DNA of 64,000 nt from an uncultured Clostridia bacterium (GTDB lineage: Bacteria > Bacillota > Clostridia > Christensenellales > UBA1242): the NCBI GenBank assembly GCA_944377165.1, contig CALWEJ010000002.1, positions 2,912-66,911 on the forward strand, read 5' to 3'. The position numbers were made by a program, and so were the translations under genes. The notes beneath the pieces are model-generated. The model was not told the DNA's origin and did not search any database. It was given only the letters and a program-made list of their open reading frames with translations. This document shows, piece by piece, positions 1-64,000 of this stretch (the stretch's first letter is position 1; every line of letters starts with the position of its first letter).

Positions 1-2
1 TT

Positions 3-452
3 GATAATTTCAACAAGGATCTAACTTCTATGTATTTAGGATCAAGATTGAATGTAAAATGTGTTCAGGATGATTTAAACAAAGAAGATTTTAATATTTC
101 ATATGATCCTATAAGAATTTTTATACAACAGAATAGTAGGAATCATGATATGGAAGATATTGCAAGTAAAAGTAGAATGACTTTTATCCAAATGTTATGC
201 TATATTGAATTTTTTAAATATATTAAAAATAATTTTGAAGGGTTGTGTTTAATCCCATTTATTGTCTTAGACGGTGTAAGTACACAGTTTGATGACCATT
301 TTGAAGAAATTTATGATTATTTTTGTAATGTAAGTAAAAAAATTGGACTCCAAACATTTACTTTTTCTTTTAAAAAGAAAAACAATATTGATAATTGTAC
401 ATATATTGATATTTCTGCAGGATTTAATCCATTCTTTAATCTGAATAGATAA
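3..452 (+). CDS. 3' part of a hypothetical protein whose start lies left of the window (cargo of older element W); possible ABC/SMC-like ATPase tail
   Basis: The frame of ORF 30..452 stays open back to nt 3 (DNFNKDLTS precedes the first Met). LCLIPFIVLDGVSTQFDD resembles a hydrophobic strand ending in D (Walker B-like) plus a D-loop; this is weak. Stop at 450-452, hairpin terminator at 523-562. Confidence 0.45.
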   Translation, partial: DNFNKDLTSMYLGSRLNVKCVQDDLNKEDFNISYDPIRIFIQQNSRNHDMEDIASKSRMTFIQMLCYIEFFKYIKNNFEGLCLIPFIVLDGVSTQFDDHFEEIYDYFCNVSKKIGLQTFTFSFKKKNNIDNCTYIDISAGFNPFFNLNR

Positions 453-470
453 ATGTTTTTTAACAAAGCT

Positions 471-604
471 TGACACCTACTGACACCTACGGGAGCAGTT
501 TTAGGTAGTTTTTGAGAGTTTTAGACCGAAAGTTGAGATTTTCAATTTTCGGTCTTTTTTTATACAAAAAGTTGACACCTACGAAGCCCCAAAATGACAC
601 CTAT
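471..604 (+). repeat. Four direct copies of TGACACCTAY (471-480, 481-490, 573-582, 595-604); W-type arm or iteron words
   Basis: Read directly. The first pair is followed by TTTTAGGTAGTTTTTGAGAG, which parallels TTTTAGGTGGTTTTTGAGGG at 18199-18218 of element X. Both blocks lie about 200 nt from a tRNA-Thr 3' end. Confidence 0.6.
523..562 (+). terminator. Rho-independent terminator
   Basis: AGACCGAAAGTTGAGATTTTCAATTTTCGGTCT hairpin followed by a T7 run, downstream of the stop at 452. Confidence 0.7.
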
Positions 605-696
605 TGCATTTTTGGAAAAGGATAGTGCTCTCTAAAATTGAAAAGAAAAAATCGCTAAATCCCTTTATTTATAAGGCTTTTAGCGATTTTGTTTTA

Positions 697-742
697 TGGA
701 GCTAATGACGGGACTTGAACCCGTGACCTCCGCCTTACCAAG
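697..742 (-). pseudogene. Orphan 3' half of a tRNA-Thr(GGU) gene (anticodon loop to CCA)
   Basis: revcomp = CTTGGTAAGGCGGAGGTCACGGGTTCAAGTCCCGTCATTAGCTCCA. It has the 3' anticodon stem GGCGG, T arm ACGGG/TTCAAGT/CCCGT, acceptor strand CATTAGC and CCA. It complements the 5' halves at 18514..18552 and 18614..18652. Confidence 0.85.
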
Positions 743-778
743 TATTGAATTTCACCTAAATAGGACTTGAACTCAAAG

Positions 779-811
779 CACAGGAAACCCTTATATTTCC
801 TGTGTTTTTTC
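779..811 (+). terminator. Hairpin plus T-run just inside the left end of element X
   Basis: CACAGGAAA(779-787)...TTTCCTGTG(796-804) followed by T6. It may insulate element genes from read-through. Confidence 0.4.
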
Positions 812-830
812 TTACTCCCAAAACTCTCAA

Positions 831-957
831 TTGTTGTCAATTTTCAAAAATCTGACAACAGTTGACAACAAAAGCCCCATTTTAACCCACCAAAACAACC
901 AATTTTTCCACCTAAAATCATCTAAACTCGCCTAAAACCGAACATCAAGTGTTGTCA
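831..957. repeat. X-type words TTGTTGTCA/TGACAACA (831-839 inverted, 853-860, 862-870, 951-957 inverted) plus inverted GATTTTAGGTGG (908-919)
   Basis: Read directly. The same words recur at the other end of the element (18180-18302). Confidence 0.6.
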
Positions 958-1008
958 GGAAGAAATTTAAATTATTTTTGCAAATTAGCAACAGAAATTT
1001 AATTAGTA

Positions 1009-1017
1009 TGTTATAAT
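1009..1017 (+). promoter_or_regulatory. Extended -10 (TGtTATAAT) upstream of ORF 1044
   Basis: TG at 1009-1010 and TATAAT at 1012-1017. The RBS AAGGAG precedes the ATG at 1044. Confidence 0.5.
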
Positions 1018-1043
1018 AAAAACAAATATAAGGAGATTTATTA

Positions 1044-2114
1044 ATGAATATCGAAAAAGTCAACAAAACTATCGAATTATATAAAGTTTATTTAGCAAAG
1101 CAAAATCAATCCAAAAATGATTTTATTGATAGAAAGGAAAGGATTGCTTATTATCAAAAGTTTAATAAAGAATGTCTTTTAAAATTAAGCGAAGATGACT
1201 TCGTTGAGTTTATTGGCAAATTATGGGCATCGGCTATGTATGGAAGTAAGAAATATTTAGCTGATCAAATGATTTCTAGCAATAAGGGATTTGACAATTT
1301 AAAATCCATGCTTGCAGAATTTATATATGGAAAGCAAGATTTATCTGTTAGGTGGGATAAATTTTTAAAAGAAGCAAAATTTTTTGGACCGTCATATATG
1401 AGCGAAATATTGGGATATGTGTATCCTAATGAATGTGCTCTTGCAAATAATCAAGTTATTAAAGCCCTTGATTATCTTGAAATGCCAAAAGTTCCACACT
1501 ATAATTATCAATTTACCGGCAAAAAATATTTAGAAATTTGTGATGTTGTTAAACAATTATCAATAAAATTAAAAAATGCAGGAGTAGAATGTGAAAATTT
1601 ACTAGCAGTAGATTATTATTTGTGGGAAGTGACAAGATTAACAAATGATAGTGTTGTTATTGAGAATAGCGAAGAAATCAAACCTGTTACAAATAAAGAT
1701 CAAGAATTTATACATAAAGAAATTATAGATAAAATAGTTGAAATTGGCAGTTTGCTTGGCTTTGATGCAAAGTCTGAGGTTAGAGTTGGAAAGGGTGCAG
1801 TTGTGGATGCTGTATGGAGTATCAACATTGGAAACATGGGACAAATAATGTATGTTTTTGAAGTCCAAACAAAAGGAAGTGTTGATAGCCTACTACTGAA
1901 TTTGCAAAAGGCCAACAACAATAAATCTGTTCAGGCGATAGTTGCAGTTTCTGATGAAACTCAATTAGTAAAAATTAAAAATGAGAGTGAAGAGGTTAAT
2001 AATTTGCGAGATTTAAAATTATGGGACTATAAAGATGTTTTAAAAGTTTATGATTCTTTAAATAACGCAATGAGTTCAATAAATAAATTAGGACTAGTTC
2101 CAAAAGGATTTTAA
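1044..2114 (+). CDS. Hypothetical protein with a C-terminal PD-(D/E)xK-like motif, first gene of the Type I R-M operon
   Basis: RBS AAGGAG. The stop lies 11 nt before hsdM. The C-terminus has GAVVDAVW...YVFEVQTKGS (a D...E-x-K pattern). Confidence 0.6.
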   Translation: MNIEKVNKTIELYKVYLAKQNQSKNDFIDRKERIAYYQKFNKECLLKLSEDDFVEFIGKLWASAMYGSKKYLADQMISSNKGFDNLKSMLAEFIYGKQDLSVRWDKFLKEAKFFGPSYMSEILGYVYPNECALANNQVIKALDYLEMPKVPHYNYQFTGKKYLEICDVVKQLSIKLKNAGVECENLLAVDYYLWEVTRLTNDSVVIENSEEIKPVTNKDQEFIHKEIIDKIVEIGSLLGFDAKSEVRVGKGAVVDAVWSINIGNMGQIMYVFEVQTKGSVDSLLLNLQKANNNKSVQAIVAVSDETQLVKIKNESEEVNNLRDLKLWDYKDVLKVYDSLNNAMSSINKLGLVPKGF

Positions 2115-2125
2115 GGAGAAAACAA

Positions 2126-3625
2126 ATGATTACAGGACAATTAAAAAATAAAATAGATGCAATATGGGATACATTCTTTGCTTCAGGTATTACTACTCCT
2201 CTTACAGTAGTTGAGCAAATCACATATTTATTATTCATCAAACTTTTAGATGACAACCAATTAAAAAAGGAAGCAACTGCTAGCATATTTAAAACTGAGG
2301 TAAAAAACCCTGTATTTAAAGATGGCAATTGGAAAAACCCTGAAACTGAAAAAGAAGTTCCATATAAAAATCTTCGTTGGAGTGTTTTCAAGAATTTAGA
2401 TACTCGTGAAATGTTTAACTTAATGAGAAACGATGTATTTGTATTTATTAAAAACATAAACACAGGTAAAGATTCTTCATATAGCAAATTTATGCAAAAT
2501 GCAATCTTTATGATTCCAAACGAAAGAACCCTTGCGAGAGTTGTTGAGGGCATTAACGGACTTGATTTGAACGATAAAGATGCTATGGGAGATGTTTATG
2601 AATATATCCTTGGCAAAATGGCAAGTTCAGGAATAAACGGACAGTTTAGAACACCAAGACACATTATAAGAATGATGGTTGAATTGATGCAACCTACATT
2701 AAAAGATGTTATTTGCGACCCAGCAATGGGTTCTGCAGGCTTTATTGTAGAAAGTGCAAAATATGTCAGCGAACACTACGAAAATGAATTATTAAAACAA
2801 GAAAATCAAGAAAAATATGCAAATAGTATGTTTTATGGCTTTGATACTGATCAAACAATGCTTCGTATTGGTGCAATGAACATGATGCTTCACGGTGTTG
2901 AAAATCCAAACATTGAACAAAGAGATTCTCTTTCAGAAGATAATACCGACAAAGATAAATACACAATGGTTTTAGCAAACCCACCATTTGCTGGAAGCCT
3001 TGAATATGCCGATGTTTCAAAAGATATTCTTGCTCTTACAAGAACAAAAAAGACTGAAATTCTATTCTTAAGTTTGTTTACTAGAATATTAAAAATCGGT
3101 GGAAGATGTGCTTCCATTGTTCCTGATGGAATTACAAACAATACTAACGATTCAGCGTATACAACAATCAGAAAGGAATTGGTAGAAAACCAAAAATTAG
3201 AGGCTGTGATATCAATGCCAAGTGGCGTATTCCAACCTTATGCTGGAGTTTCTACTGCTATTCTTATCTTCACAAAAACAAATGCTGGTGGGACTGATAA
3301 AGTTTGGTTTTACAATATGAAAGCAGATGGTTATCAACTTTCAAAGAAAAGAACTCCAATAAAAGAAAATGATATTCCTGATATCATAAATCGTTTTAGA
3401 AATCTAGAAGCTGAAGAATCAAGAACAAGAAAAGATCAATCGTTCTTTGTTTCAAAGGAAGATATTGTTAAAAATAATTATGTCTTAAACATCAATGATT
3501 TTATGGAAACTGAGAAAAAAGAAATCGAGATAGAATCTCCTCAGGAAATCATGAAAGACATTGACAAATTAGATGAAGAACTAGCAACTCTTAAACAAGA
3601 ATTAAAAGATTTGTTGGGAGTGTAA
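2126..3625 (+). CDS. hsdM: Type I restriction-modification system methyltransferase subunit M (N6-adenine)
   Basis: Has the HsdM N-terminal pattern (LFIKLLDD), SAM motif DPAMGSAGF and catalytic NPPF (VLANPPFAGS). Followed by hsdS after 3 nt. Confidence 0.9.
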   Translation: MITGQLKNKIDAIWDTFFASGITTPLTVVEQITYLLFIKLLDDNQLKKEATASIFKTEVKNPVFKDGNWKNPETEKEVPYKNLRWSVFKNLDTREMFNLMRNDVFVFIKNINTGKDSSYSKFMQNAIFMIPNERTLARVVEGINGLDLNDKDAMGDVYEYILGKMASSGINGQFRTPRHIIRMMVELMQPTLKDVICDPAMGSAGFIVESAKYVSEHYENELLKQENQEKYANSMFYGFDTDQTMLRIGAMNMMLHGVENPNIEQRDSLSEDNTDKDKYTMVLANPPFAGSLEYADVSKDILALTRTKKTEILFLSLFTRILKIGGRCASIVPDGITNNTNDSAYTTIRKELVENQKLEAVISMPSGVFQPYAGVSTAILIFTKTNAGGTDKVWFYNMKADGYQLSKKRTPIKENDIPDIINRFRNLEAEESRTRKDQSFFVSKEDIVKNNYVLNINDFMETEKKEIEIESPQEIMKDIDKLDEELATLKQELKDLLGV

Positions 3626-3628
3626 AAA

Positions 3629-4732
3629 ATGAAGATAAAATTAGGCGAAGCACTAAGGTATGAGCAACCAACAAAATACATAGTTGCTTCAGAGAAATAT
3701 AATGATTCGTATGCTACTCCTGTTTTAACGGCAGGCAAATCGTTTATCCTTGGTTATACAAATGAAGAATCAGGAATTTATGATAATCTACCTGTTATCA
3801 TATTTGATGATTTCACTACGGACATCAAATATGTAGATTTTCCGTTTAAAGTAAAATCTTCGGCAATGAAGATGTTGCAACCAGCAAATGAGAATTATAA
3901 TCTTAAATTCTTTTACTATTTAATAAAATATATGAATTTTCAACCAACGAGTCATCAACGACATTGGATATCAAAATTTGCTGAAATGGAATTTGATATA
4001 CCTGAAAGAGTAAAACAAGATCAAATCGTTGAGAAATTAGATAAATTGGTTGAAATGCAGTCAAAAAAGACTACTCAACTAAAAAAATATGACGATCTAG
4101 TCAAATCACAATTTATCGAGATGTTTGGAGATTTGAAAAACAATTCTAAAAACTTTGAATTAGCTACTATAAAAGATTATTTTCGTGTAGGCTCTAGCAA
4201 AAGGGTGTTTGAGAAAGATTGGACAAAATCAGGTGTTCCCTTTTATAGAGCTAGAGAAGTTGTTAAGTTATCTGAAAATGGCTTTGTAGATAATGAATTG
4301 TTTATATCCGAAAAAATGTATCAGGAGTATTCTATGAAGTATGGAAAACCTTGTGCTGACGATATAATTGTCACCGCAGTTGGAACTCTTGGTAAAACTT
4401 ACATTGTTAAACCGAACGATAAATTTTACTATAAAGACGGAAATATAATTCTTCTTCATAAGATAAATGATATATCATCTATTTATGTAAATTATCTTTA
4501 CCAGACCGATTTTATAAAAGATCAAATAATTAAAACTGCTAATGTAATTACAGTAGGAACATATACAATAAAAAATGCTCAAAACACACAAATAATAGTC
4601 CCACCAATTGAGTTGCAAAATCAATTTGCCGACTTCGTCAAACTCATCGATAAATTAAAATTTACTCTAAAAGAAGAGATAAAAAAACTACAAGAATGTT
4701 ATAATTCACTTATGAAAGAGTATTTTGAGTGA
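3629..4732 (+). CDS. hsdS: Type I R-M specificity subunit S (two TRDs)
   Basis: Two variable halves are separated by the conserved central SQFIEMFG and end in PPIELQNQFADFVKLIDKLK. Immediately downstream of hsdM. Confidence 0.85.
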   Translation: MKIKLGEALRYEQPTKYIVASEKYNDSYATPVLTAGKSFILGYTNEESGIYDNLPVIIFDDFTTDIKYVDFPFKVKSSAMKMLQPANENYNLKFFYYLIKYMNFQPTSHQRHWISKFAEMEFDIPERVKQDQIVEKLDKLVEMQSKKTTQLKKYDDLVKSQFIEMFGDLKNNSKNFELATIKDYFRVGSSKRVFEKDWTKSGVPFYRAREVVKLSENGFVDNELFISEKMYQEYSMKYGKPCADDIIVTAVGTLGKTYIVKPNDKFYYKDGNIILLHKINDISSIYVNYLYQTDFIKDQIIKTANVITVGTYTIKNAQNTQIIVPPIELQNQFADFVKLIDKLKFTLKEEIKKLQECYNSLMKEYFE

Positions 4733-4795
4733 GAAATCTAGAAAAATTAACAAAAAAATGCGATAATATTCTCATTTAAAAGGAGAAATATTATC

Positions 4796-5785
4796 ATGAA
4801 AGAAGAACTAATGACAAATATCGAGCAAGAAATGATGTCTGTGCTTGATAATGCACAAATGGAACAATTAAAAAGAGTGTTAAAACATTGTTTTTATAAT
4901 GTAAAAGTCACTTTTGAAGAACAAGACATCGAAAAAGAGTTAAACAACAACAAATTATTGGGCAGTTTTTTATCATCCAAGCATATTGAGGGTTGTTCAG
5001 CAAAATCATTAAAATATTACCGCTCAACAATAGAAAATATGTATAAAAGTGTTAAAAAACATGTAAAACACATTACAACTGACGATTTACGAGAATATTT
5101 AGACATTTATCAGAAGAAAAATAATGCAAGTAAAGTCACAATTGACAATGTTAGGCGCATATTTTCAAGTTATTTTGCTTGGCTTGAGGATGAAGATTAC
5201 ATTATTAAGAGTCCTGTTAGAAGAATCCATAAAGTTAAAACAGGTAAATCAGTAAAAGAAACTTATACCGATGAAATGCTTGAAATAATGCGTGATAGCT
5301 GTGAAAACATACGAGATTTAGCCATGATTGACCTGTTAGCATCAACAGGAATGCGTGTTGGAGAGTTGGTTACACTTGATATTACCGACATTGATTTTGA
5401 CAATAGAGAGTGTGTTGTTTTTGGCAAAGGCGACAAAGAAAGACGAGTTTACTTTGATGCAAGGACAAAAATACATCTTTCAAACTACATAAAAAGCCGA
5501 AAAGATGATAATCAGGCACTATTTGTTACTCTTCTCGCCCCTCACCAACGCTTAAAAATAAGCGGAGTTGAGATAAGATTGCGTGAATTAGGTAGAAAAC
5601 TAAATATTCCAAAAGTTCACCCACATAAATTCAGAAGAACACTCGCTACAAGGGCAATTGACAAAGGAATGCCAATAGAACAAGTCCAAAAATTGCTTGG
5701 TCATACAAAAATTGACACTACTTTGCAGTATGCAATGGTTGATGAAGCCAATGTTAAGCTTGCTCACAAGAAATATATTTGTTAG
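4796..5785 (+). CDS. Tyrosine recombinase (Xer/shufflon-type) embedded in the hsdS cluster
   Basis: Has ASTGMRVGEL (catalytic R), HPHKFRRTLAT (HxxR) and LLGHTKIDTTLQY (H...Y). RBS AAAGGAG. Confidence 0.85.
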   Translation: MKEELMTNIEQEMMSVLDNAQMEQLKRVLKHCFYNVKVTFEEQDIEKELNNNKLLGSFLSSKHIEGCSAKSLKYYRSTIENMYKSVKKHVKHITTDDLREYLDIYQKKNNASKVTIDNVRRIFSSYFAWLEDEDYIIKSPVRRIHKVKTGKSVKETYTDEMLEIMRDSCENIRDLAMIDLLASTGMRVGELVTLDITDIDFDNRECVVFGKGDKERRVYFDARTKIHLSNYIKSRKDDNQALFVTLLAPHQRLKISGVEIRLRELGRKLNIPKVHPHKFRRTLATRAIDKGMPIEQVQKLLGHTKIDTTLQYAMVDEANVKLAHKKYIC

Positions 5786-6354
5786 GTTTCAAATCACAAT
5801 TTATCGAGATGTTTGGGAATGTTTTTACTCAAAAAGCGGTACATACACTTGGAGATTATATTTCAGATAAAACTGATAAAGTAAAAAAAGATTATTTACA
5901 TGAAAATATTAAATATGTTGATATATCTTCAATAGATAATACTCAAAATGAAATTACTTCTTATACAACATACAAAACACAAGATAGACCATCAAGAGCT
6001 CAACAAATAGTTGAAGATGGAGATATTGTTATTTCAACAGTAAGGCCCAACTTAAACAACGTTGCAATGATAAAAGACGATTTTGAAAATATTGTAGCAT
6101 CAACAGGATTTTGTGTTTTAAAAAAGAATATGCAAGTAAATGAATATTTTATTTTTACGTTAGTAAAAGATTCTAGATTTGCTGATTATTTATCAAAATT
6201 AACAACGGGTGCTAGTTATCCAGCAGTTTCAAATAAATCTGTACTTAATTTTAAGATAGATATGCCACCAATCGAGCTCCAAAACAAGTTTGCTGAAATT
6301 GTTAAACACATCGATAAATTAAAATATAATGATGAGTTTATGGAGGTGGCATAA
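5779..6354 (+). pseudogene. Promoterless half-hsdS cassette (central repeat, one TRD, distal repeat)
   Basis: Begins at the conserved SQFIEMFG block exactly at the recombinase stop, with only a TTG in frame and no RBS. Residues 5-180 are identical to the C-terminal half of hsdS 6354..7490. Confidence 0.6.
5794..6325 (+). repeat. 532-bp perfect direct repeat, copy 1 (hsdS TRD cassette)
   Basis: By visual comparison, base-for-base identical to 6870..7401 (offset 1076 bp). The first mismatch is at 6326 vs 7402. Confidence 0.8.
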
Positions 6355-7490
6355 TGGAAATAAAGAACTTAAATGAAGTCTGTATGATCAATATGGGACA
6401 ATCTCCTGACTCTTCTAGTTATAATGACAAAAAAGAGGGTTTAGCGTTCTATCAAGGTAATGCGGATTTCGGAGAAATACATCCAACAACAAGAGTTTGG
6501 TGCAATAATCCAATAAAAATTGCAGAAAAAGATGATATTTTGATATCGGTTCGTGCTCCAATTGGTTCTATGAACATTGCAAACGAAAAATGTTGCATAG
6601 GTCGAGGGCTTGCTTCTATTAAACCAATAGATAAAAATGAATGCAATCAAAATTATTTGTATTATTTTCTAGAAAGTAAAGTCCCTTATATGCAAAGTAA
6701 AGGAACAGGTTCAACATTTAAGGCTATTAACAAAGGAATCTTGACTTCACTACAAATAAAATTGCCAAATATTAGAGAACAAGAAAAAATTTCATCAATA
6801 ATTTCTAAAATCAAAGCACAAATTCATAATAAAAAACTACAAATTAGAAAATATGATGAGCTCGTCAAGTCACAATTTATCGAGATGTTTGGGAATGTTT
6901 TTACTCAAAAAGCGGTACATACACTTGGAGATTATATTTCAGATAAAACTGATAAAGTAAAAAAAGATTATTTACATGAAAATATTAAATATGTTGATAT
7001 ATCTTCAATAGATAATACTCAAAATGAAATTACTTCTTATACAACATACAAAACACAAGATAGACCATCAAGAGCTCAACAAATAGTTGAAGATGGAGAT
7101 ATTGTTATTTCAACAGTAAGGCCCAACTTAAACAACGTTGCAATGATAAAAGACGATTTTGAAAATATTGTAGCATCAACAGGATTTTGTGTTTTAAAAA
7201 AGAATATGCAAGTAAATGAATATTTTATTTTTACGTTAGTAAAAGATTCTAGATTTGCTGATTATTTATCAAAATTAACAACGGGTGCTAGTTATCCAGC
7301 AGTTTCAAATAAATCTGTACTTAATTTTAAGATAGATATGCCACCAATCGAGCTCCAAAACAAGTTTGCTGAAATTGTTAAACACATCGATAAATTAAAA
7401 TTTCGTGAAACTATAACAAAATTAAAAAATCTATGTTATAATATTTTTAATATTATACAATCCAAAAACTTAAGTGAGGTAAAAAAATGA
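6354..7490 (+). CDS. hsdS: Type I R-M specificity subunit S, second full copy
   Basis: Has an N-terminal TRD, central KSQFIEMFG, a second TRD and distal IDKLK. RBS GGAGGTGG. The stop overlaps the hsdR start (ATGA). Confidence 0.85.
   Translation: MEIKNLNEVCMINMGQSPDSSSYNDKKEGLAFYQGNADFGEIHPTTRVWCNNPIKIAEKDDILISVRAPIGSMNIANEKCCIGRGLASIKPIDKNECNQNYLYYFLESKVPYMQSKGTGSTFKAINKGILTSLQIKLPNIREQEKISSIISKIKAQIHNKKLQIRKYDELVKSQFIEMFGNVFTQKAVHTLGDYISDKTDKVKKDYLHENIKYVDISSIDNTQNEITSYTTYKTQDRPSRAQQIVEDGDIVISTVRPNLNNVAMIKDDFENIVASTGFCVLKKNMQVNEYFIFTLVKDSRFADYLSKLTTGASYPAVSNKSVLNFKIDMPPIELQNKFAEIVKHIDKLKFRETITKLKNLCYNIFNIIQSKNLSEVKK
6870..7401 (+). repeat. 532-bp perfect direct repeat, copy 2
   Basis: Identical to 5794..6325. 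Confidence 0.8.
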
Positions 7491-10400
7491 CAAACTTTGA
7501 ATATTTAAAAGAGTTAAAAGATTTTAAAGAATTGTATGACTTTTGTGATACGAGCGAGTCTTTTGTTTTGTCACGACCTGACATTTCAGCAAGTTACAGC
7601 AGAAAAGCACTAGAATATCTTGTAAAAACAATTTACATGATAAAGCTTAACTATGTGCCACAAAATGCCACATTGTTTGAATTGGTTGACAACTATATGT
7701 TTGCCTCATTTGTTTCGGATAAAGAAACTATTGCCTCACTTCACTTTATCAGAAAAATAGGTAATAATGCAGTTCATAATGTAAAAACAACAAAAGCACA
7801 AGCACTTGCTTGTCTAGAAAACTTACATTTCTTTGTTGGAGAAATATTGATAAGCCTTGGCGTTATAAAAGATTATCCACCTTTTGATAAGTCATTGATT
7901 ATCCCACAAAAAGAAACAAAAACAACCTCACTACCATCGCAAGATATTGTTATAAATCCAGATGATGTATCAAAATATAAAGATAAAATTAAAAGCGATA
8001 CAGTTCTTCAAATTAAAAGAACTATGCCCGAAGCTGAAACAAGAAAACTTTATATTGATTGCTGGTTGCAAGAAGCTGGTTGGGATGTTTTAACTATTGA
8101 AAACCAAAAACTTCCAGCAAAAGCAGGAATTGAAATTGAAGTCCACGGAATGCCAAACGATAAAGGTATTGGCTTCTGCGATTATGTATTATTTGGTAGA
8201 GATGGAAAACCTCTTGCTGTCGTTGAAGCAAAGAAGAAAGATGTTAATCCAATTAAAGGCGAAAATCAGGCTCAATTGTATGCTAACTGTCTTGAAAAAG
8301 AGTATGGCGTTAGACCTGTTGTTTATTACACAAATGGATATGAAACTAAGATCATTGATGGCTTGGGTTATCCATCAAGAACAATCTATGGCTTCCATAC
8401 TATTGATGAACTTGAAGCCCTAGTTCAAAAGCAAGGAAAACGAGAAATAACAGACTTTAATGTTGATACCAATATAGCAGGCAGACCATACCAAATTATG
8501 GCAATTAGAAGCGTTTGTGACCATTTTAACAAGATGAATCGTAAAGCTTTAATTGTTATGGCAACAGGTACAGGAAAAACAAGAGTTTCAATTGCTCTTG
8601 TAGATATTTTGAAAAGAAATAACTTTATTAAAAATGTTTTATTCCTTGCTGACCGTATTGAACTTGTAAATCAGGCGAAGAAAAACTTTGTTAAGTTGAT
8701 GCCATCTGAATCTGTTTGCGTTTTATCTGATAAATCAGCAAAGAAAGATTTAGATGCAAGACTTGTCTTCTCGACTTATCAAACAATTATTAACTACATA
8801 GATAACGATAAAAAGACATTTGGAATCGGCAGATTTGACCTGATTATTATTGATGAAGCACATAGATCAATCTTCAATAAATACAGGGCAATCTTCCACT
8901 ATTTTGACAGCCTTTTGGTTGGTCTTACAGCAACACCTCGTAATGAAATTGACAAAAATACATATACAACATTTGGACTTGATGATGGTATTCCAAACTT
9001 CCATTATGAGTTGGATGAAGCAGTTAAAGATAGATATTTAGTAAGCTACAATGTTTACGATAGAACTTCAGAAATAATGAAGCGTGGCTTCAAATATTCA
9101 GATTTATCGCCTGAAGAAATCGCTGAAATTGAAACTGAATACGCAATCACAATGGATGGCGAATATAACCTTGACTACGATGTTCTTGGAGAAGATAAAC
9201 AAGTTTCAGGAAATCAATTATTTAAAAAGTTCTATAACCGTGACACAATTAAAAAGGTTCTAAAAGAACTAATGCGTGATGGATTAAAGGTAAATAGTGG
9301 CGAAAATATTGGTAAAACAATTGTGTTTGCACCAAACCACAAAACAGCCGAAATGGTTGTTGAAGAATTTAAAAAATTATATCCACAATACGGTAATGAT
9401 TATTGTGCGCTTATTGATAACTATGTTACATACGCAAGCAACTTAATAGAAAGATTTGGGACGAGAGATAAGTTGCCACAAATCGCAGTTTCAGTTGATA
9501 TGCTTGATACAGGTATTGATGTGCCTGATGTGTTAAACTTGGTTTTCTTCAGAGCAGTAAAATCAAAAATTAAATTCTTACAAATGATTGGCAGAGGTAC
9601 AAGATTATGTGAAAATATTAGAGTATTCTCCCCATCTAGGGATTTCTTTGAGGGTAGAATCTCTGAACCTGATATGAATTATCAACAAGATAAACAAGGT
9701 TTCTATATCTTTGATTATTGCGATAATTTTAGATTCTTTGATAATTTCAAGGAAAAAGCAACAGGTAAACAATCACTAAACCTTACACAAAGAATTTTTA
9801 ATATGAAATCAGAATTGATATTTGGCTTACAAGCACTTGAATATCAACGAGATAATTTCTGCGTAAATTATAGAAATTCTTTAATTAAACAAGTCAGAGC
9901 TGATGTAAATAAACTAAGCCCAATGCAAATTTTAGTTAAAGAAAGTTTGCAATATGTAGATAAATTTAAGGCAGATGAAACTTGGCAATATCTATCAAAA
10001 CTAGATTTACAAGAATTAAAAGCTCATATCACTGAACTTGTTTCACCTAATGCTGATGATGAATTAGCGAAAATATTTGATTTAAAGATTTTGAATATTG
10101 AGGTGTCTTTAATTGATAAATCTCAAGATTCTACAAAGAGCCAAAATGCAATTATTGTAATTGCACAAGCATTGTCAAATATGACTACTATCCCTCAAAT
10201 AAGACCACACATGGATACTATCATTAAACTTCAAACAAGAGAGTTTTGGGATAACATAACAATTGAAATTCTTGAAGATTTAAGAAAAGAACTTCGTGAT
10301 CTTATAAAGTTTATACCTGACGGAGAAAAATCAAAAGTTTATGTAATAGACATCAATGATACTATTACTGACAATGGTAATCGTGCTGGTGTAAACATTG

Positions 10401-10861
10401 CAGGAATGAAAACCTACGAACAAAAAGTTATTGATTACCTTGCAGAAAATAGTGATAAAGAAGTAATTCAAAAAATCAAAAATCTTGAAAAGATAAATGC
10501 AAACGATTTGAAAGAACTTGAAAATATCCTTTGGAATGAGCTTGGAACAAAAGAAGATTATTTCAAGTTTACCGAAAAAGAAAACTTAGCTGTATTTGTA
10601 AGATCTATTGTTGGTTTAGAACAGCAAGCAATCAACTTGAAGTTTGGACAATTCCTTGCAGAAAATGTCTTAAATTCAAGACAACAAGAATTTGTTAAAA
10701 CAATCATTAGTTATGTTAGAGAAAATGGAGATGTTACATTTGATAACCTTGTTAATAGTAGTCCATTTGATAACATTGACATAATTAGAATGTTTGGAGA
10801 TAAAATATATATCGTTCAAAAGATTGTTGAACAATTACATGGAGCAGTAATGTGTGCTTAA
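7487..10861 (+). CDS. hsdR: Type I restriction enzyme R subunit
   Basis: Has an N-terminal DUF4145-like FIRKIGNNAVH and a PD-(D/E)xK nuclease motif (CDYVLF...AVVEAKK). SF2 helicase motifs MATGTGKT and IIIDEAHRS are present, with a long C-terminal domain. Confidence 0.9.
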   Translation: MTNFEYLKELKDFKELYDFCDTSESFVLSRPDISASYSRKALEYLVKTIYMIKLNYVPQNATLFELVDNYMFASFVSDKETIASLHFIRKIGNNAVHNVKTTKAQALACLENLHFFVGEILISLGVIKDYPPFDKSLIIPQKETKTTSLPSQDIVINPDDVSKYKDKIKSDTVLQIKRTMPEAETRKLYIDCWLQEAGWDVLTIENQKLPAKAGIEIEVHGMPNDKGIGFCDYVLFGRDGKPLAVVEAKKKDVNPIKGENQAQLYANCLEKEYGVRPVVYYTNGYETKIIDGLGYPSRTIYGFHTIDELEALVQKQGKREITDFNVDTNIAGRPYQIMAIRSVCDHFNKMNRKALIVMATGTGKTRVSIALVDILKRNNFIKNVLFLADRIELVNQAKKNFVKLMPSESVCVLSDKSAKKDLDARLVFSTYQTIINYIDNDKKTFGIGRFDLIIIDEAHRSIFNKYRAIFHYFDSLLVGLTATPRNEIDKNTYTTFGLDDGIPNFHYELDEAVKDRYLVSYNVYDRTSEIMKRGFKYSDLSPEEIAEIETEYAITMDGEYNLDYDVLGEDKQVSGNQLFKKFYNRDTIKKVLKELMRDGLKVNSGENIGKTIVFAPNHKTAEMVVEEFKKLYPQYGNDYCALIDNYVTYASNLIERFGTRDKLPQIAVSVDMLDTGIDVPDVLNLVFFRAVKSKIKFLQMIGRGTRLCENIRVFSPSRDFFEGRISEPDMNYQQDKQGFYIFDYCDNFRFFDNFKEKATGKQSLNLTQRIFNMKSELIFGLQALEYQRDNFCVNYRNSLIKQVRADVNKLSPMQILVKESLQYVDKFKADETWQYLSKLDLQELKAHITELVSPNADDELAKIFDLKILNIEVSLIDKSQDSTKSQNAIIVIAQALSNMTTIPQIRPHMDTIIKLQTREFWDNITIEILEDLRKELRDLIKFIPDGEKSKVYVIDINDTITDNGNRAGVNIAGMKTYEQKVIDYLAENSDKEVIQKIKNLEKINANDLKELENILWNELGTKEDYFKFTEKENLAVFVRSIVGLEQQAINLKFGQFLAENVLNSRQQEFVKTIISYVRENGDVTFDNLVNSSPFDNIDIIRMFGDKIYIVQKIVEQLHGAVMCA

Positions 10862-10867
10862 TATTTA

Positions 10868-10906
10868 AACACTCAATCATAATGATTGGGTGTTTTTCTT
10901 TTTTAT
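10868..10906 (+). terminator. Rho-independent terminator after hsdR
   Basis: AACACTCAATCAT/AATGATTGGGTGTT hairpin followed by a T-rich run. Confidence 0.7.
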
Positions 10907-11009
10907 ATTATTAAAAACGGATTTCAAGAGTTTATAAGTTAAAAACTTTGTCGAAATCCCAACACAATATCAAACTATATGCTATAATACTTCTATAAGG
11001 AAAATAAGT

Positions 11010-12197
11010 ATGAGTTTTTTTGATGACGATGATTTTTATTCAAGTGACCCCGCCGAAAGAGATATGTATAGCAAAATAAGAACTGAAAAGCGAATTAAAA
11101 GAAAAATTCAAAAACAAAAAGCTATTAAGAAAAGAAATAAAACATATCTCAAAGGAAGACGAGGTGTTAGACTTTATTATGACATAACAAAGAGAGATGT
11201 TCCTAAAGACGCTAATGCCCCGGATTATGGTATGATTTATGACGAATCTATTGGTAGATATAGATATACAGATTATGATATCGAAGATGAGGATGAAGAT
11301 GATGATTTTTATGAAAATTTAGGAAAAAGTAAGCCTGTGGAAAGGGTTTTGTGTAAAACTCCACCATTAGAAGATTATGAAGAATGGACCGATGATGACG
11401 AAGAAGATGAATATGAAGGATTTGATGAGGATTATGCTCAAGATATAGATGATTTTAAAAATCCCGAAAGACAAATCAAATGTGTATTTAAGCAAAAATT
11501 AAGAAGAGATAAATTATTTGGATATTTAAAATACCTTAAAGGTAGAAAAGTTTTAAATAGAGATTTGGCATGGAAATTTGCAGTAACAAAAAGAACAATA
11601 CAGTCAGATTTAAGATGGCTTGAGAATAATGGTTTTATTGTAACCCAGAAGAACAAAACATATAAAGGAAAACAAACTAAAAACTCATACATAGTTAATC
11701 TTGAAAAAAGAAAAGGGTTACCATGTGAAGATACTCGGTTGGGTATTGTTATTATTGCAAAGCAAGATAATGAATATTATGTTTTAGCAAAAACAAATTA
11801 CAAATCTAAAGATGAGAATCCTAAAAGATTTATTCCAATTAAAGAATGTTATTTTAAATTGCCACAAACTCAATTAAAAGTAGAAAGCAGGATTGAACAT
11901 AAATCTAATTTATTAGTTTCCAAATTGTTTGAAACAAATATAGAAGATAAATTTCAAGGACATGTTTATACAACTAGATTTATTAAGATAAAAAAGTATA
12001 GAGATGATATGTATAAATGGGTTGTTGAAAAAAGTTCTGTGAAAATACTCTACTCAATGTATGTTGTTGACAACTTAAATCAAATCCCTGTAGGATATAA
12101 GTGGATCAAGTTAAAAACAGCAAACCGATATTTTACTCAAACCATAGATAACAAATGTCTTAATAAAGTAAAACTATGTTGGGGTGAAATAAAATGA
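11010..12197 (+). CDS. Hypothetical protein: highly acidic N-terminal region plus a winged-helix HTH (DeoR-like)
   Basis: D/E tracts DIEDEDEDDDFYE and WTDDDEEDEYEGFDEDYAQDIDDF. HTH-like RKVLNRDLAWKFAVTKRTIQSDLRWLENNGFI. May be a replication or regulatory protein of the element. Confidence 0.6.
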   Translation: MSFFDDDDFYSSDPAERDMYSKIRTEKRIKRKIQKQKAIKKRNKTYLKGRRGVRLYYDITKRDVPKDANAPDYGMIYDESIGRYRYTDYDIEDEDEDDDFYENLGKSKPVERVLCKTPPLEDYEEWTDDDEEDEYEGFDEDYAQDIDDFKNPERQIKCVFKQKLRRDKLFGYLKYLKGRKVLNRDLAWKFAVTKRTIQSDLRWLENNGFIVTQKNKTYKGKQTKNSYIVNLEKRKGLPCEDTRLGIVIIAKQDNEYYVLAKTNYKSKDENPKRFIPIKECYFKLPQTQLKVESRIEHKSNLLVSKLFETNIEDKFQGHVYTTRFIKIKKYRDDMYKWVVEKSSVKILYSMYVVDNLNQIPVGYKWIKLKTANRYFTQTIDNKCLNKVKLCWGEIK

Positions 12198-12248
12198 GTT
12201 TAATATCCATATTTTAGAAAAAATTAAAAATTTTCAAAAAATTTTTTT

Positions 12249-12274
12249 ATGCCCGTATTTACGGGCATTTTTTA
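12249..12274. terminator. Bidirectional hairpin terminator
   Basis: ATGCCCGTA-TTT-ACGGGCAT, with a T-run (TTTTTTT) on the 5' side and T6 after it. Confidence 0.65.
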
Positions 12275-12600
12275 ATTCATCAAATTACTTGAATAACAAA
12301 ATAATACAAAATATTACATAAATTCAAGGTGTAAATTCTTGAAAAAACCTAATATAGTGAAGGGGCAACAAGAAAAAACATATGTCTAACAAAGTAAAAA
12401 TTTAGTGTGCACAATTACTTAGTTGGTATAATAAATTCTTTCTTTGTTAACCTTGTAAGAGAAAGAGAAAATTATAAAAGAAAAGAGAAGTTTTTTGCGA
12501 GCTTCTTTTTTGTATGTCTGTTAATCTTCGCCTGCAGAGATTATAGATATCAAGGATTATAGAACGAAAAAATAATCAAAATAATTGGAGGAAATTAAAA

Positions 12601-12858
12601 ATGATAAAAATTAAAACGGAATTTATGACAAGAGTTAGAGATGTAGATGTAGCAAATAAATTAAATGAACAATTTAGAAAAAGCGGGTTAAAAAGTTTCA
12701 ATGAATTTATTAACCAAATACTTGAGGATTATGTTAATAGAGGATATTATTTTAATGAAATCTACGACAAAGTCCTTATTGCCGACGAATGTATGAATGC
12801 TATGCTCGATATGGTCAATAAGATTCAAAGAGATATTGATAGACAATATAATTCTTAA
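12601..12858 (+). CDS. Ribbon-helix-helix protein, probable relaxase accessory (MobC-like role)
   Basis: RBS GGAGG. An N-terminal beta-strand then helix pattern (IKTEFMTRV...SFNEFINQILEDYV). Sits directly upstream of and overlapping the relaxase ORF. Confidence 0.6.
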   Translation: MIKIKTEFMTRVRDVDVANKLNEQFRKSGLKSFNEFINQILEDYVNRGYYFNEIYDKVLIADECMNAMLDMVNKIQRDIDRQYNS

Positions 12859-14029
12859 GTGTCGGTATTATAAGCATAATTCTCAATATAAAGAAAATGA
12901 TAGAAATTTAAAACACCGCGAGTTCGTGAGTTGTCAAAATAGTTATAGTTATCTTAACTATGTTCAAACAGGAGCAACCGAAAATGCTCCGAAAGATTAT
13001 GAACAGTATATTGGCAATAGAGAAAAATCTTGTGGTGTTTTTAATGAGAAAGGATTGCTCTCTGAAGAACAACGTAAGGAATTAAGACATCAATTACAAA
13101 ATACTGAAAGTGTAATTTGGGATATTGTAATTTCTTTTCGCACAGAATTCGGAGATAGTTATTGTAGAGATTATGAACAGGCATATAACTTCTTAGTTAA
13201 GGAATTGCCAAAGTTTTTCAAGAAATGTGGATTGAATAGCAGTAATATCGTGTGGTATGCAGGCCTACACGAGAACACTGAAAACAAACATATTCACCTG
13301 TCGTTTTTTGAAAAAAAACCTAAATATTTTGCCAATGGTGGCAAGCTAAAATATCATTCGGGAAAACTACCGAAAGATGTTTTAATCGACTCAAAATTTA
13401 TATTTGAAAAAGCACTAACCAACCCCACTGCTCAACTACTAAAAGATAGAAAAGATTTATATGACAGAATTAATGTGTCTTTAGATAAAAGAACTGTTAG
13501 TAAGAAAGCAAAGAGATTGTTGTTGGAGCTTTATAGAGAGTTGCCAAAAGATGGTCGTATTGGATATGCTAGTGAGAATATGGATAATGTTAGAAAGAAG
13601 GTTGATGATGTTACGGATTATTTTTTGATGAGAAATAAGCAAATCCAAGAGTCTTATATCACATTCAAAAAGGATTGTATTTGCTTGGAAACTTGGAAGA
13701 TATCTCGTGGCTTTGAAAAAGAAAGTTCTTATATGAAAGATATGAAAAGACGACTTGGAAATCTAATTATTTTTGCTGCGCTTGATGTTGGGCATATCCA
13801 CGATGAGATTGAAAAATTGAGTATTAAAACTGCGAATTATAAAGCATATAAAAAGAAGCTTAGAGATAAAGAATGGAATAAAATTTTAAATCTCTGGAAG
13901 CAAACAACTTATGAGCACCAGCAAGAAATGGATTTCTTTATGTCTTTCCATGAGAAACTGGAAAGATACTCTAAACAGCAAAAATATGAGATGGTTAGAA
14001 GCCGAAGAAATAGAGATTTTGAGATGTAG
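12797..14029 (+). CDS. Relaxase / mobilization nuclease (MobL/MOBP-like); start codon uncertain
   Basis: Three-histidine motif LHENTENKHIHLSFF, and an N-terminal YLNYVQTGATE...GVFNEKG typical of MobL-type relaxases as I recall them. The first ATG overlaps the upstream ORF by 62 nt. Confidence 0.65.
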   Translation: MLCSIWSIRFKEILIDNIILKCRYYKHNSQYKENDRNLKHREFVSCQNSYSYLNYVQTGATENAPKDYEQYIGNREKSCGVFNEKGLLSEEQRKELRHQLQNTESVIWDIVISFRTEFGDSYCRDYEQAYNFLVKELPKFFKKCGLNSSNIVWYAGLHENTENKHIHLSFFEKKPKYFANGGKLKYHSGKLPKDVLIDSKFIFEKALTNPTAQLLKDRKDLYDRINVSLDKRTVSKKAKRLLLELYRELPKDGRIGYASENMDNVRKKVDDVTDYFLMRNKQIQESYITFKKDCICLETWKISRGFEKESSYMKDMKRRLGNLIIFAALDVGHIHDEIEKLSIKTANYKAYKKKLRDKEWNKILNLWKQTTYEHQQEMDFFMSFHEKLERYSKQQKYEMVRSRRNRDFEM

Positions 14030-14060
14030 AGAGTTATAGATTTAATAAAACAGGATAAGC

Positions 14061-14150
14061 GGAAGAAACAAATTTTCAGCAAAATCACTCTTAAATGCCC
14101 TAAATATAAGCATTTTTGAGTGATACACTTTGCTGAATTAATATTCTTCC
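14061..14150. repeat. 90-bp imperfect palindrome between relaxase and xis; candidate oriT or regulatory cruciform
   Basis: GGAAGAA(14061-67)/TTCTTCC(14144-50), TTCAGCAAA(14075-83)/TTTGCTGAA(14129-37) and TCACTC(14085-90)/GAGTGA(14118-23). Confidence 0.4.
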
Positions 14151-14281
14151 TTTATTTTACGAGAAATGGGAATGCCCATTTTCGTTTATGATGGTAAACC
14201 ATCACTTTTACATTGCTCGATGCAAGTAAATTTTAGAATTTATAGAAAGGAGAAACTGATTATGAAGGAGTATTAATTTTA

Positions 14282-14533
14282 ATGTTAAAACAAGAAGATT
14301 TACAAGCAGAGATGTTGATTTCTGCAGAAGCTAAAAGACTTGCAGATAGATATAACAAAGATTATTTAGACTGTGAGGATTTAATGAAAATTACAGGGCT
14401 TGGCAAAGGCAATGTAAGAACACTTATGAATAGATATGATTTCCCAACCACCAATGTCGGTAAGCGCAAAGTTATTAGTGTTATGGCTTTCGCAAGATGG
14501 GCTTACTTTCAAGACAACAGGAGGAAAAACTAA
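14282..14533 (+). CDS. Excisionase-family / MerR-like HTH DNA-binding protein
   Basis: 83 aa with LMKITGLGKGNVRTLMNRYDFPTTNVGKRKVISVMAFARW (HTH_17-like). The stop overlaps the integrase ATG (TAATG). Confidence 0.65.
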   Translation: MLKQEDLQAEMLISAEAKRLADRYNKDYLDCEDLMKITGLGKGNVRTLMNRYDFPTTNVGKRKVISVMAFARWAYFQDNRRKN

Positions 14534-15972
14534 TGGCTAAGAAAAGAAAAAATTCCAGAAGAGCAAATGGCGAAGGAAGCATTGTTCAAAGAAAAGATGG
14601 TCGTTGGTGTGGAGTTGTAACTCTTGGATATAAACCAGATGGAAAGATAAATAGAAAGTCAGTTTATGGGCATTCACAAGCTGAAGTTTTAGAGAAAATG
14701 AGCGTGCTAAAACATAGACTTGTAACAGGTCCACAAGTATCTTCAACAACTGCTTTGGTTGGCGAAACAATGAAAAATTGGTTAAGAATTTTCAAAAAGC
14801 CAATGGTGTCATCTCGCACATTTGAAAGCAACATTAGAACATTTAAAAATCACATTCTTCCAGCGATTGGAAATATGAAAATAAATGAAGTTAACACAAA
14901 CATTGTTCAAGCGATTTTGACCAAATCTTTGCAAGACCACAAAGGAAGGTCAAACACACCAAAGAGAATAAAGTTTTTGTTAAATCAATTTTATGAACAC
15001 TTAATTGAGCAAGGACTTGCCTATGATAATCCTACCCTAAAATGTAAAGTGAGCAATAGATATAAAAAGACATATATGGATAGCAAAGGTCAACACAAAA
15101 ACAATGAAAACTACAAAGCAATTCCTGTTGCTGAAAGAGCAAGATTTATTCGTGCACTTGATGATGGCCCAGATATTATTAAACCGCTTTCGCTTGTTAT
15201 GATGTTGGCTTCACTTCGTATTGGCGAAGCACTAGCTTTAAAATGGGAAAACATAGATTTTGAAAAAGGTGCTTTGTTTGTTGAACAAGGTTTAACCGAA
15301 GATGTTGAATTTGATAACGAACTTAACATCGTTGGCAGAAAAAATATTATTTCAAGCACTAAAACAACTTGCAGTAAACGAGCGATAAAAATGCCACAAC
15401 TAGTAATTGATGCTTTGCTACAATGGCGAAAAATACAATGGTGCAAAGAACAAGTTAAAGGCAAAACCTTAACAAAGTCCACAAACCTTGTGTTTTGCAA
15501 CGATGATGGCTCGATACGCAGTTATGATGCAACTCGTCGAGTATTTGATAGGTTTGCCAAGAAACACGGTTTTAGGCAAGAATTTGGGCTTCATTGCCAC
15601 ATGCTAAGACAAACATTCTCAAACATGCAAATTGAGAATAAAAGAAATATTAAAGATGTTCAGCATTTGCTTGGACATAAAGACGCAAAGACTACCCAAT
15701 TGCACTATAACTCAGTAATCGACCAAGAACTCGACTACGAAGGTGCAGAATTATTGGATAGTCTTTTTAATGACACAACTCTCTATGATGGTGAAGAACA
15801 TATCAAAAAAGATGTTCCTGCCTATCACATAGACAACAATACCTTTAATGAAGAAAAACTGAAAACTTATGAAGAAATGACCGATGATGAACTTGACCGA
15901 CAATATGAAGAACTTAAACGCCAACGAGAAGAACGAAGAAAGCGTAGAAAAGAAAAAGATTTCGAGATGTAA
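14533..15972 (+). CDS. Tyrosine-type site-specific integrase
   Basis: The ATG at 14533 is preceded by AGGAGG. N-terminal ANGEGSIVQRKDGRWCGVVTLGYKPDGK (SAM-like arm-binding domain). Catalytic ASLRIGEAL, HMLRQTFS and LLGHKDAKTTQLHY. Confidence 0.85.
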   Translation: MAKKRKNSRRANGEGSIVQRKDGRWCGVVTLGYKPDGKINRKSVYGHSQAEVLEKMSVLKHRLVTGPQVSSTTALVGETMKNWLRIFKKPMVSSRTFESNIRTFKNHILPAIGNMKINEVNTNIVQAILTKSLQDHKGRSNTPKRIKFLLNQFYEHLIEQGLAYDNPTLKCKVSNRYKKTYMDSKGQHKNNENYKAIPVAERARFIRALDDGPDIIKPLSLVMMLASLRIGEALALKWENIDFEKGALFVEQGLTEDVEFDNELNIVGRKNIISSTKTTCSKRAIKMPQLVIDALLQWRKIQWCKEQVKGKTLTKSTNLVFCNDDGSIRSYDATRRVFDRFAKKHGFRQEFGLHCHMLRQTFSNMQIENKRNIKDVQHLLGHKDAKTTQLHYNSVIDQELDYEGAELLDSLFNDTTLYDGEEHIKKDVPAYHIDNNTFNEEKLKTYEEMTDDELDRQYEELKRQREERRKRRKEKDFEM

Positions 15973-15994
15973 TTGTAGAAAAATATTTTTAATA

Positions 15995-16003
15995 TGTTAT
16001 AAT
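15995..16003 (+). promoter_or_regulatory. Extended -10 (TGtTATAAT) for the two-gene module
   Basis: TG at 15995-96 and TATAAT at 15998-16003, then RBS AGGTGAGG and the ATG at 16021. Confidence 0.5.
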
Positions 16004-16020
16004 GTAGGTGAGGTTGAATT

Positions 16021-16704
16021 ATGGAAGAGTTAAAAAATTTAAACAAAATATGTACAAGCAGGAAACGAGGAATTTATAAACAGTGGATATATAAAAAAGA
16101 GGATTTTATGAAGGTTTGTGATTATATGCAGAAAATAAATTACTCGATTCAAGACTTAAATAATTTAAAAAATGATTTAACCACATTTCATCCTAAAAAT
16201 GTTATATATTCGATTGTTCTTGTTGATTGGATAGTTGAAGCATTTTATAAAATATATAATTCAATAAATAATCAGATTATAGAAAAATTTGTATATAGTG
16301 ATGAAGAATTATTTATTAAAGCAACTAAATATTTTAGAGCAATAAGGTCATTTATCGTTGCTCATCCTCTATCAACAACAAGACATGATTCGTTTGGGTT
16401 TGACGGAAATTATATTTGTGTTGATATAAGAAATAATAATGGGATATTGAAGTTTAAAGGCGAAAGATTTTATTACTTATTAGACTATAATGGTTTAGAA
16501 ACAAAATACAATGAAAAATGTGATTTTTATTTGTTTTGTTATTCAGATAAAGATGATAATATGAGGTTCTTTAGAATTATAGGGTGTAATTTTGATGATA
16601 TATATAAAACAGCAAGAATTTATATAGATAAACTTTATTCTTTAGATAAGTTTTTATCTAAGCAGAAAAAGATTATATATAGTAAGGAGAATAAAGATGG
16701 ATAA
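16021..16704 (+). CDS. Hypothetical protein with a possible HEPN-like Rx5H motif
   Basis: A good RBS. FRAIRSFIVAHPLST (R-x5-H) lies in a predicted helical context. The stop overlaps the start of the next ORF. Confidence 0.6.
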   Translation: MEELKNLNKICTSRKRGIYKQWIYKKEDFMKVCDYMQKINYSIQDLNNLKNDLTTFHPKNVIYSIVLVDWIVEAFYKIYNSINNQIIEKFVYSDEELFIKATKYFRAIRSFIVAHPLSTTRHDSFGFDGNYICVDIRNNNGILKFKGERFYYLLDYNGLETKYNEKCDFYLFCYSDKDDNMRFFRIIGCNFDDIYKTARIYIDKLYSLDKFLSKQKKIIYSKENKDG

Positions 16705-18118
16705 AAACAATAGTTTTAATAAGTTTGTTTCGTCTTTAAAAAAATATCCAACTAATGAAGTAGCAAAATTATTTAGTAAATATGAACGAGATTGTTATAA
16801 AGATTCAGAAAAAGGCATATTAACAGAAAAAGAATTCGATTATAAGTTTTATAAACAAAAAATATATATTAAACCTTGGCTATTTCCAGAAATCATTTAT
16901 TATAGCACATCTAATAATGACCATCGGAACGGTACCATTGTAGAAGATGATGCATGGGATATTTATGGTTTATATCAAAATTATGATATGGATAAAGAAG
17001 ATAATCATATTAAAAAATCAAATACGGATGAAAACATGGTATTTACTTATATTCTTTATGGAATTGCCCAACAACAATTTATATATCAAAAGTCTCATAG
17101 GTATATAAATCGTTTTAGTCGAAACTATCATTTATTGAAAGATATAGAAATAGATGGTGAATCATTGTCTACAATAGTAAAAGAAAAATTTTCCATATCA
17201 TTAAAGAAATATGTTGAGATGTTGACATTAATAACAATATTAAGCATGAAAAATGTTGTTATCAATACTGAACAAATATTATCCATTGTAAAAGATAAAG
17301 ACCTATATTTAGATATTATCGATTATTTGTCGGTTGACTACTATGAATGCAGAAATACAAAATTAAAACAAGATGTTTTTAAAGTAAAACCTATTTTACA
17401 TTCCCAGATGGATGAATATATTGTGCCTAGTTTTTGTCTTATGATGTATAATTTGGGAGATAACTTATATTGGTTACTTAAAGATAAATTTTCCAAAGGA
17501 AATAAATTTGTAGTTAAATTTGGCGAGATTTTTGAAAATTATGTTTACGAAGTCTTACTAAAACATTTTTCTGAAAAAGTTGTTAGAATTCCTCGAGTAG
17601 AAGGCAAAAAAAGTGCTGATTTTTACATTGAAAGCGATAAGTTTGTGTATTTAATTGAAGTAAAAAGTGGTGTTGCAAAATTAGATAGTAAAACTGCCGT
17701 TTTAAATCAAAAATCGTTAGATGATTTTATAAAAAACAATGTTACTGATGCAATACTTCAAATTGATGCTTCTGCACAAAAATTTAAAAACAAGAGGATA
17801 GTACCAATAGTGGCAAATTTTGATGTTTTATTTACAGAAGATTCTTTATTGCACAATATTGAGAATTTGTGTTGTGTTAAGAATTTTAATATAAAAGAAA
17901 CTATTTTATTAGGAATTGATGATTTTGAAAATTTTCTTTATACATATAAGAATCTTGAAAAGATTGATAAACTAATTGAAGATGTTTTAAAAGATAAAAA
18001 TTTATTGGGAGGAGTAAAAATATATAAATTGTTAGAGAATGTTAGAGGACATAAAAATTATTATTTCAAAGATGTTTTTAATATAAATAAGAATATATTA
18101 AATCAAAAGACTGATTAA
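16697..18118 (+). CDS. Hypothetical protein with a C-terminal PD-(D/E)xK nuclease-like motif
   Basis: RBS AAGGAG. GEIFENYVYEVL...KKSADFYIESDKFVYLIEVKSG (D...E-x-K). Overlaps the upstream ORF by 8 nt (ATGGATAA). Confidence 0.6.
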   Translation: MDKNNSFNKFVSSLKKYPTNEVAKLFSKYERDCYKDSEKGILTEKEFDYKFYKQKIYIKPWLFPEIIYYSTSNNDHRNGTIVEDDAWDIYGLYQNYDMDKEDNHIKKSNTDENMVFTYILYGIAQQQFIYQKSHRYINRFSRNYHLLKDIEIDGESLSTIVKEKFSISLKKYVEMLTLITILSMKNVVINTEQILSIVKDKDLYLDIIDYLSVDYYECRNTKLKQDVFKVKPILHSQMDEYIVPSFCLMMYNLGDNLYWLLKDKFSKGNKFVVKFGEIFENYVYEVLLKHFSEKVVRIPRVEGKKSADFYIESDKFVYLIEVKSGVAKLDSKTAVLNQKSLDDFIKNNVTDAILQIDASAQKFKNKRIVPIVANFDVLFTEDSLLHNIENLCCVKNFNIKETILLGIDDFENFLYTYKNLEKIDKLIEDVLKDKNLLGGVKIYKLLENVRGHKNYYFKDVFNINKNILNQKTD

Positions 18119-18133
18119 TTTCAGTCTTTTTTC
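18107..18133 (+). terminator. Rho-independent terminator
   Basis: AAGACTGA-TTAATT-TCAGTCTT followed by a T-run. The stem overlaps the stop codon. Confidence 0.7.
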
Positions 18134-18179
18134 TTGTAAAAGTTAATGATTTTTGTGAAATAAATGTAGTACTACAAAT

Positions 18180-18302
18180 TTGACAACAAACAGGGTGATT
18201 TTAGGTGGTTTTTGAGGGGTTTATATAAATAATTTTTTGAGTTGGAACTTTGAGCAAGATTTGAGAGTGAATTTTAATGAAAATTGTTGTCAATTGTTGT
18301 CA
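18180..18302. repeat. X-type words: TTGACAACA (18180-88), GATTTTAGGTGG (18197-208), TTGTTGTCA x2 (18284-92, 18294-302)
   Basis: Read directly. These are inverted relative to the copies at 831-957. Confidence 0.6.
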
Positions 18303-18375
18303 AAAATGCAAAATAGTTCGAATCTATCCCAGGAATTGAACAATGAAAAAACCCTTATAAAATAAGGGTTTTCTA

Positions 18376-18450
18376 TGGAGCTGGTGACGGGAATCGGACC
18401 CGTGACCCCCACCTTACCAAGGTGGTGCTCTACCGCTGAGCCACACCAGC
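18376..18450 (-). tRNA. tRNA-Thr (anticodon GGU), element-borne, CCA encoded
   Basis: revcomp = GCTGGTGTGGCTCAGCGGTAGAGCACCACCTTGGTAAGGTGGGGGTCACGGGTCCGATTCCCGTCACCAGCTCCA. All four stems pair. The T loop is UCCGAUU, which is non-canonical at position 55. Confidence 0.85.
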
Positions 18451-18513
18451 ATAGTGCTAAATATTGAGTTGTTTTTGCTAATTTTTTGGTTAGTTTTCGA
18501 GTGCCAACCAAGT

Positions 18514-18552
18514 CTTACCAAGGCGGTGCACTACCGACTGTGCTACATTAGC
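18514..18552 (-). pseudogene. Orphan 5' half of tRNA-Thr(GGU), copy A
   Basis: revcomp = GCTAATGTAGCACAGTCGGTAGTGCACCGCCTTGGTAAG (acceptor strand, D arm, 5' anticodon stem, loop). It is followed by non-tRNA sequence. Confidence 0.85.
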
Positions 18553-18613
18553 ATATTCAGTTTTTGAGTGAAATTTTATTGTTTTTCAAGTGGAAAAATT
18601 TGCCATTTTTTAT

Positions 18614-18652
18614 CTTACCAAGGCGGTGCACTACCGACTGTGCTACATTAGC
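18614..18652 (-). pseudogene. Orphan 5' half of tRNA-Thr(GGU), copy B (probable original host half)
   Basis: Identical to copy A and exactly 100 bp away. The identity extends 3 nt into the 5' flank. Confidence 0.85.
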
Positions 18653-19157
18653 ATATAAAATTTGTTTATGCTTTTAAATTTTAGTGTAGTTATAAACTTT
18701 CTAAATTAGAAGGTCAGCAACAAGCGATTATCATTTAAAGTTAATTTGTTTAATGTTAATCTATTATATATTAATTATCATTTTATGTCTATTGTTATGC
18801 TATGTGTAGAGATATAATCGTTTATAATAAACAAAAATTAGTGAGCTGTAGCAAATTTATTTAAGTTTAGTTATTTTTATTTTGTATGTATTTAATTTAG
18901 GTAGAGCATAACATTTTGTTTACTACAACTTTATTATTGTTTAATTGTAATTTATTTTTATAATTATGCACTACCTAATTTAATTAAACGAGGTTTTACT
19001 ATATTAGCTTTAGTTCTTTATATACATTGTGAAAGCATTTGTGAAAAACAATTAAGTCTGTTCAATATACTAAATATTTAGTATAAGAAAAGTATTTGTT
19101 GTGAAATTTAATTTTAGGGACGTAGAATAATATTTTTTAATTTAACATTTTATCTTG

Positions 19158-19904
19158 TTAGCAAGTCGCAGATTTATCGAATAATGATTGCTTATAGATT
19201 TCGCTAATATTCTTTTTATATTTAGGGATAGAGATTGAAGGTAATCCCCTTGATACTATAACTTCATTTATTGAAATTATATTGTCTACGAATTTATAAT
19301 AATCATCAACTGTTTTAAAACCTTTTTTTTCGAACAATTCTAGGACATTCTTAACGGCAAAATTTTCATTCTTTTTATTTATAGCGAAGAATTTATTATT
19401 AAGTTTGAATTGGGTTATGCCTTTAGGAGAAATCTTAACAACCCCTAAAATAAATTTAGGAAATAATTTTTCAATTTCAAGTTCGTCAAGGACACATTGT
19501 AATCCAAGTTTTCTATATTCGTTTTCCTCTATAATCTTACCCAATAGTATATTTTGCAACTTTTGAGGTATTGACGATACAACAACATATCTGTTGCCAT
19601 TTGTATCAGTTCGACCATAATCATAATGAAGAATTTTATCAACATCGACCGAATTGTCTTCACTAGAATTAATAAGGACATTTGTTGACAAAACTCCAGA
19701 TGATACGTAATTGTTAGAATCCTTAAAATTCCTTTTAATAAGCAATCCGTCATTTAAAATATCGTTTAGATGTTCAATCCCATAAGCTCCCGGAGCGTGG
19801 CATAAAATCTGGTCATTTTCTAAAGAATCTTCTTTAATTATCCCTGATGTTTTTAATAATTTAGCGAAAGATTTATTATCAATATTTGTCCAATTAAAAG
19901 TCAT
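19158..19904 (-). CDS. Hypothetical protein
   Basis: 248-aa ORF with RBS AAGGAA. No motif recognised. Confidence 0.55.
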   Translation of the reverse strand: MTFNWTNIDNKSFAKLLKTSGIIKEDSLENDQILCHAPGAYGIEHLNDILNDGLLIKRNFKDSNNYVSSGVLSTNVLINSSEDNSVDVDKILHYDYGRTDTNGNRYVVVSSIPQKLQNILLGKIIEENEYRKLGLQCVLDELEIEKLFPKFILGVVKISPKGITQFKLNNKFFAINKKNENFAVKNVLELFEKKGFKTVDDYYKFVDNIISINEVIVSRGLPSISIPKYKKNISEIYKQSLFDKSATC

Positions 19905-20020
19905 AATTGTTCCTTTATCTGTATTAAATAGTTTTACATTTTCGAATATCGATAACGTAGGTTATTTTAGCATATTTTTTTATATTAAGCAAACATAAAG
20001 ATATAAATAATTATGAAATT

Positions 20021-20419
20021 TTACAATAAACTATTATTTATACTTATTTCTTCGTTCAAAATACTTCTGCAAGCTTCAAGGCAGGTGTAATTTATGCTAT
20101 CAATTTGAGAAGATATAAGTTTTTGACCTTCTAAAGAATTGAGTTTTTCGTCATTTATTTCTACACTAGTCGGCGACACATCGCAAATAGTCGAAACTTT
20201 CTCCAAACATAATTTTTTTGCTTCGGCAGTATGAGAGAAAGAATATAATTCATTTGTGTTTTTAATTGTGTGGCTTATAACTTTATCAACAAAATCATAA
20301 AGCTCTGTCTTAAAAAAAGATGTTCTACCTGTTGCTTCATAATCTTTAACAATTTTATAAATAATTATAGGAGAAAAATCAACTATCATATACACCTCTA
20401 TGTTATTTTTCGATTGCAT
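20021..20419 (-). CDS. Hypothetical protein
   Basis: 132-aa ORF with a weak RBS. No motif recognised. Confidence 0.45.
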   Translation of the reverse strand: MQSKNNIEVYMIVDFSPIIIYKIVKDYEATGRTSFFKTELYDFVDKVISHTIKNTNELYSFSHTAEAKKLCLEKVSTICDVSPTSVEINDEKLNSLEGQKLISSQIDSINYTCLEACRSILNEEISINNSLL

Positions 20420-20853
20420 TTTAACTTCTTAAATTTAAAGTTATTTTCAGAAATGACTCTGATATGCTTCCATTAAAATACATTGCAATCTATGTTTTTA
20501 TTTTATCATAAATTCGAATAAATGTCAATACACTATTTTAGACTATATCTGACTATGGTTATATAAGAGGGTATCATAAATTAAAATGGTAAAATTTGTC
20601 TATATATCAATTTTTCGATATTGGTTATATTTATATAATTTACGCAATTAATATGTTTGAATAAAAAAGACTCCATATAAGGTGAAGTCTTTTTTAATTT
20701 AGAGATAAGATGTATTTTAGAATAATGCTCAGTAATATTTAATGATGAGAATATAAAATATAAATTTACTATTGATTATTTATTATCTTTATTATACATT
20801 TAATATTATATTTGTGTTATATTAACATCTATTTAATAATGTATAATAGAAAA

Positions 20854-21717
20854 TTATATCTTTATTTTTGACTTATCTACAGTTGTGTATGTAAGTGGGA
20901 TATTATAAGTCTTTTCATATAAATCTTTCCATAGTTTATAATTTTCTTGACGCATATAATCAACATTGTCTTTCTCTGAAAGGTTTTCCTTAGGATAAAT
21001 TGGGGACAATATGTGTAGAGTATAATCGCCGAAGTTTGCGCGATTTAGCTCGTCAACTTCTTCTTTTTTTGGCTTAATGGTGATAAATAAAGGTAATATT
21101 GGCACATTGTGTTTAACAGCATAATGAAAAGCACCGTTTTTTAATGGTCTAGGTTTAATGTAGTCACGCCACATTGATTGCTCCGGATACATCAATATCT
21201 TTTTGCCTTTAGACAAATAATATTCTATTGATTCATTAAATTTACGCATTATCTTTTTATTAAGTGTGGTAGGCAATGGAAGATAACCAGTATTCCTTCC
21301 TATAACTCCCATTTCACCTTTCCAATTATTAAAATCGGCAGCGACATACATTATATCCATACCTAGCGCTTGGCGGATAGGGAACGAATCCGCCTTGCTT
21401 ATATGGTTGCAGGTGACAATAGCTCCGCCTTTAAAATGTTTCAAATTTTCTTTGCCAACGATTTTTAAATTAAGGAGTTTCTTATTTATTTTTTTTGTAT
21501 ATATTTTTAAGACTGCTAAATAAATTTTATGTAAAATTGCGTTTTTGACTCCCTTTTTAATATATTCATAATCTTCGGTTACAGGGTCGCAGGCATTCCA
21601 ATCTACCGGGTCAGTATCCTTATTAAATTCGCCATTTAATTCGAACTCTTTTTCTAAAGCCTTCCATTTATCATAAGAAGCTTTATCTTCTTTCAACATA
21701 TTAATATCTAATTTCAT
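20854..21717 (-). CDS. Lysophospholipid (1-acyl-glycerol-3-phosphate-type) acyltransferase family protein
   Basis: HX4D motif CNHISKADS. I chose the start at the ATG at 21717, which is preceded by AGGAG; the track start at 21744 has no RBS. Confidence 0.7.
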   Translation of the reverse strand: MKLDINMLKEDKASYDKWKALEKEFELNGEFNKDTDPVDWNACDPVTEDYEYIKKGVKNAILHKIYLAVLKIYTKKINKKLLNLKIVGKENLKHFKGGAIVTCNHISKADSFPIRQALGMDIMYVAADFNNWKGEMGVIGRNTGYLPLPTTLNKKIMRKFNESIEYYLSKGKKILMYPEQSMWRDYIKPRPLKNGAFHYAVKHNVPILPLFITIKPKKEEVDELNRANFGDYTLHILSPIYPKENLSEKDNVDYMRQENYKLWKDLYEKTYNIPLTYTTVDKSKIKI

Positions 21718-21972
21718 AAACACTCCTAAAATAATATAGCACAATAATTAATAAATATCAAATATATTGAATTCATAGAATAAAACTAATAATCAATTGT
21801 AATGTTAAATTAAATATAAACTATAAATATTAGATTGTTAAACATTAAATTATTTTTTATGTAAAAATTCAATTATTACTATTACAATAGTGGATTTTAA
21901 TCTAAAATATGTAGAAAAATAGATACAAGATTAATTAGTTGTATGTTATAATGAAATTACGGAGGTTTGTAT

Positions 21973-23643
21973 ATGCAAAAGTTAATACAACAAATTTATA
22001 GTGATGGTATTATACCTATAATGAGCGACGAGGGGATACTTAAAGTTTTTCAATTTTATTATGAAAGATGTGTAAAAGGGCTTCCGCTCTCATACGGGAA
22101 GGGTTATTACGGTGGCCCATCACGAATTATAAGACTAACAACCAGTAAGAAAAGAATTGATGATTTGGATTTTAATAAAGAAAAAGTTGAAGCATATGTT
22201 AACGAGGAACTTAAAAATTTGTATGGTTCTGCTTTTTGTGGAAATATTTATGAGGATTTTCCTCTCAAAAATTTTGTCAAAAGCAAATCGGGTATGGGAT
22301 ATGATGCGAGAATTTATATAAATGCGCCATTTGGGAAAGTTCGGTACGAATTTGTATTGATGTATGCAAAAAAGTGCAAAGAAAGAGGTATCCCTTGTAA
22401 TGCAAAGTTTTTTGAAAAACTTTCTACAAGTGCCTCAATTGATAATATGATATTGTATACTACTCACGAAAATTTACAAACAAATTTGGAAATTTTAGAA
22501 GAAATAAAACGTGAACTTCCACAATTTGCTGAATGTTGTGGCTCACCTATTGCAACAGCTTTAAACTATTCATATTATGCACTTTCTCATTATGGAGACT
22601 TTGGTGCAACATATAACCACTGGTTTAACAATCTTTCAAGTAGAGCTTTTTGCATTACCATAGCAAGATTTATTAGAGAAAATACGGATTTTTATAACTC
22701 TTTAGATCCTAAAGAGAAGTCAATTATTAATTTAATAATGAACTCTGCAAATTTAATAAGAAAAAGCCAGGTCAAAAAAATAGAAACTGTTATGCCAAGA
22801 GAGCTCCAAGGAATTGATATAGAGAAGGAAGATTATCCTATTGTTTTCAATCTATTTAAAAGATTTTTAGAAACAAATATGAAGATAGGAAATGATGAAA
22901 TAATAGAAAAGTTTAAAGATAGTATTTTAACAATTGCTTCACTAAGTAATTTTGGAGATACTAAACACAAAAATATGCCAATTAGTTTAAAAGAAAGTGA
23001 TTATTTGTCATTAGGAGTAAATCCAGAAGAAATTACTAAAAATGGTGAGGACAATAAAGAAATTAAGAAGCCTTATTCAAAAGAAAAAATTATCAAAATG
23101 CTTGCTTCCGATGAGCAAAAATTAAAGATTGAAGTTATGCTAGTTGGTTATTCTGCCGCTGAGGTTAAAGGAAAAACAAAAAAAGAATTACAAAAAATGC
23201 TTTTTGAAAGAATTACACTTGATAGCGAAAGTTTGATAAATATTTTATGTGGTGGCGAAGTTCAATTAAAACGATTCTTGTTATATTTTGGAGCAACAGC
23301 AGAAGATATATCAAATAAATCCCGCGAAGAACTTGAAGAAATGTTTATAAATAAGTTTGGTTTAGATGAAATTATCAAGGCAAGAAAAGAAGTGAAAGAA
23401 CAGGAAAGTGTTTCAGGTAAAAAAAGATATCACGGATACGAAAATGTATTATCTTCAATGCGGTTAAATCGCGGAAAATCAATAATTGAAAGTGAAGAAT
23501 TTAAAACATTAAAGACAAAAGAAGAGAAAACCGATTTTCTTAGTTCACTGCCGCCAACTGAACTTGAAGATGCTGAAATTTACTACACAAATAAACAAAA
23601 TTTACAAAAAATTGCAGAAGACACAGCATCATTATTATTGTAA
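21973..23643 (+). CDS. Hypothetical protein (C-terminal pair of helix-extended-helix-like repeats)
   Basis: The ATG at 21973 lies 7 nt after GGAGG. The extended -10 TGtTATAAT is at 21944-52. There are repeated KKELQKMLFERI and REELEEMFINKF segments. Confidence 0.65.
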   Translation: MQKLIQQIYSDGIIPIMSDEGILKVFQFYYERCVKGLPLSYGKGYYGGPSRIIRLTTSKKRIDDLDFNKEKVEAYVNEELKNLYGSAFCGNIYEDFPLKNFVKSKSGMGYDARIYINAPFGKVRYEFVLMYAKKCKERGIPCNAKFFEKLSTSASIDNMILYTTHENLQTNLEILEEIKRELPQFAECCGSPIATALNYSYYALSHYGDFGATYNHWFNNLSSRAFCITIARFIRENTDFYNSLDPKEKSIINLIMNSANLIRKSQVKKIETVMPRELQGIDIEKEDYPIVFNLFKRFLETNMKIGNDEIIEKFKDSILTIASLSNFGDTKHKNMPISLKESDYLSLGVNPEEITKNGEDNKEIKKPYSKEKIIKMLASDEQKLKIEVMLVGYSAAEVKGKTKKELQKMLFERITLDSESLINILCGGEVQLKRFLLYFGATAEDISNKSREELEEMFINKFGLDEIIKARKEVKEQESVSGKKRYHGYENVLSSMRLNRGKSIIESEEFKTLKTKEEKTDFLSSLPPTELEDAEIYYTNKQNLQKIAEDTASLLL

Positions 23644-23687
23644 AATTTTTACTTAATTTATCTTATAATTTTATAAGGAGTTTAACT

Positions 23688-23905
23688 ATGAAAAATATAA
23701 CAATAATTATAGGTGGTCAAGAGGTGTTGGAAAAGAACTTGCGAAAGAATTTTTGCTTAAAGGCGAAAATGTCGCAATCATCTCTCGAACAAAAAGTGAA
23801 CTTGAAAAGACAAAAGAAGAATTATCTATACTAACTATAAATGATGTTGTCGCTTATGTTGGCGATATCAGTGATGAAAACTTTGTTAAACTTTTTTTAC
23901 TCTGA
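23688..23905 (+). pseudogene. Truncated, frameshifted short-chain dehydrogenase fragment
   Basis: MKNITIIIGG is followed in another frame by RGVGKELAKEFLLKGENVAIISRTKSELEKTKEEL...DISDENF, i.e. an N-terminal Rossmann segment only. Stop at 23903-05. Confidence 0.6.
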
Positions 23906-24023
23906 TGATTTCTGCAATCACGCAAAAGAGTATAAAGATTGGGTTTGTGCGGTTTTGAAAAATACTGCAAGTAAATTAGTATATCTAGTTTTAATTTTGT
24001 TGTAAAAATATAGGGAACATAAT

Positions 24024-24875
24024 ATGAGTAATAATAAAAGTAATTTTGAAAGTGTTATACCAACAGCACTGCATACAATTTATCCTTTAATCTTTACCGA
24101 TATACCTTATGTTAAGGAAATATTTGATGAACTTTGTAAAAAGGGATTTCCAGAAGAATTAAAAAATGATAAGCTTGTTTTTGAAATTGAGGGAAGATAT
24201 AAATTAATTAATAGTTTACTTGAAAAAACAAATATAACACAAGTATTAGAATTTGCTTGTGGTTATACTCCAAGAGGGCTAAATTATTGCTTAAATAATA
24301 AAAATATTGTATATGTTGAGCTTGATTTCCAGAAAGTGATTAATAGCAAACAAGTGATTCTTAATAAAATTGTTGAAGTACCTAAAAATCTTCATTTTGT
24401 TGCGGGAAATGCTCTTGATAAAAATGATTTGCAAAAATGTTTAAAATATTTTGAATTATCAAAACCAATTGCAATTATCAATCAAGGACTTATGCGTTAT
24501 TTAGATTTTGGTGAAAAAAGATTGCTTGCAAGCAATGTTTACTCTATAATAGAACCAAACAATGGAGTTTGGCTAACTTGCGATTTCACACCAGCTGAAT
24601 TTATCAAAAACCAAGACAATAATTTAAGTGATGAAAATAACTACAATAAAAATTTAGCAAAAGTCACAGATAGAAACAATGCAAGATGGAGATTTAAAGA
24701 TAAGGAAGATGCTGAGCAATTTGTTAAATCAATTGGCTTAAAAATGGAATGGCACGAATTTACAGAATCAATACCAATGCTTTCTTCAATAAGAATTTTA
24801 AAACAAGCAGAAAAGAAAGTTAAACCATATTTAAAAGACGCGTATGTCTCAGTTTTAACTATTAATAAAGGTTAA
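24024..24875 (+). CDS. Class I SAM-dependent methyltransferase (substrate unknown)
   Basis: Motif I-like VLEFACGYTPRG followed by an acidic-loop VELD pattern. Confidence 0.55.
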   Translation: MSNNKSNFESVIPTALHTIYPLIFTDIPYVKEIFDELCKKGFPEELKNDKLVFEIEGRYKLINSLLEKTNITQVLEFACGYTPRGLNYCLNNKNIVYVELDFQKVINSKQVILNKIVEVPKNLHFVAGNALDKNDLQKCLKYFELSKPIAIINQGLMRYLDFGEKRLLASNVYSIIEPNNGVWLTCDFTPAEFIKNQDNNLSDENNYNKNLAKVTDRNNARWRFKDKEDAEQFVKSIGLKMEWHEFTESIPMLSSIRILKQAEKKVKPYLKDAYVSVLTINKG

Positions 24876-24930
24876 GAAATATATATAAAAATATATATAA
24901 AATTCATAGGTATTATGTTATAATCATTTT

Positions 24931-25255
24931 ATGAAAATAGTAGCTTACTCAGATTTACACGGAAATAAATATGCGCTTGAAGAATTGCAAAAAACAAAGG
25001 ATTATAAAAACGCAGACTTAAGAATCTTTTTAGGTGACGCTGTGGCTATGTGTCCATATTCTAATGAATGTCTAAAAGGAATTTGGGGGAATGGAGATAT
25101 ATTTTTGCTCGGGAATCATGATGGTTATTGTGCTTATGGATTGCCTAAGGAAGAAAATCTTTTATGACGTAGGAAGATTAAAAAGAGAAATTCTCGAAGC
25201 AAATTATCCGCTTCCACGAATCCCAACTTATTATAGCAACTGGTTCGACCAATAA
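24931..25255 (+). pseudogene. Decayed metallophosphoesterase (YfcE-like)
   Basis: MKIVAYSDLHGN...LGDAV...GNHDG motifs are followed by a premature TGA at 25165. A C-terminal-looking peptide (VGRLKREILEANYPLPRIPTYYSNWFDQ) continues in another frame to 25255. The total is far shorter than family members. Confidence 0.5.
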
Positions 25256-25275
25256 TTATAGGGGAGAATAAAAAG

Positions 25276-25693
25276 ATGACTGATAAAGAATATATGCAAA
25301 TTGCAATAGAAATTTCTAAAAAAAGCAAAATTCCCTATGGAGCGATAATTGTTAAAGATGATAAAATGCTTGGAAGAAGTGATAATTTCAATGCGAACGA
25401 ATTGTATCGTCATGCGGAATATAAAGCAATACAAGATGCAATACAAAAGAAAAGTATACATAATCAACTTTGTGGAGCAACAATATATATTTTATTTGAT
25501 TAAATGCAATTTTTTAAGAGAGCATAACAATAATAATTTATTTGCAACCATTCAAGATATCAGCGGTTTGTATAGTGAAAAAATTGTGTTTTCAATTACT
25601 GATGTTATAAAGTTATCTAGCAAAAAAACTGAAGTTTTAAATATTATGAGAAATGAGGCAGTAGAAGTTTTGAAAAGGGCGGGAAATAAATAA
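25276..25693 (+). pseudogene. Decayed CDA-fold (cytidine/tRNA-adenosine-type) deaminase
   Basis: The HAE motif is present (RHAEYKAI), but the frame stops at 25503 where the PCxxC motif is expected. The C-terminal remainder is in another frame, ending at 25693. Confidence 0.5.
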
Positions 25694-25785
25694 AAATTTA
25701 AATAAGAAAAGCAACTTTTATGATTTGCAAAAAATCTAACATCTCGTTTTTTAAGATGATTTGAAAAATAAAAGGATTTGTACAA

Positions 25786-26790
25786 ATGAAGATACTACGT
25801 TTGAATGGAACACCATATGAAAATGGAAAGATATCTGGGAGATTCTTTAAAAAAGCTATAAAAAAAGATATTCCTTTTTATGAGAATTTATTAAATAAGC
25901 TTGAAATAAAACAACTAAGTAATTCTTTATTGTTAAAATTAAAAGATAAATATCCAAACTATTATGAAGAAATCAAAGGGAAAGCTGACGGTGCAGGAGT
26001 GAATTTTCAAGCATACTTTTTAATGATGTGTCCTGAACTTTTAAAAAAAATCGACCACTGTACCACAATCACGTGCAAAGACAAAAATGGAAAATTTATT
26101 CTTTCGCATAATGAAGATGATAATTACGATAAAGATAATTTTTGTCTTAGTAAAGTTTATACTCAAGATGGCTGGTTTGCGACGAATGATATATATAATA
26201 TGCCGTATGGGAATGCCTATTCGTGGAACAGTTTTGGAATAATTAAGACTATAAATTATTGTTATGATCCGTTTCCTAATCTCGATAACTTATCAAGATA
26301 TTTTACACAAAGACACATTAGCGAAGCAAGATCTATAGATGATTTAATAAATAGATGCAAAGAATTAAAACCCGCTTCTGGCTTTCACGTGAATGCCCTT
26401 GATATAAACAAAAATATTGCGGTTTCTATTGAAGTTTTTTGTGATAGTGTTGACGTAAAATTTATAGATGACCCATTCATACATTCTAATCATTTTTTGC
26501 GTGGAGATTTTGCTACAGAATCAGCATTTGAAGAAGGTAGCAATAGTATGTTTAGATTAATAAAATCAACCGAACTACTCAATAAGACAAAAGTTAAAAA
26601 TTTAAGAAATATTTACAACATACTTATGTATCGAAGTAAAGAAGACAGATTTGAGACATCAATTTTTCAAACTGAAAAAGACCCATATTTGACTGGGACA
26701 AATTTCTCTTGTTTGGTAAAGGACAAAGATTACATTTATATTACAGATTTTGTAAACAAAGAAAAATACAAAATTAAATACGATTTATAA
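25786..26790 (+). CDS. C45-family peptidase / acyl-CoA:6-APA acyltransferase-like protein
   Basis: GTPYENG at the N-terminus, a nucleophile-like CTTITCKD and SHNEDD, as in the C45 family. Confidence 0.55.
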   Translation: MKILRLNGTPYENGKISGRFFKKAIKKDIPFYENLLNKLEIKQLSNSLLLKLKDKYPNYYEEIKGKADGAGVNFQAYFLMMCPELLKKIDHCTTITCKDKNGKFILSHNEDDNYDKDNFCLSKVYTQDGWFATNDIYNMPYGNAYSWNSFGIIKTINYCYDPFPNLDNLSRYFTQRHISEARSIDDLINRCKELKPASGFHVNALDINKNIAVSIEVFCDSVDVKFIDDPFIHSNHFLRGDFATESAFEEGSNSMFRLIKSTELLNKTKVKNLRNIYNILMYRSKEDRFETSIFQTEKDPYLTGTNFSCLVKDKDYIYITDFVNKEKYKIKYDL

Positions 26791-26888
26791 ACATTTTAAA
26801 ATTAATATAATATAGCATAAAATTAGATTTTTTTGAATTATAAGATGGACAAAGATATAAAAAGTAAAATATTTACAATAAAGTTTGA

Positions 26889-27131
26889 TTTTCAATACAA
26901 AAACCAGAATGGTACAACTATATACAACTGCAAGATATAAAAGATGTTGGCTTATTAGTTTATTGGGAAAATGAAAAATTTTATCACCTGCCACTTGATG
27001 AACAACGTCTTGCTTTGTTGAAAGAGTTTAATGGTTATGGTTTTGATTTTAAAAAAAATGATTTAGGTGTAGATAAATTGCGAACTTTATATTATGGTAA
27101 GAAAATGTACAGCAAAAATCAAAATCAATGA
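26889..27131 (+). pseudogene. Startless gene remnant (81 open codons)
   Basis: Coherent peptide ...KPEWYNYIQLQDIKDVGLLVYWENEKFYHLPLDEQRLALLKEFNGYGFDF... with no ATG/GTG/TTG near its 5' end and a TGA immediately upstream. Confidence 0.3.
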
Positions 27132-27227
27132 TTGCTGGATAATTAAAAATTGTTAATACAGTGTAAAATTGTTGCTATTTTGGAATAAATAGGTTATTAT
27201 TAAAATAATATAAGGAAGGAGAGGAAT

Positions 27228-27464
27228 ATGAAAGGTTTTGTAAAATGGTTTGATGATTGTCCTACTTGGTTGAAAATCATCTTTGCGCTTCCTGTACTTG
27301 ATAGTTTCTTTTGGGGAATCTATCGTATAGTTAAAGGTTGCGTCACAGGTAAATTTGTACTAATCATTGCCGGTGTATTTTGGTTCGTGCTAGGTTGGGC
27401 CATACTTTGGATTATAGATATAATCAGTATAGCAATAAGCAAGAATGTTAAAGTTTTAGCATAA
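27228..27464 (+). CDS. Small membrane protein (two predicted TM helices)
   Basis: Strong RBS AAGGAAGGAGAGG, hydrophobic segments, and a terminator downstream. Confidence 0.65.
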   Translation: MKGFVKWFDDCPTWLKIIFALPVLDSFFWGIYRIVKGCVTGKFVLIIAGVFWFVLGWAILWIIDIISIAISKNVKVLA

Positions 27465-27492
27465 AAAATCTTTTGTAAATGCTAAAAAATAA

Positions 27493-27524
27493 AAGGATAG
27501 TGCGTATTACACTGTCCTTTTTTT
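27493..27524 (+). terminator. Rho-independent terminator
   Basis: AAGGATAGTG...CACTGTCCTT followed by T-rich sequence. Confidence 0.65.
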
Positions 27525-27693
27525 AGCTTATTGTGCTTTAATAATAAAATTTAGTAAATAAAATGTATAGCTCCTTAGAGAATGTATAATATCAGTAAGT
27601 AGAATGTAAAATATTAGTAAATAAATGTAAAATATTACTAAATTAAATTTGAAATATTAAATAAGTATAAAATCTTAACTTATAAATTCATTA

Positions 27694-28605
27694 TTAGATT
27701 TCGTCTTTTTCGTCTGTATCTGTATTTAATTCATATTGTTTTAATTCTTCTTCAGAAGGGAAAATGCTATATGTAGATTTATCATATCCGTAGAAATCAC
27801 AAATAGTATCGTTATAGACGTCTTGACATTCGTTCATCATTTTTTCTGCACGTTCGCGAATAGATAGATTTTCATCCGGGAAGATTGGCTTACAAATCTT
27901 TAAAGTTATAGATTTCTTTCTTCTAAAAAATTCAAGTTTGTTTTTATTTCTGAACAATATAACTAGCGGGATAACAGGGACATTATTTTCACACGCCATT
28001 TTGAATGCACCAATTTTTAAAGGGCGACTTTTCTCATATCTAAACCAAAGTGCAGATTCAGCATACATATGTACGAAACCGCCGTTATTTAAGATTTTAC
28101 TAATGGCGAGCTTAAGATTTTTACTCGCGGATATAGACGGAGATAGTGGCAACATACCGCCAGCTTTAAGTAAATAGCCCGCGATACCGCGCTTCATATT
28201 ATGCGGAGCGCCTACTATATAAAATTTCTTTCTTTTAAATGCAAGCATATTCATCAAAACGTCTAAGAAATGAACGTGATTGCTAACCGTCACCGCTGAT
28301 TTAATACCTTTCAAATTAGCTTTTCCTACCACTTTTAGGTTAAATGCTACCTTAGTCACTATCGGACCAAACAAATTAACAATAGCGCGAACTACAGTAC
28401 GCGTCACACGGAAAACTAAATTTTTCGGCACAAAAACATATTCGCCGTCTATCTTTTTTTGATTCGCTGTTTTGAACTTTGTAGTATGAGTGTCAAAGTC
28501 GCCATTTTGAGCTAGCCTAATCAAAATTTTTTTATAATCACGCGAATTAGGGTTCAATTTCATTGCATCAAGGTCATATTTGAAATTTGTATCAAGCTTT
28601 TTCAT
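27694..28605 (-). CDS. Lysophospholipid acyltransferase family protein
   Basis: HX4D motif SNHVHFLDV. The start overlaps the end of the upstream glycosyltransferase by 14 nt, indicating an operon. Confidence 0.7.
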   Translation of the reverse strand: MKKLDTNFKYDLDAMKLNPNSRDYKKILIRLAQNGDFDTHTTKFKTANQKKIDGEYVFVPKNLVFRVTRTVVRAIVNLFGPIVTKVAFNLKVVGKANLKGIKSAVTVSNHVHFLDVLMNMLAFKRKKFYIVGAPHNMKRGIAGYLLKAGGMLPLSPSISASKNLKLAISKILNNGGFVHMYAESALWFRYEKSRPLKIGAFKMACENNVPVIPLVILFRNKNKLEFFRRKKSITLKICKPIFPDENLSIRERAEKMMNECQDVYNDTICDFYGYDKSTYSIFPSEEELKQYELNTDTDEKDEI

Positions 28606-29761
28606 TAGTTTTATTAATCTCGTCTATTATGAATTTTGCTACGTCTTTTGCGCCGTTTTGCTTACGGTCAAATTTAGCGCAATTGTTTTTATACAGGTCA
28701 AGTTTTTCTGGGTTATCAATAAAATCTTCGACCGCTTTTCTAATTTTTTTAGGTTTATAGATTGCTACACCGCATTTAAATTTGTCAACGAACAACTTTG
28801 TCGTTGCCTTTTCTATAGGGTGAGCATAATAGTCAACTAAGATAGGAGTACGCATAAATACACTATCTAATATTGCGTTAGGGCCTGCCTTTGTAATAAA
28901 CAAATCACTAGCACAATACAACTCGTGCACAATAGGAGTGAATCCGCTAACAATAAGTTTAATGTTAGGCTTTGTCTTGTCTTCTAAATCTTTATAAGTA
29001 TTGTATAGAAATTCATTTTTCCCTGCTAAAAAAATAATAGTAAGATTTTTATCCGTCTTTAGAAGTTCATCAACAACAGAACGTGAGCGAGCGCTAGAAT
29101 ACGCACCGTCCGCCACAATTACACAAAATTGGTCTTTTGGAATACCATACTTTTCTCTATACGCGTCGCGGTCAAGACTAGCATTAAGAATTTCGTCGCG
29201 CGCAGTGAAATATACTTGTTTAACCTTATCCGGATTAAAGTGCCTACGCGTTATTGCTTCGGAATATGCTTGTTCGTTATTCACGATGAACAATCCGTCG
29301 CGGTTGTCCCACCACGCGTGAATATTATTGTCTGGGTTGTATGTTATGACAATGCAGTCCTTGTTGTATTTTTTCTTATATTCAATTGCTGACAATGTCA
29401 TATAATAGTGCGTGCTGACAATAACGTCTGGCTTATATTTGTCTATTGCTTTTAATGTTTCTTTTAATGCTTTTTTAAAAAGGGTATGGTGCAATACAAC
29501 CATAAATTTTTGTTTACCTAAAATATCAAGCAATGAAAACACAAAAGGACCATAACCTTTAATCTTGTTTGTTTGCTTAGTTTGATGAATGATGAAATCA
29601 TTAAATTTCATTAAAGTAGGATTTCTGTCCTCTTGCATAATATAGCTGTCTATAATTTCAAGGTTTGGGTTATTAAGAGATTTAAGTGCATCACTTATTG
29701 ACTTGATAGAAGTGATGTGACCATTGCCTGACTCCATATAGGTTAGCAAAATTTTTTTCAT
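28592..29761 (-). CDS. MGDG-synthase-family glycosyltransferase (diacylglycerol glycosyltransferase, UgtP-like)
   Basis: N-terminal ESGNGHITSIKSISDAL resembles the GGGH motif of the family. GT-B length. RBS AAGGAG. Confidence 0.6.
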   Translation of the reverse strand: MKKILLTYMESGNGHITSIKSISDALKSLNNPNLEIIDSYIMQEDRNPTLMKFNDFIIHQTKQTNKIKGYGPFVFSLLDILGKQKFMVVLHHTLFKKALKETLKAIDKYKPDVIVSTHYYMTLSAIEYKKKYNKDCIVITYNPDNNIHAWWDNRDGLFIVNNEQAYSEAITRRHFNPDKVKQVYFTARDEILNASLDRDAYREKYGIPKDQFCVIVADGAYSSARSRSVVDELLKTDKNLTIIFLAGKNEFLYNTYKDLEDKTKPNIKLIVSGFTPIVHELYCASDLFITKAGPNAILDSVFMRTPILVDYYAHPIEKATTKLFVDKFKCGVAIYKPKKIRKAVEDFIDNPEKLDLYKNNCAKFDRKQNGAKDVAKFIIDEINKTNEKA

Positions 29762-29782
29762 ATTTACTCCTTAGTACTTTTA

Positions 29783-31639
29783 TTAGTTAGAATTAGTTTT
29801 ATTCGTTTTTGCCTTTTTATTTATCTTTTTGTTAACATTGTCAATCGGCTTCCAATTTGCTTCGATAAGTCGCGACTTAGAAAAGTACGAGACGTTAGGG
29901 CAAATCTTTCTATGGATTATTATTCCGCGCCCAGCAGAAACAAAGCCAACGATATCGTCGCCATACATTGGACGACAACAGCCTGCGAATTTTATTAAAA
30001 TATTGTTAAGTCCTTTAACGGCAACCTGATTGTCAGTAGGCTCAATTAGTGAGATTGATGAATTAGCAACTAATGGTTCGCTCTCTAATTTAATCTTCTT
30101 TTGATAAGCTTGTGCGAGTTTGTTCGCTATTAGTTTAGCGCTAATTGCATTCGTTCCAATAGTTGCATACAACTCGTCCATTTCTGACATATTGTAATAG
30201 GATAAAATATCGTCAAACATATTGTCAGAGATTAATTTGCTAGTTGAATAGCCCTTTTCTTTTATCGCAGATTCTAGCATTGATTTGCCTAAGCGAATGT
30301 TGTCCTCTTTCATATTCTTTTTGAAAAATGCGTTAATTTTTGAACGTGCTTCGCTAGTCTTGCAAATTTTCAACCAGTCACGTGATGGACCTTTCGAATT
30401 AGGGTTGGTAATGATTTCCACAACGTCGCCGTTATTAAGTGTAGATGTAGTAGGGACCATTTTACCATTGACTTTTGCGCCGACGCATTTATTACCTATT
30501 TCGCTATGAATCATATATGCAAAATCAATTGGAGTAGAGCCGTTAGGCAAATATATAACTTTACCTTTTGGTGTTTGAACGAAAATTTCGCTATTATAAA
30601 TATCTTGATTAAGCGACTCTGCTAAGTCATCAATATTATTGTCCGCGTCTTCCATCATTTTTCTTAACCACGCAAGACGAATATCTAGCGAGTCACGTGT
30701 ACTACGTTTTTCTTTGTACACCCAGTGCGCAGCGATACCGTATTCTGCATACTGATTCATTTCTTCTGTACGAATCTGAATTTCTACTGGGAAGCCTTCA
30801 AATATAACAGTTGAATGAATACTTTGATAGCCGTTAGGCTTAGGTTTACTTATGTAATCTTTATATCGGTTAGGCATAGGAACAACTTCGCCGTGCAATT
30901 TACCGATTAGTGCGAAGCAGTCCGCTACAGTCCCGACAATGGCGCGCACAGCGATAAGGTCGTATATATGGTCTAATGAGTGAGACACCAACTTTTTATA
31001 AATACTATAAATATGTTTTTTCCTACCATATACGCGACCTTTTATGCCAAGTTCGTCCATACATTTTTTTACCAATTCAGTTAAGCGGTCAACGATAGGT
31101 TGACGTTTATGGAAGCGGTCGTCAACTTCTTTTTGTATTTCATCGTATTTTTTGGGGTCTAAAATTCTGAATGCACCATTTTCTAATTCAGTTTTATAAT
31201 TCGATAACCCTAATCGCGCGCATAGTGGAGCAAAAAGTGCGAAAATAGAGTTCGCTAAATATTTCTGACCATCAGCGCTTAAATGTGACGAAAATCTTAG
31301 TTCGACTACAATTAAAGCAATTTTTAGCATTATTGTTCGAATATCTTTAGTTATAGCGAAAAACATTTTACGAAGATTCTCCGCTTCCGATTCTTGCTGA
31401 CTATAATTTATGTTATAAATTTTTTCTAGTGTATAGACGGCATTGTATATTTCATTGTCGTAATTATTTTTGATAGAATCAAGTGTGTTTATATTTAAAC
31501 GAAGCGAAGCATATAGCACGCCTTCTAATTTAACTTCGTCCCTTAAACCCATTTCGGTTATTATTTGAATTAAAGTGTTTGCTTTTTCTTTATGAAAATC
31601 ATCGAAAGATGATATTATTTCTTCAATCTTGCTATTCAT
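29783..31639 (-). CDS. Long RelA/SpoT homolog, (p)ppGpp synthetase with a degenerate hydrolase domain
   Basis: Synthetase motifs DLIAVRAIV, GYQSIHSTV and VEIQIRTEEMNQYAEYGIAAHWVYKE, plus TGS (VQTPKGKVIYLPNGSTPIDFAY) and a C-terminal ACT-like region. I chose the start at the ATG at 31639, after GAGGA. Confidence 0.85.
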   Translation of the reverse strand: MNSKIEEIISSFDDFHKEKANTLIQIITEMGLRDEVKLEGVLYASLRLNINTLDSIKNNYDNEIYNAVYTLEKIYNINYSQQESEAENLRKMFFAITKDIRTIMLKIALIVVELRFSSHLSADGQKYLANSIFALFAPLCARLGLSNYKTELENGAFRILDPKKYDEIQKEVDDRFHKRQPIVDRLTELVKKCMDELGIKGRVYGRKKHIYSIYKKLVSHSLDHIYDLIAVRAIVGTVADCFALIGKLHGEVVPMPNRYKDYISKPKPNGYQSIHSTVIFEGFPVEIQIRTEEMNQYAEYGIAAHWVYKEKRSTRDSLDIRLAWLRKMMEDADNNIDDLAESLNQDIYNSEIFVQTPKGKVIYLPNGSTPIDFAYMIHSEIGNKCVGAKVNGKMVPTTSTLNNGDVVEIITNPNSKGPSRDWLKICKTSEARSKINAFFKKNMKEDNIRLGKSMLESAIKEKGYSTSKLISDNMFDDILSYYNMSEMDELYATIGTNAISAKLIANKLAQAYQKKIKLESEPLVANSSISLIEPTDNQVAVKGLNNILIKFAGCCRPMYGDDIVGFVSAGRGIIIHRKICPNVSYFSKSRLIEANWKPIDNVNKKINKKAKTNKTNSN

Positions 31640-31770
31640 TTTGTCCTCAGTGAGATTGTAGCACAAAAATTAGATATTGACAATTATTTAATCATTTTTT
31701 TAGTAAATTTATGTACTTTTAAAATTAAGCTTGTTCTATATTAAGAATTCATTTAATAAATTATATTGAT

Positions 31771-34407
31771 ATGTACAAATTGCGAATAAATGAAGTCTTT
31801 AAAAATCTTGAAACGTCAAAAGACGGATTGACGATTGAAGAAGCTAATAATAGACTAAAAAGATACGGCAAAAATGAACTTAAACGAACGAAAAAACAAT
31901 CAATCGTTGTACGTTTTTTCAAACAATTTTTAAATATAATGGTAGGCATTTTATTAGTGTCGTCTATTATTTCAATGAGTCTTGCAATTTACAATCACGA
32001 GTATTCTGACCTTTTCGAAGGATTCGTTATTTTGTTCATAGTGATATTAAATGCTATTATTGGTGTTGTGCAAGAAAATAAGGCGCAGGCGTGCTTAGAT
32101 GACTTGCAAAAGTATAGCAAAACGAGTGTAAAAGTAATACGTGCAAAAAGTATTATGAATATTGATTCTACCGAACTTGTTCCCGGAGATATAGTTGAGT
32201 TGGAAGCTGGAAACATTGTTATGGCGGACGTGCGACTAATAGAATCAAATAACCTTAGTTTAGACGAAAGTTCACTTACAGGTGAAAGTGTGCCGGTAGA
32301 GAAAAATGCTGATTTGATTTTACCTAACACGACTCCACTTGCTGAGCGAAAGAATATGGCATACTCAGGTAGTATGGTCACGCGTGGTAAAGGTTTAGGT
32401 GTGGTCGTTGGCACGGCAGAGCATACCGAACTCGGCAAAATCGCAAATATGCTATTTAAAAGTAAAAAAGAGATAACTCCACTGCAAAAGTCTATTGATA
32501 AAATCGGTAAAATTATAACGTGGTCAGTCATCGCAATTTGTATAGCGATTTTGACTATTGAGTTAATTGTAGGCGATAACATAGTTGACGCGATAATGAC
32601 GTCGGTCGCTTTAGCGGTGGCGGCAATCCCTGAGAGCCTCCCTGCTGTAATAACTATTATTATGGCGCTAGGCGTGCAACAACTTGCTAGAAGAAAATGT
32701 ATTGTAAAGCGCTTGCACGCAGTAGAAACATTGGGTAGTTGTGAAGTAATTTGTACGGACAAGACCGGTACACTAACTATGAATAAAATGCAAGTCGTAG
32801 ATACATACGTAGATAATGAGTACAATATTACATCGGGCGAAAGTTTTTTAGATATGGTCAAGTGTATGGCGCTATGCAACAACACTGAGATTATTAATAA
32901 TAAATATTCGGGCGAGCCGACCGAACTAGCACTATACGAATACGCAAAAAAATATGTTGATGTTAGTTCGCGTAAACTAATTCACGAGATACCTTTTAAC
33001 TCAACTAGAAAGATGATGACGGTTATTGTAAACGACGGCGGAGTTAAGAGTTTTACAAAAGGAGCACCTGAAATTTTAATAAAAAAATGTAAATTTATTA
33101 AAATTAATGGCAAAATCCAGCCTTTTAACGATATTTTACGTGAAAAAATAAAAAAAATTAACGATGAGATGACGGATAAAGCGCTAAGAGTAATGGCATT
33201 TTGCTATAAGAATTTCGACGAATTGAACTTAAATGACAGCCTTGAAGACGATATGATATTCCTTGGGCTAGCCGGTATGATGGACAATCCGCGCCCAGAG
33301 GTAAAGCAAAGTATTGAGAATTGTTTTAAGGCAGGGCTTAAGCCTATAATGATAACAGGCGATCACAAACGTACCGCATTCGCTATTGCTAAACAGTTGG
33401 GGATTGCGAGCACAATAAATCAAGTTATCACAGGCGAAGAACTAGACAAAATGAGCGATAAGGAATTAAAACAAAAATGTATGCAATATACTGTCTATGC
33501 GCGCGTGAGTCCGGAACATAAGGTGCGAATTGTGTCCGCAATTAAATCACTAAAGAAAATAGTCGCTATGACAGGTGACGGAGTAAACGATGCTCCTAGT
33601 TTGAAGATAGCCGATATTGGTGTCGGTATGGGTAAGAGCGGAACAGATGTAGTGAAGAATGTCGCAGATATGATTGTCACAGACGACAACTTTGCTTCTA
33701 TTGTCGTCGCGGTAGAAGAAGGTCGAAAAGTTTATAGCAATATACAAAAAGCTTTACAGTTCCTTATCTCTACGAATTGCGTCGAAGTATTTGGAATGCT
33801 AATCTCACTTTTGTTTTTCCCTAACTACACTTTCTTATTGCCTGCACAAATGTTATTTATAAATCTTGTCACTGATAGTCTTCCTGCATTCGCTTTAGGT
33901 ATGGAGAAAGTGGAGAGCGAAGTTATGACCTCGCCACCAAGAAATTCGCATAGCGGTTTGTTCGGCGGAAAAGTTGGAGTCGCGATAATTTATCAATCTA
34001 TCCTTCAAACATTAATATGTATGATTGTGTTTGTTGTAGGGATTTATTGTTATTCTCCGTCTGTAGCTAGCACTATGGTGTTCTTCACAATAATATTTAT
34101 GCAGACACTACATAGTATTAATTGCAAGACAAATAATTTGCTATTTAATAAAAATTTATTAGACAACAAAACTTTTAATATTTGCTTTGCTATAACAATG
34201 GCTATTAATTTAATCGTCGCGTGTGTACCATTTATGTATAGTCTGTTCGGACTAAAGTTCTTAAATCTTTCACAGTGGATTACAATTATAATTGCGTCTA
34301 TTAGTATTATTCCACTTTGTGAAGCAATGAAAATGATTGTTGAATCTAAGTCAACTAAAAAATATGTAAAAAAATCATTTAAAACTAATGGGAAAGTTAA
34401 AATTTAA
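31771..34407 (+). CDS. P-type cation-transporting ATPase (Ca2+-type, P2)
   Basis: CTDKTGTLT phosphorylation site, TGES, IPESLPAV in TM4, MITGDH and TGDGVNDAPSLK. Confidence 0.9.
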   Translation: MYKLRINEVFKNLETSKDGLTIEEANNRLKRYGKNELKRTKKQSIVVRFFKQFLNIMVGILLVSSIISMSLAIYNHEYSDLFEGFVILFIVILNAIIGVVQENKAQACLDDLQKYSKTSVKVIRAKSIMNIDSTELVPGDIVELEAGNIVMADVRLIESNNLSLDESSLTGESVPVEKNADLILPNTTPLAERKNMAYSGSMVTRGKGLGVVVGTAEHTELGKIANMLFKSKKEITPLQKSIDKIGKIITWSVIAICIAILTIELIVGDNIVDAIMTSVALAVAAIPESLPAVITIIMALGVQQLARRKCIVKRLHAVETLGSCEVICTDKTGTLTMNKMQVVDTYVDNEYNITSGESFLDMVKCMALCNNTEIINNKYSGEPTELALYEYAKKYVDVSSRKLIHEIPFNSTRKMMTVIVNDGGVKSFTKGAPEILIKKCKFIKINGKIQPFNDILREKIKKINDEMTDKALRVMAFCYKNFDELNLNDSLEDDMIFLGLAGMMDNPRPEVKQSIENCFKAGLKPIMITGDHKRTAFAIAKQLGIASTINQVITGEELDKMSDKELKQKCMQYTVYARVSPEHKVRIVSAIKSLKKIVAMTGDGVNDAPSLKIADIGVGMGKSGTDVVKNVADMIVTDDNFASIVVAVEEGRKVYSNIQKALQFLISTNCVEVFGMLISLLFFPNYTFLLPAQMLFINLVTDSLPAFALGMEKVESEVMTSPPRNSHSGLFGGKVGVAIIYQSILQTLICMIVFVVGIYCYSPSVASTMVFFTIIFMQTLHSINCKTNNLLFNKNLLDNKTFNICFAITMAINLIVACVPFMYSLFGLKFLNLSQWITIIIASISIIPLCEAMKMIVESKSTKKYVKKSFKTNGKVKI

Positions 34408-34578
34408 TAATTAAAGTGGCATTAAGTTTAATCAAAATTAGTTTATACGAAGGCTATATATATTGACTTATATTATGTACAAAATTGATATCTCATAGAT
34501 TTCATTATTATAGTAAAATCTAGTAAAATTAATCTTATTGTTCTTAATTAAATTGATATAAATAATTATAATTGGTGT

Positions 34579-34620
34579 AAAAATACGCAAAAGTAAGCTT
34601 AGACTTGCTTTTGCGTATTT
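34579..34620. terminator. Bidirectional hairpin terminator
   Basis: ATACGCAAAAG(34583-93)/CTTTTGCGTAT(34608-18), flanked by A-runs and T-runs. Confidence 0.65.
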
Positions 34621-35310
34621 TTATATTGTTAGTTCGTTTTTGCCGTGCACTTCGTCAGGAGAAAAATCGTTCAATTCGTATTCTTGAAATTGTTTTTCTA
34701 AAGTCCTAACTACTAAATTTTGCTTATTGTTATTTTGGATTCTATAATCTATCATATCATATAAAATCGTATCAAATTCGGGGTATTTCTTTTTGAAATC
34801 TTCTAAAACTTTTCGTCGTGCGGGACTCTTTATTGATTCGGGTATTAGTAAGTGGTAAGCATTGACTTTAAGGAACTTTAAATTATTTACGTCTATCGGT
34901 GTTTTAGTTTTTAATTGTTGTAAAATCAATTTGCTTGAATTATCGTCCTTTACTTGCATATACATAGTTTGAAAAAATGGGTAATCATCGACTTCAGGGT
35001 TGGAGCGTATATTTTCAAGTATGGGGAAGCATACTTTGCAGTCATACTTATCTAAAAAATGATTTTTTAATTTGCTTGTTAGGTCTAAAAAAGGTACAGA
35101 CATTTCTTCTTTTAAAGAATTCGGTACACGCTTAAAATCTATTATCTTTCCGCGAACAGAAAATAATTTTTTCTTTAATTTTAAATTCCCAATATAAATA
35201 TCTAAAGCAGATTTTAGATATTCTGCTTGGGCATAGAGAGAATGCAAAATGCCAACTGATTTTTTTAAGTCATCGATTGTGTATTGATTTTCTATATTTT
35301 CATTTTTCAT
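34621..35310 (-). CDS. Hypothetical protein
   Basis: ORF on the minus strand. The track start at 35376 is a TTG, so I chose the first ATG (35310, MKNENIENQ). No motif recognised. Confidence 0.5.
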   Translation of the reverse strand: MKNENIENQYTIDDLKKSVGILHSLYAQAEYLKSALDIYIGNLKLKKKLFSVRGKIIDFKRVPNSLKEEMSVPFLDLTSKLKNHFLDKYDCKVCFPILENIRSNPEVDDYPFFQTMYMQVKDDNSSKLILQQLKTKTPIDVNNLKFLKVNAYHLLIPESIKSPARRKVLEDFKKKYPEFDTILYDMIDYRIQNNNKQNLVVRTLEKQFQEYELNDFSPDEVHGKNELTI

Positions 35311-35394
35311 AATTGTATGTATGTTATACGATAAGATTTTGTGAAAATGGTATAAAAACGCATTAAACGCAAACAATTATTAAAGGAGGTATTT

Positions 35395-35844
35395 ATGAGC
35401 ATTAATAGCAAAAGAATGATGGCACTTGTTGTATATTACACATTAGTCGTTTTGACACTAGCAAGTTCTGCATTTTTCATCTATGCGTTAACGGTTAAAG
35501 ACGTTGCTATGTGGGCAAAAGTCATTTACTACATTTGGATTGCGTTAGTAATTGGTGTAGTAATTTTCGATGTTATTTGCACAACAAATAGAGATAGCAA
35601 ACTCATATCTGGAGTTATAGTATATATCCTTAGTTTGCTTGCGGTTATTATGGCCTGCATACTTTATTTCGTGAACACTGGTGTTGACGGCTTAGCAACA
35701 GATTTCTTTAACTTGTTCTTGTCAATTTCTATTGTGACATTGATGACAAGCGGTTATTTAATTGCTACTTGGTGTGTAGGCGAGAGATTGTCATACTTAG
35801 CATCAAGTCAAGACGAGATGAAGAAAGAAGTAAAGAATCGTTAA
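35395..35844 (+). CDS. Integral membrane protein (4 predicted TM helices)
   Basis: RBS AAAGGAGG. Hydrophobic throughout. Confidence 0.65.
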   Translation: MSINSKRMMALVVYYTLVVLTLASSAFFIYALTVKDVAMWAKVIYYIWIALVIGVVIFDVICTTNRDSKLISGVIVYILSLLAVIMACILYFVNTGVDGLATDFFNLFLSISIVTLMTSGYLIATWCVGERLSYLASSQDEMKKEVKNR

Positions 35845-35968
35845 CTTTATCTAAAAATCATCTTATTCACGAACGAATAAAAAATATACGTAATTAAGAT
35901 AATTACAAAAATCCAACAAAACATTGTTGGATTTTTTAAACTAAAGTTATAAAAATACGATTATCTTT

Positions 35969-36694
35969 TTATAATGTCAATCCGCCGTCTATTGTTATTA
36001 ATTGACCAGTAATAAAACCGGCATCTTCACTAGCTAGGAAAAGGCATAGATTAGCGACATCTTCTGGTTTACCTATGCGGTTAAGCGGAGTTGAATCTAC
36101 AATAGATTTAATTGTTTCGTCATCAAGTTCAGAATTCATTTTTGTATCTATAAGACCTGGACATACTGCGTTTACACGTATATTGCTAGGACCTAACTCT
36201 TTAGCTAGGGATAGAGTCAATGCATTGATAGCGCCCTTTGTTGCGGAATAGAGAGACTCCATACTTGAGCCGACTTTCCCCCACATAGATGAAATATTAA
36301 TTATGTTGCCTTCTTTATGAGTTATCATAGACTTAGCTACATACTTTGTCACAAAAATGGTAGATTTGACGTTTGAGTCAAACAAACTATTATAATCTTC
36401 TTGTGTCGTATCTTGAATTAGTCCAAAATGTGAAATCCCTGCACAGTTTATTAGTACATCAATCTTGTCAAACTTAGAATAAATATCATTTAACATTTCT
36501 TCAATTTTATTGATAGATTTTAAATTACACTTATATACTGAAACGTCTTTTAAACTATTTTTTAGTGAATTCGCGATAAATGCATTTGAATGATAAACTA
36601 AAATTGCGTGGTAGCCTGCGCGCACAAACTTGCACGTGACTTCTCTACCTATACCACCTGTTGCCCCTGTGATTAAAACTACTTTCTTATCCAT
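35969..36694 (-). CDS. SDR-family oxidoreductase (3-oxoacyl-ACP reductase FabG-like)
   Basis: TGATGGIGRE, NCAG and YSATKGAINALT motifs. I chose the start at the ATG at 36694 (MDKKVVLITG). Confidence 0.8.
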   Translation of the reverse strand: MDKKVVLITGATGGIGREVTCKFVRAGYHAILVYHSNAFIANSLKNSLKDVSVYKCNLKSINKIEEMLNDIYSKFDKIDVLINCAGISHFGLIQDTTQEDYNSLFDSNVKSTIFVTKYVAKSMITHKEGNIINISSMWGKVGSSMESLYSATKGAINALTLSLAKELGPSNIRVNAVCPGLIDTKMNSELDDETIKSIVDSTPLNRIGKPEDVANLCLFLASEDAGFITGQLITIDGGLTL

Positions 36695-36742
36695 AAATAT
36701 TATTTTATCACAAATTTTAATAAATTCAAACAAAAATATCAT

Positions 36743-37113
36743 ATTTTTTTAATAATTATTATTTTTAATAAAAATTTATGCAAAAATTAAAAAATTTAAT
36801 TAAAAATATAAAAAATCAATTAAAAAAATATTAAAAATTACTTAAAATATGCAAATTTTTAATTTTTTTTGAAAAAATATAAAAATTTTTAATATTTTTT
36901 ATTAATAAAATTTTTTGCATTAATAATTTTTAATAATTTTTCTTATTTAGTTTTAAGATATTATTTCATTACTCAATATATTTTTAATTGTAAAACAATA
37001 TTTAGAAATATTAAAATTTAAATAACTAATTGCGTAAATAATTAAATAATAGATAATAAATCATATATAAATTTGAATTGACATTATATCTTTATTGATA
37101 TATAATATTTTAT
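36743..37113. repeat. Extremely AT-rich, partly palindromic low-complexity spacer between divergent genes
   Basis: Almost no G/C. Words such as AAAAATTAAAAA, and ATGCAAAAATT (about 36778) mirrored by AATTTTTTGCAT (about 36912). Confidence 0.5.
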
Positions 37114-37959
37114 ATGAAAAAATTTTTCAAGGTATTATTGATTCTTGTAGTGGTTGTTGCGTCTGTAGGTGGGACGTGCTATGCTTTTTACAAAAATTAT
37201 ACTGCTAGGAAGTCTAGCTTTAATTATGTAAGTGCCTTTTTAACTAGCGGAGCGCGTACAGAGTTTGATGGTAATTTAACTAAAACGCGCAATTTGGCAG
37301 GAAGTCGATTCAATTTAATAATAAATGTTAGCAATGATTTAGAAGATATTGCTGACACGTTAAACACTTATTTAACTATTGCAAATAAGTTTGAAGTTGA
37401 TGAAAATGCGATTATTGCGAAATTAGAAAAAACTTCTCTAGCACGTAATAGAGCGAACGAACATATGCAGGAATATTTCATTCATTGCGAGCAATCACAA
37501 TATTTTAACCATAGTACTGGAGCTAATGTTGTTTATAACAGTGTTTGTGAATATTTAGTTAGTTTTGCAGACTTTATTTTAAATTTGAATAATGCCGTTG
37601 GTACATATGTTGATGTTTCTAGTGATGTTAAATTCGCATTGATTGACCTTTATGCACGTGTGGTTTTAAATGATTTTAACGACATCGAGGTCGGTAGCGA
37701 CAAGGTGACTAATATAAAGACAACTTCTAACATTAATCTTTTGGTTAATAATGTAGAATTCGAAAATGGTTATCTTGTAGGCGATTTAAATTCGACATTT
37801 GGACTAAACGCGGTTAAGTTCGCTAAGACTTATGGCAGTTGTGACACAAATGCGTTAGCAACTCAACTATTCGATTTGGTAAATAGAGCAAGCGCTAGTT
37901 CTACTAATATTAATGAGAAGGTTGCATATCTATTTAAACAAATCTTTTCGATTAATTAA
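37114..37959 (+). CDS. Membrane-anchored hypothetical protein
   Basis: N-terminal signal anchor KVLLILVVVVASVGGTCYAF. No SD; TATAAT lies 11 nt upstream. Confidence 0.6.
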   Translation: MKKFFKVLLILVVVVASVGGTCYAFYKNYTARKSSFNYVSAFLTSGARTEFDGNLTKTRNLAGSRFNLIINVSNDLEDIADTLNTYLTIANKFEVDENAIIAKLEKTSLARNRANEHMQEYFIHCEQSQYFNHSTGANVVYNSVCEYLVSFADFILNLNNAVGTYVDVSSDVKFALIDLYARVVLNDFNDIEVGSDKVTNIKTTSNINLLVNNVEFENGYLVGDLNSTFGLNAVKFAKTYGSCDTNALATQLFDLVNRASASSTNINEKVAYLFKQIFSIN

Positions 37960-37976
37960 ATTTATTTGGGAGCAGT

Positions 37977-39086
37977 ATGAAGAAAAAAATATTGTATTTA
38001 ATATTGACTATAATTATGTTGCCGAGCATAATGATTTTTACTGCGTGTAAAGAAAATAGCGCTTATAATTTAAATAAGTTGGTTAATGATTATTTGGCAA
38101 TAGGCGAAAACTTAGAATATATCAATGTTAGTAAAAATACATCTAATGTATTTGACCTTAGTTTTGATTATTCAGAAAGTGTTTCTTTATCTAACGCAGT
38201 AGAAGAAGAATCTTCAATGTATTACAACCTTAATAATTTCTATGTTAATATACTTGATTACACTATAGATTTTACAAATGAATATATTGCAATTTGCGCT
38301 AATAACGATAAGGTCAATAATGACGAATTAAAAAACAGCATAAAAACTAATGTTGATAAATTATCAAGCGCATTAGTGACGTTAGATTCTTCATTAGGAG
38401 ATTTAATAAGTTATACTAACTATTACGGAGAGAGTCAGAATACTGATATTAATAATTCGAGCGAATGCCTTAATCGTCTATATAAAGTGTTCGATTGCTT
38501 TGATTCAGTTTACAAATATGCTGCTAAGTTGTCAGCTGATTTAACTAATGTTTATTATAATTATATTTTGAATGATTCAAATCCTGATTTTACAAATCTT
38601 GATATTAATACATTCGATGCAACTGAGGCAGTGTCTGCCTTGAAAAATAGAATTGCATATTTATCGAGCAGTTTGGCGCGCAATTTTGTAGAGAAAAATG
38701 TAATATTAGCGGACAGTTCGTGGGCATTTAGAAACGGAGAGGCAGAAGAATTGTTAAGTTCGTTTAATGAATTTAAAACAAATATTGTGAGCATTAATAG
38801 AGATATTTCTTCGTTTGTAGGCGACACTATAAATAATGATGCTGAAAAGAAATCAGAATTTTTGAAGCTTTCACAACAAATGTATGGAATACAATCAGCT
38901 TTAGATAACGATAGTACGTTATATAATTCAGCATATGAAAGTATAAATTATGTTATAAGTAATGCACTTGTAAACATTAGTGCGTACGAAGCAGAATGCG
39001 TACAAATTATTAATAACCATACTGCAATACTAAATAGTTATAGTGAAGTCGTCAATAATATGATTGATTTAATTCTAAATAATTAA
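37977..39086 (+). CDS. Putative lipoprotein
   Basis: Signal peptide with lipobox IMIFTAC. RBS GGGAG. Confidence 0.65.
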   Translation: MKKKILYLILTIIMLPSIMIFTACKENSAYNLNKLVNDYLAIGENLEYINVSKNTSNVFDLSFDYSESVSLSNAVEEESSMYYNLNNFYVNILDYTIDFTNEYIAICANNDKVNNDELKNSIKTNVDKLSSALVTLDSSLGDLISYTNYYGESQNTDINNSSECLNRLYKVFDCFDSVYKYAAKLSADLTNVYYNYILNDSNPDFTNLDINTFDATEAVSALKNRIAYLSSSLARNFVEKNVILADSSWAFRNGEAEELLSSFNEFKTNIVSINRDISSFVGDTINNDAEKKSEFLKLSQQMYGIQSALDNDSTLYNSAYESINYVISNALVNISAYEAECVQIINNHTAILNSYSEVVNNMIDLILNN

Positions 39087-39111
39087 TAATGAATAATAAT
39101 GAAGGTCTTAT

Positions 39112-40773
39112 ATGTTAGATTATGAATACAATGAACTAGCGGAAATACTATATCCGAATTCTAAACCAATAGATTTTTATCTAAATAAATACCCTAATAG
39201 AAAAGTAGAAGGTGAAGTGACCCGTATTGCGCCTAGCCCTACGGGATATTTACATATCGGTCAGTTATATCAGGCACTCGTGCATAGAATGTTAGCGAAT
39301 AAAACTAACGGAATTTTTTATGCGCGTCTTGAAGATACGGACAATAAGCGCGAAGTGGATAAAGCAGGAGAAATTGCTTACGAGATGTTATGCAGATTCG
39401 GTTTAAAACCGGATGAGGGCTACCGTGGAGATACAAGCGAGATAGGAGATTACGGACCGTACAAGCAGTCAGATAGGTTAGATATTTATCACTCTTTCGC
39501 ACACGAACTAATTAAACGCGGTCGTGCGTTCCCTTGTTTTTGTCGTGCGAGTGAAAATAAGGAAGAAATAATTGAAAAACGTGAAGCTGAACTAAGTGAA
39601 AATAGCGATATATCTGAAAAAGACCCGTGCCGTAATTTAACTTTAGATGAGATTAAAGAGAAATTAGATAATGGTCAACCATTTGCGCTCAGACTAAGGT
39701 CAGTCGGGGATAGTAAAAAAGAGCATGAAGTCATAGATGCAATCAAGGGTAAAAAACTTGTTAGAGAGAATGAGAAAGACGATGTATTAATTAAATCAAA
39801 TGGAATACCTGTCTATTCATTTGCACACGTCGTTGATGATACACTTATGCGTACTACTACTGTTGTTCGTGGGCAAGAGTGGTATCAGTCTTTGCCTGTC
39901 CACTTAGAGTTGTCTAAGGCTTTTGGGTTTAAACCTTTTAAGTATGCACACACTCCTAATATTTGTGTACTTGACGAGAACGGAAACAAACGAAAAATAA
40001 GTAAGCGAAAAGATACATTCGCAGACGTGCGTTTCTTCTTAAAAAAAGGTTATCCTATTGAAGCGGTTATTGAATATTTGCTTAACTTATTAAATAGCGA
40101 TTTCGAGATTTGGAGAAAAAATAATCCAGATTTACATTATACGGAATTCCCTTTTGATATTAAAAAAATAGGGGTCACTAATCCGCTATTTGATTTTATG
40201 AAATTGAATGATATTTCAAAAACTATCATTTCGCGCTATAGTGCATTAGATGTGTATAACTCTGCCATAAATTGGGCACGCGATTGGGATAAAAATGCAG
40301 AAGTTGAGTTAGTAAAAAATCGTGACAATTTATTAAAAGTATTTAGCATTGATAGAGGAAACACGCGTCCTAGAAAAGATATAACCTATTTTAGCGAAAT
40401 TTTAGCACTTTACGACTATGTACTACCTAATTTCAAAGGTGAATTTGATATTGATTTAGGCAATGTTAATAAAAATGACTTAATTGCATTTTTAAATGAA
40501 TATGTGGACAAATATGATTTAGGTGTGGACAACACTGAATGGTTCGAAAAAGTGAAATTAATAGCATTTAATCATAACTTTACTGACAATAAAACTTATA
40601 AGTTAGAGCCAACTAAATATTCGGGAAATATCAGTGACGCAACTAAATATTTACGTCTTGCCATAACTGGTAAAGAAAATAGCCCAGAATTATTCTCAAT
40701 AATGAATATTGTGGGGAAAGACGAGTGTATTGCGCGTATTAAAAATTTAATTAACAAATTAGAAAGAGTCTAG
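39112..40773 (+). CDS. gltX: Glutamate--tRNA ligase (class I, GluRS family)
   Basis: RIAPSPTGYLHIG (HIGH), RLEDTDNKR, GPYKQSDR, AFPCFC and KISKRK (KMSKS). Confidence 0.8.
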   Translation: MLDYEYNELAEILYPNSKPIDFYLNKYPNRKVEGEVTRIAPSPTGYLHIGQLYQALVHRMLANKTNGIFYARLEDTDNKREVDKAGEIAYEMLCRFGLKPDEGYRGDTSEIGDYGPYKQSDRLDIYHSFAHELIKRGRAFPCFCRASENKEEIIEKREAELSENSDISEKDPCRNLTLDEIKEKLDNGQPFALRLRSVGDSKKEHEVIDAIKGKKLVRENEKDDVLIKSNGIPVYSFAHVVDDTLMRTTTVVRGQEWYQSLPVHLELSKAFGFKPFKYAHTPNICVLDENGNKRKISKRKDTFADVRFFLKKGYPIEAVIEYLLNLLNSDFEIWRKNNPDLHYTEFPFDIKKIGVTNPLFDFMKLNDISKTIISRYSALDVYNSAINWARDWDKNAEVELVKNRDNLLKVFSIDRGNTRPRKDITYFSEILALYDYVLPNFKGEFDIDLGNVNKNDLIAFLNEYVDKYDLGVDNTEWFEKVKLIAFNHNFTDNKTYKLEPTKYSGNISDATKYLRLAITGKENSPELFSIMNIVGKDECIARIKNLINKLERV

Positions 40774-40790
40774 CATTAGCTAGATTTTTT
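40769..40790 (+). terminator. Rho-independent terminator
   Basis: TCTAGC-ATT-GCTAGA followed by T6. It overlaps the gltX stop. Confidence 0.6.
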
Positions 40791-40878
40791 ATTTTTGGAA
40801 TAAAGTGAAAAATAAAATTTTCGTCAATTTACTACCATTCAATTAAGTAATTGTGATATAATTCTTTCGGGGGTAATT

Positions 40879-41406
40879 ATGGCAAAGAAAAAATCAGCAA
40901 GTAAACGAAGCGAACGCGTAGCCTTTGATTTTTCGATTGACAGCAAAACTAGTAAGAATGCGAAAAAATCAGTAAAAAAATTGGGCAAATCTGCACTTGT
41001 CGCGGTAGTTGTATTTTTAATAATAGGACTTGCATTAGGTGGCGGATTAACATATTATTTTACGCAAGATGATTGCTTCGAATTAATAGGAGCAGATGAA
41101 ATAACTTTAACCCTAGACGAAACGTACTTAGACCAAGGTGTGAAAGTTATATCATTTGGTAAAGATATGTCGTCAAAGGTGCAAATTAAAACAGATTTAG
41201 TGAAAAATGATGACGGAACATATTCGCCGTCTAAAGATAGTGACGGATTATATAATGTAGGGACTTATTATATGGTTTACACTGTAGATTGCTTAAAATA
41301 CGGTACTATTTTTAAAATAGAAAAAGTTAGACTAATTAATTTCGTAGAAGCAAGTGACGATGACGTTATAGATGAAATTTCATCGGGCGAGGTGAACAAT
41401 GGGTAA
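40879..41406 (+). CDS. Membrane-anchored protein with an Ig-like (DUF5011-like) domain
   Basis: A basic N-terminus, one TM helix, then ELIGADEITLTLDETYLDQGVKV, a pattern typical of bacterial Ig-like domains. Confidence 0.55.
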   Translation: MAKKKSASKRSERVAFDFSIDSKTSKNAKKSVKKLGKSALVAVVVFLIIGLALGGGLTYYFTQDDCFELIGADEITLTLDETYLDQGVKVISFGKDMSSKVQIKTDLVKNDDGTYSPSKDSDGLYNVGTYYMVYTVDCLKYGTIFKIEKVRLINFVEASDDDVIDEISSGEVNNG

Positions 41407-42601
41407 AAAGATTTTATTTAGTTTTCTCGCGCTTGTAATCGGTTTTGTCGGTGGTGTAATTGGATTAGTTTACATAAATCTGCCGTTGACTGATGTGCTT
41501 GAAATTGGCTCAACCTTATATTATTCTAATACAGAAACTAGTATAAGTACTGAGGCAATCGCACTTCAAGACGACCAATTATCTATTCATTTCTTAGAGT
41601 TGGGGAACAAATATACTGGCGATTGTACATATATAAAATATGGTGATTTAGATATTTTAATTGATTGCGGTTCTAAAACAAATAGTATTCCTACTGTACA
41701 AGCATACCTTAATCAATATGTGACGGATAACACACTCGAGTATGTAATTGTCACGCACGCACATACTGACCATTATGCTGGGTTCACACTTAAAGATGGA
41801 AGCATTTTTGATTTGTATGATTGCACAACAATTATAGATTTTGGAGATGCTTATGCTAAGGAAACAAACACTTTAAATCGATACATTTCTGAGCGCGATG
41901 ATGAGCTAGCGCTTGACGGAACAGAAGGTAAAGAATATAGATATTTTGATGCTTCAACGATAGAAAAAGGAAACAATTTAACCTTTTATAGCGATGATAA
42001 TAAACTTGAAATAGAAATTTTGTTTAATGAACTAGCATACAATCAAGCAACAGGAATAGATAAGTCTTCTAGTAGGTCAAATAATGAATATTCGGTTTGT
42101 ACTCTAATAACCTTTGATGAGAAAAGTTATTTATTTACTGGCGATTTAGAGGAAGAAGGCGAAAATTTATTGGTTGAAAATAATCCTTCAATTAATGCAG
42201 ATAATTTACCTAATGGAGTTGAAATTTATAAGGCAGGGCACCACGGAAGTAAAACATCTTCGCACGAAAAATTGTTGCAAAATATCAATCCTAAGCGCGT
42301 ATGCGTATGCTGTTGCGCGGGGAGTCCAGAATATACAGACAATGTTGCTAATCAATTTCCTACACAAGAGTTCATCGACAGAATAGCAAAATATACGGAC
42401 GAAGTTTATGTGACAACACTTTGTGTAAATTGGGATACGGACGAATTTGTTTCTATGAATGGCAATATGGTTGCGATTGCAACTGAAAATGAAGAAATAT
42501 GTATGGTGTTTAGTAATAATGATATAAAATTAAAAGATAGTGAATGGTTTAATACTACTCTCGGCGACGGAACAAAAATGAGAGTATGGCCTACTAATTA
42601 G
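41399..42601 (+). CDS. MBL-fold metallo-hydrolase, ComEC C-terminal-domain-like
   Basis: An N-terminal TM helix, then ILIDCGS, VTHAHTDHYAGF and YKAGHHGSKTSS. Overlaps the upstream ORF by 8 nt. Confidence 0.7.
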   Translation: MGKKILFSFLALVIGFVGGVIGLVYINLPLTDVLEIGSTLYYSNTETSISTEAIALQDDQLSIHFLELGNKYTGDCTYIKYGDLDILIDCGSKTNSIPTVQAYLNQYVTDNTLEYVIVTHAHTDHYAGFTLKDGSIFDLYDCTTIIDFGDAYAKETNTLNRYISERDDELALDGTEGKEYRYFDASTIEKGNNLTFYSDDNKLEIEILFNELAYNQATGIDKSSSRSNNEYSVCTLITFDEKSYLFTGDLEEEGENLLVENNPSINADNLPNGVEIYKAGHHGSKTSSHEKLLQNINPKRVCVCCCAGSPEYTDNVANQFPTQEFIDRIAKYTDEVYVTTLCVNWDTDEFVSMNGNMVAIATENEEICMVFSNNDIKLKDSEWFNTTLGDGTKMRVWPTN

Positions 42602-42924
42602 CTAAATTTTAAAATTATATGTAATTTTCAATTTTTGCGCTCAAATTAAACTATGATTATAACAAAAATATATGTCTAAATATGAGCAAAGTATTATTTT
42701 AAAAGATAATAAATTATCATATATAACCGATTAAATGCTATCATTACGCTTATGATAAAAATTGTTAGTTATTGGCATTATTATGATTATTATTAAAAAA
42801 CATATTAAATGATATAAAAATCTAATTTTAAAATTTTAGTTTAATATATTTAAAAAAGTCATTTAAAAATTGTGATATAGTTTATCAATAAAAATCTAGT
42901 TAATTTTATAGAAATTTTAAAGAT

Positions 42925-42953
42925 TTGACATTTTTATATAAATATGGTAATAT
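42925..42953 (+). promoter_or_regulatory. Near-consensus sigma-A promoter (TTGACA-17 nt-TGgTAATAT)
   Basis: TTGACA at 42925-30, a 17-nt spacer ending in TGG, and TAATAT at 42948-53. Confidence 0.6.
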
Positions 42954-42959
42954 AATATT

Positions 42960-43542
42960 ATCACGAAGGTGCAGTATTCTAGTCAACTAGAATAGATGAG
43001 AATGCCGAAATAAGCATTGTTGGCACAACTATGAAGTTCGTGGTGCTGGCTTTGATTGCCCAAATCGGGGCTGGTACTGGGAGTTAAGATTTTTGGGTCG
43101 CGTATAATGGCATATATGTTTAAACCCAATTATCGCGGAGACCTAAGTTGGTAAATCTAAAATATTTGTATCAGCAAATGTTTTTCCTTATCGCTTGGGG
43201 TAGAAACCTGCATGTGGCGAAAGTTATATGCAGTGTAGCCTGCTTTGAGTGGGCAATTAGGGATAAAGCGACAACTTTATTTAAACGAAGTACAAGTTAA
43301 GATGAAGTTGCTTTTGAAATATTGCCTGCAAAATTAAGATAAATCTTTTCGATGTTGTTAAGGAAAACTTCTAGGCTGTTAGTTTAACTAGACAGATTGG
43401 GGATTATAGTGTGGTCTAAGTGGCGATTCGGTGCAAGTTCTGCGTAAAGGGAAACCGCTTAGTGGGTGACTGCTAAGTGCAGAATTGGGAAATCCAACCG
43501 AACCTAAGCCGCAAGGTTTACTCAATTTGTTGCCTTCGTAAT
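42960..43542 (+). ncRNA. Large (~585 nt) structured non-coding RNA candidate; size class of ROOL/GOLLD/OLE, identity unverified
   Basis: No ORF of 60 aa or more on either strand from 42602 to 43521. G+C by hand count is about 33-53% per 60-nt line, against about 8% in a flanking spacer line. A closing helix ACGAAGG(42963-69)/CCTTCGT(43533-39) and many local hairpins are present, some with GNRA-like loops. Confidence 0.55.
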
Positions 43543-43573
43543 TTTATAATAATTTGCTTTATGCAATGTACAT

Positions 43574-44122
43574 ATGAAACAAAAACATAATAGAAAGAAA
43601 TCTGAAAGAGCGTGGGTATGGTCAGTAAAAATTTTATTTCTTGCTGTCCTTCTTTCTTTAACTTTTAGCATAGTAAGCGAGTTAGTACTGTCTAACGCAG
43701 CGCTAATTATTGCGATAATAGTAATATTGGTATTTATTTTTATCAGTGTATTATTTGACGTATTAGGGCTTGCTGTTGCATCATCTAACATTGAACATTT
43801 TACTGCTATGGCTTCACGTAAAGTTAAGGGAAGTAAGCAGGCGATGTCATTAAATAAAAATGCAGATAAGGTCGCTTCAATTTGTGATGTAATAGGTGAC
43901 GTATGTGGAATATTATCTGGTGCTGCCGGTGCGAGTATTTTAGCAAAAATTGCTATTAGTGGAGGATTTGTCGAAATTTTAATACCTTCGCTTATCTCTG
44001 CAATAATAGCAGGATTAACCATATTCGGTAAGTCAGCATTTAAAAAATATGCCTTAGTTCACGCTAATAAAATAACTTTAAAATTTGCTCGATTTATAAA
44101 TACATTTACTAGAAAAGATTAA
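43574..44122 (+). CDS. Integral membrane protein (possibly DUF21/CNNM-like TM domain)
   Basis: 182 aa with 3-4 TM helices. I preferred it over the overlapping antisense ORF 43522..44022 because of the terminator at 44124-48 and its membrane-protein-like sequence. No obvious SD. Confidence 0.6.
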   Translation: MKQKHNRKKSERAWVWSVKILFLAVLLSLTFSIVSELVLSNAALIIAIIVILVFIFISVLFDVLGLAVASSNIEHFTAMASRKVKGSKQAMSLNKNADKVASICDVIGDVCGILSGAAGASILAKIAISGGFVEILIPSLISAIIAGLTIFGKSAFKKYALVHANKITLKFARFINTFTRKD

Positions 44123-44123
44123 A

Positions 44124-44148
44124 AGGCTAAGCATTGCTTAGTTTTTTT
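44124..44148 (+). terminator. Rho-independent terminator
   Basis: GGCTAAGC-ATT-GCTTAGTT followed by T7. Confidence 0.7.
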
Positions 44149-44727
44149 ATAAAATTTTATTAAATAAATATAAGAGATATAAGCAAATAAATAATTAACA
44201 TAAAAGATAAAAATAATCAATATAGAAATTTTAAAAAATATAAAATTTAATTAAAAAATAATAAAAAAATAATAAAATAATAAAATAATAAAATTTAATT
44301 AAAAAATTATAGAAATTAAGTAAAATTGACAAAAATCAAATAAAAATTGATAGAAATTAAGCAAAAAATACAAAAATTAAATAAATATATAAAAAATATT
44401 ATAAAAATATATTTTTAATATTGAATTAAATTAATTATAAATGATATTTTTATAGATAAAATTTTGTAAAATGCACCAAATTACATATACTATGACTATG
44501 AAAATAAATCATAAATTAGTGCTTAAAAGATAATTGAAGTAGTTAATAAATTAATATTTAATTTTCACAATTAAATAAATTCTATTATAAACTTTTTATT
44601 GTTAAGTGTTTTACTTATTTAATTGTTGCATTAAATATAAAAATTTGATAAAATAATAGTACGAATTATTACGTTTAGTGCAAGATATGAGTGCTAATAA
44701 TTTGAATAATTATTATTAGGAGGGTAT
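44149..44727. repeat. ~580-bp extremely AT-rich low-complexity spacer with short tandem and dispersed words
   Basis: (AATAAAAT)x3 around 44268-44293. ATAGAAATTAAG occurs twice (about 44309 and 44350). Almost no G/C. Confidence 0.5.
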
Positions 44728-45375
44728 ATGAAGTTTACAAAAAGTTTAAAAGTTGTACTGTGCTGTTTATTAGTTCTATCTTGTGGTGGCATATTTATAG
44801 CTTGTGGCGAAGACAAAAATTTACTAACTTTTGATAGCTCAATGTTTGTGATTTATGGGGGAGATGGATATTACACTTATAATGGACAATCTTATATTTT
44901 TTCTGTTGTATACGGTAATAAAGAAATTGATGTTAGTTATTCTCTTGATAAAAAAGATTTCAAAAAAGACCTACAGTTAATAGACGCGAATACGTATCAA
45001 GTTTACTTTAAAGTTAGTGCTGAAGGCTATAAAGATTATGTGTCTAGTGAGCCAATAACTGTAAGAATTGTTGAAAGTACTTTAGAAATTAAAATTGATG
45101 ATATAACGTTAAATGAAATTCCTACTATTGAACCGAATTATACATCAACAATCATTTCTGGCGGAATTGCACAAAGGGACGAAACTGAAATTAATGAAAT
45201 ATTAAACGAAATAACATATGTGTTAAAAGACTCCCAAGGACAAGAAATTGAATTTGCAGATGTTGAACCAAATATTATTTACACAATTGAGGGGATTTTA
45301 CCCGATATCAGCGAAAATTTAGATAAAAATTACAATATATCACTTATTAATGGAACATTTTCGGTCATAGCATAA
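44728..45375 (+). CDS. Putative lipoprotein
   Basis: Signal peptide with lipobox IFIAC. RBS AGGAGGG. Confidence 0.65.
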   Translation: MKFTKSLKVVLCCLLVLSCGGIFIACGEDKNLLTFDSSMFVIYGGDGYYTYNGQSYIFSVVYGNKEIDVSYSLDKKDFKKDLQLIDANTYQVYFKVSAEGYKDYVSSEPITVRIVESTLEIKIDDITLNEIPTIEPNYTSTIISGGIAQRDETEINEILNEITYVLKDSQGQEIEFADVEPNIIYTIEGILPDISENLDKNYNISLINGTFSVIA

Positions 45376-45438
45376 TCAATTCTTATTGAATTAATTTTAC
45401 GAATTTTTTGATTGCAACATATAATAAGATATTTAAAA

Positions 45439-46185
45439 TTAAATAAATAATAAAATTAAACTTAAAATGATTAAATATATTGAAAAATAATATAAATTAT
45501 TCTTTTTAACCACTTTTAACATAATATTTATTGATAATATTCCAAAAATAAATGAAAATATCATTACTATGAATATGCCTAAATAGTCTACAGATAAATT
45601 CAATGTAAATAATTTTATACCTTCATAGACGGCGCTTGCTATTATAATTGGAATACTCATTAAAAATGAAAAATCTAGTGCTTCTTGTTTATCTAGTCCT
45701 AACAATAGTCCGCAGACTAAGGTTGAGCCACTGCGCGATATTCCGGGAAATATTGCCAGACCTTGAGCTAATCCCATATATAAAGCACTAGATTTTTTTA
45801 TATATTTATTTTTCGTTTTTACTAAATCTGCGATAACTAGTGCGATTGCAGAAATTAAGAATCCCCATACGAGTGTATTAATAGAAAAACTATCTTCAAT
45901 ATATTTATTGAATAACAGCACAATTATTACAGTCGGAATCGTAGCGATTATTAAATTTAGATTTGTTTTGTTTATTGGGTGACGAATTAAGCTAAATAAT
46001 TTTTTCCTATAACAAAATAAAACGGCAAATAATGTACCAATATGTGCCACGACACTTAACAAAACAAGATTGTCCAATTCAAAAAATGAACCAAATAAGA
46101 CAATATGTCCGCTACTCGAAATTGGCAAAAATTCAGTTATACCCTGAATAAATCCTATAAAAACATATTTAAGTATTTCAATCAC
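45439..46185 (-). CDS. uppP: Undecaprenyl-diphosphate phosphatase
   Basis: GFIQGITEFLPISSSGHI and PGISRSG motifs in a polytopic membrane protein. GTG start after GAAGGA. Confidence 0.85.
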   Translation of the reverse strand: MIEILKYVFIGFIQGITEFLPISSSGHIVLFGSFFELDNLVLLSVVAHIGTLFAVLFCYRKKLFSLIRHPINKTNLNLIIATIPTVIIVLLFNKYIEDSFSINTLVWGFLISAIALVIADLVKTKNKYIKKSSALYMGLAQGLAIFPGISRSGSTLVCGLLLGLDKQEALDFSFLMSIPIIIASAVYEGIKLFTLNLSVDYLGIFIVMIFSFIFGILSINIMLKVVKKNNLYYFSIYLIILSLILLFI

Positions 46186-46283
46186 TTGTCATTTTCCTTC
46201 TTTTAATTTATAATATCTTAAGAATTTAGTGTGTTAACTAATTTATTCAAAATGAGATTATTTTATACATAAAAGGAAAATTT

Positions 46284-47378
46284 ATGAAACTTGGAGTTGT
46301 AGGGCTACCCAATGTAGGGAAAAGTACCCTTTTTAATGCTATTACAAAGGCGGGAGCAGAGAGCGCTAACTATCCGTTTTGCACGATAGAACCGAACGTG
46401 GGAGTTGTTGATGTAGCAGATGAGCGCCTTAATAAATTGGCAGAACTTTATCACACGAATAAAATTATACCAGCGCAAATTGAATTCGTAGATATTGCCG
46501 GTCTAGTTAAAGGTGCGAGTGAAGGAGCTGGGTTAGGCAATAAATTCTTGTCGCACATTAAGGAAGTTGACGCTATTGTTCACGTAGTAAGAGTATTTAA
46601 AAACGATAAGATTATTCACGTTGACGGAAGTGTAAATCCGCTAAGAGATATTGAAACAATCAACTTAGAGTTGATACTTGCAGATATAGATAGTGTTAGC
46701 AAACGTATAGACAAAATTAAGAAGATTGTTCACGGCGGTTCAGCCGATATTACTACTCAGAAAGAATACGAATTATTAAATAAAATTTTCGATTTATTAA
46801 AAGATAGCAAGCCAGCGCGTATGCTACAATTAAACGAAGAAGAAAAGAAGATTGTTGACGGATTCTTCCTAATTACAAGTAAGCCGGTAATTTATGTTGC
46901 TAATACTAGTGATACATTAGACGATTTCCAAACTGAGAATATCGGAAAAATTAAGCAAATTGCTAAATCTGAAGGCGCGGAAGTCATCTCTCTATGCGCT
47001 AAGACAGAAGAAGAATTAATCAATATGTCGCCGGAAGATAGGGAAATGTTTAAGCAGGAATTAGGGATAGATGTATCTGGACTTGATAAGTTAATTGTCG
47101 CTAGTTATCATCTTTTAGGTCTTATTTCGTTTATAACGGCAGGCGAAAAAGAAGTGCGAGCGTGGACTATCAAGAAAGGTACACTCGCACCACAAGCGGC
47201 AGGAAAAATTCACACCGATTTTGAGCGCGGATTTATACGTGCGGACGTTGTAAAATATGACGATTTAATTTCACTAGGCGATTATAACGCTTGCAAAGAG
47301 AAAGGAAAAATTATTAGTGCAGGTAAAGACTACGTTGTACAAGACGGCGATATAATTGTGTTTAAATTCAATGTATAA
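46284..47378 (+). CDS. ychF: Redox-regulated ribosome-binding ATPase YchF
   Basis: [36 protein letters not shown] and a C-terminal TGS-like region [10 protein letters not shown]. Confidence 0.9.
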
Positions 47379-47456
47379 TCATTTAATGACGTGATTCTTT
47401 AATATGTAAACTTATCATATACACCAATAAAAAAAGATAATGAGTTAATTAATAGA

Positions 47457-47476
47457 TTTTGAAACTAGCAGAATAA
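47457..47476. repeat. 20-bp perfect inverted repeat, left copy (TTTTGAAACTAGCAGAATAA)
   Basis: Exact reverse complement of 48271..48290. Confidence 0.8.
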
Positions 47477-47670
47477 GAAACACTTTACAGCAAAAATTAA
47501 GGTATCTTTTATTTTCATCTTGATTTTCAAATAAAACGAATTTTTCCCCTGCTGTTAAAGGTTGTTATAATAATTTCTCATATTCATATTTTCAAACATT
47601 CATTTTAACCTTGACTACAAAGAGTTTTTTATTAAATGATATATAATATACTTATAAACAAAGGAGAAAT

Positions 47671-48197
47671 ATGGAGAAAATAAATTCATTCAATATATGC
47701 TTTAAGTCGGAAAATATATATTATGTTAATGTGTCAAAACTTCTCATTCCAGATTATCTAATAATGATAAACAATAAAAATATAGCGACATTGTTATCAT
47801 CTAATGTTAAAACTTATACATATAACGATGAATTAAAATGGGTTGAGAAAAAGCTTGAAAATAAATCTTTGATTTTTTCTATGATTGAAAGACAAACGCA
47901 AAAGTTTATTGGAAATATTGAACTTACGAATGTTAATGAGAAAAGTGCAGAAATAGGAATAGTTATAACAGAAGTTTTCAGGGAAAACATTACGGTACGG
48001 AAGCCTTAAAGACAATTATTGATTATGGTTTCAAAGTCTTAAATTTGGAAGAACTCAATTTGGTTGTTTTTTCACATAATTCACGAGCTATACATTGTTA
48101 TAAAAAATTGGGATTTAAAGAATATAAAATAATAAACAAAAGTGCAGTAATTAATAATCAATTTGTAGACGATATTTATATGAAACTCAAAAAATAA
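47671..48197 (+). pseudogene. GNAT-family N-acetyltransferase disrupted by a -1 frameshift
   Basis: Frame 1 ends ...GIVITEVFRENITVRKP* at 48009. The next frame continues GKHYGTEALKTIIDYGFKVLNLEELNLVVFSHNSRAIHCYKKLGFKEY...* (GNAT motif A region) to 48197. The shift lies in a T-run around 47975-47985. Confidence 0.65.
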
Positions 48198-48270
48198 GGA
48201 TGCTTAGTCTATTAATTTTTGAAACAGACATAAAAAGGAACTATACTTTATATGTATAGTTTCTTTTATT

Positions 48271-48290
48271 TTATTCTGCTAGTTTCAAAA
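48271..48290. repeat. 20-bp perfect inverted repeat, right copy (TTATTCTGCTAGTTTCAAAA)
   Basis: Exact reverse complement of 47457..47476. Confidence 0.8.
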
Positions 48291-48343
48291 TGACTTAGCT
48301 TTGTTCATTATTTTTTTTCTATTTTTGGTTTTTATAATAGGCA

Positions 48344-49573
48344 TTATTTTACTTTAATTAATAGGTAATTTTTCTTGCCCTTTTTAAATAAAATTCCATT
48401 GGTTAATTTATTTTTATCTATTGTGATGGTGCTGTCTTTAATAACTTCTCCGTCCATAGATAAGCCATTTTGCTCAATCAAGCGACGTGCCTCGCCTTTA
48501 GATTGTACAAATTTTGCATTCACTAATAAGTCTAAAAGTCCAATAGAGTTTTCGGTTAAATCTAGTTCAATCATAGGAGCATTTGATTTATCAATGTTAT
48601 TACTTGCAAAAAGGTTATTTGACATTTTTTCAGCTTCTATTGCGTCCGCTTCGCCACGAATAAATTTCGTAATTTCGAATGATAATCGTTTCTTAGCCTT
48701 TACGATATCTTCGCTAATAATTTTCCTAACATAATCCATAGGCTCATCAGTAAATAGAGCGAACATCATTTCAACGCACGCATCTGGAGTTTGATATATT
48801 CCTTGATAGAAATCATATGCTGAAATTTTATCTTTTTCTATCCAAATAGCGCCCTTTTCCGTTTTACCCATTTTCTTACCTTCTGGAGTTAGGAGTAAAG
48901 GATTTGTGACCCCAATCATTGTACGATTTTTTCCGTCAATGAAATTCATTTTTCTACCGAGCTCTGCGCCTGCGACAATATTTCCCCATTGGTCAGCGCC
49001 TCCCCATTGTACGTTGCAACCATAAGTCTTGTTAAGATATAAGAAATCATATGCCTGCATTAACATATAACCCATTTCGAAGAAAGTTAAGCCACCTTCT
49101 TCCATACGTTTAGAGTATATTTCGTTAGTAATCATTTTATTTACATTAAAATGTACACCGACGTCACGCATAAAATCAACATAACTATAATTTTTAAACC
49201 AGTCTGCGTTGTTTACGATAATTGCAGGGTTATCACCTGAGAAATCTAAGAATTTACTGTATGCGCGCTTAATTCCTTCAATATTATGCTCTAATTGTTC
49301 TTTCGTAAGCATAGGACGCATATCAGTCTTGCCTGAAGGGTCACCTATAGCGGCAGTCGCACCGCCGACTAAGATTATAACCTTATGACCAGCTTGTTGA
49401 AATCTTCTTAGTATTGTACAGGGCACGCAGTGACCAATATGCAAACTATCTGCTGTAGGGTCAGTCCCGGTATATACAGTCACTTTCTCGTTATCTAAAA
49501 GATATTTTAATTTTTCTTCATCAGTTGATTGATATAATAAATTTCTTTCTTTTAATGTTTCAAATAAACCCAT
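48344..49573 (-). CDS. tyrS: Tyrosine--tRNA ligase
   Basis: TGTDPTADSLHIGH (HIGH), KMGKT (KMSKS) and a C-terminal S4 domain (SKGEARRLIEQNG). Confidence 0.9.
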   Translation of the reverse strand: MGLFETLKERNLLYQSTDEEKLKYLLDNEKVTVYTGTDPTADSLHIGHCVPCTILRRFQQAGHKVIILVGGATAAIGDPSGKTDMRPMLTKEQLEHNIEGIKRAYSKFLDFSGDNPAIIVNNADWFKNYSYVDFMRDVGVHFNVNKMITNEIYSKRMEEGGLTFFEMGYMLMQAYDFLYLNKTYGCNVQWGGADQWGNIVAGAELGRKMNFIDGKNRTMIGVTNPLLLTPEGKKMGKTEKGAIWIEKDKISAYDFYQGIYQTPDACVEMMFALFTDEPMDYVRKIISEDIVKAKKRLSFEITKFIRGEADAIEAEKMSNNLFASNNIDKSNAPMIELDLTENSIGLLDLLVNAKFVQSKGEARRLIEQNGLSMDGEVIKDSTITIDKNKLTNGILFKKGKKNYLLIKVK

Positions 49574-49590
49574 AAAATCCTCTATATTAA

Positions 49591-50388
49591 TTATCTAGCA
49601 TTCCATAAATCACTGACCCATTCTTGAATCATATTGCCTTCAATAACATATTTTCCAATAATTTCGTCAGTTTTATTATAAACAAATTTTTCGACAGTAG
49701 TATTGTCTTGAATAACAGGGGTGATAGCACTATTTACAGGCGGTATTAAAGATAGTGCTACTAAAATTATATTAATAATTACGACTATACAAGCACCTTT
49801 TAATGCGCCTAAAATGAACCCAAAAGCCTTATTTAATCCACCGATAATCTTCACTTTAGAAATCTTATCAAATAGACGAGTAAGCAAAGCAATGACAATC
49901 TTAAGCACAATGAATATTAATATTCCAGAAATCAATATTACACACATATGACCTATCGTCATACCTAGAATATTTCCGACTGTAGCCGTGCTTGTAGGGT
50001 CAAATGATGTATTGTTAAATACCATAATTATAAATCGTAATAATACACCATTCATTCCTTGAACTGCTTGTATGTCTGCTAAAATAGCAGTTTTAACCGA
50101 CTCGGCAGTCGCTCCGTCCGCGTTATAACTATTAATAGATTTGTTAAATACTTCCCCCATACCGCTAAGAGCTTCTTCAATTTTCGTTCCTATAAGCGAA
50201 GTGAAGTCGTAAATTCCGTTTATCCAATTAGCGACATATTTTGCTAAAAATATTGCGACTAATAAACACACAACCCAACTAAATAGGGAAAGGATAGTCT
50301 TGAAAAACCCTTTCTTTAAGCCAATAATAGCAAAAATTAGAACTATTGCTACTAATACAATATCAATAATTAATCCTAAAGTTGACAT
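49591..50388 (-). CDS. cvpA: CvpA-family membrane protein
   Basis: N-terminus IDIVLVAIVLIFAIIGLKKGFFKTILSLFSW is typical of CvpA. Multiple TM helices. RBS AAGGAG. Confidence 0.6.
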   Translation of the reverse strand: MSTLGLIIDIVLVAIVLIFAIIGLKKGFFKTILSLFSWVVCLLVAIFLAKYVANWINGIYDFTSLIGTKIEEALSGMGEVFNKSINSYNADGATAESVKTAILADIQAVQGMNGVLLRFIIMVFNNTSFDPTSTATVGNILGMTIGHMCVILISGILIFIVLKIVIALLTRLFDKISKVKIIGGLNKAFGFILGALKGACIVVIINIILVALSLIPPVNSAITPVIQDNTTVEKFVYNKTDEIIGKYVIEGNMIQEWVSDLWNAR

Positions 50389-50649
50389 AATTGCTCCTTA
50401 AATCTATGTTAATTTTATCATAACTAAATATATTTGTAAACGTTTTTACAAAACTTATATGATTTTAAATTTTTTAATTTATCAAAATGCTCAATTATGA
50501 CAATATGTTTGACTTTTTAATAGAAAAATAGTAATTTAGTAAGGTCAATATTAATAAAAATGTTCTAATAGGAAAATATAATCTTAAATTAGTCATTTTA
50601 TTTGTTAATATTTTTTTATTATGCTATAATATAAATTACTGAGGTGTAT

Positions 50650-52863
50650 ATGGAAAAGAAAAAAAATAATGCCTGGAAATCATCTATTTTCTACATTATT
50701 ATGCTTGTAGCGATAGTCGTATTAGTCTATTGGGTAGTGGCAAGGAATAATAAGGGAAAAGAGATTTCTTATACAGAATTTCAAAATATGGTGGAAACTA
50801 ATCAAGTCGCCGAAATTGATGTTTACGGATATACCATTCGTATTAGATTGATAGACGGTGTTGCTGAAAATAATTTCCCTAATAAAGTTGATGCTTATTG
50901 TACATTTATGAGTGTCAACGAACTAACGAGCTTTATTGACGAATATAACGACAGTTTATACCAGAAAAATGAAGACGGTAGTTATGTACTAGACGAAAAT
51001 AATAATAAAGTGCTAAAAGAAGGCGCGGTACTTATCAATGCTTCGTATTCATACGAATCTGAGTCTTGGTTAGCAAGTGCATTACCTTATGTTAGTGTGA
51101 TAGTGATTGTTGTTATCGGTATTTTCTTATTTAAGGCGATGTCTGGCAACAATAAAGGTTTTGGTTTTGGAAAATCTAAAGCAAAACTTGTTATTTCTTC
51201 AAACGTAAAATTCTCGGACGTCGCAGGTGCAGATGAAGAAAAGCAAGAGTTAAAAGAGATTGTTGAATTTTTAAAGAACCCTTCTAGATTTACAGAATTG
51301 GGCGCGCGCATACCTAAAGGTGTTCTATTAGTAGGACCTCCGGGAACGGGTAAGACTTTACTCGCTAAAGCGGTAGCTGGAGAGAGCAAAGTTCCATTCT
51401 TTAGTATTTCAGGTAGTGATTTCGTAGAATTGTACGTTGGTGTCGGTGCTAGTCGTGTGCGTGACTTGTTCGACAGCGCTAAAGCGAATGCTCCTTGTAT
51501 AGTATTTATCGATGAAATAGATGCTGTCGGAAGGCAAAGAGGTGCAGGCTTAGGTGGCGGAAATGACGAAAGAGAACAAACATTAAATCAGTTGCTAGTA
51601 GAAATGGACGGATTCGAGCAAAATAGCGGTATAATTGTCCTTGCTGCAACTAACCGTGCAGACGTTCTTGACCCAGCATTAACTAGACCAGGACGTTTTG
51701 ATAGACAAGTTTATGTTCATCTTCCAGACGTTAAAGGCCGTGAAGATATTATTAAAGTTCATTCTAAAAATAAACCTTTTAGCGATGATGTAGATATTAA
51801 ACGAATCGCTAGAATCACTAGCGGACTTGCGGGCGCAGATATTGAAAATATCTTAAATGAAGCAGCTTTACTTACTGCGCGCGACGGACGTTATAAAATT
51901 ACAATGGTAGATATTCAAGAAGCGGTTAATAAAGTCCTTATGGGGCCTAAAAAATTATCTCGTGTTATCACTGAGCAAGATAAAAGAATTACCGCTATAC
52001 ACGAGGCTGGTCACGCGATTGTGGCTGAAAGTCTTCCTAACTGCGACAAGGTGCAAGAAATTTCTATTATTCCACGTGGTATGGCAGGCGGATATACCCT
52101 AACATTTGACGAAAATGACCGTTCACATATGCCTAAGCAAAAATTGCTTGATAGTTTAGCAATGATGTTAGGCGGACGTACGGCTGAACAAATTATGCTA
52201 GACGATATTACTACAGGTGCTTCTAACGATATTGAACGCGCTACAAAGTTGGCACGTAAAATGGTGGCAGAATGGGGAATGTCTGAGAAAATCGGACTTA
52301 TAAGTTTCGGAGAAGGTGACCAGATATTTGTAGGACGTGATTATCAACGTCAAGTTCCTTATGGGCAAGAACTTGCTTCAAAAATTGATGAGGAAGTTAA
52401 AGCAATTATCGACAATGCGCACGATATAGCGTACAAGATATTGACTGAAAAACGTGACGTTATAGAAAAAGTCACGCATATCCTTCTCGATAAAGAAACA
52501 ATATACAAAGAAGAATTCGAAATGCTATTTAACGGCGCGTCAGTAGAGGACGTCGAGCAAGCGATTGAAAAGAAAGAAGAAGAAAAACGCGCTTATCAAG
52601 AAAAGGCTAAAAAAGAAGCACAAGCAGAGCATATGAACCGCGATATGAAGTCACGTTTAGCAACTGCTGAAGCACTAGCAAAAGCTGGTGTTATAAATAA
52701 AGCGGATTTGGAGAAAATACGAGCAGAAGTAGAAGAAGAACTCGCTAGACAAGGCAGTGAACAATCTAAATCTTCAAAGAGTGAAGAAAAAAATAACGAA
52801 TCAAGCACAAATGACAAGCAAAGTAAAGACCCTAATAACAATGATGAAGATAAAAATGCTTAA
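50650..52863 (+). CDS. ftsH: ATP-dependent zinc metalloprotease FtsH
   Basis: [27 protein letters not shown], the SRH region and HEAGHA. The ATG at 50650 follows GAGG; the track start at 50644 is a GTG. Confidence 0.9.
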
Positions 52864-52920
52864 AATGCTTGCTAAAAATTAAAAATTTGTGTATGCTAAC
52901 TATATAAATTAGGAGAAATT

Positions 52921-53532
52921 ATGGCAAAAAAAATAGGAGCGATTGTCAGTGTATCAATAATAGGTATATTAATCTTAGCGACAATCATTATGGCTAACAT
53001 AAACGTAAATTATAGTATTAATTGTGCTAATCCGGACGCAATTTATGTCCAATATGGTTCTAATGCACAAATTACAGCTACAGATAGTCAATATAATGAA
53101 ATTTTAAATTATATTAATAATGCTAGTAAAGGTAATTCACTAGAAGCATTGTTTTCAGGGAATTTGTTTACTAAGGCGGAAATAACTACTGTTAGAAATT
53201 ATACTACAGGCTCAAATGTTGTACCTACCACGTCAGGTACATTCAACGTTGTGTTCCAGTATAATAGTCCGCAAGCATTAAAATATGGTAAAGATAACTA
53301 TATTGATAGTCACGGCAAGACATATTATTATAAAGAATTAGTATTTTCTATTAATAATACTAACGGCGAATCTGATTTTAGAGTTTATATTAAACCATAT
53401 TATGAAGAAAATTCTTCAAATGGTAGTACTGATGTACAATATAGCGGAGAAAACTACACTAAATATTATACTTTAAGTGCTGATTTTACTAATCTTTATA
53501 ACTATTTAAGTGAAAATGGTTTTAATCAATAA
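52921..53532 (+). CDS. Membrane-anchored hypothetical protein
   Basis: RBS AGGAG and an N-terminal TM helix. Confidence 0.6.
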   Translation: MAKKIGAIVSVSIIGILILATIIMANINVNYSINCANPDAIYVQYGSNAQITATDSQYNEILNYINNASKGNSLEALFSGNLFTKAEITTVRNYTTGSNVVPTTSGTFNVVFQYNSPQALKYGKDNYIDSHGKTYYYKELVFSINNTNGESDFRVYIKPYYEENSSNGSTDVQYSGENYTKYYTLSADFTNLYNYLSENGFNQ

Positions 53533-53555
53533 TCATATTAATCAATTTTCAAAAT

Positions 53556-53588
53556 AAAAATAACGGACAACAAATCCGTTATTTTTTA
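53556..53588. terminator. Bidirectional terminator between convergent genes
   Basis: ATAACGGA(53560-67)/TCCGTTAT(53575-82), with an A-run before and a T-run after. Confidence 0.7.
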
Positions 53589-53598
53589 TATGTAATTT

Positions 53599-53826
53599 TT
53601 ATTTTTTTAATTTTTCAATGTAATTTACAATGTCGCCTACAGTCTTCAATTTAGAAACATCTTCATCAGGCAAACTAATACCAAATTCATCTTCAAAAGT
53701 CATTATAAGTTCTACTACGTCAAGGCTATCTGCTTCCAAATCTTCGATAAGGTTGCTTTTTAAAGTAATAGATTCCTTTTTCTTACCTAACTTTTCTGCA
53801 ATTAAACTAATAATTTTCTCTTCCAT
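53599..53826 (-). CDS. acpP: Acyl carrier protein
   Basis: 75 aa with LEADSLDVVELIM (a DSL phosphopantetheine site). RBS AGGAGG. Confidence 0.9.
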   Translation of the reverse strand: MEEKIISLIAEKLGKKKESITLKSNLIEDLEADSLDVVELIMTFEDEFGISLPDEDVSKLKTVGDIVNYIEKLKK

Positions 53827-54024
53827 GTTGCCTCCTATTAATATTTTATACGATAGGCGATTAAAAGTAAAGTATTTTAAATAATTTTAACTTAAGCTAA
53901 CTGTATTTTGCGACGGAGAAAGAAGATTAAACTTTAAATAAATATGACAAGATAATTCACTTATTTTATAAAATTCTACATTGTTTAACAAATTGCAATT
54001 ATAAAAATATGGTAAAATATAGAT

Positions 54025-54957
54025 ATGAATATTATATATAAGAATTTTTATGAAGAATTAAATATCTCGGTTAAGAAATATGCTAAGTACCAAAAAGTCC
54101 TTTTACTTTATGATGATTGTGTGACAAATAGTGAAATAAATTCAGTTGAAAGTGCAGTAAAAGGAGAATGTGTTTTCAATAAAGCCGATATAAATAAATT
54201 TGATTATACTTTAGTGTATGACGGATATAAAATGCTAATTTTTTTATGCGGAGTTGATAGTTTCCTTAAAATCAAATTTGATATTAGCGAGTTTGTTAAC
54301 TTCTTTTTTTGTGTTGATAATAACCAGTTGCCATACCTTATTCCTAAAATTAAAAATGCTCACAATTATCTATGCTTAGAGTATAATAAGATAGATGTAA
54401 ATATAATTACAAGTGTTTATTTTAATAAATTTTATAAATATTTATGTGATATTTTTTACAATCAAAATAGTAGAATAGAATTAGACTTTTCGCTAAGCGA
54501 AATTACTCAGTCAAAAGCACTAGCATTTACGGACGGATTAGATACGAATTTTGACTTTGTGGATTTAGACTTAATTAAAAACGCAAATATAGAATATAAA
54601 TATTTGCCGTTAGTCGATTATCTGTTGATTTCCGCCTTTCAAATTATCATATCTGCCATCAGGACGCACACTTTAAATCTAGTAGATATATATAAATCTT
54701 GCAGGGAAGACGAAAATAAAATAGAACAATTTTATGCTATGACAAAAAATGCTGTTTTGCCGAATATTATTGAAATTAATTATAATATTTTAAGTATTGC
54801 TTGCGAAAAAACAAAAACTCGAATAAAAGAATATTTAGTATTGTCCTTAGATTGCTATGAGAATATAGATTCAATTATAAATAAAATGAAAGATTATTGT
54901 AAACACACAAATAATTTGCTTAGTTATTTATACCTTTACAATATATTCTCGTATTAG
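54025..54957 (+). CDS. Hypothetical protein (apparently leaderless mRNA)
   Basis: 310-aa ORF. TGgTAAAAT ends 6 nt before the ATG, and there is no SD. Confidence 0.55.
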   Translation: MNIIYKNFYEELNISVKKYAKYQKVLLLYDDCVTNSEINSVESAVKGECVFNKADINKFDYTLVYDGYKMLIFLCGVDSFLKIKFDISEFVNFFFCVDNNQLPYLIPKIKNAHNYLCLEYNKIDVNIITSVYFNKFYKYLCDIFYNQNSRIELDFSLSEITQSKALAFTDGLDTNFDFVDLDLIKNANIEYKYLPLVDYLLISAFQIIISAIRTHTLNLVDIYKSCREDENKIEQFYAMTKNAVLPNIIEINYNILSIACEKTKTRIKEYLVLSLDCYENIDSIINKMKDYCKHTNNLLSYLYLYNIFSY

Positions 54958-54998
54958 AAAAAGAATAAAAAACTACAAAAATTTTAATATATTTTACC

Positions 54999-55457
54999 AT
55001 GGTCGTGATTAAGAAATTTTCTTCTGCTAATAATTTTCGTATGAAGAAATTATTAATAGTCGCGACTCTTTTTATTATCTTAATTAACGCGAACGATGTA
55101 AAACCTTTTAGCTTATTAGATTATTTTGAAGGCGAGTATTATGCCTATACTGAATCGAGGTTGTCGAGTGACAGTATTAATTTAGGTATGTGCTATATGA
55201 CCGAATCAGCCGTATCAATAAAAGACGTTGTAGGAGAGAGCATTAAAGTATATAACTTTGAACCAATAAGTGCCTTAGATGAATTAAATGCACGTTTGAT
55301 TAAAACTGAGCAAGTAGAAGGTGCGACTATATTTTATGCCTATTCACATTTAGTCGATAGGTCGGTAAATGTATTCGGAACAAAATGCAATATACAAATT
55401 GTTTACTATGATGATTATTCAATTATTGGCTGGCCTATGATTTTAGGTTCATTCTAG
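54999..55457 (+). CDS. Hypothetical secreted or membrane-anchored protein
   Basis: 152-aa ORF. A hydrophobic segment follows an internal MKKLLIVATLFIILI, so the start is uncertain. Confidence 0.5.
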   Translation: MVVIKKFSSANNFRMKKLLIVATLFIILINANDVKPFSLLDYFEGEYYAYTESRLSSDSINLGMCYMTESAVSIKDVVGESIKVYNFEPISALDELNARLIKTEQVEGATIFYAYSHLVDRSVNVFGTKCNIQIVYYDDYSIIGWPMILGSF

Positions 55458-55535
55458 TACGGAAAATAAAAAAATAAATTATTAATTTTTGTTTAAAAGA
55501 AAAAATATTGGATATTATCATTGCAAGGAGGGAAT

Positions 55536-56120
55536 ATGAATAACGTCAACACTCAACAAAAGAAGAAAACAATTTTAACCTACATCTATGCAACAGTCAT
55601 TGGTCTTTTAATCGTTGCTTGCGCGGTCACTATAGCAGTTGTTAGCAACAATAATAGCAGTAAATTAAATGTGGGTGAAGATACGCCTGTATCAGCAAAT
55701 ACTTATATCGTGCCTATGCGCAATTACACTATTCAAAAAGATTATTCAGGTAGCGAATTGCAATACAATGATACGTTAAAGCAGTGGGAAATTCATAAGG
55801 CTATAGACTTTGTGGCAGTTGATGACTTAGACGTATTGGCTGTGGCTGACGGAACTGTATCAAACGTATATACGAATTATCTTGAAGGTACAGTCATAGA
55901 GATTACTCATAGCAATGGTGTAGTTTCTATTTACAAGTCATTAGATAGTGATAGTGTCACAGTATCGGCAGGCGACCAAGTTAGTGCAGGGACAGTAATA
56001 GGTAAAGCTAGTGATAGTATGGCGCAAGAATTAAATAATGGCGCACATTTGCATTTTGAAATGACAGTTAATGGTGTAAAAGTTGACCCTAACGATTATT
56101 TATCACTAGGAGAAAAATAA
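55536..56120 (+). CDS. M23-family metallopeptidase
   Basis: HKAIDF and HLHFEM motifs and an N-terminal TM anchor. The ATG at 55536 follows AAGGAGGG. Confidence 0.8.
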   Translation: MNNVNTQQKKKTILTYIYATVIGLLIVACAVTIAVVSNNNSSKLNVGEDTPVSANTYIVPMRNYTIQKDYSGSELQYNDTLKQWEIHKAIDFVAVDDLDVLAVADGTVSNVYTNYLEGTVIEITHSNGVVSIYKSLDSDSVTVSAGDQVSAGTVIGKASDSMAQELNNGAHLHFEMTVNGVKVDPNDYLSLGEK

Positions 56121-56124
56121 TAAA

Positions 56125-56162
56125 AACATGAAGTGGGTTTTGATTCACTTCATGTTATTTTT
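56125..56162. terminator. Bidirectional terminator between convergent genes
   Basis: AACATGAAGTG(56125-35)/CACTTCATGTT(56146-56) followed by a T-run. Confidence 0.7.
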
Positions 56163-56753
56163 TTATGCAGCTGGAGAATATGTGCTTAGCCAATCTTCTG
56201 GAGCAGTAGTCCAAACTGAGTTTGCTGCATTGTTAGCCTTTTGTATTGTTTCTACAATAACTTGAATATTAAAAGTTTTGTTGGCATCTTCGTTAGTAAG
56301 AGTGGTAGGAACTGTAATAGACGTGATAAAGTCTACGTCTTCGTCAGCATTTATACTACCTTTGTAATAATGATATTGGTCATCGCCTAATTGCCAATTT
56401 TCAGTAGTAGTTGCATCTACACTTGTTGAAGCACCATCAGTGTTAGTGATTGTTAATTTTGCTCTGACTAGCGCTTCAGTCATATCAGTAGGTGCACTAA
56501 TACCAATTGCTTGGTCATAGACAGTCCCGGGTAGTGCATCGCCAGGGAATGTTAGAGATGAAGCTGAAGCTCCACCTTGCGTAATAGATATGGTGACTGG
56601 GTCACCTAACGTGATATCACCGGCAACATCTGCTGTCGCAGTAAAGTAAGCGAGAGTGATACCAATACCAATACTAGCTAATAGTAAAACGGATAAGATT
56701 ACTATAGCTACTACTGCGCCAGAGACACGGCGCCTTGATGTATTTTTTTCCAT
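56163..56753 (-). CDS. SipW-dependent-type signal peptide protein (TasA/camelysin-like)
   Basis: N-terminus RRRVSGAVVAIVILSVLLLASIGIGITLAYFTA matches the AYFTD-type signal pattern. A T/S/A-rich mature part. Confidence 0.6.
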   Translation of the reverse strand: MEKNTSRRRVSGAVVAIVILSVLLLASIGIGITLAYFTATADVAGDITLGDPVTISITQGGASASSLTFPGDALPGTVYDQAIGISAPTDMTEALVRAKLTITNTDGASTSVDATTTENWQLGDDQYHYYKGSINADEDVDFITSITVPTTLTNEDANKTFNIQVIVETIQKANNAANSVWTTAPEDWLSTYSPAA

Positions 56754-56884
56754 AACAACTCCTTTTGTAAGTACACTCTTAATTTGTGCAGGAGTTCAAT
56801 TTTTATGTAAATATTTTTTTATTTTTAATAAAATTCATAAAAAAGCACCCCTATTATAAAGGGGCTTTTTATTATTTGATATGA

Positions 56885-58807
56885 TTAATTAATAGTGGCT
56901 GTTGTAGAATTTATTTTTGTAGTGTATTTAATTACTTTAATTTTAGCTTTTGCGTCTTCTACTAACACATCTTCGTAATCAGTATAACCAGTATTTGAAG
57001 TATATACTTCGTCATTAGTTGCTGGGTAAACAAGGTCAAATAACATATCAAAATATGTTTCTTTAGTAAGCGGATTTAAGATTGTTGTGTATAGATTTGT
57101 TCCGTTTAGGTTGTCAAATTGTTGAATGTAAACATTATTTTCGTCGTTAATAGCATTTACTTCGCTCACGTCACCGATATAGTAAATGAAGTGAATTCCA
57201 TATTCAGTAATGCAATAACCTGTTTCTCTTGGATTACTCATACGATTAGATAATGTTCCGTCCTTAATTCCGTCCATTAAGTTAAGTGCTTCGTTAGTGA
57301 AATTTTCAACCATTGAACTATAGCCATTGTTTCCTACGACGTAAGGCATACCGCTAGATAGTGTTGCAGTGTCGCCAGTGTATTTAAACATAAATTGTAT
57401 GAAGTCGTATAATTGTGTAGTTTTATCTGAAGTATTGTAAATTTCATAATATTCAGATATAACTTCACTTAATGGAACTTCAGTGTCTGTAAGTAATCCT
57501 GTTTCAGTGTCACGAAGATATACAAATGTTCTATTTGCAATTTCATTAAAGCGCGCATCATATTCTTCTTCGTCTATTGTGCCGTATTTTAATAATTGGT
57601 CTAATTGAGCAATTTCTTCTGTTTGGCTAAGTGGCTTTTCTTCACCATTATTTTCAGTGTTAGTGTCTTCTTCGTCTTCATTATCAGTGAAGTTTAATAG
57701 GACGTGTACGAAATAACCAAATTCAGTGCCGTCTGTACTTTCTGGGTGATAGAAAATAGTATCAGCTTTAGTACCTATTTTTTTCATATCGTTTGCGTAT
57801 GTTTTGTAGTGATTAGTGTATTTATCTTTATCAGCTTGAACAAGTGAACTATATGCAGAAGTAAGTTTGTCAATTGATAATGTTTCATTCTCTAAATAAT
57901 ATGTGCGAATGTTTGTAAGGTATTGAGATTTGATTTGAGAAGTGAAATTTCTTTCGAAATATCTATAAATTAAATCGTTTGTGACAGTATTGTAAGGTTT
58001 ATTGTTTGAATCTCTAAGATAGTATTCATAATCAATTAAATCTTTTGCAAAAAGTTCAATTGATTTGTTATAAATTTCGTTAGCCTTTTCTTCTTCAGTT
58101 AGACTATATTTGAAATTCTCTAAATATTTGTTTACGATTTCTTCAACTGTGTTTCGTAGTGTGCTGTTTTCGACTTTGCCGTCTAACGAATCGCTAACAT
58201 AATTATTTAAAATAGTTTGGTCTATAACGTATGAATCGATTGTTTCATCTTCCGTTTTATACACAATTTTACTCGTAGTAGTGTAGAACGAAGTAGGGGT
58301 ATTTGACACTGTAGTCATTGTGCCGTCTGTATAATAAATTCGTTCACTTACAACTTCTGCACGTCTTGAGTAGATATAATCTTTGTAAAGGTAAGAGTCT
58401 TCTTCTTCGCTTGAATCTTCTTCCGCTACGTCAATTTTTAATATAGTTTTAGCAGAAGTGACGTATTCGTCCATTTGTTCGTCAATAGAATCGAATAAAT
58501 CTTTAATAAGTGTATTTACTTGATATTCAGTTAAAGAATATCTTGAATCTCCTAGGGCACTTTGATATAAAAGTTCGCGGTCAATCAGGAAATCAAGAGT
58601 GCTATTCATTGCATTGTCTGAAAAACTAGAACTGCCGTAGCTATTATATGCGCTTAGAAGTTCGAATCTAGTTATATTAGTGTCGCCAACCTTTGCGACA
58701 ACTTCGTTATAGTATTTAACCCTGTCAATTGAAAAACCTGCACAACCGCTTAAGCCAAATGCGATTATCATTAAACAGCAGATTAATAAAGTAGTAAATT
58801 TTTTCAT
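56885..58807 (-). CDS. Large lipoprotein, possibly SurA/PrsA-like chaperone
   Basis: MKKFTTLLICCLMIIAFGLSGC lipobox. VAKVGDTNITRFELLSAY resembles a SurA N-terminal domain; functional assignment is weak. I chose the start at the ATG at 58807. Confidence 0.55.
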   Translation of the reverse strand: MKKFTTLLICCLMIIAFGLSGCAGFSIDRVKYYNEVVAKVGDTNITRFELLSAYNSYGSSSFSDNAMNSTLDFLIDRELLYQSALGDSRYSLTEYQVNTLIKDLFDSIDEQMDEYVTSAKTILKIDVAEEDSSEEEDSYLYKDYIYSRRAEVVSERIYYTDGTMTTVSNTPTSFYTTTSKIVYKTEDETIDSYVIDQTILNNYVSDSLDGKVENSTLRNTVEEIVNKYLENFKYSLTEEEKANEIYNKSIELFAKDLIDYEYYLRDSNNKPYNTVTNDLIYRYFERNFTSQIKSQYLTNIRTYYLENETLSIDKLTSAYSSLVQADKDKYTNHYKTYANDMKKIGTKADTIFYHPESTDGTEFGYFVHVLLNFTDNEDEEDTNTENNGEEKPLSQTEEIAQLDQLLKYGTIDEEEYDARFNEIANRTFVYLRDTETGLLTDTEVPLSEVISEYYEIYNTSDKTTQLYDFIQFMFKYTGDTATLSSGMPYVVGNNGYSSMVENFTNEALNLMDGIKDGTLSNRMSNPRETGYCITEYGIHFIYYIGDVSEVNAINDENNVYIQQFDNLNGTNLYTTILNPLTKETYFDMLFDLVYPATNDEVYTSNTGYTDYEDVLVEDAKAKIKVIKYTTKINSTTATIN

Positions 58808-58936
58808 TAATAGTATTCCTTTGATGCTAAATATAGTCGTACTAAAGTGCATTTAGTACATTAAATTATTTACAATTATAATATATATTATAACAAAAAG
58901 CAACTAATTGAATAATCCTTTCTCTAAGTTAGCGGA

Positions 58937-61900
58937 CTACTTAGTTGAATCTAAGAAAAATTCTAATATATACTTAGTGGCAGTTAGTGGACTAAACGTT
59001 AGCGGAGAGAGTGTAATAGTAGGTAAAGCACCATTTTCGAATTTAAAATGAGAAAATTTCCTTACTTTATCTATAATTTCACTTACATTTGCTTCTTCGT
59101 AATAAGTTATAGCAATGCGCGACTTTGTAATTGTTATGCTTTTTACTTTGTTCGCCTGAGCTAAGGATTTAATCAAAGTTATATTTGCGAGATTGTATAT
59201 TTCGTTAGGAAGTTTGCCGTATTGAGTTATCAATTCACCTATACAGTTCCTTAATGTATCTTTATCCACAATATTAGAGATTTTAGCAATAATTTTTAAT
59301 CGTTCGCTCTCGTCCTCTATGAATGAATACGGAATTTTTGAAGGTATGGCAATATCTAACTTGATATCTTTAATTTCTTCTACATTTTCGCCATTTAAAC
59401 GACGTAAAGTGTCATTCAAAAGCTTCATATACATATCATAACCTATTTTTACCATATGTCCGTGCTGTACTTTTCCTAATAATTCGCCTGCCCCACGTAT
59501 TGTCAAGTCGCGCATAGCAATTTTAAATCCGCTACCTAATTCAGTGTTCTCAGCGATAGCCTGCAACCTATTAGCCGAATCTTCGGATAGTACCTTTCCT
59601 TTCTTGTAAGTAAAATATGCATAAGCTTGCTCAGTGCTTCGACCTACGCGCCCACGTAATTGATACATTTGACTAAGTCCGAGTTTGTCCGAATCTAGTA
59701 CGATAAGCGTATTAGCTTTAGGTAAATCGACGCCATTTTCAATTAGTGTTGTAGATACAAATATATTTGTTTCTCCGTCGTACAGACGTTTAACTGCATT
59801 TTCTAGTGATACCTCGCCCATCTGCCCGTGCGCAACATCAATTCGTGCGTTTTCGTTATTTAATTTGCTTTTCAAACTTTCTGCAAATTTATAGAGTTCT
59901 TCAATGTTATTATACACAATCAAAACTTGTCCACCGCGCTTAAGTTCATCGTTAATCGCAGGTAAAATAATTTCATCTTGATAAGGGGTCACATATGTTT
60001 TAATTGGAAGTCGGTTAATAGGTGGAGTATTAATTATACTAATATCACGTATGGACATAAGTGACATACTTAGTGTGCGCGGAATAGGGGTGGCGGAAAG
60101 CGTTAATACATCGACGTTGTTTTTTAATTGTTTTAATTTTTCTTTTGCTTTAACTCCGAATCGTTGCTCTTCATCTAAGATTAGTAAGCCTAAATCTTTA
60201 AACTTTACGTCCGCACTAAGCAGTCTATGCGTGCCACAAATGACGTTTATTTCGCCACTTTCTAGTTTTAAAAGTATTTCAGCCTGCTCGCTTTTTGACC
60301 TAAAGCGGTTTAGCATTTCTACCTTGACTCCAAAGTCGCGCGTTCGCTCGCTAGCGGTCATAAAGTGTTGCATACTAAGTACAGTAGTAGGTGCAAGCAT
60401 TGCAACTTGTTTTCCGTCTTCAACTGCTTTAAATAGCGCACGCATAGCGACTTCTGTCTTTCCGAATCCGACATCTCCACATATTAGCCTGTCCATAACT
60501 TTTCCGCTAATCATATCGCGCTTTACGTCCGCTATTGCTTGAAGTTGGTCACTTGTTTCTTTATACTTAAATGCGTTTTCAAATTCTGTGTATAAATAGT
60601 CGTCTTCACTGTATTTATACCCTTTAGCGGATTTGCGCTTAGCATATAATTCAATGAGCTCACGGCTCATATCTTCGATTGATTTAATTGCTTTTAGTTT
60701 TTGATTTAAGAATTCTTTTCCGCCTAACTTATTTAGTGTGACATTATCGCCGTCCGCCATATATAGTGATAGACAGTCAGCGCGCTCACACGGTACATAT
60801 AATGTGTCGCCACCGCGATATGTTAGTTTAAAGAACTCTTTATCGATCCCTGATACATTTACACTAACAACTCCTTCGCATTTTCCAATACCGTGAGTAG
60901 AGTGTACGACATATTCACCAGCCTTAGGTAAATATTTCACACTATTGCGAGTTGTTTTTGTTATAACTTTTTTATGCGCAAAATTCGTCGAACCAATGTA
61001 AAATTTATCTTCATCTTTAAAGCAAATGTTATATGGAATATTGAGAGTGGAAAGTATTATGCCGTGTGAATTTGTATTAGTCGTGTACGGAATAGTTAAT
61101 TCGTCAAATATCTTTTTAATTGAATTTAATGTATCGAGTGAGCCTAAACATAAATAAATTTGTTTATCTATGTAAGGCTGTAATACCGAATAAATGCTTT
61201 TCAAATCGCGTAGGAATGACGGTAAATTTACATAATTGAAATCTAGCGCAATGGGATTATTATTCTCAAATTTTTTAGATAAATCTATAGAATCAACTTC
61301 AAAATTTTCAAAAAATATTAATTTATTTGCATATTTTTCGTAAATTTTATCAATATTTTCATATTTTTTTGTATTTTCATATAAATTTTTTAATTTTTCG
61401 CTGTTAAATATATCGCTAATTTTATCTGAAAATTCATTATATAATTTATTAATTTGATTTTCTATTTGAATTGAATTAGAAAAAATTATTGGCAAGTTTA
61501 ATTCAATTAACGTTTGTGTTTCTATATACGGAACAAGGAATTCAATCGGAACATTTTCATTTCGCTCAATTTGCGATATTACATCTTGTAAAATATTTTC
61601 GTCATTTGCATATGAGTGCATTTTATTTACTAAATCGTCGCGTTCTCCGTCGTCTAAAATAAGTAAACTATTCGGACTTATTAATAGAGCATTTTGCTTT
61701 TCAATTTTTTCATACGTTAGTGGGTCAAAAGTATATATGTCATCTAAATTTGTGTCGAAAAAATCTAACCTAAATGGGAATTTTTCACTAGGTACAAATA
61801 TGTCTAAAATATCACCACGAAGTGAGTATTCACCTATGCTTTGAACGGCTTCAACTTTTGTATAGCCTAAACGTGTTAAATCTTTATTAAGTTTTGATAG

Positions 61901-62287
61901 GTCGTAATCCGAATGTAATTGGAGATTAATGAAATTCGTTCTGTATTTTTCTAGATTAGGGAAAATTGAGAATAATGCACGTGCGGTAGTAATGATAATA
62001 GATTTTTTAAATAAAAGATTATTAATTACAGATATCTGGTCATTAATATTCTCATTGCTTGAGTAAGTGAAAGGTGTAAACGGCTTGTCGAAATCGTCCA
62101 TCACTACGCAATCTTTGTTTAGTGAATCTAATTGTGATTTCATCTCGTGCGCTTTTTCTCTATCAGGCGCAATAAAAATAGCACTATCAACCTTTGATAG
62201 CAAAGCACCCTGTTCACCAAAACCTAAGTTGCTACAAAGTATTGGACGAGTCAGCAAATTCGATTTTATTTCGTCAAATCTTGACAT
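58937..62287 (-). CDS. mfd: Transcription-repair coupling factor
   Basis: CGDVGFGKTEVAMRA, LILDEEQRFGV and the CarD-like region HSTHGIGKCEG. 1116 aa. Downstream of pth, as in many Bacillota. Confidence 0.9.
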   Translation of the reverse strand: MSRFDEIKSNLLTRPILCSNLGFGEQGALLSKVDSAIFIAPDREKAHEMKSQLDSLNKDCVVMDDFDKPFTPFTYSSNENINDQISVINNLLFKKSIIITTARALFSIFPNLEKYRTNFINLQLHSDYDLSKLNKDLTRLGYTKVEAVQSIGEYSLRGDILDIFVPSEKFPFRLDFFDTNLDDIYTFDPLTYEKIEKQNALLISPNSLLILDDGERDDLVNKMHSYANDENILQDVISQIERNENVPIEFLVPYIETQTLIELNLPIIFSNSIQIENQINKLYNEFSDKISDIFNSEKLKNLYENTKKYENIDKIYEKYANKLIFFENFEVDSIDLSKKFENNNPIALDFNYVNLPSFLRDLKSIYSVLQPYIDKQIYLCLGSLDTLNSIKKIFDELTIPYTTNTNSHGIILSTLNIPYNICFKDEDKFYIGSTNFAHKKVITKTTRNSVKYLPKAGEYVVHSTHGIGKCEGVVSVNVSGIDKEFFKLTYRGGDTLYVPCERADCLSLYMADGDNVTLNKLGGKEFLNQKLKAIKSIEDMSRELIELYAKRKSAKGYKYSEDDYLYTEFENAFKYKETSDQLQAIADVKRDMISGKVMDRLICGDVGFGKTEVAMRALFKAVEDGKQVAMLAPTTVLSMQHFMTASERTRDFGVKVEMLNRFRSKSEQAEILLKLESGEINVICGTHRLLSADVKFKDLGLLILDEEQRFGVKAKEKLKQLKNNVDVLTLSATPIPRTLSMSLMSIRDISIINTPPINRLPIKTYVTPYQDEIILPAINDELKRGGQVLIVYNNIEELYKFAESLKSKLNNENARIDVAHGQMGEVSLENAVKRLYDGETNIFVSTTLIENGVDLPKANTLIVLDSDKLGLSQMYQLRGRVGRSTEQAYAYFTYKKGKVLSEDSANRLQAIAENTELGSGFKIAMRDLTIRGAGELLGKVQHGHMVKIGYDMYMKLLNDTLRRLNGENVEEIKDIKLDIAIPSKIPYSFIEDESERLKIIAKISNIVDKDTLRNCIGELITQYGKLPNEIYNLANITLIKSLAQANKVKSITITKSRIAITYYEEANVSEIIDKVRKFSHFKFENGALPTITLSPLTFSPLTATKYILEFFLDSTK

Positions 62288-62796
62288 AATTCACCATTAA
62301 TAAATTCACGTATGAGTTCACAAGCAGTTAAATATGAAGATTTCAAAATCTCATTGCTATTTTCGTCTATATGCGAAAGTACGTATTCAGCAAGGTCCAT
62401 ACTTTTATCTCTATCAATACCTATGCGAAGACGCGGAGTAGAACCAACTTTTGCTACAATGTCTCGTAGTCCGTTATGCGTGCCAGCGCTACCGCTTAAG
62501 CGAAAGCGCACTTTACCCTTAGGCATATCAATATCGTCAAGCACAATCAAAATATCGTCTAGCGATAGTTTAAAATATTTTTTTATTTCTAGTACACAAT
62601 TCCCGCTAAGATTCATATATGTTTGCGGTTTTACAAGGATAAAATCTTCACCTTTTGCTATGAGTCCTTGACATTTCTTTGTATCGAATTTAAGTCCATT
62701 TTGCTTAGCAAAAAGGTCAACAACGTTAAAACCTACGTTGTGATAAGTTGTCTTATATATTCCGTCTGGATTACCTAGTCCTATAATTGCTTTCAT
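62266..62796 (-). CDS. pth: Peptidyl-tRNA hydrolase
   Basis: MKAIIGLGNPDGIYKTTYHNVGF and GTHNGLRDI motifs. TGaTATAAT ends 6 nt upstream of the ATG, so the mRNA looks leaderless. Confidence 0.9.
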   Translation of the reverse strand: MKAIIGLGNPDGIYKTTYHNVGFNVVDLFAKQNGLKFDTKKCQGLIAKGEDFILVKPQTYMNLSGNCVLEIKKYFKLSLDDILIVLDDIDMPKGKVRFRLSGSAGTHNGLRDIVAKVGSTPRLRIGIDRDKSMDLAEYVLSHIDENSNEILKSSYLTACELIREFINGELCQDLTK

Positions 62797-62869
62797 ACTA
62801 TTATTATATCAAATTTTAAGATAAGTGCAAGATTAAAATAATAAAATTTTAAAATTTTTTATTTACATA

Positions 62870-62898
62870 TTGACAACATACATTTTTAATGGTAATAT
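62870..62898 (+). promoter_or_regulatory. Sigma-A promoter (TTGACA-17 nt-TGgTAATAT)
   Basis: TTGACA at 62870-75 and TAATAT at 62893-98, then RBS AAGGAG and the ATG at 62924. Confidence 0.6.
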
Positions 62899-62923
62899 TT
62901 CGACAAATAGGTAAGGAGCGAGT

Positions 62924-63754
62924 ATGGGAAATTTAGTCGGTTTAACTGCTAAAAGAAATCGCCGTGCGCAGAAAATTAAGACGGCTGAGCAAATAATTGA
63001 AGAAAATTTCCTTAATGCAGAAAAACAATTAACTGAAGAAGAGTTCTACGAGCGCTTAAATAATGAAAAATCTAATAATAAAGGACGCACGCGCTTAAAT
63101 AGAATTGAACGCAATTTAAGGAACGGTAGAACGGTGAAACCTTGTGGCAGAGAGTGTCATTCGTGGGGACATATGATAATTGCGACAAGTGACCATTCTT
63201 CTATGAAATATGCTAAGTCGCTCGTAAATGATAGAGAATTTTTGTTAAAAGCAGGACGTAAAACAGCTAGCCCGCGTAATTGTAAAAACTTCTTTTATGG
63301 CTACATTAATAAATATTTAAGAATGGACGAAAATTTTAGATTATCATTCTTACGCGCATTGTATCTAAATGATAACCTTTTCACTAGCGAAGATATAATG
63401 TGCTTTGTTGAAACCTTCCATTTTGAGAAAGAAAATAGAATTTTAACAAAAGATTATGAATTATTTACCGCTATAAAAGAAAAATTTAATGAATATTTTA
63501 CATCAATTCCTTTAAAATGGGATAATATCGACGAAAAGAACGCGGTTAGAAGGTACGTGAAATATAATAATAAAGTGAATAATGAATATGAAGAGCGATT
63601 AACGAGCCTTTTAAGTCTATTTAAGGATTTCTTTAAAGTGGAGAAAAAAGAAAAATCAAAACACTCAAAAGAATATGAAAACCCAATTGACGAAGACGAC
63701 GATTTAAAAGATTTCTATATAACAGACGACGGAAGTTGGCACGGATTTACTTAA
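62924..63754 (+). CDS. Hypothetical protein
   Basis: 276-aa ORF with a good RBS and promoter. No motif recognised. Confidence 0.6.
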   Translation: MGNLVGLTAKRNRRAQKIKTAEQIIEENFLNAEKQLTEEEFYERLNNEKSNNKGRTRLNRIERNLRNGRTVKPCGRECHSWGHMIIATSDHSSMKYAKSLVNDREFLLKAGRKTASPRNCKNFFYGYINKYLRMDENFRLSFLRALYLNDNLFTSEDIMCFVETFHFEKENRILTKDYELFTAIKEKFNEYFTSIPLKWDNIDEKNAVRRYVKYNNKVNNEYEERLTSLLSLFKDFFKVEKKEKSKHSKEYENPIDEDDDLKDFYITDDGSWHGFT

Positions 63755-63788
63755 AAAATAGCAATCGAAAGAGATTGCTATTTTTTTA
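63753..63788. terminator. Bidirectional terminator
   Basis: ATAGCAATC(63758-66)/GATTGCTAT(63773-81), with an A-run before and T7 after. Confidence 0.7.
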
Positions 63789-63822
63789 TATTAATAAATG
63801 CTAGTTTGTCTAATAAATTTCC

Positions 63823-64000
63823 TTAAATTTTATCTAATTCGTCTGAAATTTGTTTTTTATCTATATGTTGACCTATGAAAACTAGTTTTATCATTCTATC
63901 GCCGTACTTTTCGTCCCAATCTTTTCTAAACTTTTCGTCATTTAAAAGCATTTGTTCTATTTGATAGCGTGGGTAAGTCGCAAGCCAAGGTCCGTTGTTA
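63823..64000 (-). CDS. 3' end of a CobW/COG0523-family GTPase gene (C-terminal domain); the start lies right of the window
   Basis: Manual translation of the minus strand gives NNGPWLATYPRYQIEQMLLNDEKFRKDWDEKYGDRMIKLVFIGQHIDKKQISDELDKI*, the pattern of CobW C-terminal domains. It is absent from the ORF track because it has no Met in the window. Confidence 0.5.
   Translation of the reverse strand, partial: NNGPWLATYPRYQIEQMLLNDEKFRKDWDEKYGDRMIKLVFIGQHIDKKQISDELDKI

Follow-up and report, generated by a model that had tools for sequence, protein, structure and literature searches.

A putative integrative mobilizable element that splits tRNA-Thr(GGU) at the anticodon loop and carries its own copy of the gene

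INTRODUCTION

In the 64,000-nucleotide stretch of DNA from an uncultured Clostridia bacterium analyzed here, hereafter referred to as the window, ARAGORN identifies one tRNA only, namely an intact tRNA-Thr(GGT) on the minus strand at 18376..18450. Three fragments of tRNA-Thr genes are found in the same window, and the question raised by this locus is how the gene came to be broken and what now supplies the tRNA. Islands and prophages that target tRNA or tmRNA genes in the classical manner were reportedly treated, along with their tandem arrays, by Williams in 2002 (NAR 30:866; ref. 50 in PMC11476347). The classical islands are also the subject of the Islander database paper (PMC4383910). With attP supplying the 3' portion of the tRNA directly at the crossover, they regenerate the target, such that no orphan 5' halves are produced.

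A first-pass annotation of this DNA proposed instead that an element, here designated X, had inserted into the tRNA of an older element, W, and that each had replaced rather than restored the gene. The annotation considered such replacement to be undescribed. In this it was mistaken, for the strategy has been published as tRNA-dependent lysogeny in the actinobacteriophages Fionnbharth/K4, Cluster L, Gaia, and others (Guerrero-Bustamante & Hatfull, mBio 2024, PMC10865867), where the Lj965 prophage of Lactobacillus johnsonii is cited as an earlier hint.

RESULTS AND DISCUSSION

The split tRNA gene and its core

The orphan 5' halves read GCTAATGTAGCACAGTCGGTAGTGCACCGCCTTGGTAAG on the minus strand. 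One of them, half B, is located at 18652..18614 and the other, half A, at 18552..18514, and the two are identical at 39 of 39 positions. The matching 3' half, CTTGGTAAGGCGGAGGTCACGGGTTCAAGTCCCGTCATTAGCTCCA, runs on the minus strand from 742 to 697 and extends from tRNA position 31 to the CCA. When half A is joined to 697-742, a 76-nt tRNA-Thr(GGU) is obtained in which all seven acceptor pairs and all five anticodon-stem pairs are formed, whereas halves swapped between different contexts give just 9-10 of the 12. The 9-bp core, CTTACCAAG, occurs exactly four times in the window (734-742, 18413-18421, 18514-18522, and 18614-18622) as compared to the 0.27 copies expected, and none of 100 dinucleotide shuffles reaches four. 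The halves, their pairing, the four cores, and the rejoined gene had all been described correctly in the first-pass annotation. ARAGORN, when run on the whole window, calls no tRNA at 697-742 or at 18514-18652, and the sequence beyond the core at both junctions bears no relation to a tRNA. The target has been split within its anticodon loop and not rebuilt, just as was claimed.

Between the intact tRNA and half A lies a spacer of 63 nt (the X arm, 18451-18513, minus strand), and between halves A and B there is one of 61 nt (the W arm, 18553-18613, minus strand). The lengths had been given correctly, but the suggestion that the two sequences are related did not hold: their alignment score is -5 versus -3.7 ± 4.1 for shuffles, and length and position are all that they have in common. 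Since the spacers are unrelated, 18514-18652 is not a duplicated unit, and it is highly improbable that the 100-bp repeat was produced by tandem duplication on a local scale, or by faulty assembly at a repeated tRNA, with no second element involved. The 39-nt halves are indeed identical, breaks and mis-joins occur at repeats of this kind in metagenome assembly, and several related contigs stop there (L017, L015). The W arm with its half, however, is present in independent assemblies and MAGs (L008, L029, L034, and L036), where it is flanked by an orphan half and an intact W tRNA, and a W-type module is found at the other end of X. In L017, which derives from a sister strain, the flank and the half match the half B locus and are followed by a different arm.

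Boundaries and target of element X

Element X spans 17.8 kb on the plus strand (743..18513) with ends that are base-exact across many contexts, and it can be regarded as the discrete element that was originally proposed. The left end, which abuts the core at 734-742, is identical from TATTGAATTT on in the window, L001-L006, and L105-L108, and it adjoins at least nine different tRNA-Thr 3' halves exactly at TTACCAAG. These displaced target fragments (697-742 and its equivalents in the same contigs) mark the far end of X. The right end, which abuts the core of half A at 18514-18522, is identical up to ...CAACCAAGT, beyond which different 5' halves are observed depending upon the context. In at least nine independent metagenomic contexts X always cuts tRNA-Thr(GGU) within the anticodon loop TTGGTAA. 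The target in L004 has a T at position 39, and thus the shared identity is limited to TTGGTAA. In contigs A and B the halves flanking X form 12 of 12 pairs as opposed to 9-10 of 12 in swapped controls. The pairing of the inner 5' half with the 3' half in contig D includes an A:C mismatch, which indicates that tRNA halves do get shuffled.

The tRNA-Thr(GGT) at 18376-18450 is invariant with X wherever the contexts retain it, and X can be said to bring its own gene, in agreement with the earlier claim. The arm adjoining the core (ACTTGGTTGGCAC...) is kept with X in every context and contains no 3' part of a tRNA; the intact tRNA, at a distance of 63 bp, constitutes a gene of its own. According to a classical restoration, 18376-18450 would be a rebuilt host gene composed of a host 5' and an element 3' portion, and the 5' halves would be element-borne. 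Distant relatives of the integrase, with only 25-30% identity, do lie beside ordinary tRNAs in the classical layout and without orphan halves, and L013 and perhaps L045 resemble host-5'/element-3' hybrids. For X, however, the tRNA and the 63-nt arm are invariant while the DNA past the core varies by host, and the 5' half beside X is context-dependent and forms pairs with the 3' half at the opposite end of the element. Restoration was rejected for X on these grounds and is scarcely credible.

Gene content of element X

The genes of X described here are on the plus strand. The type I restriction-modification cargo (2126..10861) comprises hsdM, three hsdS genes, and hsdR as judged by Pfam, and embedded within it is a tyrosine recombinase of the shufflon type (4796-5785, Pfam). 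The arrangement of the hsdS genes varies between copies of X that are otherwise identical, and the system is phase-variable. The mobilization module (11010..14029) includes a weakly matching Rep-like/wHTH protein (11010-12197; PHROG replication initiator, 1e-5), an 85-aa protein (12601-12858), and a relaxase of the MobL/MobP type (12797-14029; Pfam MobL, 1.7e-22, with NCBIfam MobP2/P3 below the curated cut-off). An HTH_17 Xis-like protein (14282-14533, Pfam) and a tyrosine integrase of 491 aa (14497-15972; Pfam; phrog_1 integrase, 5e-48) are encoded thereafter. The integrase displays Phage_integrase, SAM_3, and Int_M domains, and its R...HxxR...H...Y region aligns with Xer/Int structures. Two cargo genes of 227 and 473 aa (16021..18118) have no significant match in Pfam, PADLOC, NCBIfam, or PHROGs. 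The five exact copies of TTGTTGTCA in the window are all positioned at the two ends of X, and the repeats of this type at 831..957 on the left and at 18181..18302 on the right, the latter on the tRNA side of attP, are candidate arm-type integrase sites.

Capsid, tail, terminase, and lysis genes had no match in X with Pfam or PHROGs, and neither T4SS nor T4CP components were matched among its 12 ORFs of at least 70 aa. Judging from its gene content, namely an integrase, an HTH_17 protein, and a MobL relaxase without a mating-pair apparatus, X appears to be an integrative mobilizable element of gut Clostridia, in MAGs of the Christensenellales type. It acts like the tRNA-dependent lysogeny systems, yet it is not a prophage. 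Its integrase is presumably the enzyme that recombines the tRNA-Thr(GGU) target. Copies of X sit amid many different flanking sequences, which is consistent with horizontal mobility. Searches for an excised circle or attP junction gave no match, and X itself was absent from the collections searched.

The older W-type island

The body of W is visible only in the leftmost 696 bases of the window. This portion opens with the 3' end of the final cargo gene of W (3..452, plus strand), with a frame open from the window edge; a search of 5.8 billion proteins revealed no homologue, and there was no match in Pfam or PADLOC. Next are four copies of TGACACCTA (471..603, plus strand), the sole exact copies in the window, which are candidate arm-type integrase sites of W. 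The 9-mer repeats are restricted to the ends of the elements. Directly 3' of the W tRNA there is a hairpin with a T-run (AAATCGCTAAA...TTTAGCGATTTT; 648..693, minus strand), which by its sequence is a likely terminator. Between 470 and 742 the window shares 85-91% identity with the tRNA-proximal end of the W-type elements L028, L029, L030, and L036.

A search of related MAGs for an intact GCTAATG...CATTAGC tRNA, as suggested in the first-pass annotation, located it in L034-L036. There it adjoins integrases that are 38-40% identical to that of X (a W' integrase shows 41% identity), and it is accompanied by the same terminator module, W arm, and orphan half as in the window. Upon deletion of X, the window is colinear with L034 7299-7535 across the junction, with 97% identity over 237 bp. 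The W tRNA thus exists in an X-empty state, and the assignment of the gene split by X (half A plus 697-742) to an older W-type element, as had been proposed, is supported. The tRNAs of X and W are identical at 62 of 75 positions. The left end of W and the 3' partner of half B lie outside the window, and a search of the 10 kb upstream of each of five W-type integrases revealed no left end of the W type.

Recursive insertion and scars

Recursive insertion is real and common. Many Christensenellales/Clostridia MAGs display the same layout of an orphan 5' half, an arm of 61-63 nt, and an element tRNA, and as many as three orphans are present. Arrays of orphan halves with a period of 89-101 nt are observed in L019-L021, L024, L027-L029, L034-L036, L115, and L116, and those in the more distant relatives L039 and L042 have a period of 133-145 nt. 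Element tRNAs cut by further elements are found in L009, L010, L012, L014, L022, L030, L112-L114, and L117, and the target recursion first suggested for this window accordingly extends to many genomes. Because the element's copy of the tRNA provides a landing site for the next island, the islands stack up. The outermost orphan in L034 is decayed, which identifies the orphans as relics.

It might be argued that the orphan units are scars rather than proof of live nested islands, with half B and the W arm being a possible relic. An island could exit via the core in its own tRNA and not that of attL, or two similar tandem islands could collapse by homologous recombination. Either route would leave an orphan half and arm plus a hybrid tRNA, with little or none of the W body. 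Since each insertion results in three direct-repeat cores, alternative recombination is to be expected. In L013 a foreign 5' half that has decayed is attached to the 3' half of X, the pair of halves in contig D is mismatched, and contig A has a degenerate half together with a core and an arm upstream of the "host" tRNA, with host genes directly adjoining the 3' half. Additionally, L020 and L115 carry three orphans through which short reads were assembled straight; they may have more orphan units than island bodies, and scars may hence account for part of the pattern. In the window, however, the W repeats, the terminator, and the open cargo frame reach the very edge (1-696), and contig D contains a complete W-type integrase together with cargo to the left of the 3' half. 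Scars are a rather unlikely explanation overall, and the scar model complements the nested model without replacing it.

Proposed mechanism and supply of the tRNA

The nested model, in which X integrates at the core, splits tRNA-Thr(GGU), and brings its own, with islands accreting recursively, is held with considerable confidence. The lambda-like tyrosine integrase of X would recombine the 9-bp core, CTTGGTAAG, with an identical sequence in tRNA-Thr(GGU). The core corresponds to the anticodon loop and its closing pair, with strand exchange occurring inside the 7-nt loop TTGGTAA. As attP and the target have nothing in common beyond the core, the target is split and not rebuilt, and integration leaves the 5' half at one junction and the 3' half at the other. 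Within attP, the whole tRNA-Thr(GGU) is placed 63 bp from the core, with the arm-type repeats on its other side. Following integration it is co-oriented with the old gene and positioned ~100 bp downstream of that gene's start. In the first layer here, a W-type island would have split the resident gene, leaving half B (18614..18652, minus strand, core at 18614-18622), and brought the W tRNA. In the second, X split the W tRNA, leaving half A (18514..18552, minus strand) and 697-742, and brought the X tRNA. Given that the element tRNA has the same core, it becomes the next target; successive islands accrete, and orphan 5' halves pile up ~100 bp apart.

Most likely the X tRNA takes over the decoding job, and it is presumably both functional and needed. 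The host promoter probably drives it, in which case the tRNA would be read from the resident promoter through the orphan half and the arm and then trimmed by RNase P. A promoter-like TAGACA-17-TATAAT, a consensus match only (11 of 12 positions), is located ~110 nt upstream of half B (18763..18791, minus strand); consensus matches upstream of half B number 11 versus 7.1 ± 3.1 in shuffles, which is not above expectation. The arms contain no promoter consensus, the X arm (18451..18513) has no promoter-like or terminator-like match, and there is no terminator between the promoter-like site and the element tRNA. A hairpin and T-run follow the X tRNA at ~18340-18372.

Comparison with known systems

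With the classical tRNA/tmRNA islands X shares a gene for a tyrosine integrase close to the tRNA-proximal end, an anticodon-loop crossover, a newest island closest to the promoter side, and displaced 3' fragments that mark the ends of older islands. It differs in that the whole gene is supplied and the target is not regenerated. Like the NBU1-like integrative mobilizable elements of Firmicutes/Bacteroidota, X has an integrase, an Xis, a relaxase, and a tRNA target, and neither a T4SS nor phage genes. To our knowledge, NBU1 brings no replacement tRNA. Whereas X uses the anticodon loop, NBU1 uses the tRNA 3' end, integrating at that of tRNA-Leu (mentioned in PMC10865867).

Both the tRNA-dependent phages and X employ a tyrosine integrase, an attB within a tRNA gene, and a common core (8-17 bp in the phages and 9 bp in X) that is short, and consequently no functional tRNA is rebuilt. 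The carriers of the X type, in contrast, are non-phage mobilizable islands of gut Clostridia with defence-type cargo, and X targets tRNA-Thr(GGU). Their attP contains the replacement tRNA, which has the orientation of the target and is separated from the core by 61-63 bp. A single site is contested by many element families, and recursion occurs naturally in multi-layer arrays with orphan 5' halves ~100 bp apart. What is new, then, are the non-phage defence islands, the tRNA within attP, and the natural recursive arrays; replacement without restoration was itself known. The authors of PMC10865867 speculated about a second integration using a vector-borne tRNA as attB, and this consequence of a portable attB, recursive island accretion at one locus, is now seen in natural genomes. 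Thus tRNA-dependent integration is extended from actinobacteriophages to non-phage mobilizable defence islands of abundant, mostly uncultured gut Firmicutes.

It is conceivable, although this joint reading is offered tentatively, that the working tRNA-Thr(GGU) of gut Clostridia is routinely a mobile-element allele with the tRNA in three roles. If true, the tRNA of a large family of defence-carrying islands would compensate for the gene destroyed, and it would tie the host to the island, as the tRNA is removed when the island is lost imprecisely. It would also offer the next island a portable landing pad, and the orphan-half units, ~100 bp apart, would constitute a layered, readable record of earlier integration events. 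Halves of the tRNA would be exchanged through recombination at alternative cores, and a core translation gene would thereby be subject to island-driven turnover and chimerism. Tools for mapping islands look for a regenerated tRNA and a displaced 3' fragment, and as a result islands of the X type would be mis-bounded or missed; many orphan 5' halves await tRNA annotators. The short core and self-contained tRNA could yield compact integration vectors for Clostridia. The integrase family of X is very large and comprises over 500 protein clusters at E ≤ 1e-60.

The tRNA-Thr gene and its fragments

The only tRNA called by ARAGORN in the 64-kb window is a tRNA-Thr(GGT) at 18376..18450 on the minus strand, which belongs to the mobilizable element X. 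Read along that strand, it is preceded by two orphan tRNA-Thr 5' halves, namely half B (18652..18614), followed by 61 nt, and half A (18552..18514), identical to half B at 39 of 39 positions and followed by 63 nt. Beyond the intact gene lie 17.6 kb and then a tRNA-Thr 3' half (742..697), the last in the minus-strand order. The 9-mer core, CTTACCAAG, occurs four times in the window, with 0.27 copies expected from shuffled sequences. The halves, core copies and spacers thus lie where the first-pass annotation had placed them. When half A is joined in silico to the 3' half, a 76-nt tRNA-Thr(GGU) with 12 of 12 acceptor and anticodon-stem pairs results, as had been proposed. Note that stem-pair counts were used to judge which halves belong together, since ARAGORN was too lenient and also called tRNAs from swapped halves.

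The 61- and 63-nt spacers, described in the first-pass annotation as related, resemble each other no more than shuffled sequence does. Because they are unrelated, a simple tandem duplication of the 100-bp unit is ruled out. Trans-assembly of the halves as a split tRNA is likewise ruled out, the longest complementarity between the RNA following half A and that preceding the 3' half being 8 nt.

Element X and its site of integration

Element X (743..18513) encodes a type I restriction-modification system in which three hsdS genes surround an embedded tyrosine recombinase, together with a MobL/MobP-type relaxase, a weakly Rep-like protein, an HTH_17 Xis-like protein and a tyrosine integrase of 491 residues that has SAM_3 and Int_M domains. 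One unknown protein is listed first, and two unknown proteins last, among its gene products. No phage structural or lysis genes are present in X, and by its predicted gene content X is an integrative mobilizable element. A second 9-mer, TTGTTGTCA, is found in five copies in the window, all close to the two ends of X; arm-type integrase sites are expected to be distributed in this way, and these copies are candidates for them.

The contexts of X were collected by exact-protein look-ups of its first and last genes, which returned many independent metagenome contigs. At the left end, every copy is identical from TATTGAATTT inward, and on the outside, past a shared TTACCAAG, there is a different tRNA-Thr 3' half in each context (at least nine different halves). 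At the right end, all copies have in common the tRNA, the core and the intervening 63-nt arm, with context-specific 5' halves beyond. Contigs A (L001 and L007) and B (L002 and L011) span the whole of X, and their outer halves pair at 12 of 12 positions, whereas swapped controls give 9-10 of 12. Given the base-exact ends, the context-specific halves and the complete pairing, X is mobile: it enters tRNA-Thr(GGU) at the anticodon loop, leaves the gene unrebuilt and always brings its own copy. The ends deduced from the window alone, and with them the status of X as a discrete element, hold base for base over many contexts. The target in another locus, L004, carries a T in place of the G after the loop, and the identity that is required thus shrinks to TTGGTAA, which is just the anticodon loop. 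The circle junction ...CAACCAAGT-CTTACCAAG-TATTGAATTT (18513/743) gave no exact-pattern match in IMG/VR or JGI metagenomes; even the left end of X alone had no match in the JGI metagenomes, so that this negative carries no weight against excision.

Among copies of X that are otherwise identical (compare L001-L006 and L105-L108), the hsdS genes flanking the recombinase (4796-5785; window 3629-7490) vary in how many there are, in their order and in their length. The layouts are 367, int, 191, 378 aa in the window; 362, int, 201 in L001; and 326, 375, int, 206 in L002. The region looks like an active hsdS shufflon, which would make the restriction-modification specificity phase-variable.

The older island W

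The sequence to the left of position 697 holds a terminator hairpin and four TGACACCTA repeats, a motif absent from the rest of the window. It also includes part of the last cargo gene of W (3-452), which is truncated at the window edge with its frame open. A search of 5.8 billion proteins gave no detectable homologue for this gene, nor does it match any family; an ORF at 30-452, which had no match on record, is actually the tail of a longer frame. Over this module of 270 bp, the window shares 85-91% identity with the tRNA-proximal end of elements from other contigs, the integrases of which are 38-41% identical to that of X.

In three MAG loci (L034, L035 and L036), an uninterrupted GCTAATG...CATTAGC tRNA, the empty target anticipated in the first-pass annotation, is followed by the W-type module. 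The intact W tRNA has the W arm and an orphan 5' half in front of it in L034 and L036. With X deleted in silico, the window is colinear with L034 across the junction (97% over 237 bp), and L034 is in effect an X-empty site. As judged from these alignments, the gene split by X in the window belongs to the older island W. Half B is the 5' half of the resident gene. The nested model put forward earlier is largely right in that X split the tRNA of W, as seen from the L034 alignment, and in the element-borne tRNA and the recursion; the kinship of the spacers falls away. In L017, from a sister strain, the chromosomal flank and half match those at half B and are followed by a different arm, and the locus is therefore a hotspot for several element types.

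The left end of W was not reached in five further W-family loci, 10 kb upstream of the integrase, nor by an IMG/VR scan, which returned phage contigs without tRNA-Thr. Two viral contigs from IMG/VR (L109 and L110) each have an integrase that shares 50% identity with the W-type integrase, and therefore phage relatives of the integrase family exist. In neither was tRNA-Thr or a core-flanked half found within 5-7 kb downstream of the integrase.

Distribution and recursion

A one-genome-per-species scan was conducted with an alignment of the integrases from X and from W', the W-type island that adjoins X in contig D (L005 and L008). The hosts are Clostridia and Christensenellales MAGs from guts. 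Integrases of the clade (31-98% identical) accompany an intact element tRNA-Thr(GGT) with one to three orphan 5' halves upstream, at a period of 89-101 nt at most loci and 133-145 nt at the two most distant. The neighbours of integrases of only 25-30% identity are ordinary tRNAs of numerous isotypes, free of orphan halves, and for this reason the replacing layout looks like a derivative of the classical one. Element tRNAs have often been interrupted in turn by other islands, at ten loci (L009, L010, L012, L014, L022, L030, L112, L113, L114 and L117); these, along with the arrays of one to three orphans, bear out the suggestion that an element tRNA serves as the next target. After de-duplication over all loci, there are ∼28 orphan-5' junctions, which comprise 21 different halves and 10 or more arm types, and 16 orphan-3' junctions, which comprise nine different element left ends.

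Integrases 43-44% identical to that of X adjoin tRNA-Ile(GAT) rather than tRNA-Thr in L032:5504-5580 and L033:9516-9592, where no orphan halves were detected; this may reflect a target switch within the family. The tRNA split by X in contig A (GCTTACG...CGTAAGC; L001:9645-9699 / L007:11790-11830) looked host-borne. Another island family, L115-L117 (L115:12644-12719), carries an identical tRNA; in contig A a core, arm and degenerate half are also found upstream. Apparent host tRNA-Thr alleles may thus be former element tRNAs.

Alternative recombination and decay

Each insertion entails three direct-repeat cores, and alternative recombination is therefore expected; the products in three loci are consistent with it. 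At L013:11540-11620 the 3' half of the X tRNA continues at the core into a 5' half that is foreign and degenerate. This hybrid has 3 of 7 acceptor pairs, no tRNA is called, and it may have arisen by recombination through the core within the tRNA of X. In contig D (L005:7493-7547 with L008:11790-11930), the acceptor strand of the 3' half, CATCAGC, fits the outer 5' half, GCTGATG. Its anticodon stem fits the inner 5' half (CCGCC), and there is an A:C mismatch between that inner half and the 3' half. Such a mosaic suggests half-swapping between islands. Finally, at L025:9780-9900 an element tRNA, arm and core (TTTGGTAAG) are followed not by a 5' half but by DNA resembling the left end of another element. 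That left end adjoins a 3' half in L114, and L025 may represent a tandem integration by attP x attL recombination in which both tRNAs stayed intact.

At L034:7540-7640 a third, outermost orphan 5' half has decayed to GCTAATGTAGTCAATTCGGCAATGCACCGCC, and its core is reduced to CTTGGTAT, although it still precedes a W-type arm. This decay indicates that orphan halves are non-functional relics, and arrays appear to age from the outside in. Some arrays may therefore be partly scars of island loss rather than live nested islands.

Mechanism and relation to known systems

The boundaries, target, non-restoration, element-borne tRNA and recursion are observed directly in the contigs. As in other anticodon-loop integrases, the integrase of X would catalyze strand exchange within the 7-bp loop. 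The element tRNA, which after integration has the same orientation as the old gene and lies ∼100 bp further downstream than its start, would then substitute for the split gene. A consensus scan located a promoter-like site, TAGACA-17-TATAAT, upstream of half B (18791..18763) and none in the arms, where a weak or non-consensus promoter is possible. Nor did the scan find a terminator between half B and the tRNA of X. Read-through from the resident promoter into that tRNA is thus plausible.

Islands normally regenerate the tRNA that they split (PMC4383910). The exception is tRNA-dependent lysogeny, reported in 2024 for actinobacteriophages, in which the core is short, the tRNA is not reconstructed, and a phage tRNA of the same isotype is required for lysogeny (PMC10865867). 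Lj965 was cited there as a possible further case, and it was speculated that a second plasmid may integrate into a plasmid-borne tRNA (PMC10865867). X shares the three structural criteria of that system, namely a tyrosine integrase with an attB in a tRNA gene, a short core that leaves no tRNA rebuilt, and an element-borne tRNA; the carriers there are phages, and X is not a phage. The finding is real; the strategy itself, which the first-pass annotation did not know as a described feature, is not new (PMC10865867). Literature searches turned up no account of tRNA-dependent integration in non-phage islands, none of a Thr(GGU) system in Clostridia and none of orphan-half arrays in nature. What is new is the type of carrier, the placement of the tRNA inside attP, and the scale of the recursion in nature.

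The cargoes of the islands look defensive, as exemplified by the type I restriction-modification system of X and a SIR2-APAZ/pAgo fusion in W'. Islands nested in X carry Fic, RnlA/RnlB, AbiEii and YobI-ATPase. The W' cargo (contig k87_479549, L005:4423-7266) is a 947-residue single-chain SIR2-APAZ/short-pAgo fusion that matches the PADLOC models Aga_SIR2-PNTD (1.6e-177) and pAgo (2.9e-138). At L117:13943-15085, an island cutting an element tRNA encodes a protein with a Viral_Rep match (PF02407, circovirus-type Rep).

Follow-up and report, generated by a model that had tools for sequence, protein, structure and literature searches.

An OLE RNA without P13 and its membrane partner OapA in one apparent transcription unit of an uncultured Clostridia bacterium

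Between the open reading frames (ORFs) at positions 41399 to 42601 and 43574 to 44122 of the window, i.e., the whole 64-kb stretch of DNA that was analyzed, lies a gap of 972 bp, for which a first-pass annotation had given 920 bp. The other properties that it had ascribed to this gap were borne out: according to the ORF list, no frame of 60 or more amino acids starts inside it, the longest having 50, and the first 320 bp or so are AT rich and followed by a jump in G+C content, which amounts to 15.2% in the upstream spacer (positions 42602 to 42924, 323 bp; 100-nt windows as low as 11%) and to 40.1% in the stretch from 42960 to 43545, with 30.7% for the entire window. The features assigned to the locus, an ole gene with its promoter and the downstream gene oapA with its terminator, are listed in Table 1. 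The spacer 3′ of oapA (positions 44123 to 44727) has a G+C content of 12.9%; within it, positions 44150 to 44450 are extremely AT rich (3 to 10% G+C per 100-nt window), and loose direct repeats of 41 to 48 nt occupy positions 44234 to 44363. It is followed at positions 44728 to 45375 by a gene for a 215-aa protein with a lipoprotein-type signal peptide and without a Pfam family. The frame preceding the gap, on the plus strand, encodes a 400-aa MBL-fold protein that had been termed ComEC-like; its likeness to the C-terminal metallo-β-lactamase part of ComEC holds, but since only this part is matched (56 bits versus a cut-off of 190), the protein is not the full competence channel protein.

Table 1. 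Coordinates of the features of the ole-oapA locus within the window
Feature	Positions	Strand	Remarks
Sigma-70-type ole promoter	42925..42953	+	TTGACA 42925-30, 17-nt spacer, extended -10 TGgTAATAT 42945-53; 10/12 match, with TG
OLE RNA gene	42950..43552	+	RF01071 match; P1-to-P1 structured core 42963-43539 (577 nt)
P1, 5′ strand ACGAAGG	42963..42969	+	pairs with CCUUCGU 43533-43539; covaries
Conserved CAGUAUUCUAG	42972..42982	+	long-range partner CUAGGCUG 43371-43378
P4 hairpin AAUGC/GCAUU, A-rich loop	43001..43018	+	OLE model; 5 nt shorter than in L008/L009
P5/P5.1 hairpin, loop UGCCCA 43057-62	43037..43083	+	compensatory columns 113/141, 120-124/130-134
P6/P6.1 hairpin, loop AAUGGCAU	43088..43134	+	OLE model, alignment; supplants the first-pass pairing GGTCGCG.../...CGCGGAGACC
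P7, variable stem	43142..43199	+	14-nt insertion relative to the Rfam model at 43167-80
P8, 11-bp hairpin, GAAA tetraloop 43219-22	43206..43236	+	compensatory columns 280-287/294-301
P9, long arm, palindromic loop GUAC 43290-93	43241..43338	+	OLE model, alignment
Site of the missing P13	43432..43434	+	only GCA between P12.2 and P14; 21 model positions reduced to 2
P14 (AGUUCUGC/GCAGAAUU), conserved internal loop UAAAGGGAAACC, P14.1, P15 (GGGAAAUCC, 43487-95)	43435..43495	+	
Weak hairpin UUGC-UUUAU-GCAA	43554..43566	+	in the 34-nt OLE-oapA spacer, 8-10 nt before AUG
oapA	43574..44122	+	182-aa membrane protein; PF01595 CNNM/DUF21; basic N-terminus MKQKHNRKKSER
Intrinsic terminator CUAAGC-AUU-GCUUAG + U7	44127..44148	+	starts 5 nt after the oapA stop codon; read directly

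The whole window was scanned against the 4,227 families of Rfam 15 at the curated gathering thresholds. Family RF01071, the OLE (ornate, large, extremophilic) RNA reportedly due to Puerta-Fernandez et al. (2006), was matched with 355.5 bits (threshold, 50; E value, 8.2e-101) over model positions 1 to 616 of 616, i.e., without truncation. No match reached the gathering threshold anywhere in the window for ROOL, GOLLD, HEARO, raiA, RNase P, tmRNA, group I and II introns, or T-boxes, in agreement with the first-pass annotation, which had set aside RNase P, tmRNA, group II introns, and T-boxes and had counted OLE among its candidates; the Infernal search with Rfam that it recommended was decisive in favor of OLE, the sole match in the region. 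The only other Rfam match in the window is a tRNA gene on the minus strand (positions 18379 to 18450; 68.7 bits). In the model alignment, the invariant OLE blocks GCAGUAUUCUAGUCA, AUGAAGUUC, GGAGUUAAG, GGAGACC, GUGUAGCCUGC, UAAAGGGAAACCGC, GGGAAAUCC, ACCUAAGCC, and UUUAC are all present. A disrupted protein-coding gene, which would have spoken against a structured RNA, was looked for and rejected, as no ORF of more than 50 aa lies within the RNA on either strand and the covariance model covers the whole stretch. The host is of the expected kind as well, the closest loci belonging to metagenome-assembled genomes of the Clostridia/Christensenellales and thus to the Bacillota. The identity as OLE RNA is unambiguous, and nothing argues against it.

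Immediately downstream of the RNA lies a gene for a small membrane protein; in OLE loci, this place is typical of oapA, for whose product four transmembrane helices are predicted. The only Pfam match of the window protein is PF01595, the CNNM/DUF21 transmembrane domain (35.8 bits versus a cut-off of 28.4), and hydrophobic segments are present besides the basic N terminus; no NCBIfam match and no solved structure related by sequence were found for the protein. An exact match to it occurs on a contig assembled from run ERR4096565 (Logan). The assignment to OapA is based on this modest Pfam score together with the conserved position of the gene, rather than on a match to a dedicated OapA model.

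A scan with the OapA protein, covering one genome per species, returned eight loci, all from metagenome-assembled Clostridia (L002 to L009), including “Candidatus Onthoplasma” and uncultured Christensenella, Clostridiales, and Lachnospiraceae. Six of them are close (L002 to L007; 68 to 77% OapA identity) and two distant (L008 and L009; 33 to 34%). In all eight, a full-model OLE match (331 to 364 bits in the close loci, 455 to 466 bits in the distant ones) ends just upstream of the OapA homologue, so that the linkage to a DUF21-like gene, whose conservation had been proposed as a check, is indeed conserved. The gene order of L007 is that of the window, i.e., GltX, an Ig-like protein, the MBL-fold protein, ole, oapA, the lipoprotein-like 215-aa protein, UppP (on the opposite strand), and YchF. 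L002, L004, L005, and L006 have the same flanking genes with the ole-oapA pair inverted between them; L003 is devoid of the genes for the Ig-like, MBL-fold, and 215-aa proteins, and its ole-oapA pair, inverted too, is located between GltX and UppP/YchF. Both genes have thus changed orientation together while their flanks stayed the same, and the pair behaves as a self-contained two-gene unit. A switchable element was considered and rejected: the only inverted repeats at the borders of the cassette are low-complexity, AT-rich matches of 72 to 88%, none of them convincing, so that the inversions are to be seen as rearrangements in the course of evolution and do not speak for a switch. The uppP/bacA gene for undecaprenyl-diphosphate phosphatase (positions 45439 to 46185, minus strand, in the window) lies no more than two genes away from the ole-oapA pair, both in the window and in each of the six close relatives; according to the literature, ole is often clustered with isoprenoid and cell wall genes.

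A folding energy of −190 kcal/mol (z = −5.7) was calculated for the 586-nt stretch, none of 100 dinucleotide shuffles being as stable; together with the full-model match and the promoter, this agrees with the initial description of a large, ornate, stand-alone structured RNA with a promoter of its own. Covariation among relatives was assessed in an alignment of nine OLE sequences (the window and L002 to L009), a small sample with only two distant members, in which 44 of the 137 pairs predicted by RNAalifold show compensatory double changes. The terminal pairing ACGAAGG/CCTTCGT noticed at first pass is OLE stem P1, in which two G-C pairs are replaced by U-A and A-U in the two distant loci. For P1 and P2 taken together, 96% of the cells are paired, a value reached by none of 500 shuffles. 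We take the long-range stem between CAGUAUUCUAG and CUAGGCUG to be the P2 of the literature; its helices 2 and 3 are 97 to 100% paired, and an A-U pair is changed to G-C in L008.

The local helices listed in the first-pass annotation, whose coordinates were correct within 1 nt, fall into two groups. AATGC/GCATT, CTGCAT...ATGCAG, GCTTAG/CTAAGT, and CAAGTTCTGC/GCAGAATTGG are part of the OLE model, and the GNRA-type loop noted for the second of these was confirmed as the GAAA tetraloop of an 11-bp stem. The remaining three, TATTCTAG/CTAGAATA, GGTCGCGTATAAT/ATTATCGCGGAGACC (the GGTCGCG pairing of Table 1), and TCTAG/CTAGA, can pair in the window sequence but are absent from the model and are not maintained in the relatives (74% of the cells paired, with 183 of 500 shuffles doing as well); in two of these, the CUAG motifs used by the long-range stem are paired locally instead.

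The sequence elements associated with dimerization of OLE RNA are present in the window RNA, namely, an A-rich P4 loop, complementary P5.1 and P6.1 loops, and a palindromic P9 loop; in cryo-EM structures, these motifs form an RNA dimer (PMC12286853, PMC12265935). Specifically, P4 of the published numbering is a dimer contact (PMC12265935, PMC12286853), and a kissing contact has been described between P5.1 and P6.1 (PMC12265935), of which the GCC of the P5.1 loop (UGCCCA) and the GGC of the P6.1 loop (AUGGCA) are complementary here. The self-complementary P9 loop likewise serves as a dimer kissing contact (PMC12286853), and its GGCC was found to switch to GAUC or AGCU in the cryo-EM work of Kretsch et al. 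The loop reads GUAC in the window and in L002 to L006 and GGCC in L008, L009, and the Rfam consensus; GUAC is, beyond the quoted GAUC and AGCU, another palindrome, which would preserve the kissing contact. L007 alone has a shortened P9 (80 nt, about 20 nt less), the loop region of which reads AUAUAU.

With the full-length OLE RNAs of Halalkalibacterium halodurans and Clostridium acetobutylicum, the window RNA shares the size of about 580 nt, the order of stems P1 to P12.2 and P14 to P15, the conserved blocks, the complementary P5.1/P6.1 loops, a palindromic P9 loop, an oapA gene immediately downstream, and a host among the Bacillota (Clostridia). It differs from them in a 5-nt-shorter A-rich-loop hairpin, the 14-nt insertion in P7, the P9 palindrome GUAC instead of GGCC, and the absence of P13, through which the four-way junction becomes a three-way one. 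Moreover, ole has its own promoter and forms a two-gene unit here, whereas that of H. halodurans is part of a long polycistronic cluster (PMC12265935), and its host, uncultured, AT rich, and of gut type, is not a classical extremophile.

P13 is absent from the window RNA and from all six close relatives. The corresponding slot comprises 10 nt in the window versus 29 nt in the two distant loci, where the hairpin reads GAUG-C-UG-GCAA-CA-CAUC, with a GNRA loop and a one-base bulge. The deletion is exact and shared, and the adjoining stems are intact. In H. halodurans, P13 is the high-affinity, primary site for OapB and the GNRA loop of P14.1 a weaker second one (PMC7936274); the latter loop is retained in the window RNA (GUGA, positions 43466 to 43469, closing a 9-bp P14.1). 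P13 is found in most full-length OLE members but is not universal, and it is not family defining, since published variant 1 members lack it (PMC11332333). According to Fernando and Breaker (2024), these variant 1 OLE RNAs occur most commonly in TANB77, a clade of uncultured gut Clostridia with reduced genomes; the OapB site terminating P13 is often missing from them, their P7, P8, and P9 stems are shorter, and their hosts are largely without OapB and OapC, both of which are absent from the TANB77 and RF39 clades (PMC11332333).

The window RNA resembles variant 1 in that the OapB-binding end of P13 is missing, in a score about 100 bits below that of full-length representatives, and in the gut and fecal metagenome-assembled genomes that form its closest relatives. 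Its 355.5 bits, obtained with the Rfam model, lie numerically within the band of 310 to 390 bits that the authors gave on the scale of their own covariance model. P7 to P9, in contrast, are not shortened: compared with L008 and L009, P7 is longer (58 versus 44 nt), and P8 (31 nt in both) and P9 (98 versus 97 nt) are about equal. Among the nine sequences, P5, P6, and P8 do not vary in length, save for a P6 that is 1 nt shorter in L007. The nearest named relative, “Candidatus Onthoplasma,” is listed by NCBI under Christensenellales incertae sedis. As P13 is absent but P7 to P9 are not shortened, we file the RNA as a P13-less OLE RNA, a candidate rather than an assigned member of variant 1 in the strict sense. 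By analogy with what is reported for variant 1, the absence of P13 suggests that the particle of this lineage is probably a reduced one that does not depend on OapB. Among ten small ORFs (70 to 152 aa) scanned in the 64-kb window, there were no KOW/S1-like or L7Ae-type matches as would be expected of OapB- or OapC-like proteins. The first-pass annotation had held a new family possible and had listed a hit to a known housekeeping RNA covering the region among the outcomes that would speak against its reading; as far as novelty is concerned, the full-length match to RF01071 is an outcome of this kind, and the RNA is a member of an already described family, whose P13-less form was published in 2024, and is not new.

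A near-consensus promoter, noticed at first pass, was also found by the promoter scan. Taken by itself, such a match means little because the DNA is AT rich, and promoter-type sites in the window numbered 21 versus 15.4 expected. The ole promoter is nevertheless credible, since five of the six close relatives (L002 to L006) have TTGACA-17-TGnTAATAT equally far from P1, within spacers that are otherwise unalignable. Transcription is predicted to start near A42960, 3 nt before P1. We infer the start and the 3′ end of the RNA, as well as any processing from the oapA mRNA, from sequence features. The terminator scan detected none between OLE and oapA, as the first-pass annotation had remarked, and the two genes are apparently co-transcribed, a possibility that it had considered. 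For the palindromic stem of the terminator following oapA, the scan listed the minus strand only; a hairpin with a T-run is also located 3′ of oapA in L003 to L005 and L007 to L009. Overall, we consider it very probable (about 0.96) that positions 42963 to 43539 encode an OLE RNA and positions 43574 to 44122 its membrane partner OapA, both belonging to one transcription unit.

No Shine-Dalgarno (SD) sequence precedes the ATG at position 43574, as had been noted before, and the same applies to L002 to L007. The start context common to these loci and the window is UAUAUAUGAAACAAA; most genes of the window have an SD-like motif. In the two distant loci, oapA is preceded by AAGGAG, and the missing SD is therefore a trait of the clade and not a property of OLE. 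A hairpin of 3 to 6 bp, with a stability of only −2 to −3 kcal/mol, occupies the place corresponding to the weak hairpin of Table 1 in each relative, its sequence differing each time.

These features raise the question of whether a clade of AT-rich, uncultured Clostridia carries a distinct, streamlined ole-oapA module, which we regard as possible but unlikely. Such a module would be characterized by the loss of P13 only (and hence of high-affinity OapB docking), full-size P7 to P9, its own strong promoter, an SD-less oapA translated from a conserved AU-rich leader that contains a small covarying hairpin, and a cassette flipped in place. Should the missing SD and the hairpin reflect OLE folding or processing coupled to OapA synthesis, this would add a new facet of regulation to a system already known.

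The same observations could be explained by a mainly cis-acting role, in which the RNA would not be free but would govern, as an unusually long structured 5′ leader, how the SD-less oapA is translated. While the lack of an intervening terminator, the lack of an SD in seven loci, and the small hairpin 8 to 10 nt before the AUG are in line with this explanation, the same RNA precedes an oapA with an ordinary AAGGAG in L008 and L009, and in the species studied, OLE is an abundant RNA that binds OapA and other proteins (PMC12265935). We therefore assign a small probability to it, although the two roles are not mutually exclusive.

Less probable still is a decaying, nonfunctional OLE remnant in a reduced genome. 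The deletion of P13, the shortened A-rich-loop hairpin, the score about 100 bits lower than in L008 and L009 (355 versus 455 to 466 bits), and the apparently defective ole genes of some organisms without OapA (PMC11332333) might be taken as signs of decay, but oapA is intact and adjoining, the P13 deletion is exact and shared with intact neighboring stems, and the same RNA architecture is kept in seven genomes whose OapA proteins are only 68 to 77% identical to that of the window. In addition, compensatory base changes occur within the clade, and conservation extends to the promoter and to the loop-loop motifs of the dimer.

Membership in another ornate class, ROOL or GOLLD, or in a new family, which the first-pass annotation had suggested, with a leaning towards ROOL, by reasoning, not from a tool result, because of a size of about 580 nt near that of ROOL, the own promoter, and the AT-rich Bacillota host, is refuted by the full-model RF01071 match (the sole structured-RNA match in the region among 4,227 families; E value, 8e-101) and by conserved OLE blocks such as GCAGUAUUCUAGUCA, GUGUAGCCUGC, UAAAGGGAAACCGC, and GGGAAAUCC. 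ROOL and GOLLD are typically phage or prophage associated, and we know of no OapA partner for either. They resemble the window RNA as large, highly structured, self-assembling bacterial noncoding RNAs without established biochemical function (PMC12286853), but the window RNA shows no sequence or structure match to them at Rfam thresholds.

Under the reading as an OLE RNA with OapA, the extended −10 promoter would start transcription about 3 nt before P1, and ole and oapA would be read as one unit up to the U7 hairpin terminator after the oapA stop codon. As judged from H. halodurans and Clostridium, the RNA would fold into two domains, one comprising P3 to P9 and the other P1, P2, and P10 to P15, and, by homology, may dimerize via the A-rich P4 loops, the complementary loops of P5.1 and P6.1, and the palindrome in the P9 loop. 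The RNA would then be bound by an OapA dimer and held at the cell membrane, the P3 stems possibly crossing the bilayer. In the systems studied, oapA is the commonest immediate downstream neighbor of ole, and OapA is structurally related to the DUF21-family Mg2+ transporter MpfA, binds OLE RNA, and localizes it to the membrane; stress phenotypes concern short-chain alcohols, cold, high Mg2+, and poor carbon sources (PMC12265935, PMC11332333). By extension from H. halodurans and Clostridium, the ribonucleoprotein of the window organism would help against alcohols, cold, excess Mg2+, and poor carbon sources. In this lineage, the particle would be independent of OapB, the P13 site being absent.

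To our knowledge, no biochemical activity of OLE RNA has been established in any species. OLE is among the largest bacterial noncoding RNAs without an established biochemical function and, according to a recent proposal, its dimer spans the membrane. An extra copy in an uncultured gut-type Clostridium adds little by itself; its value lies in the annotation, the 972-bp “empty” gap being explained. The locus also represents a natural experiment, in that this lineage keeps OLE, OapA, and all dimer contacts yet has cleanly removed the OapB-binding hairpin. The loss of P13 with OLE and OapA kept fits the published view that OapA is indispensable and OapB is not.
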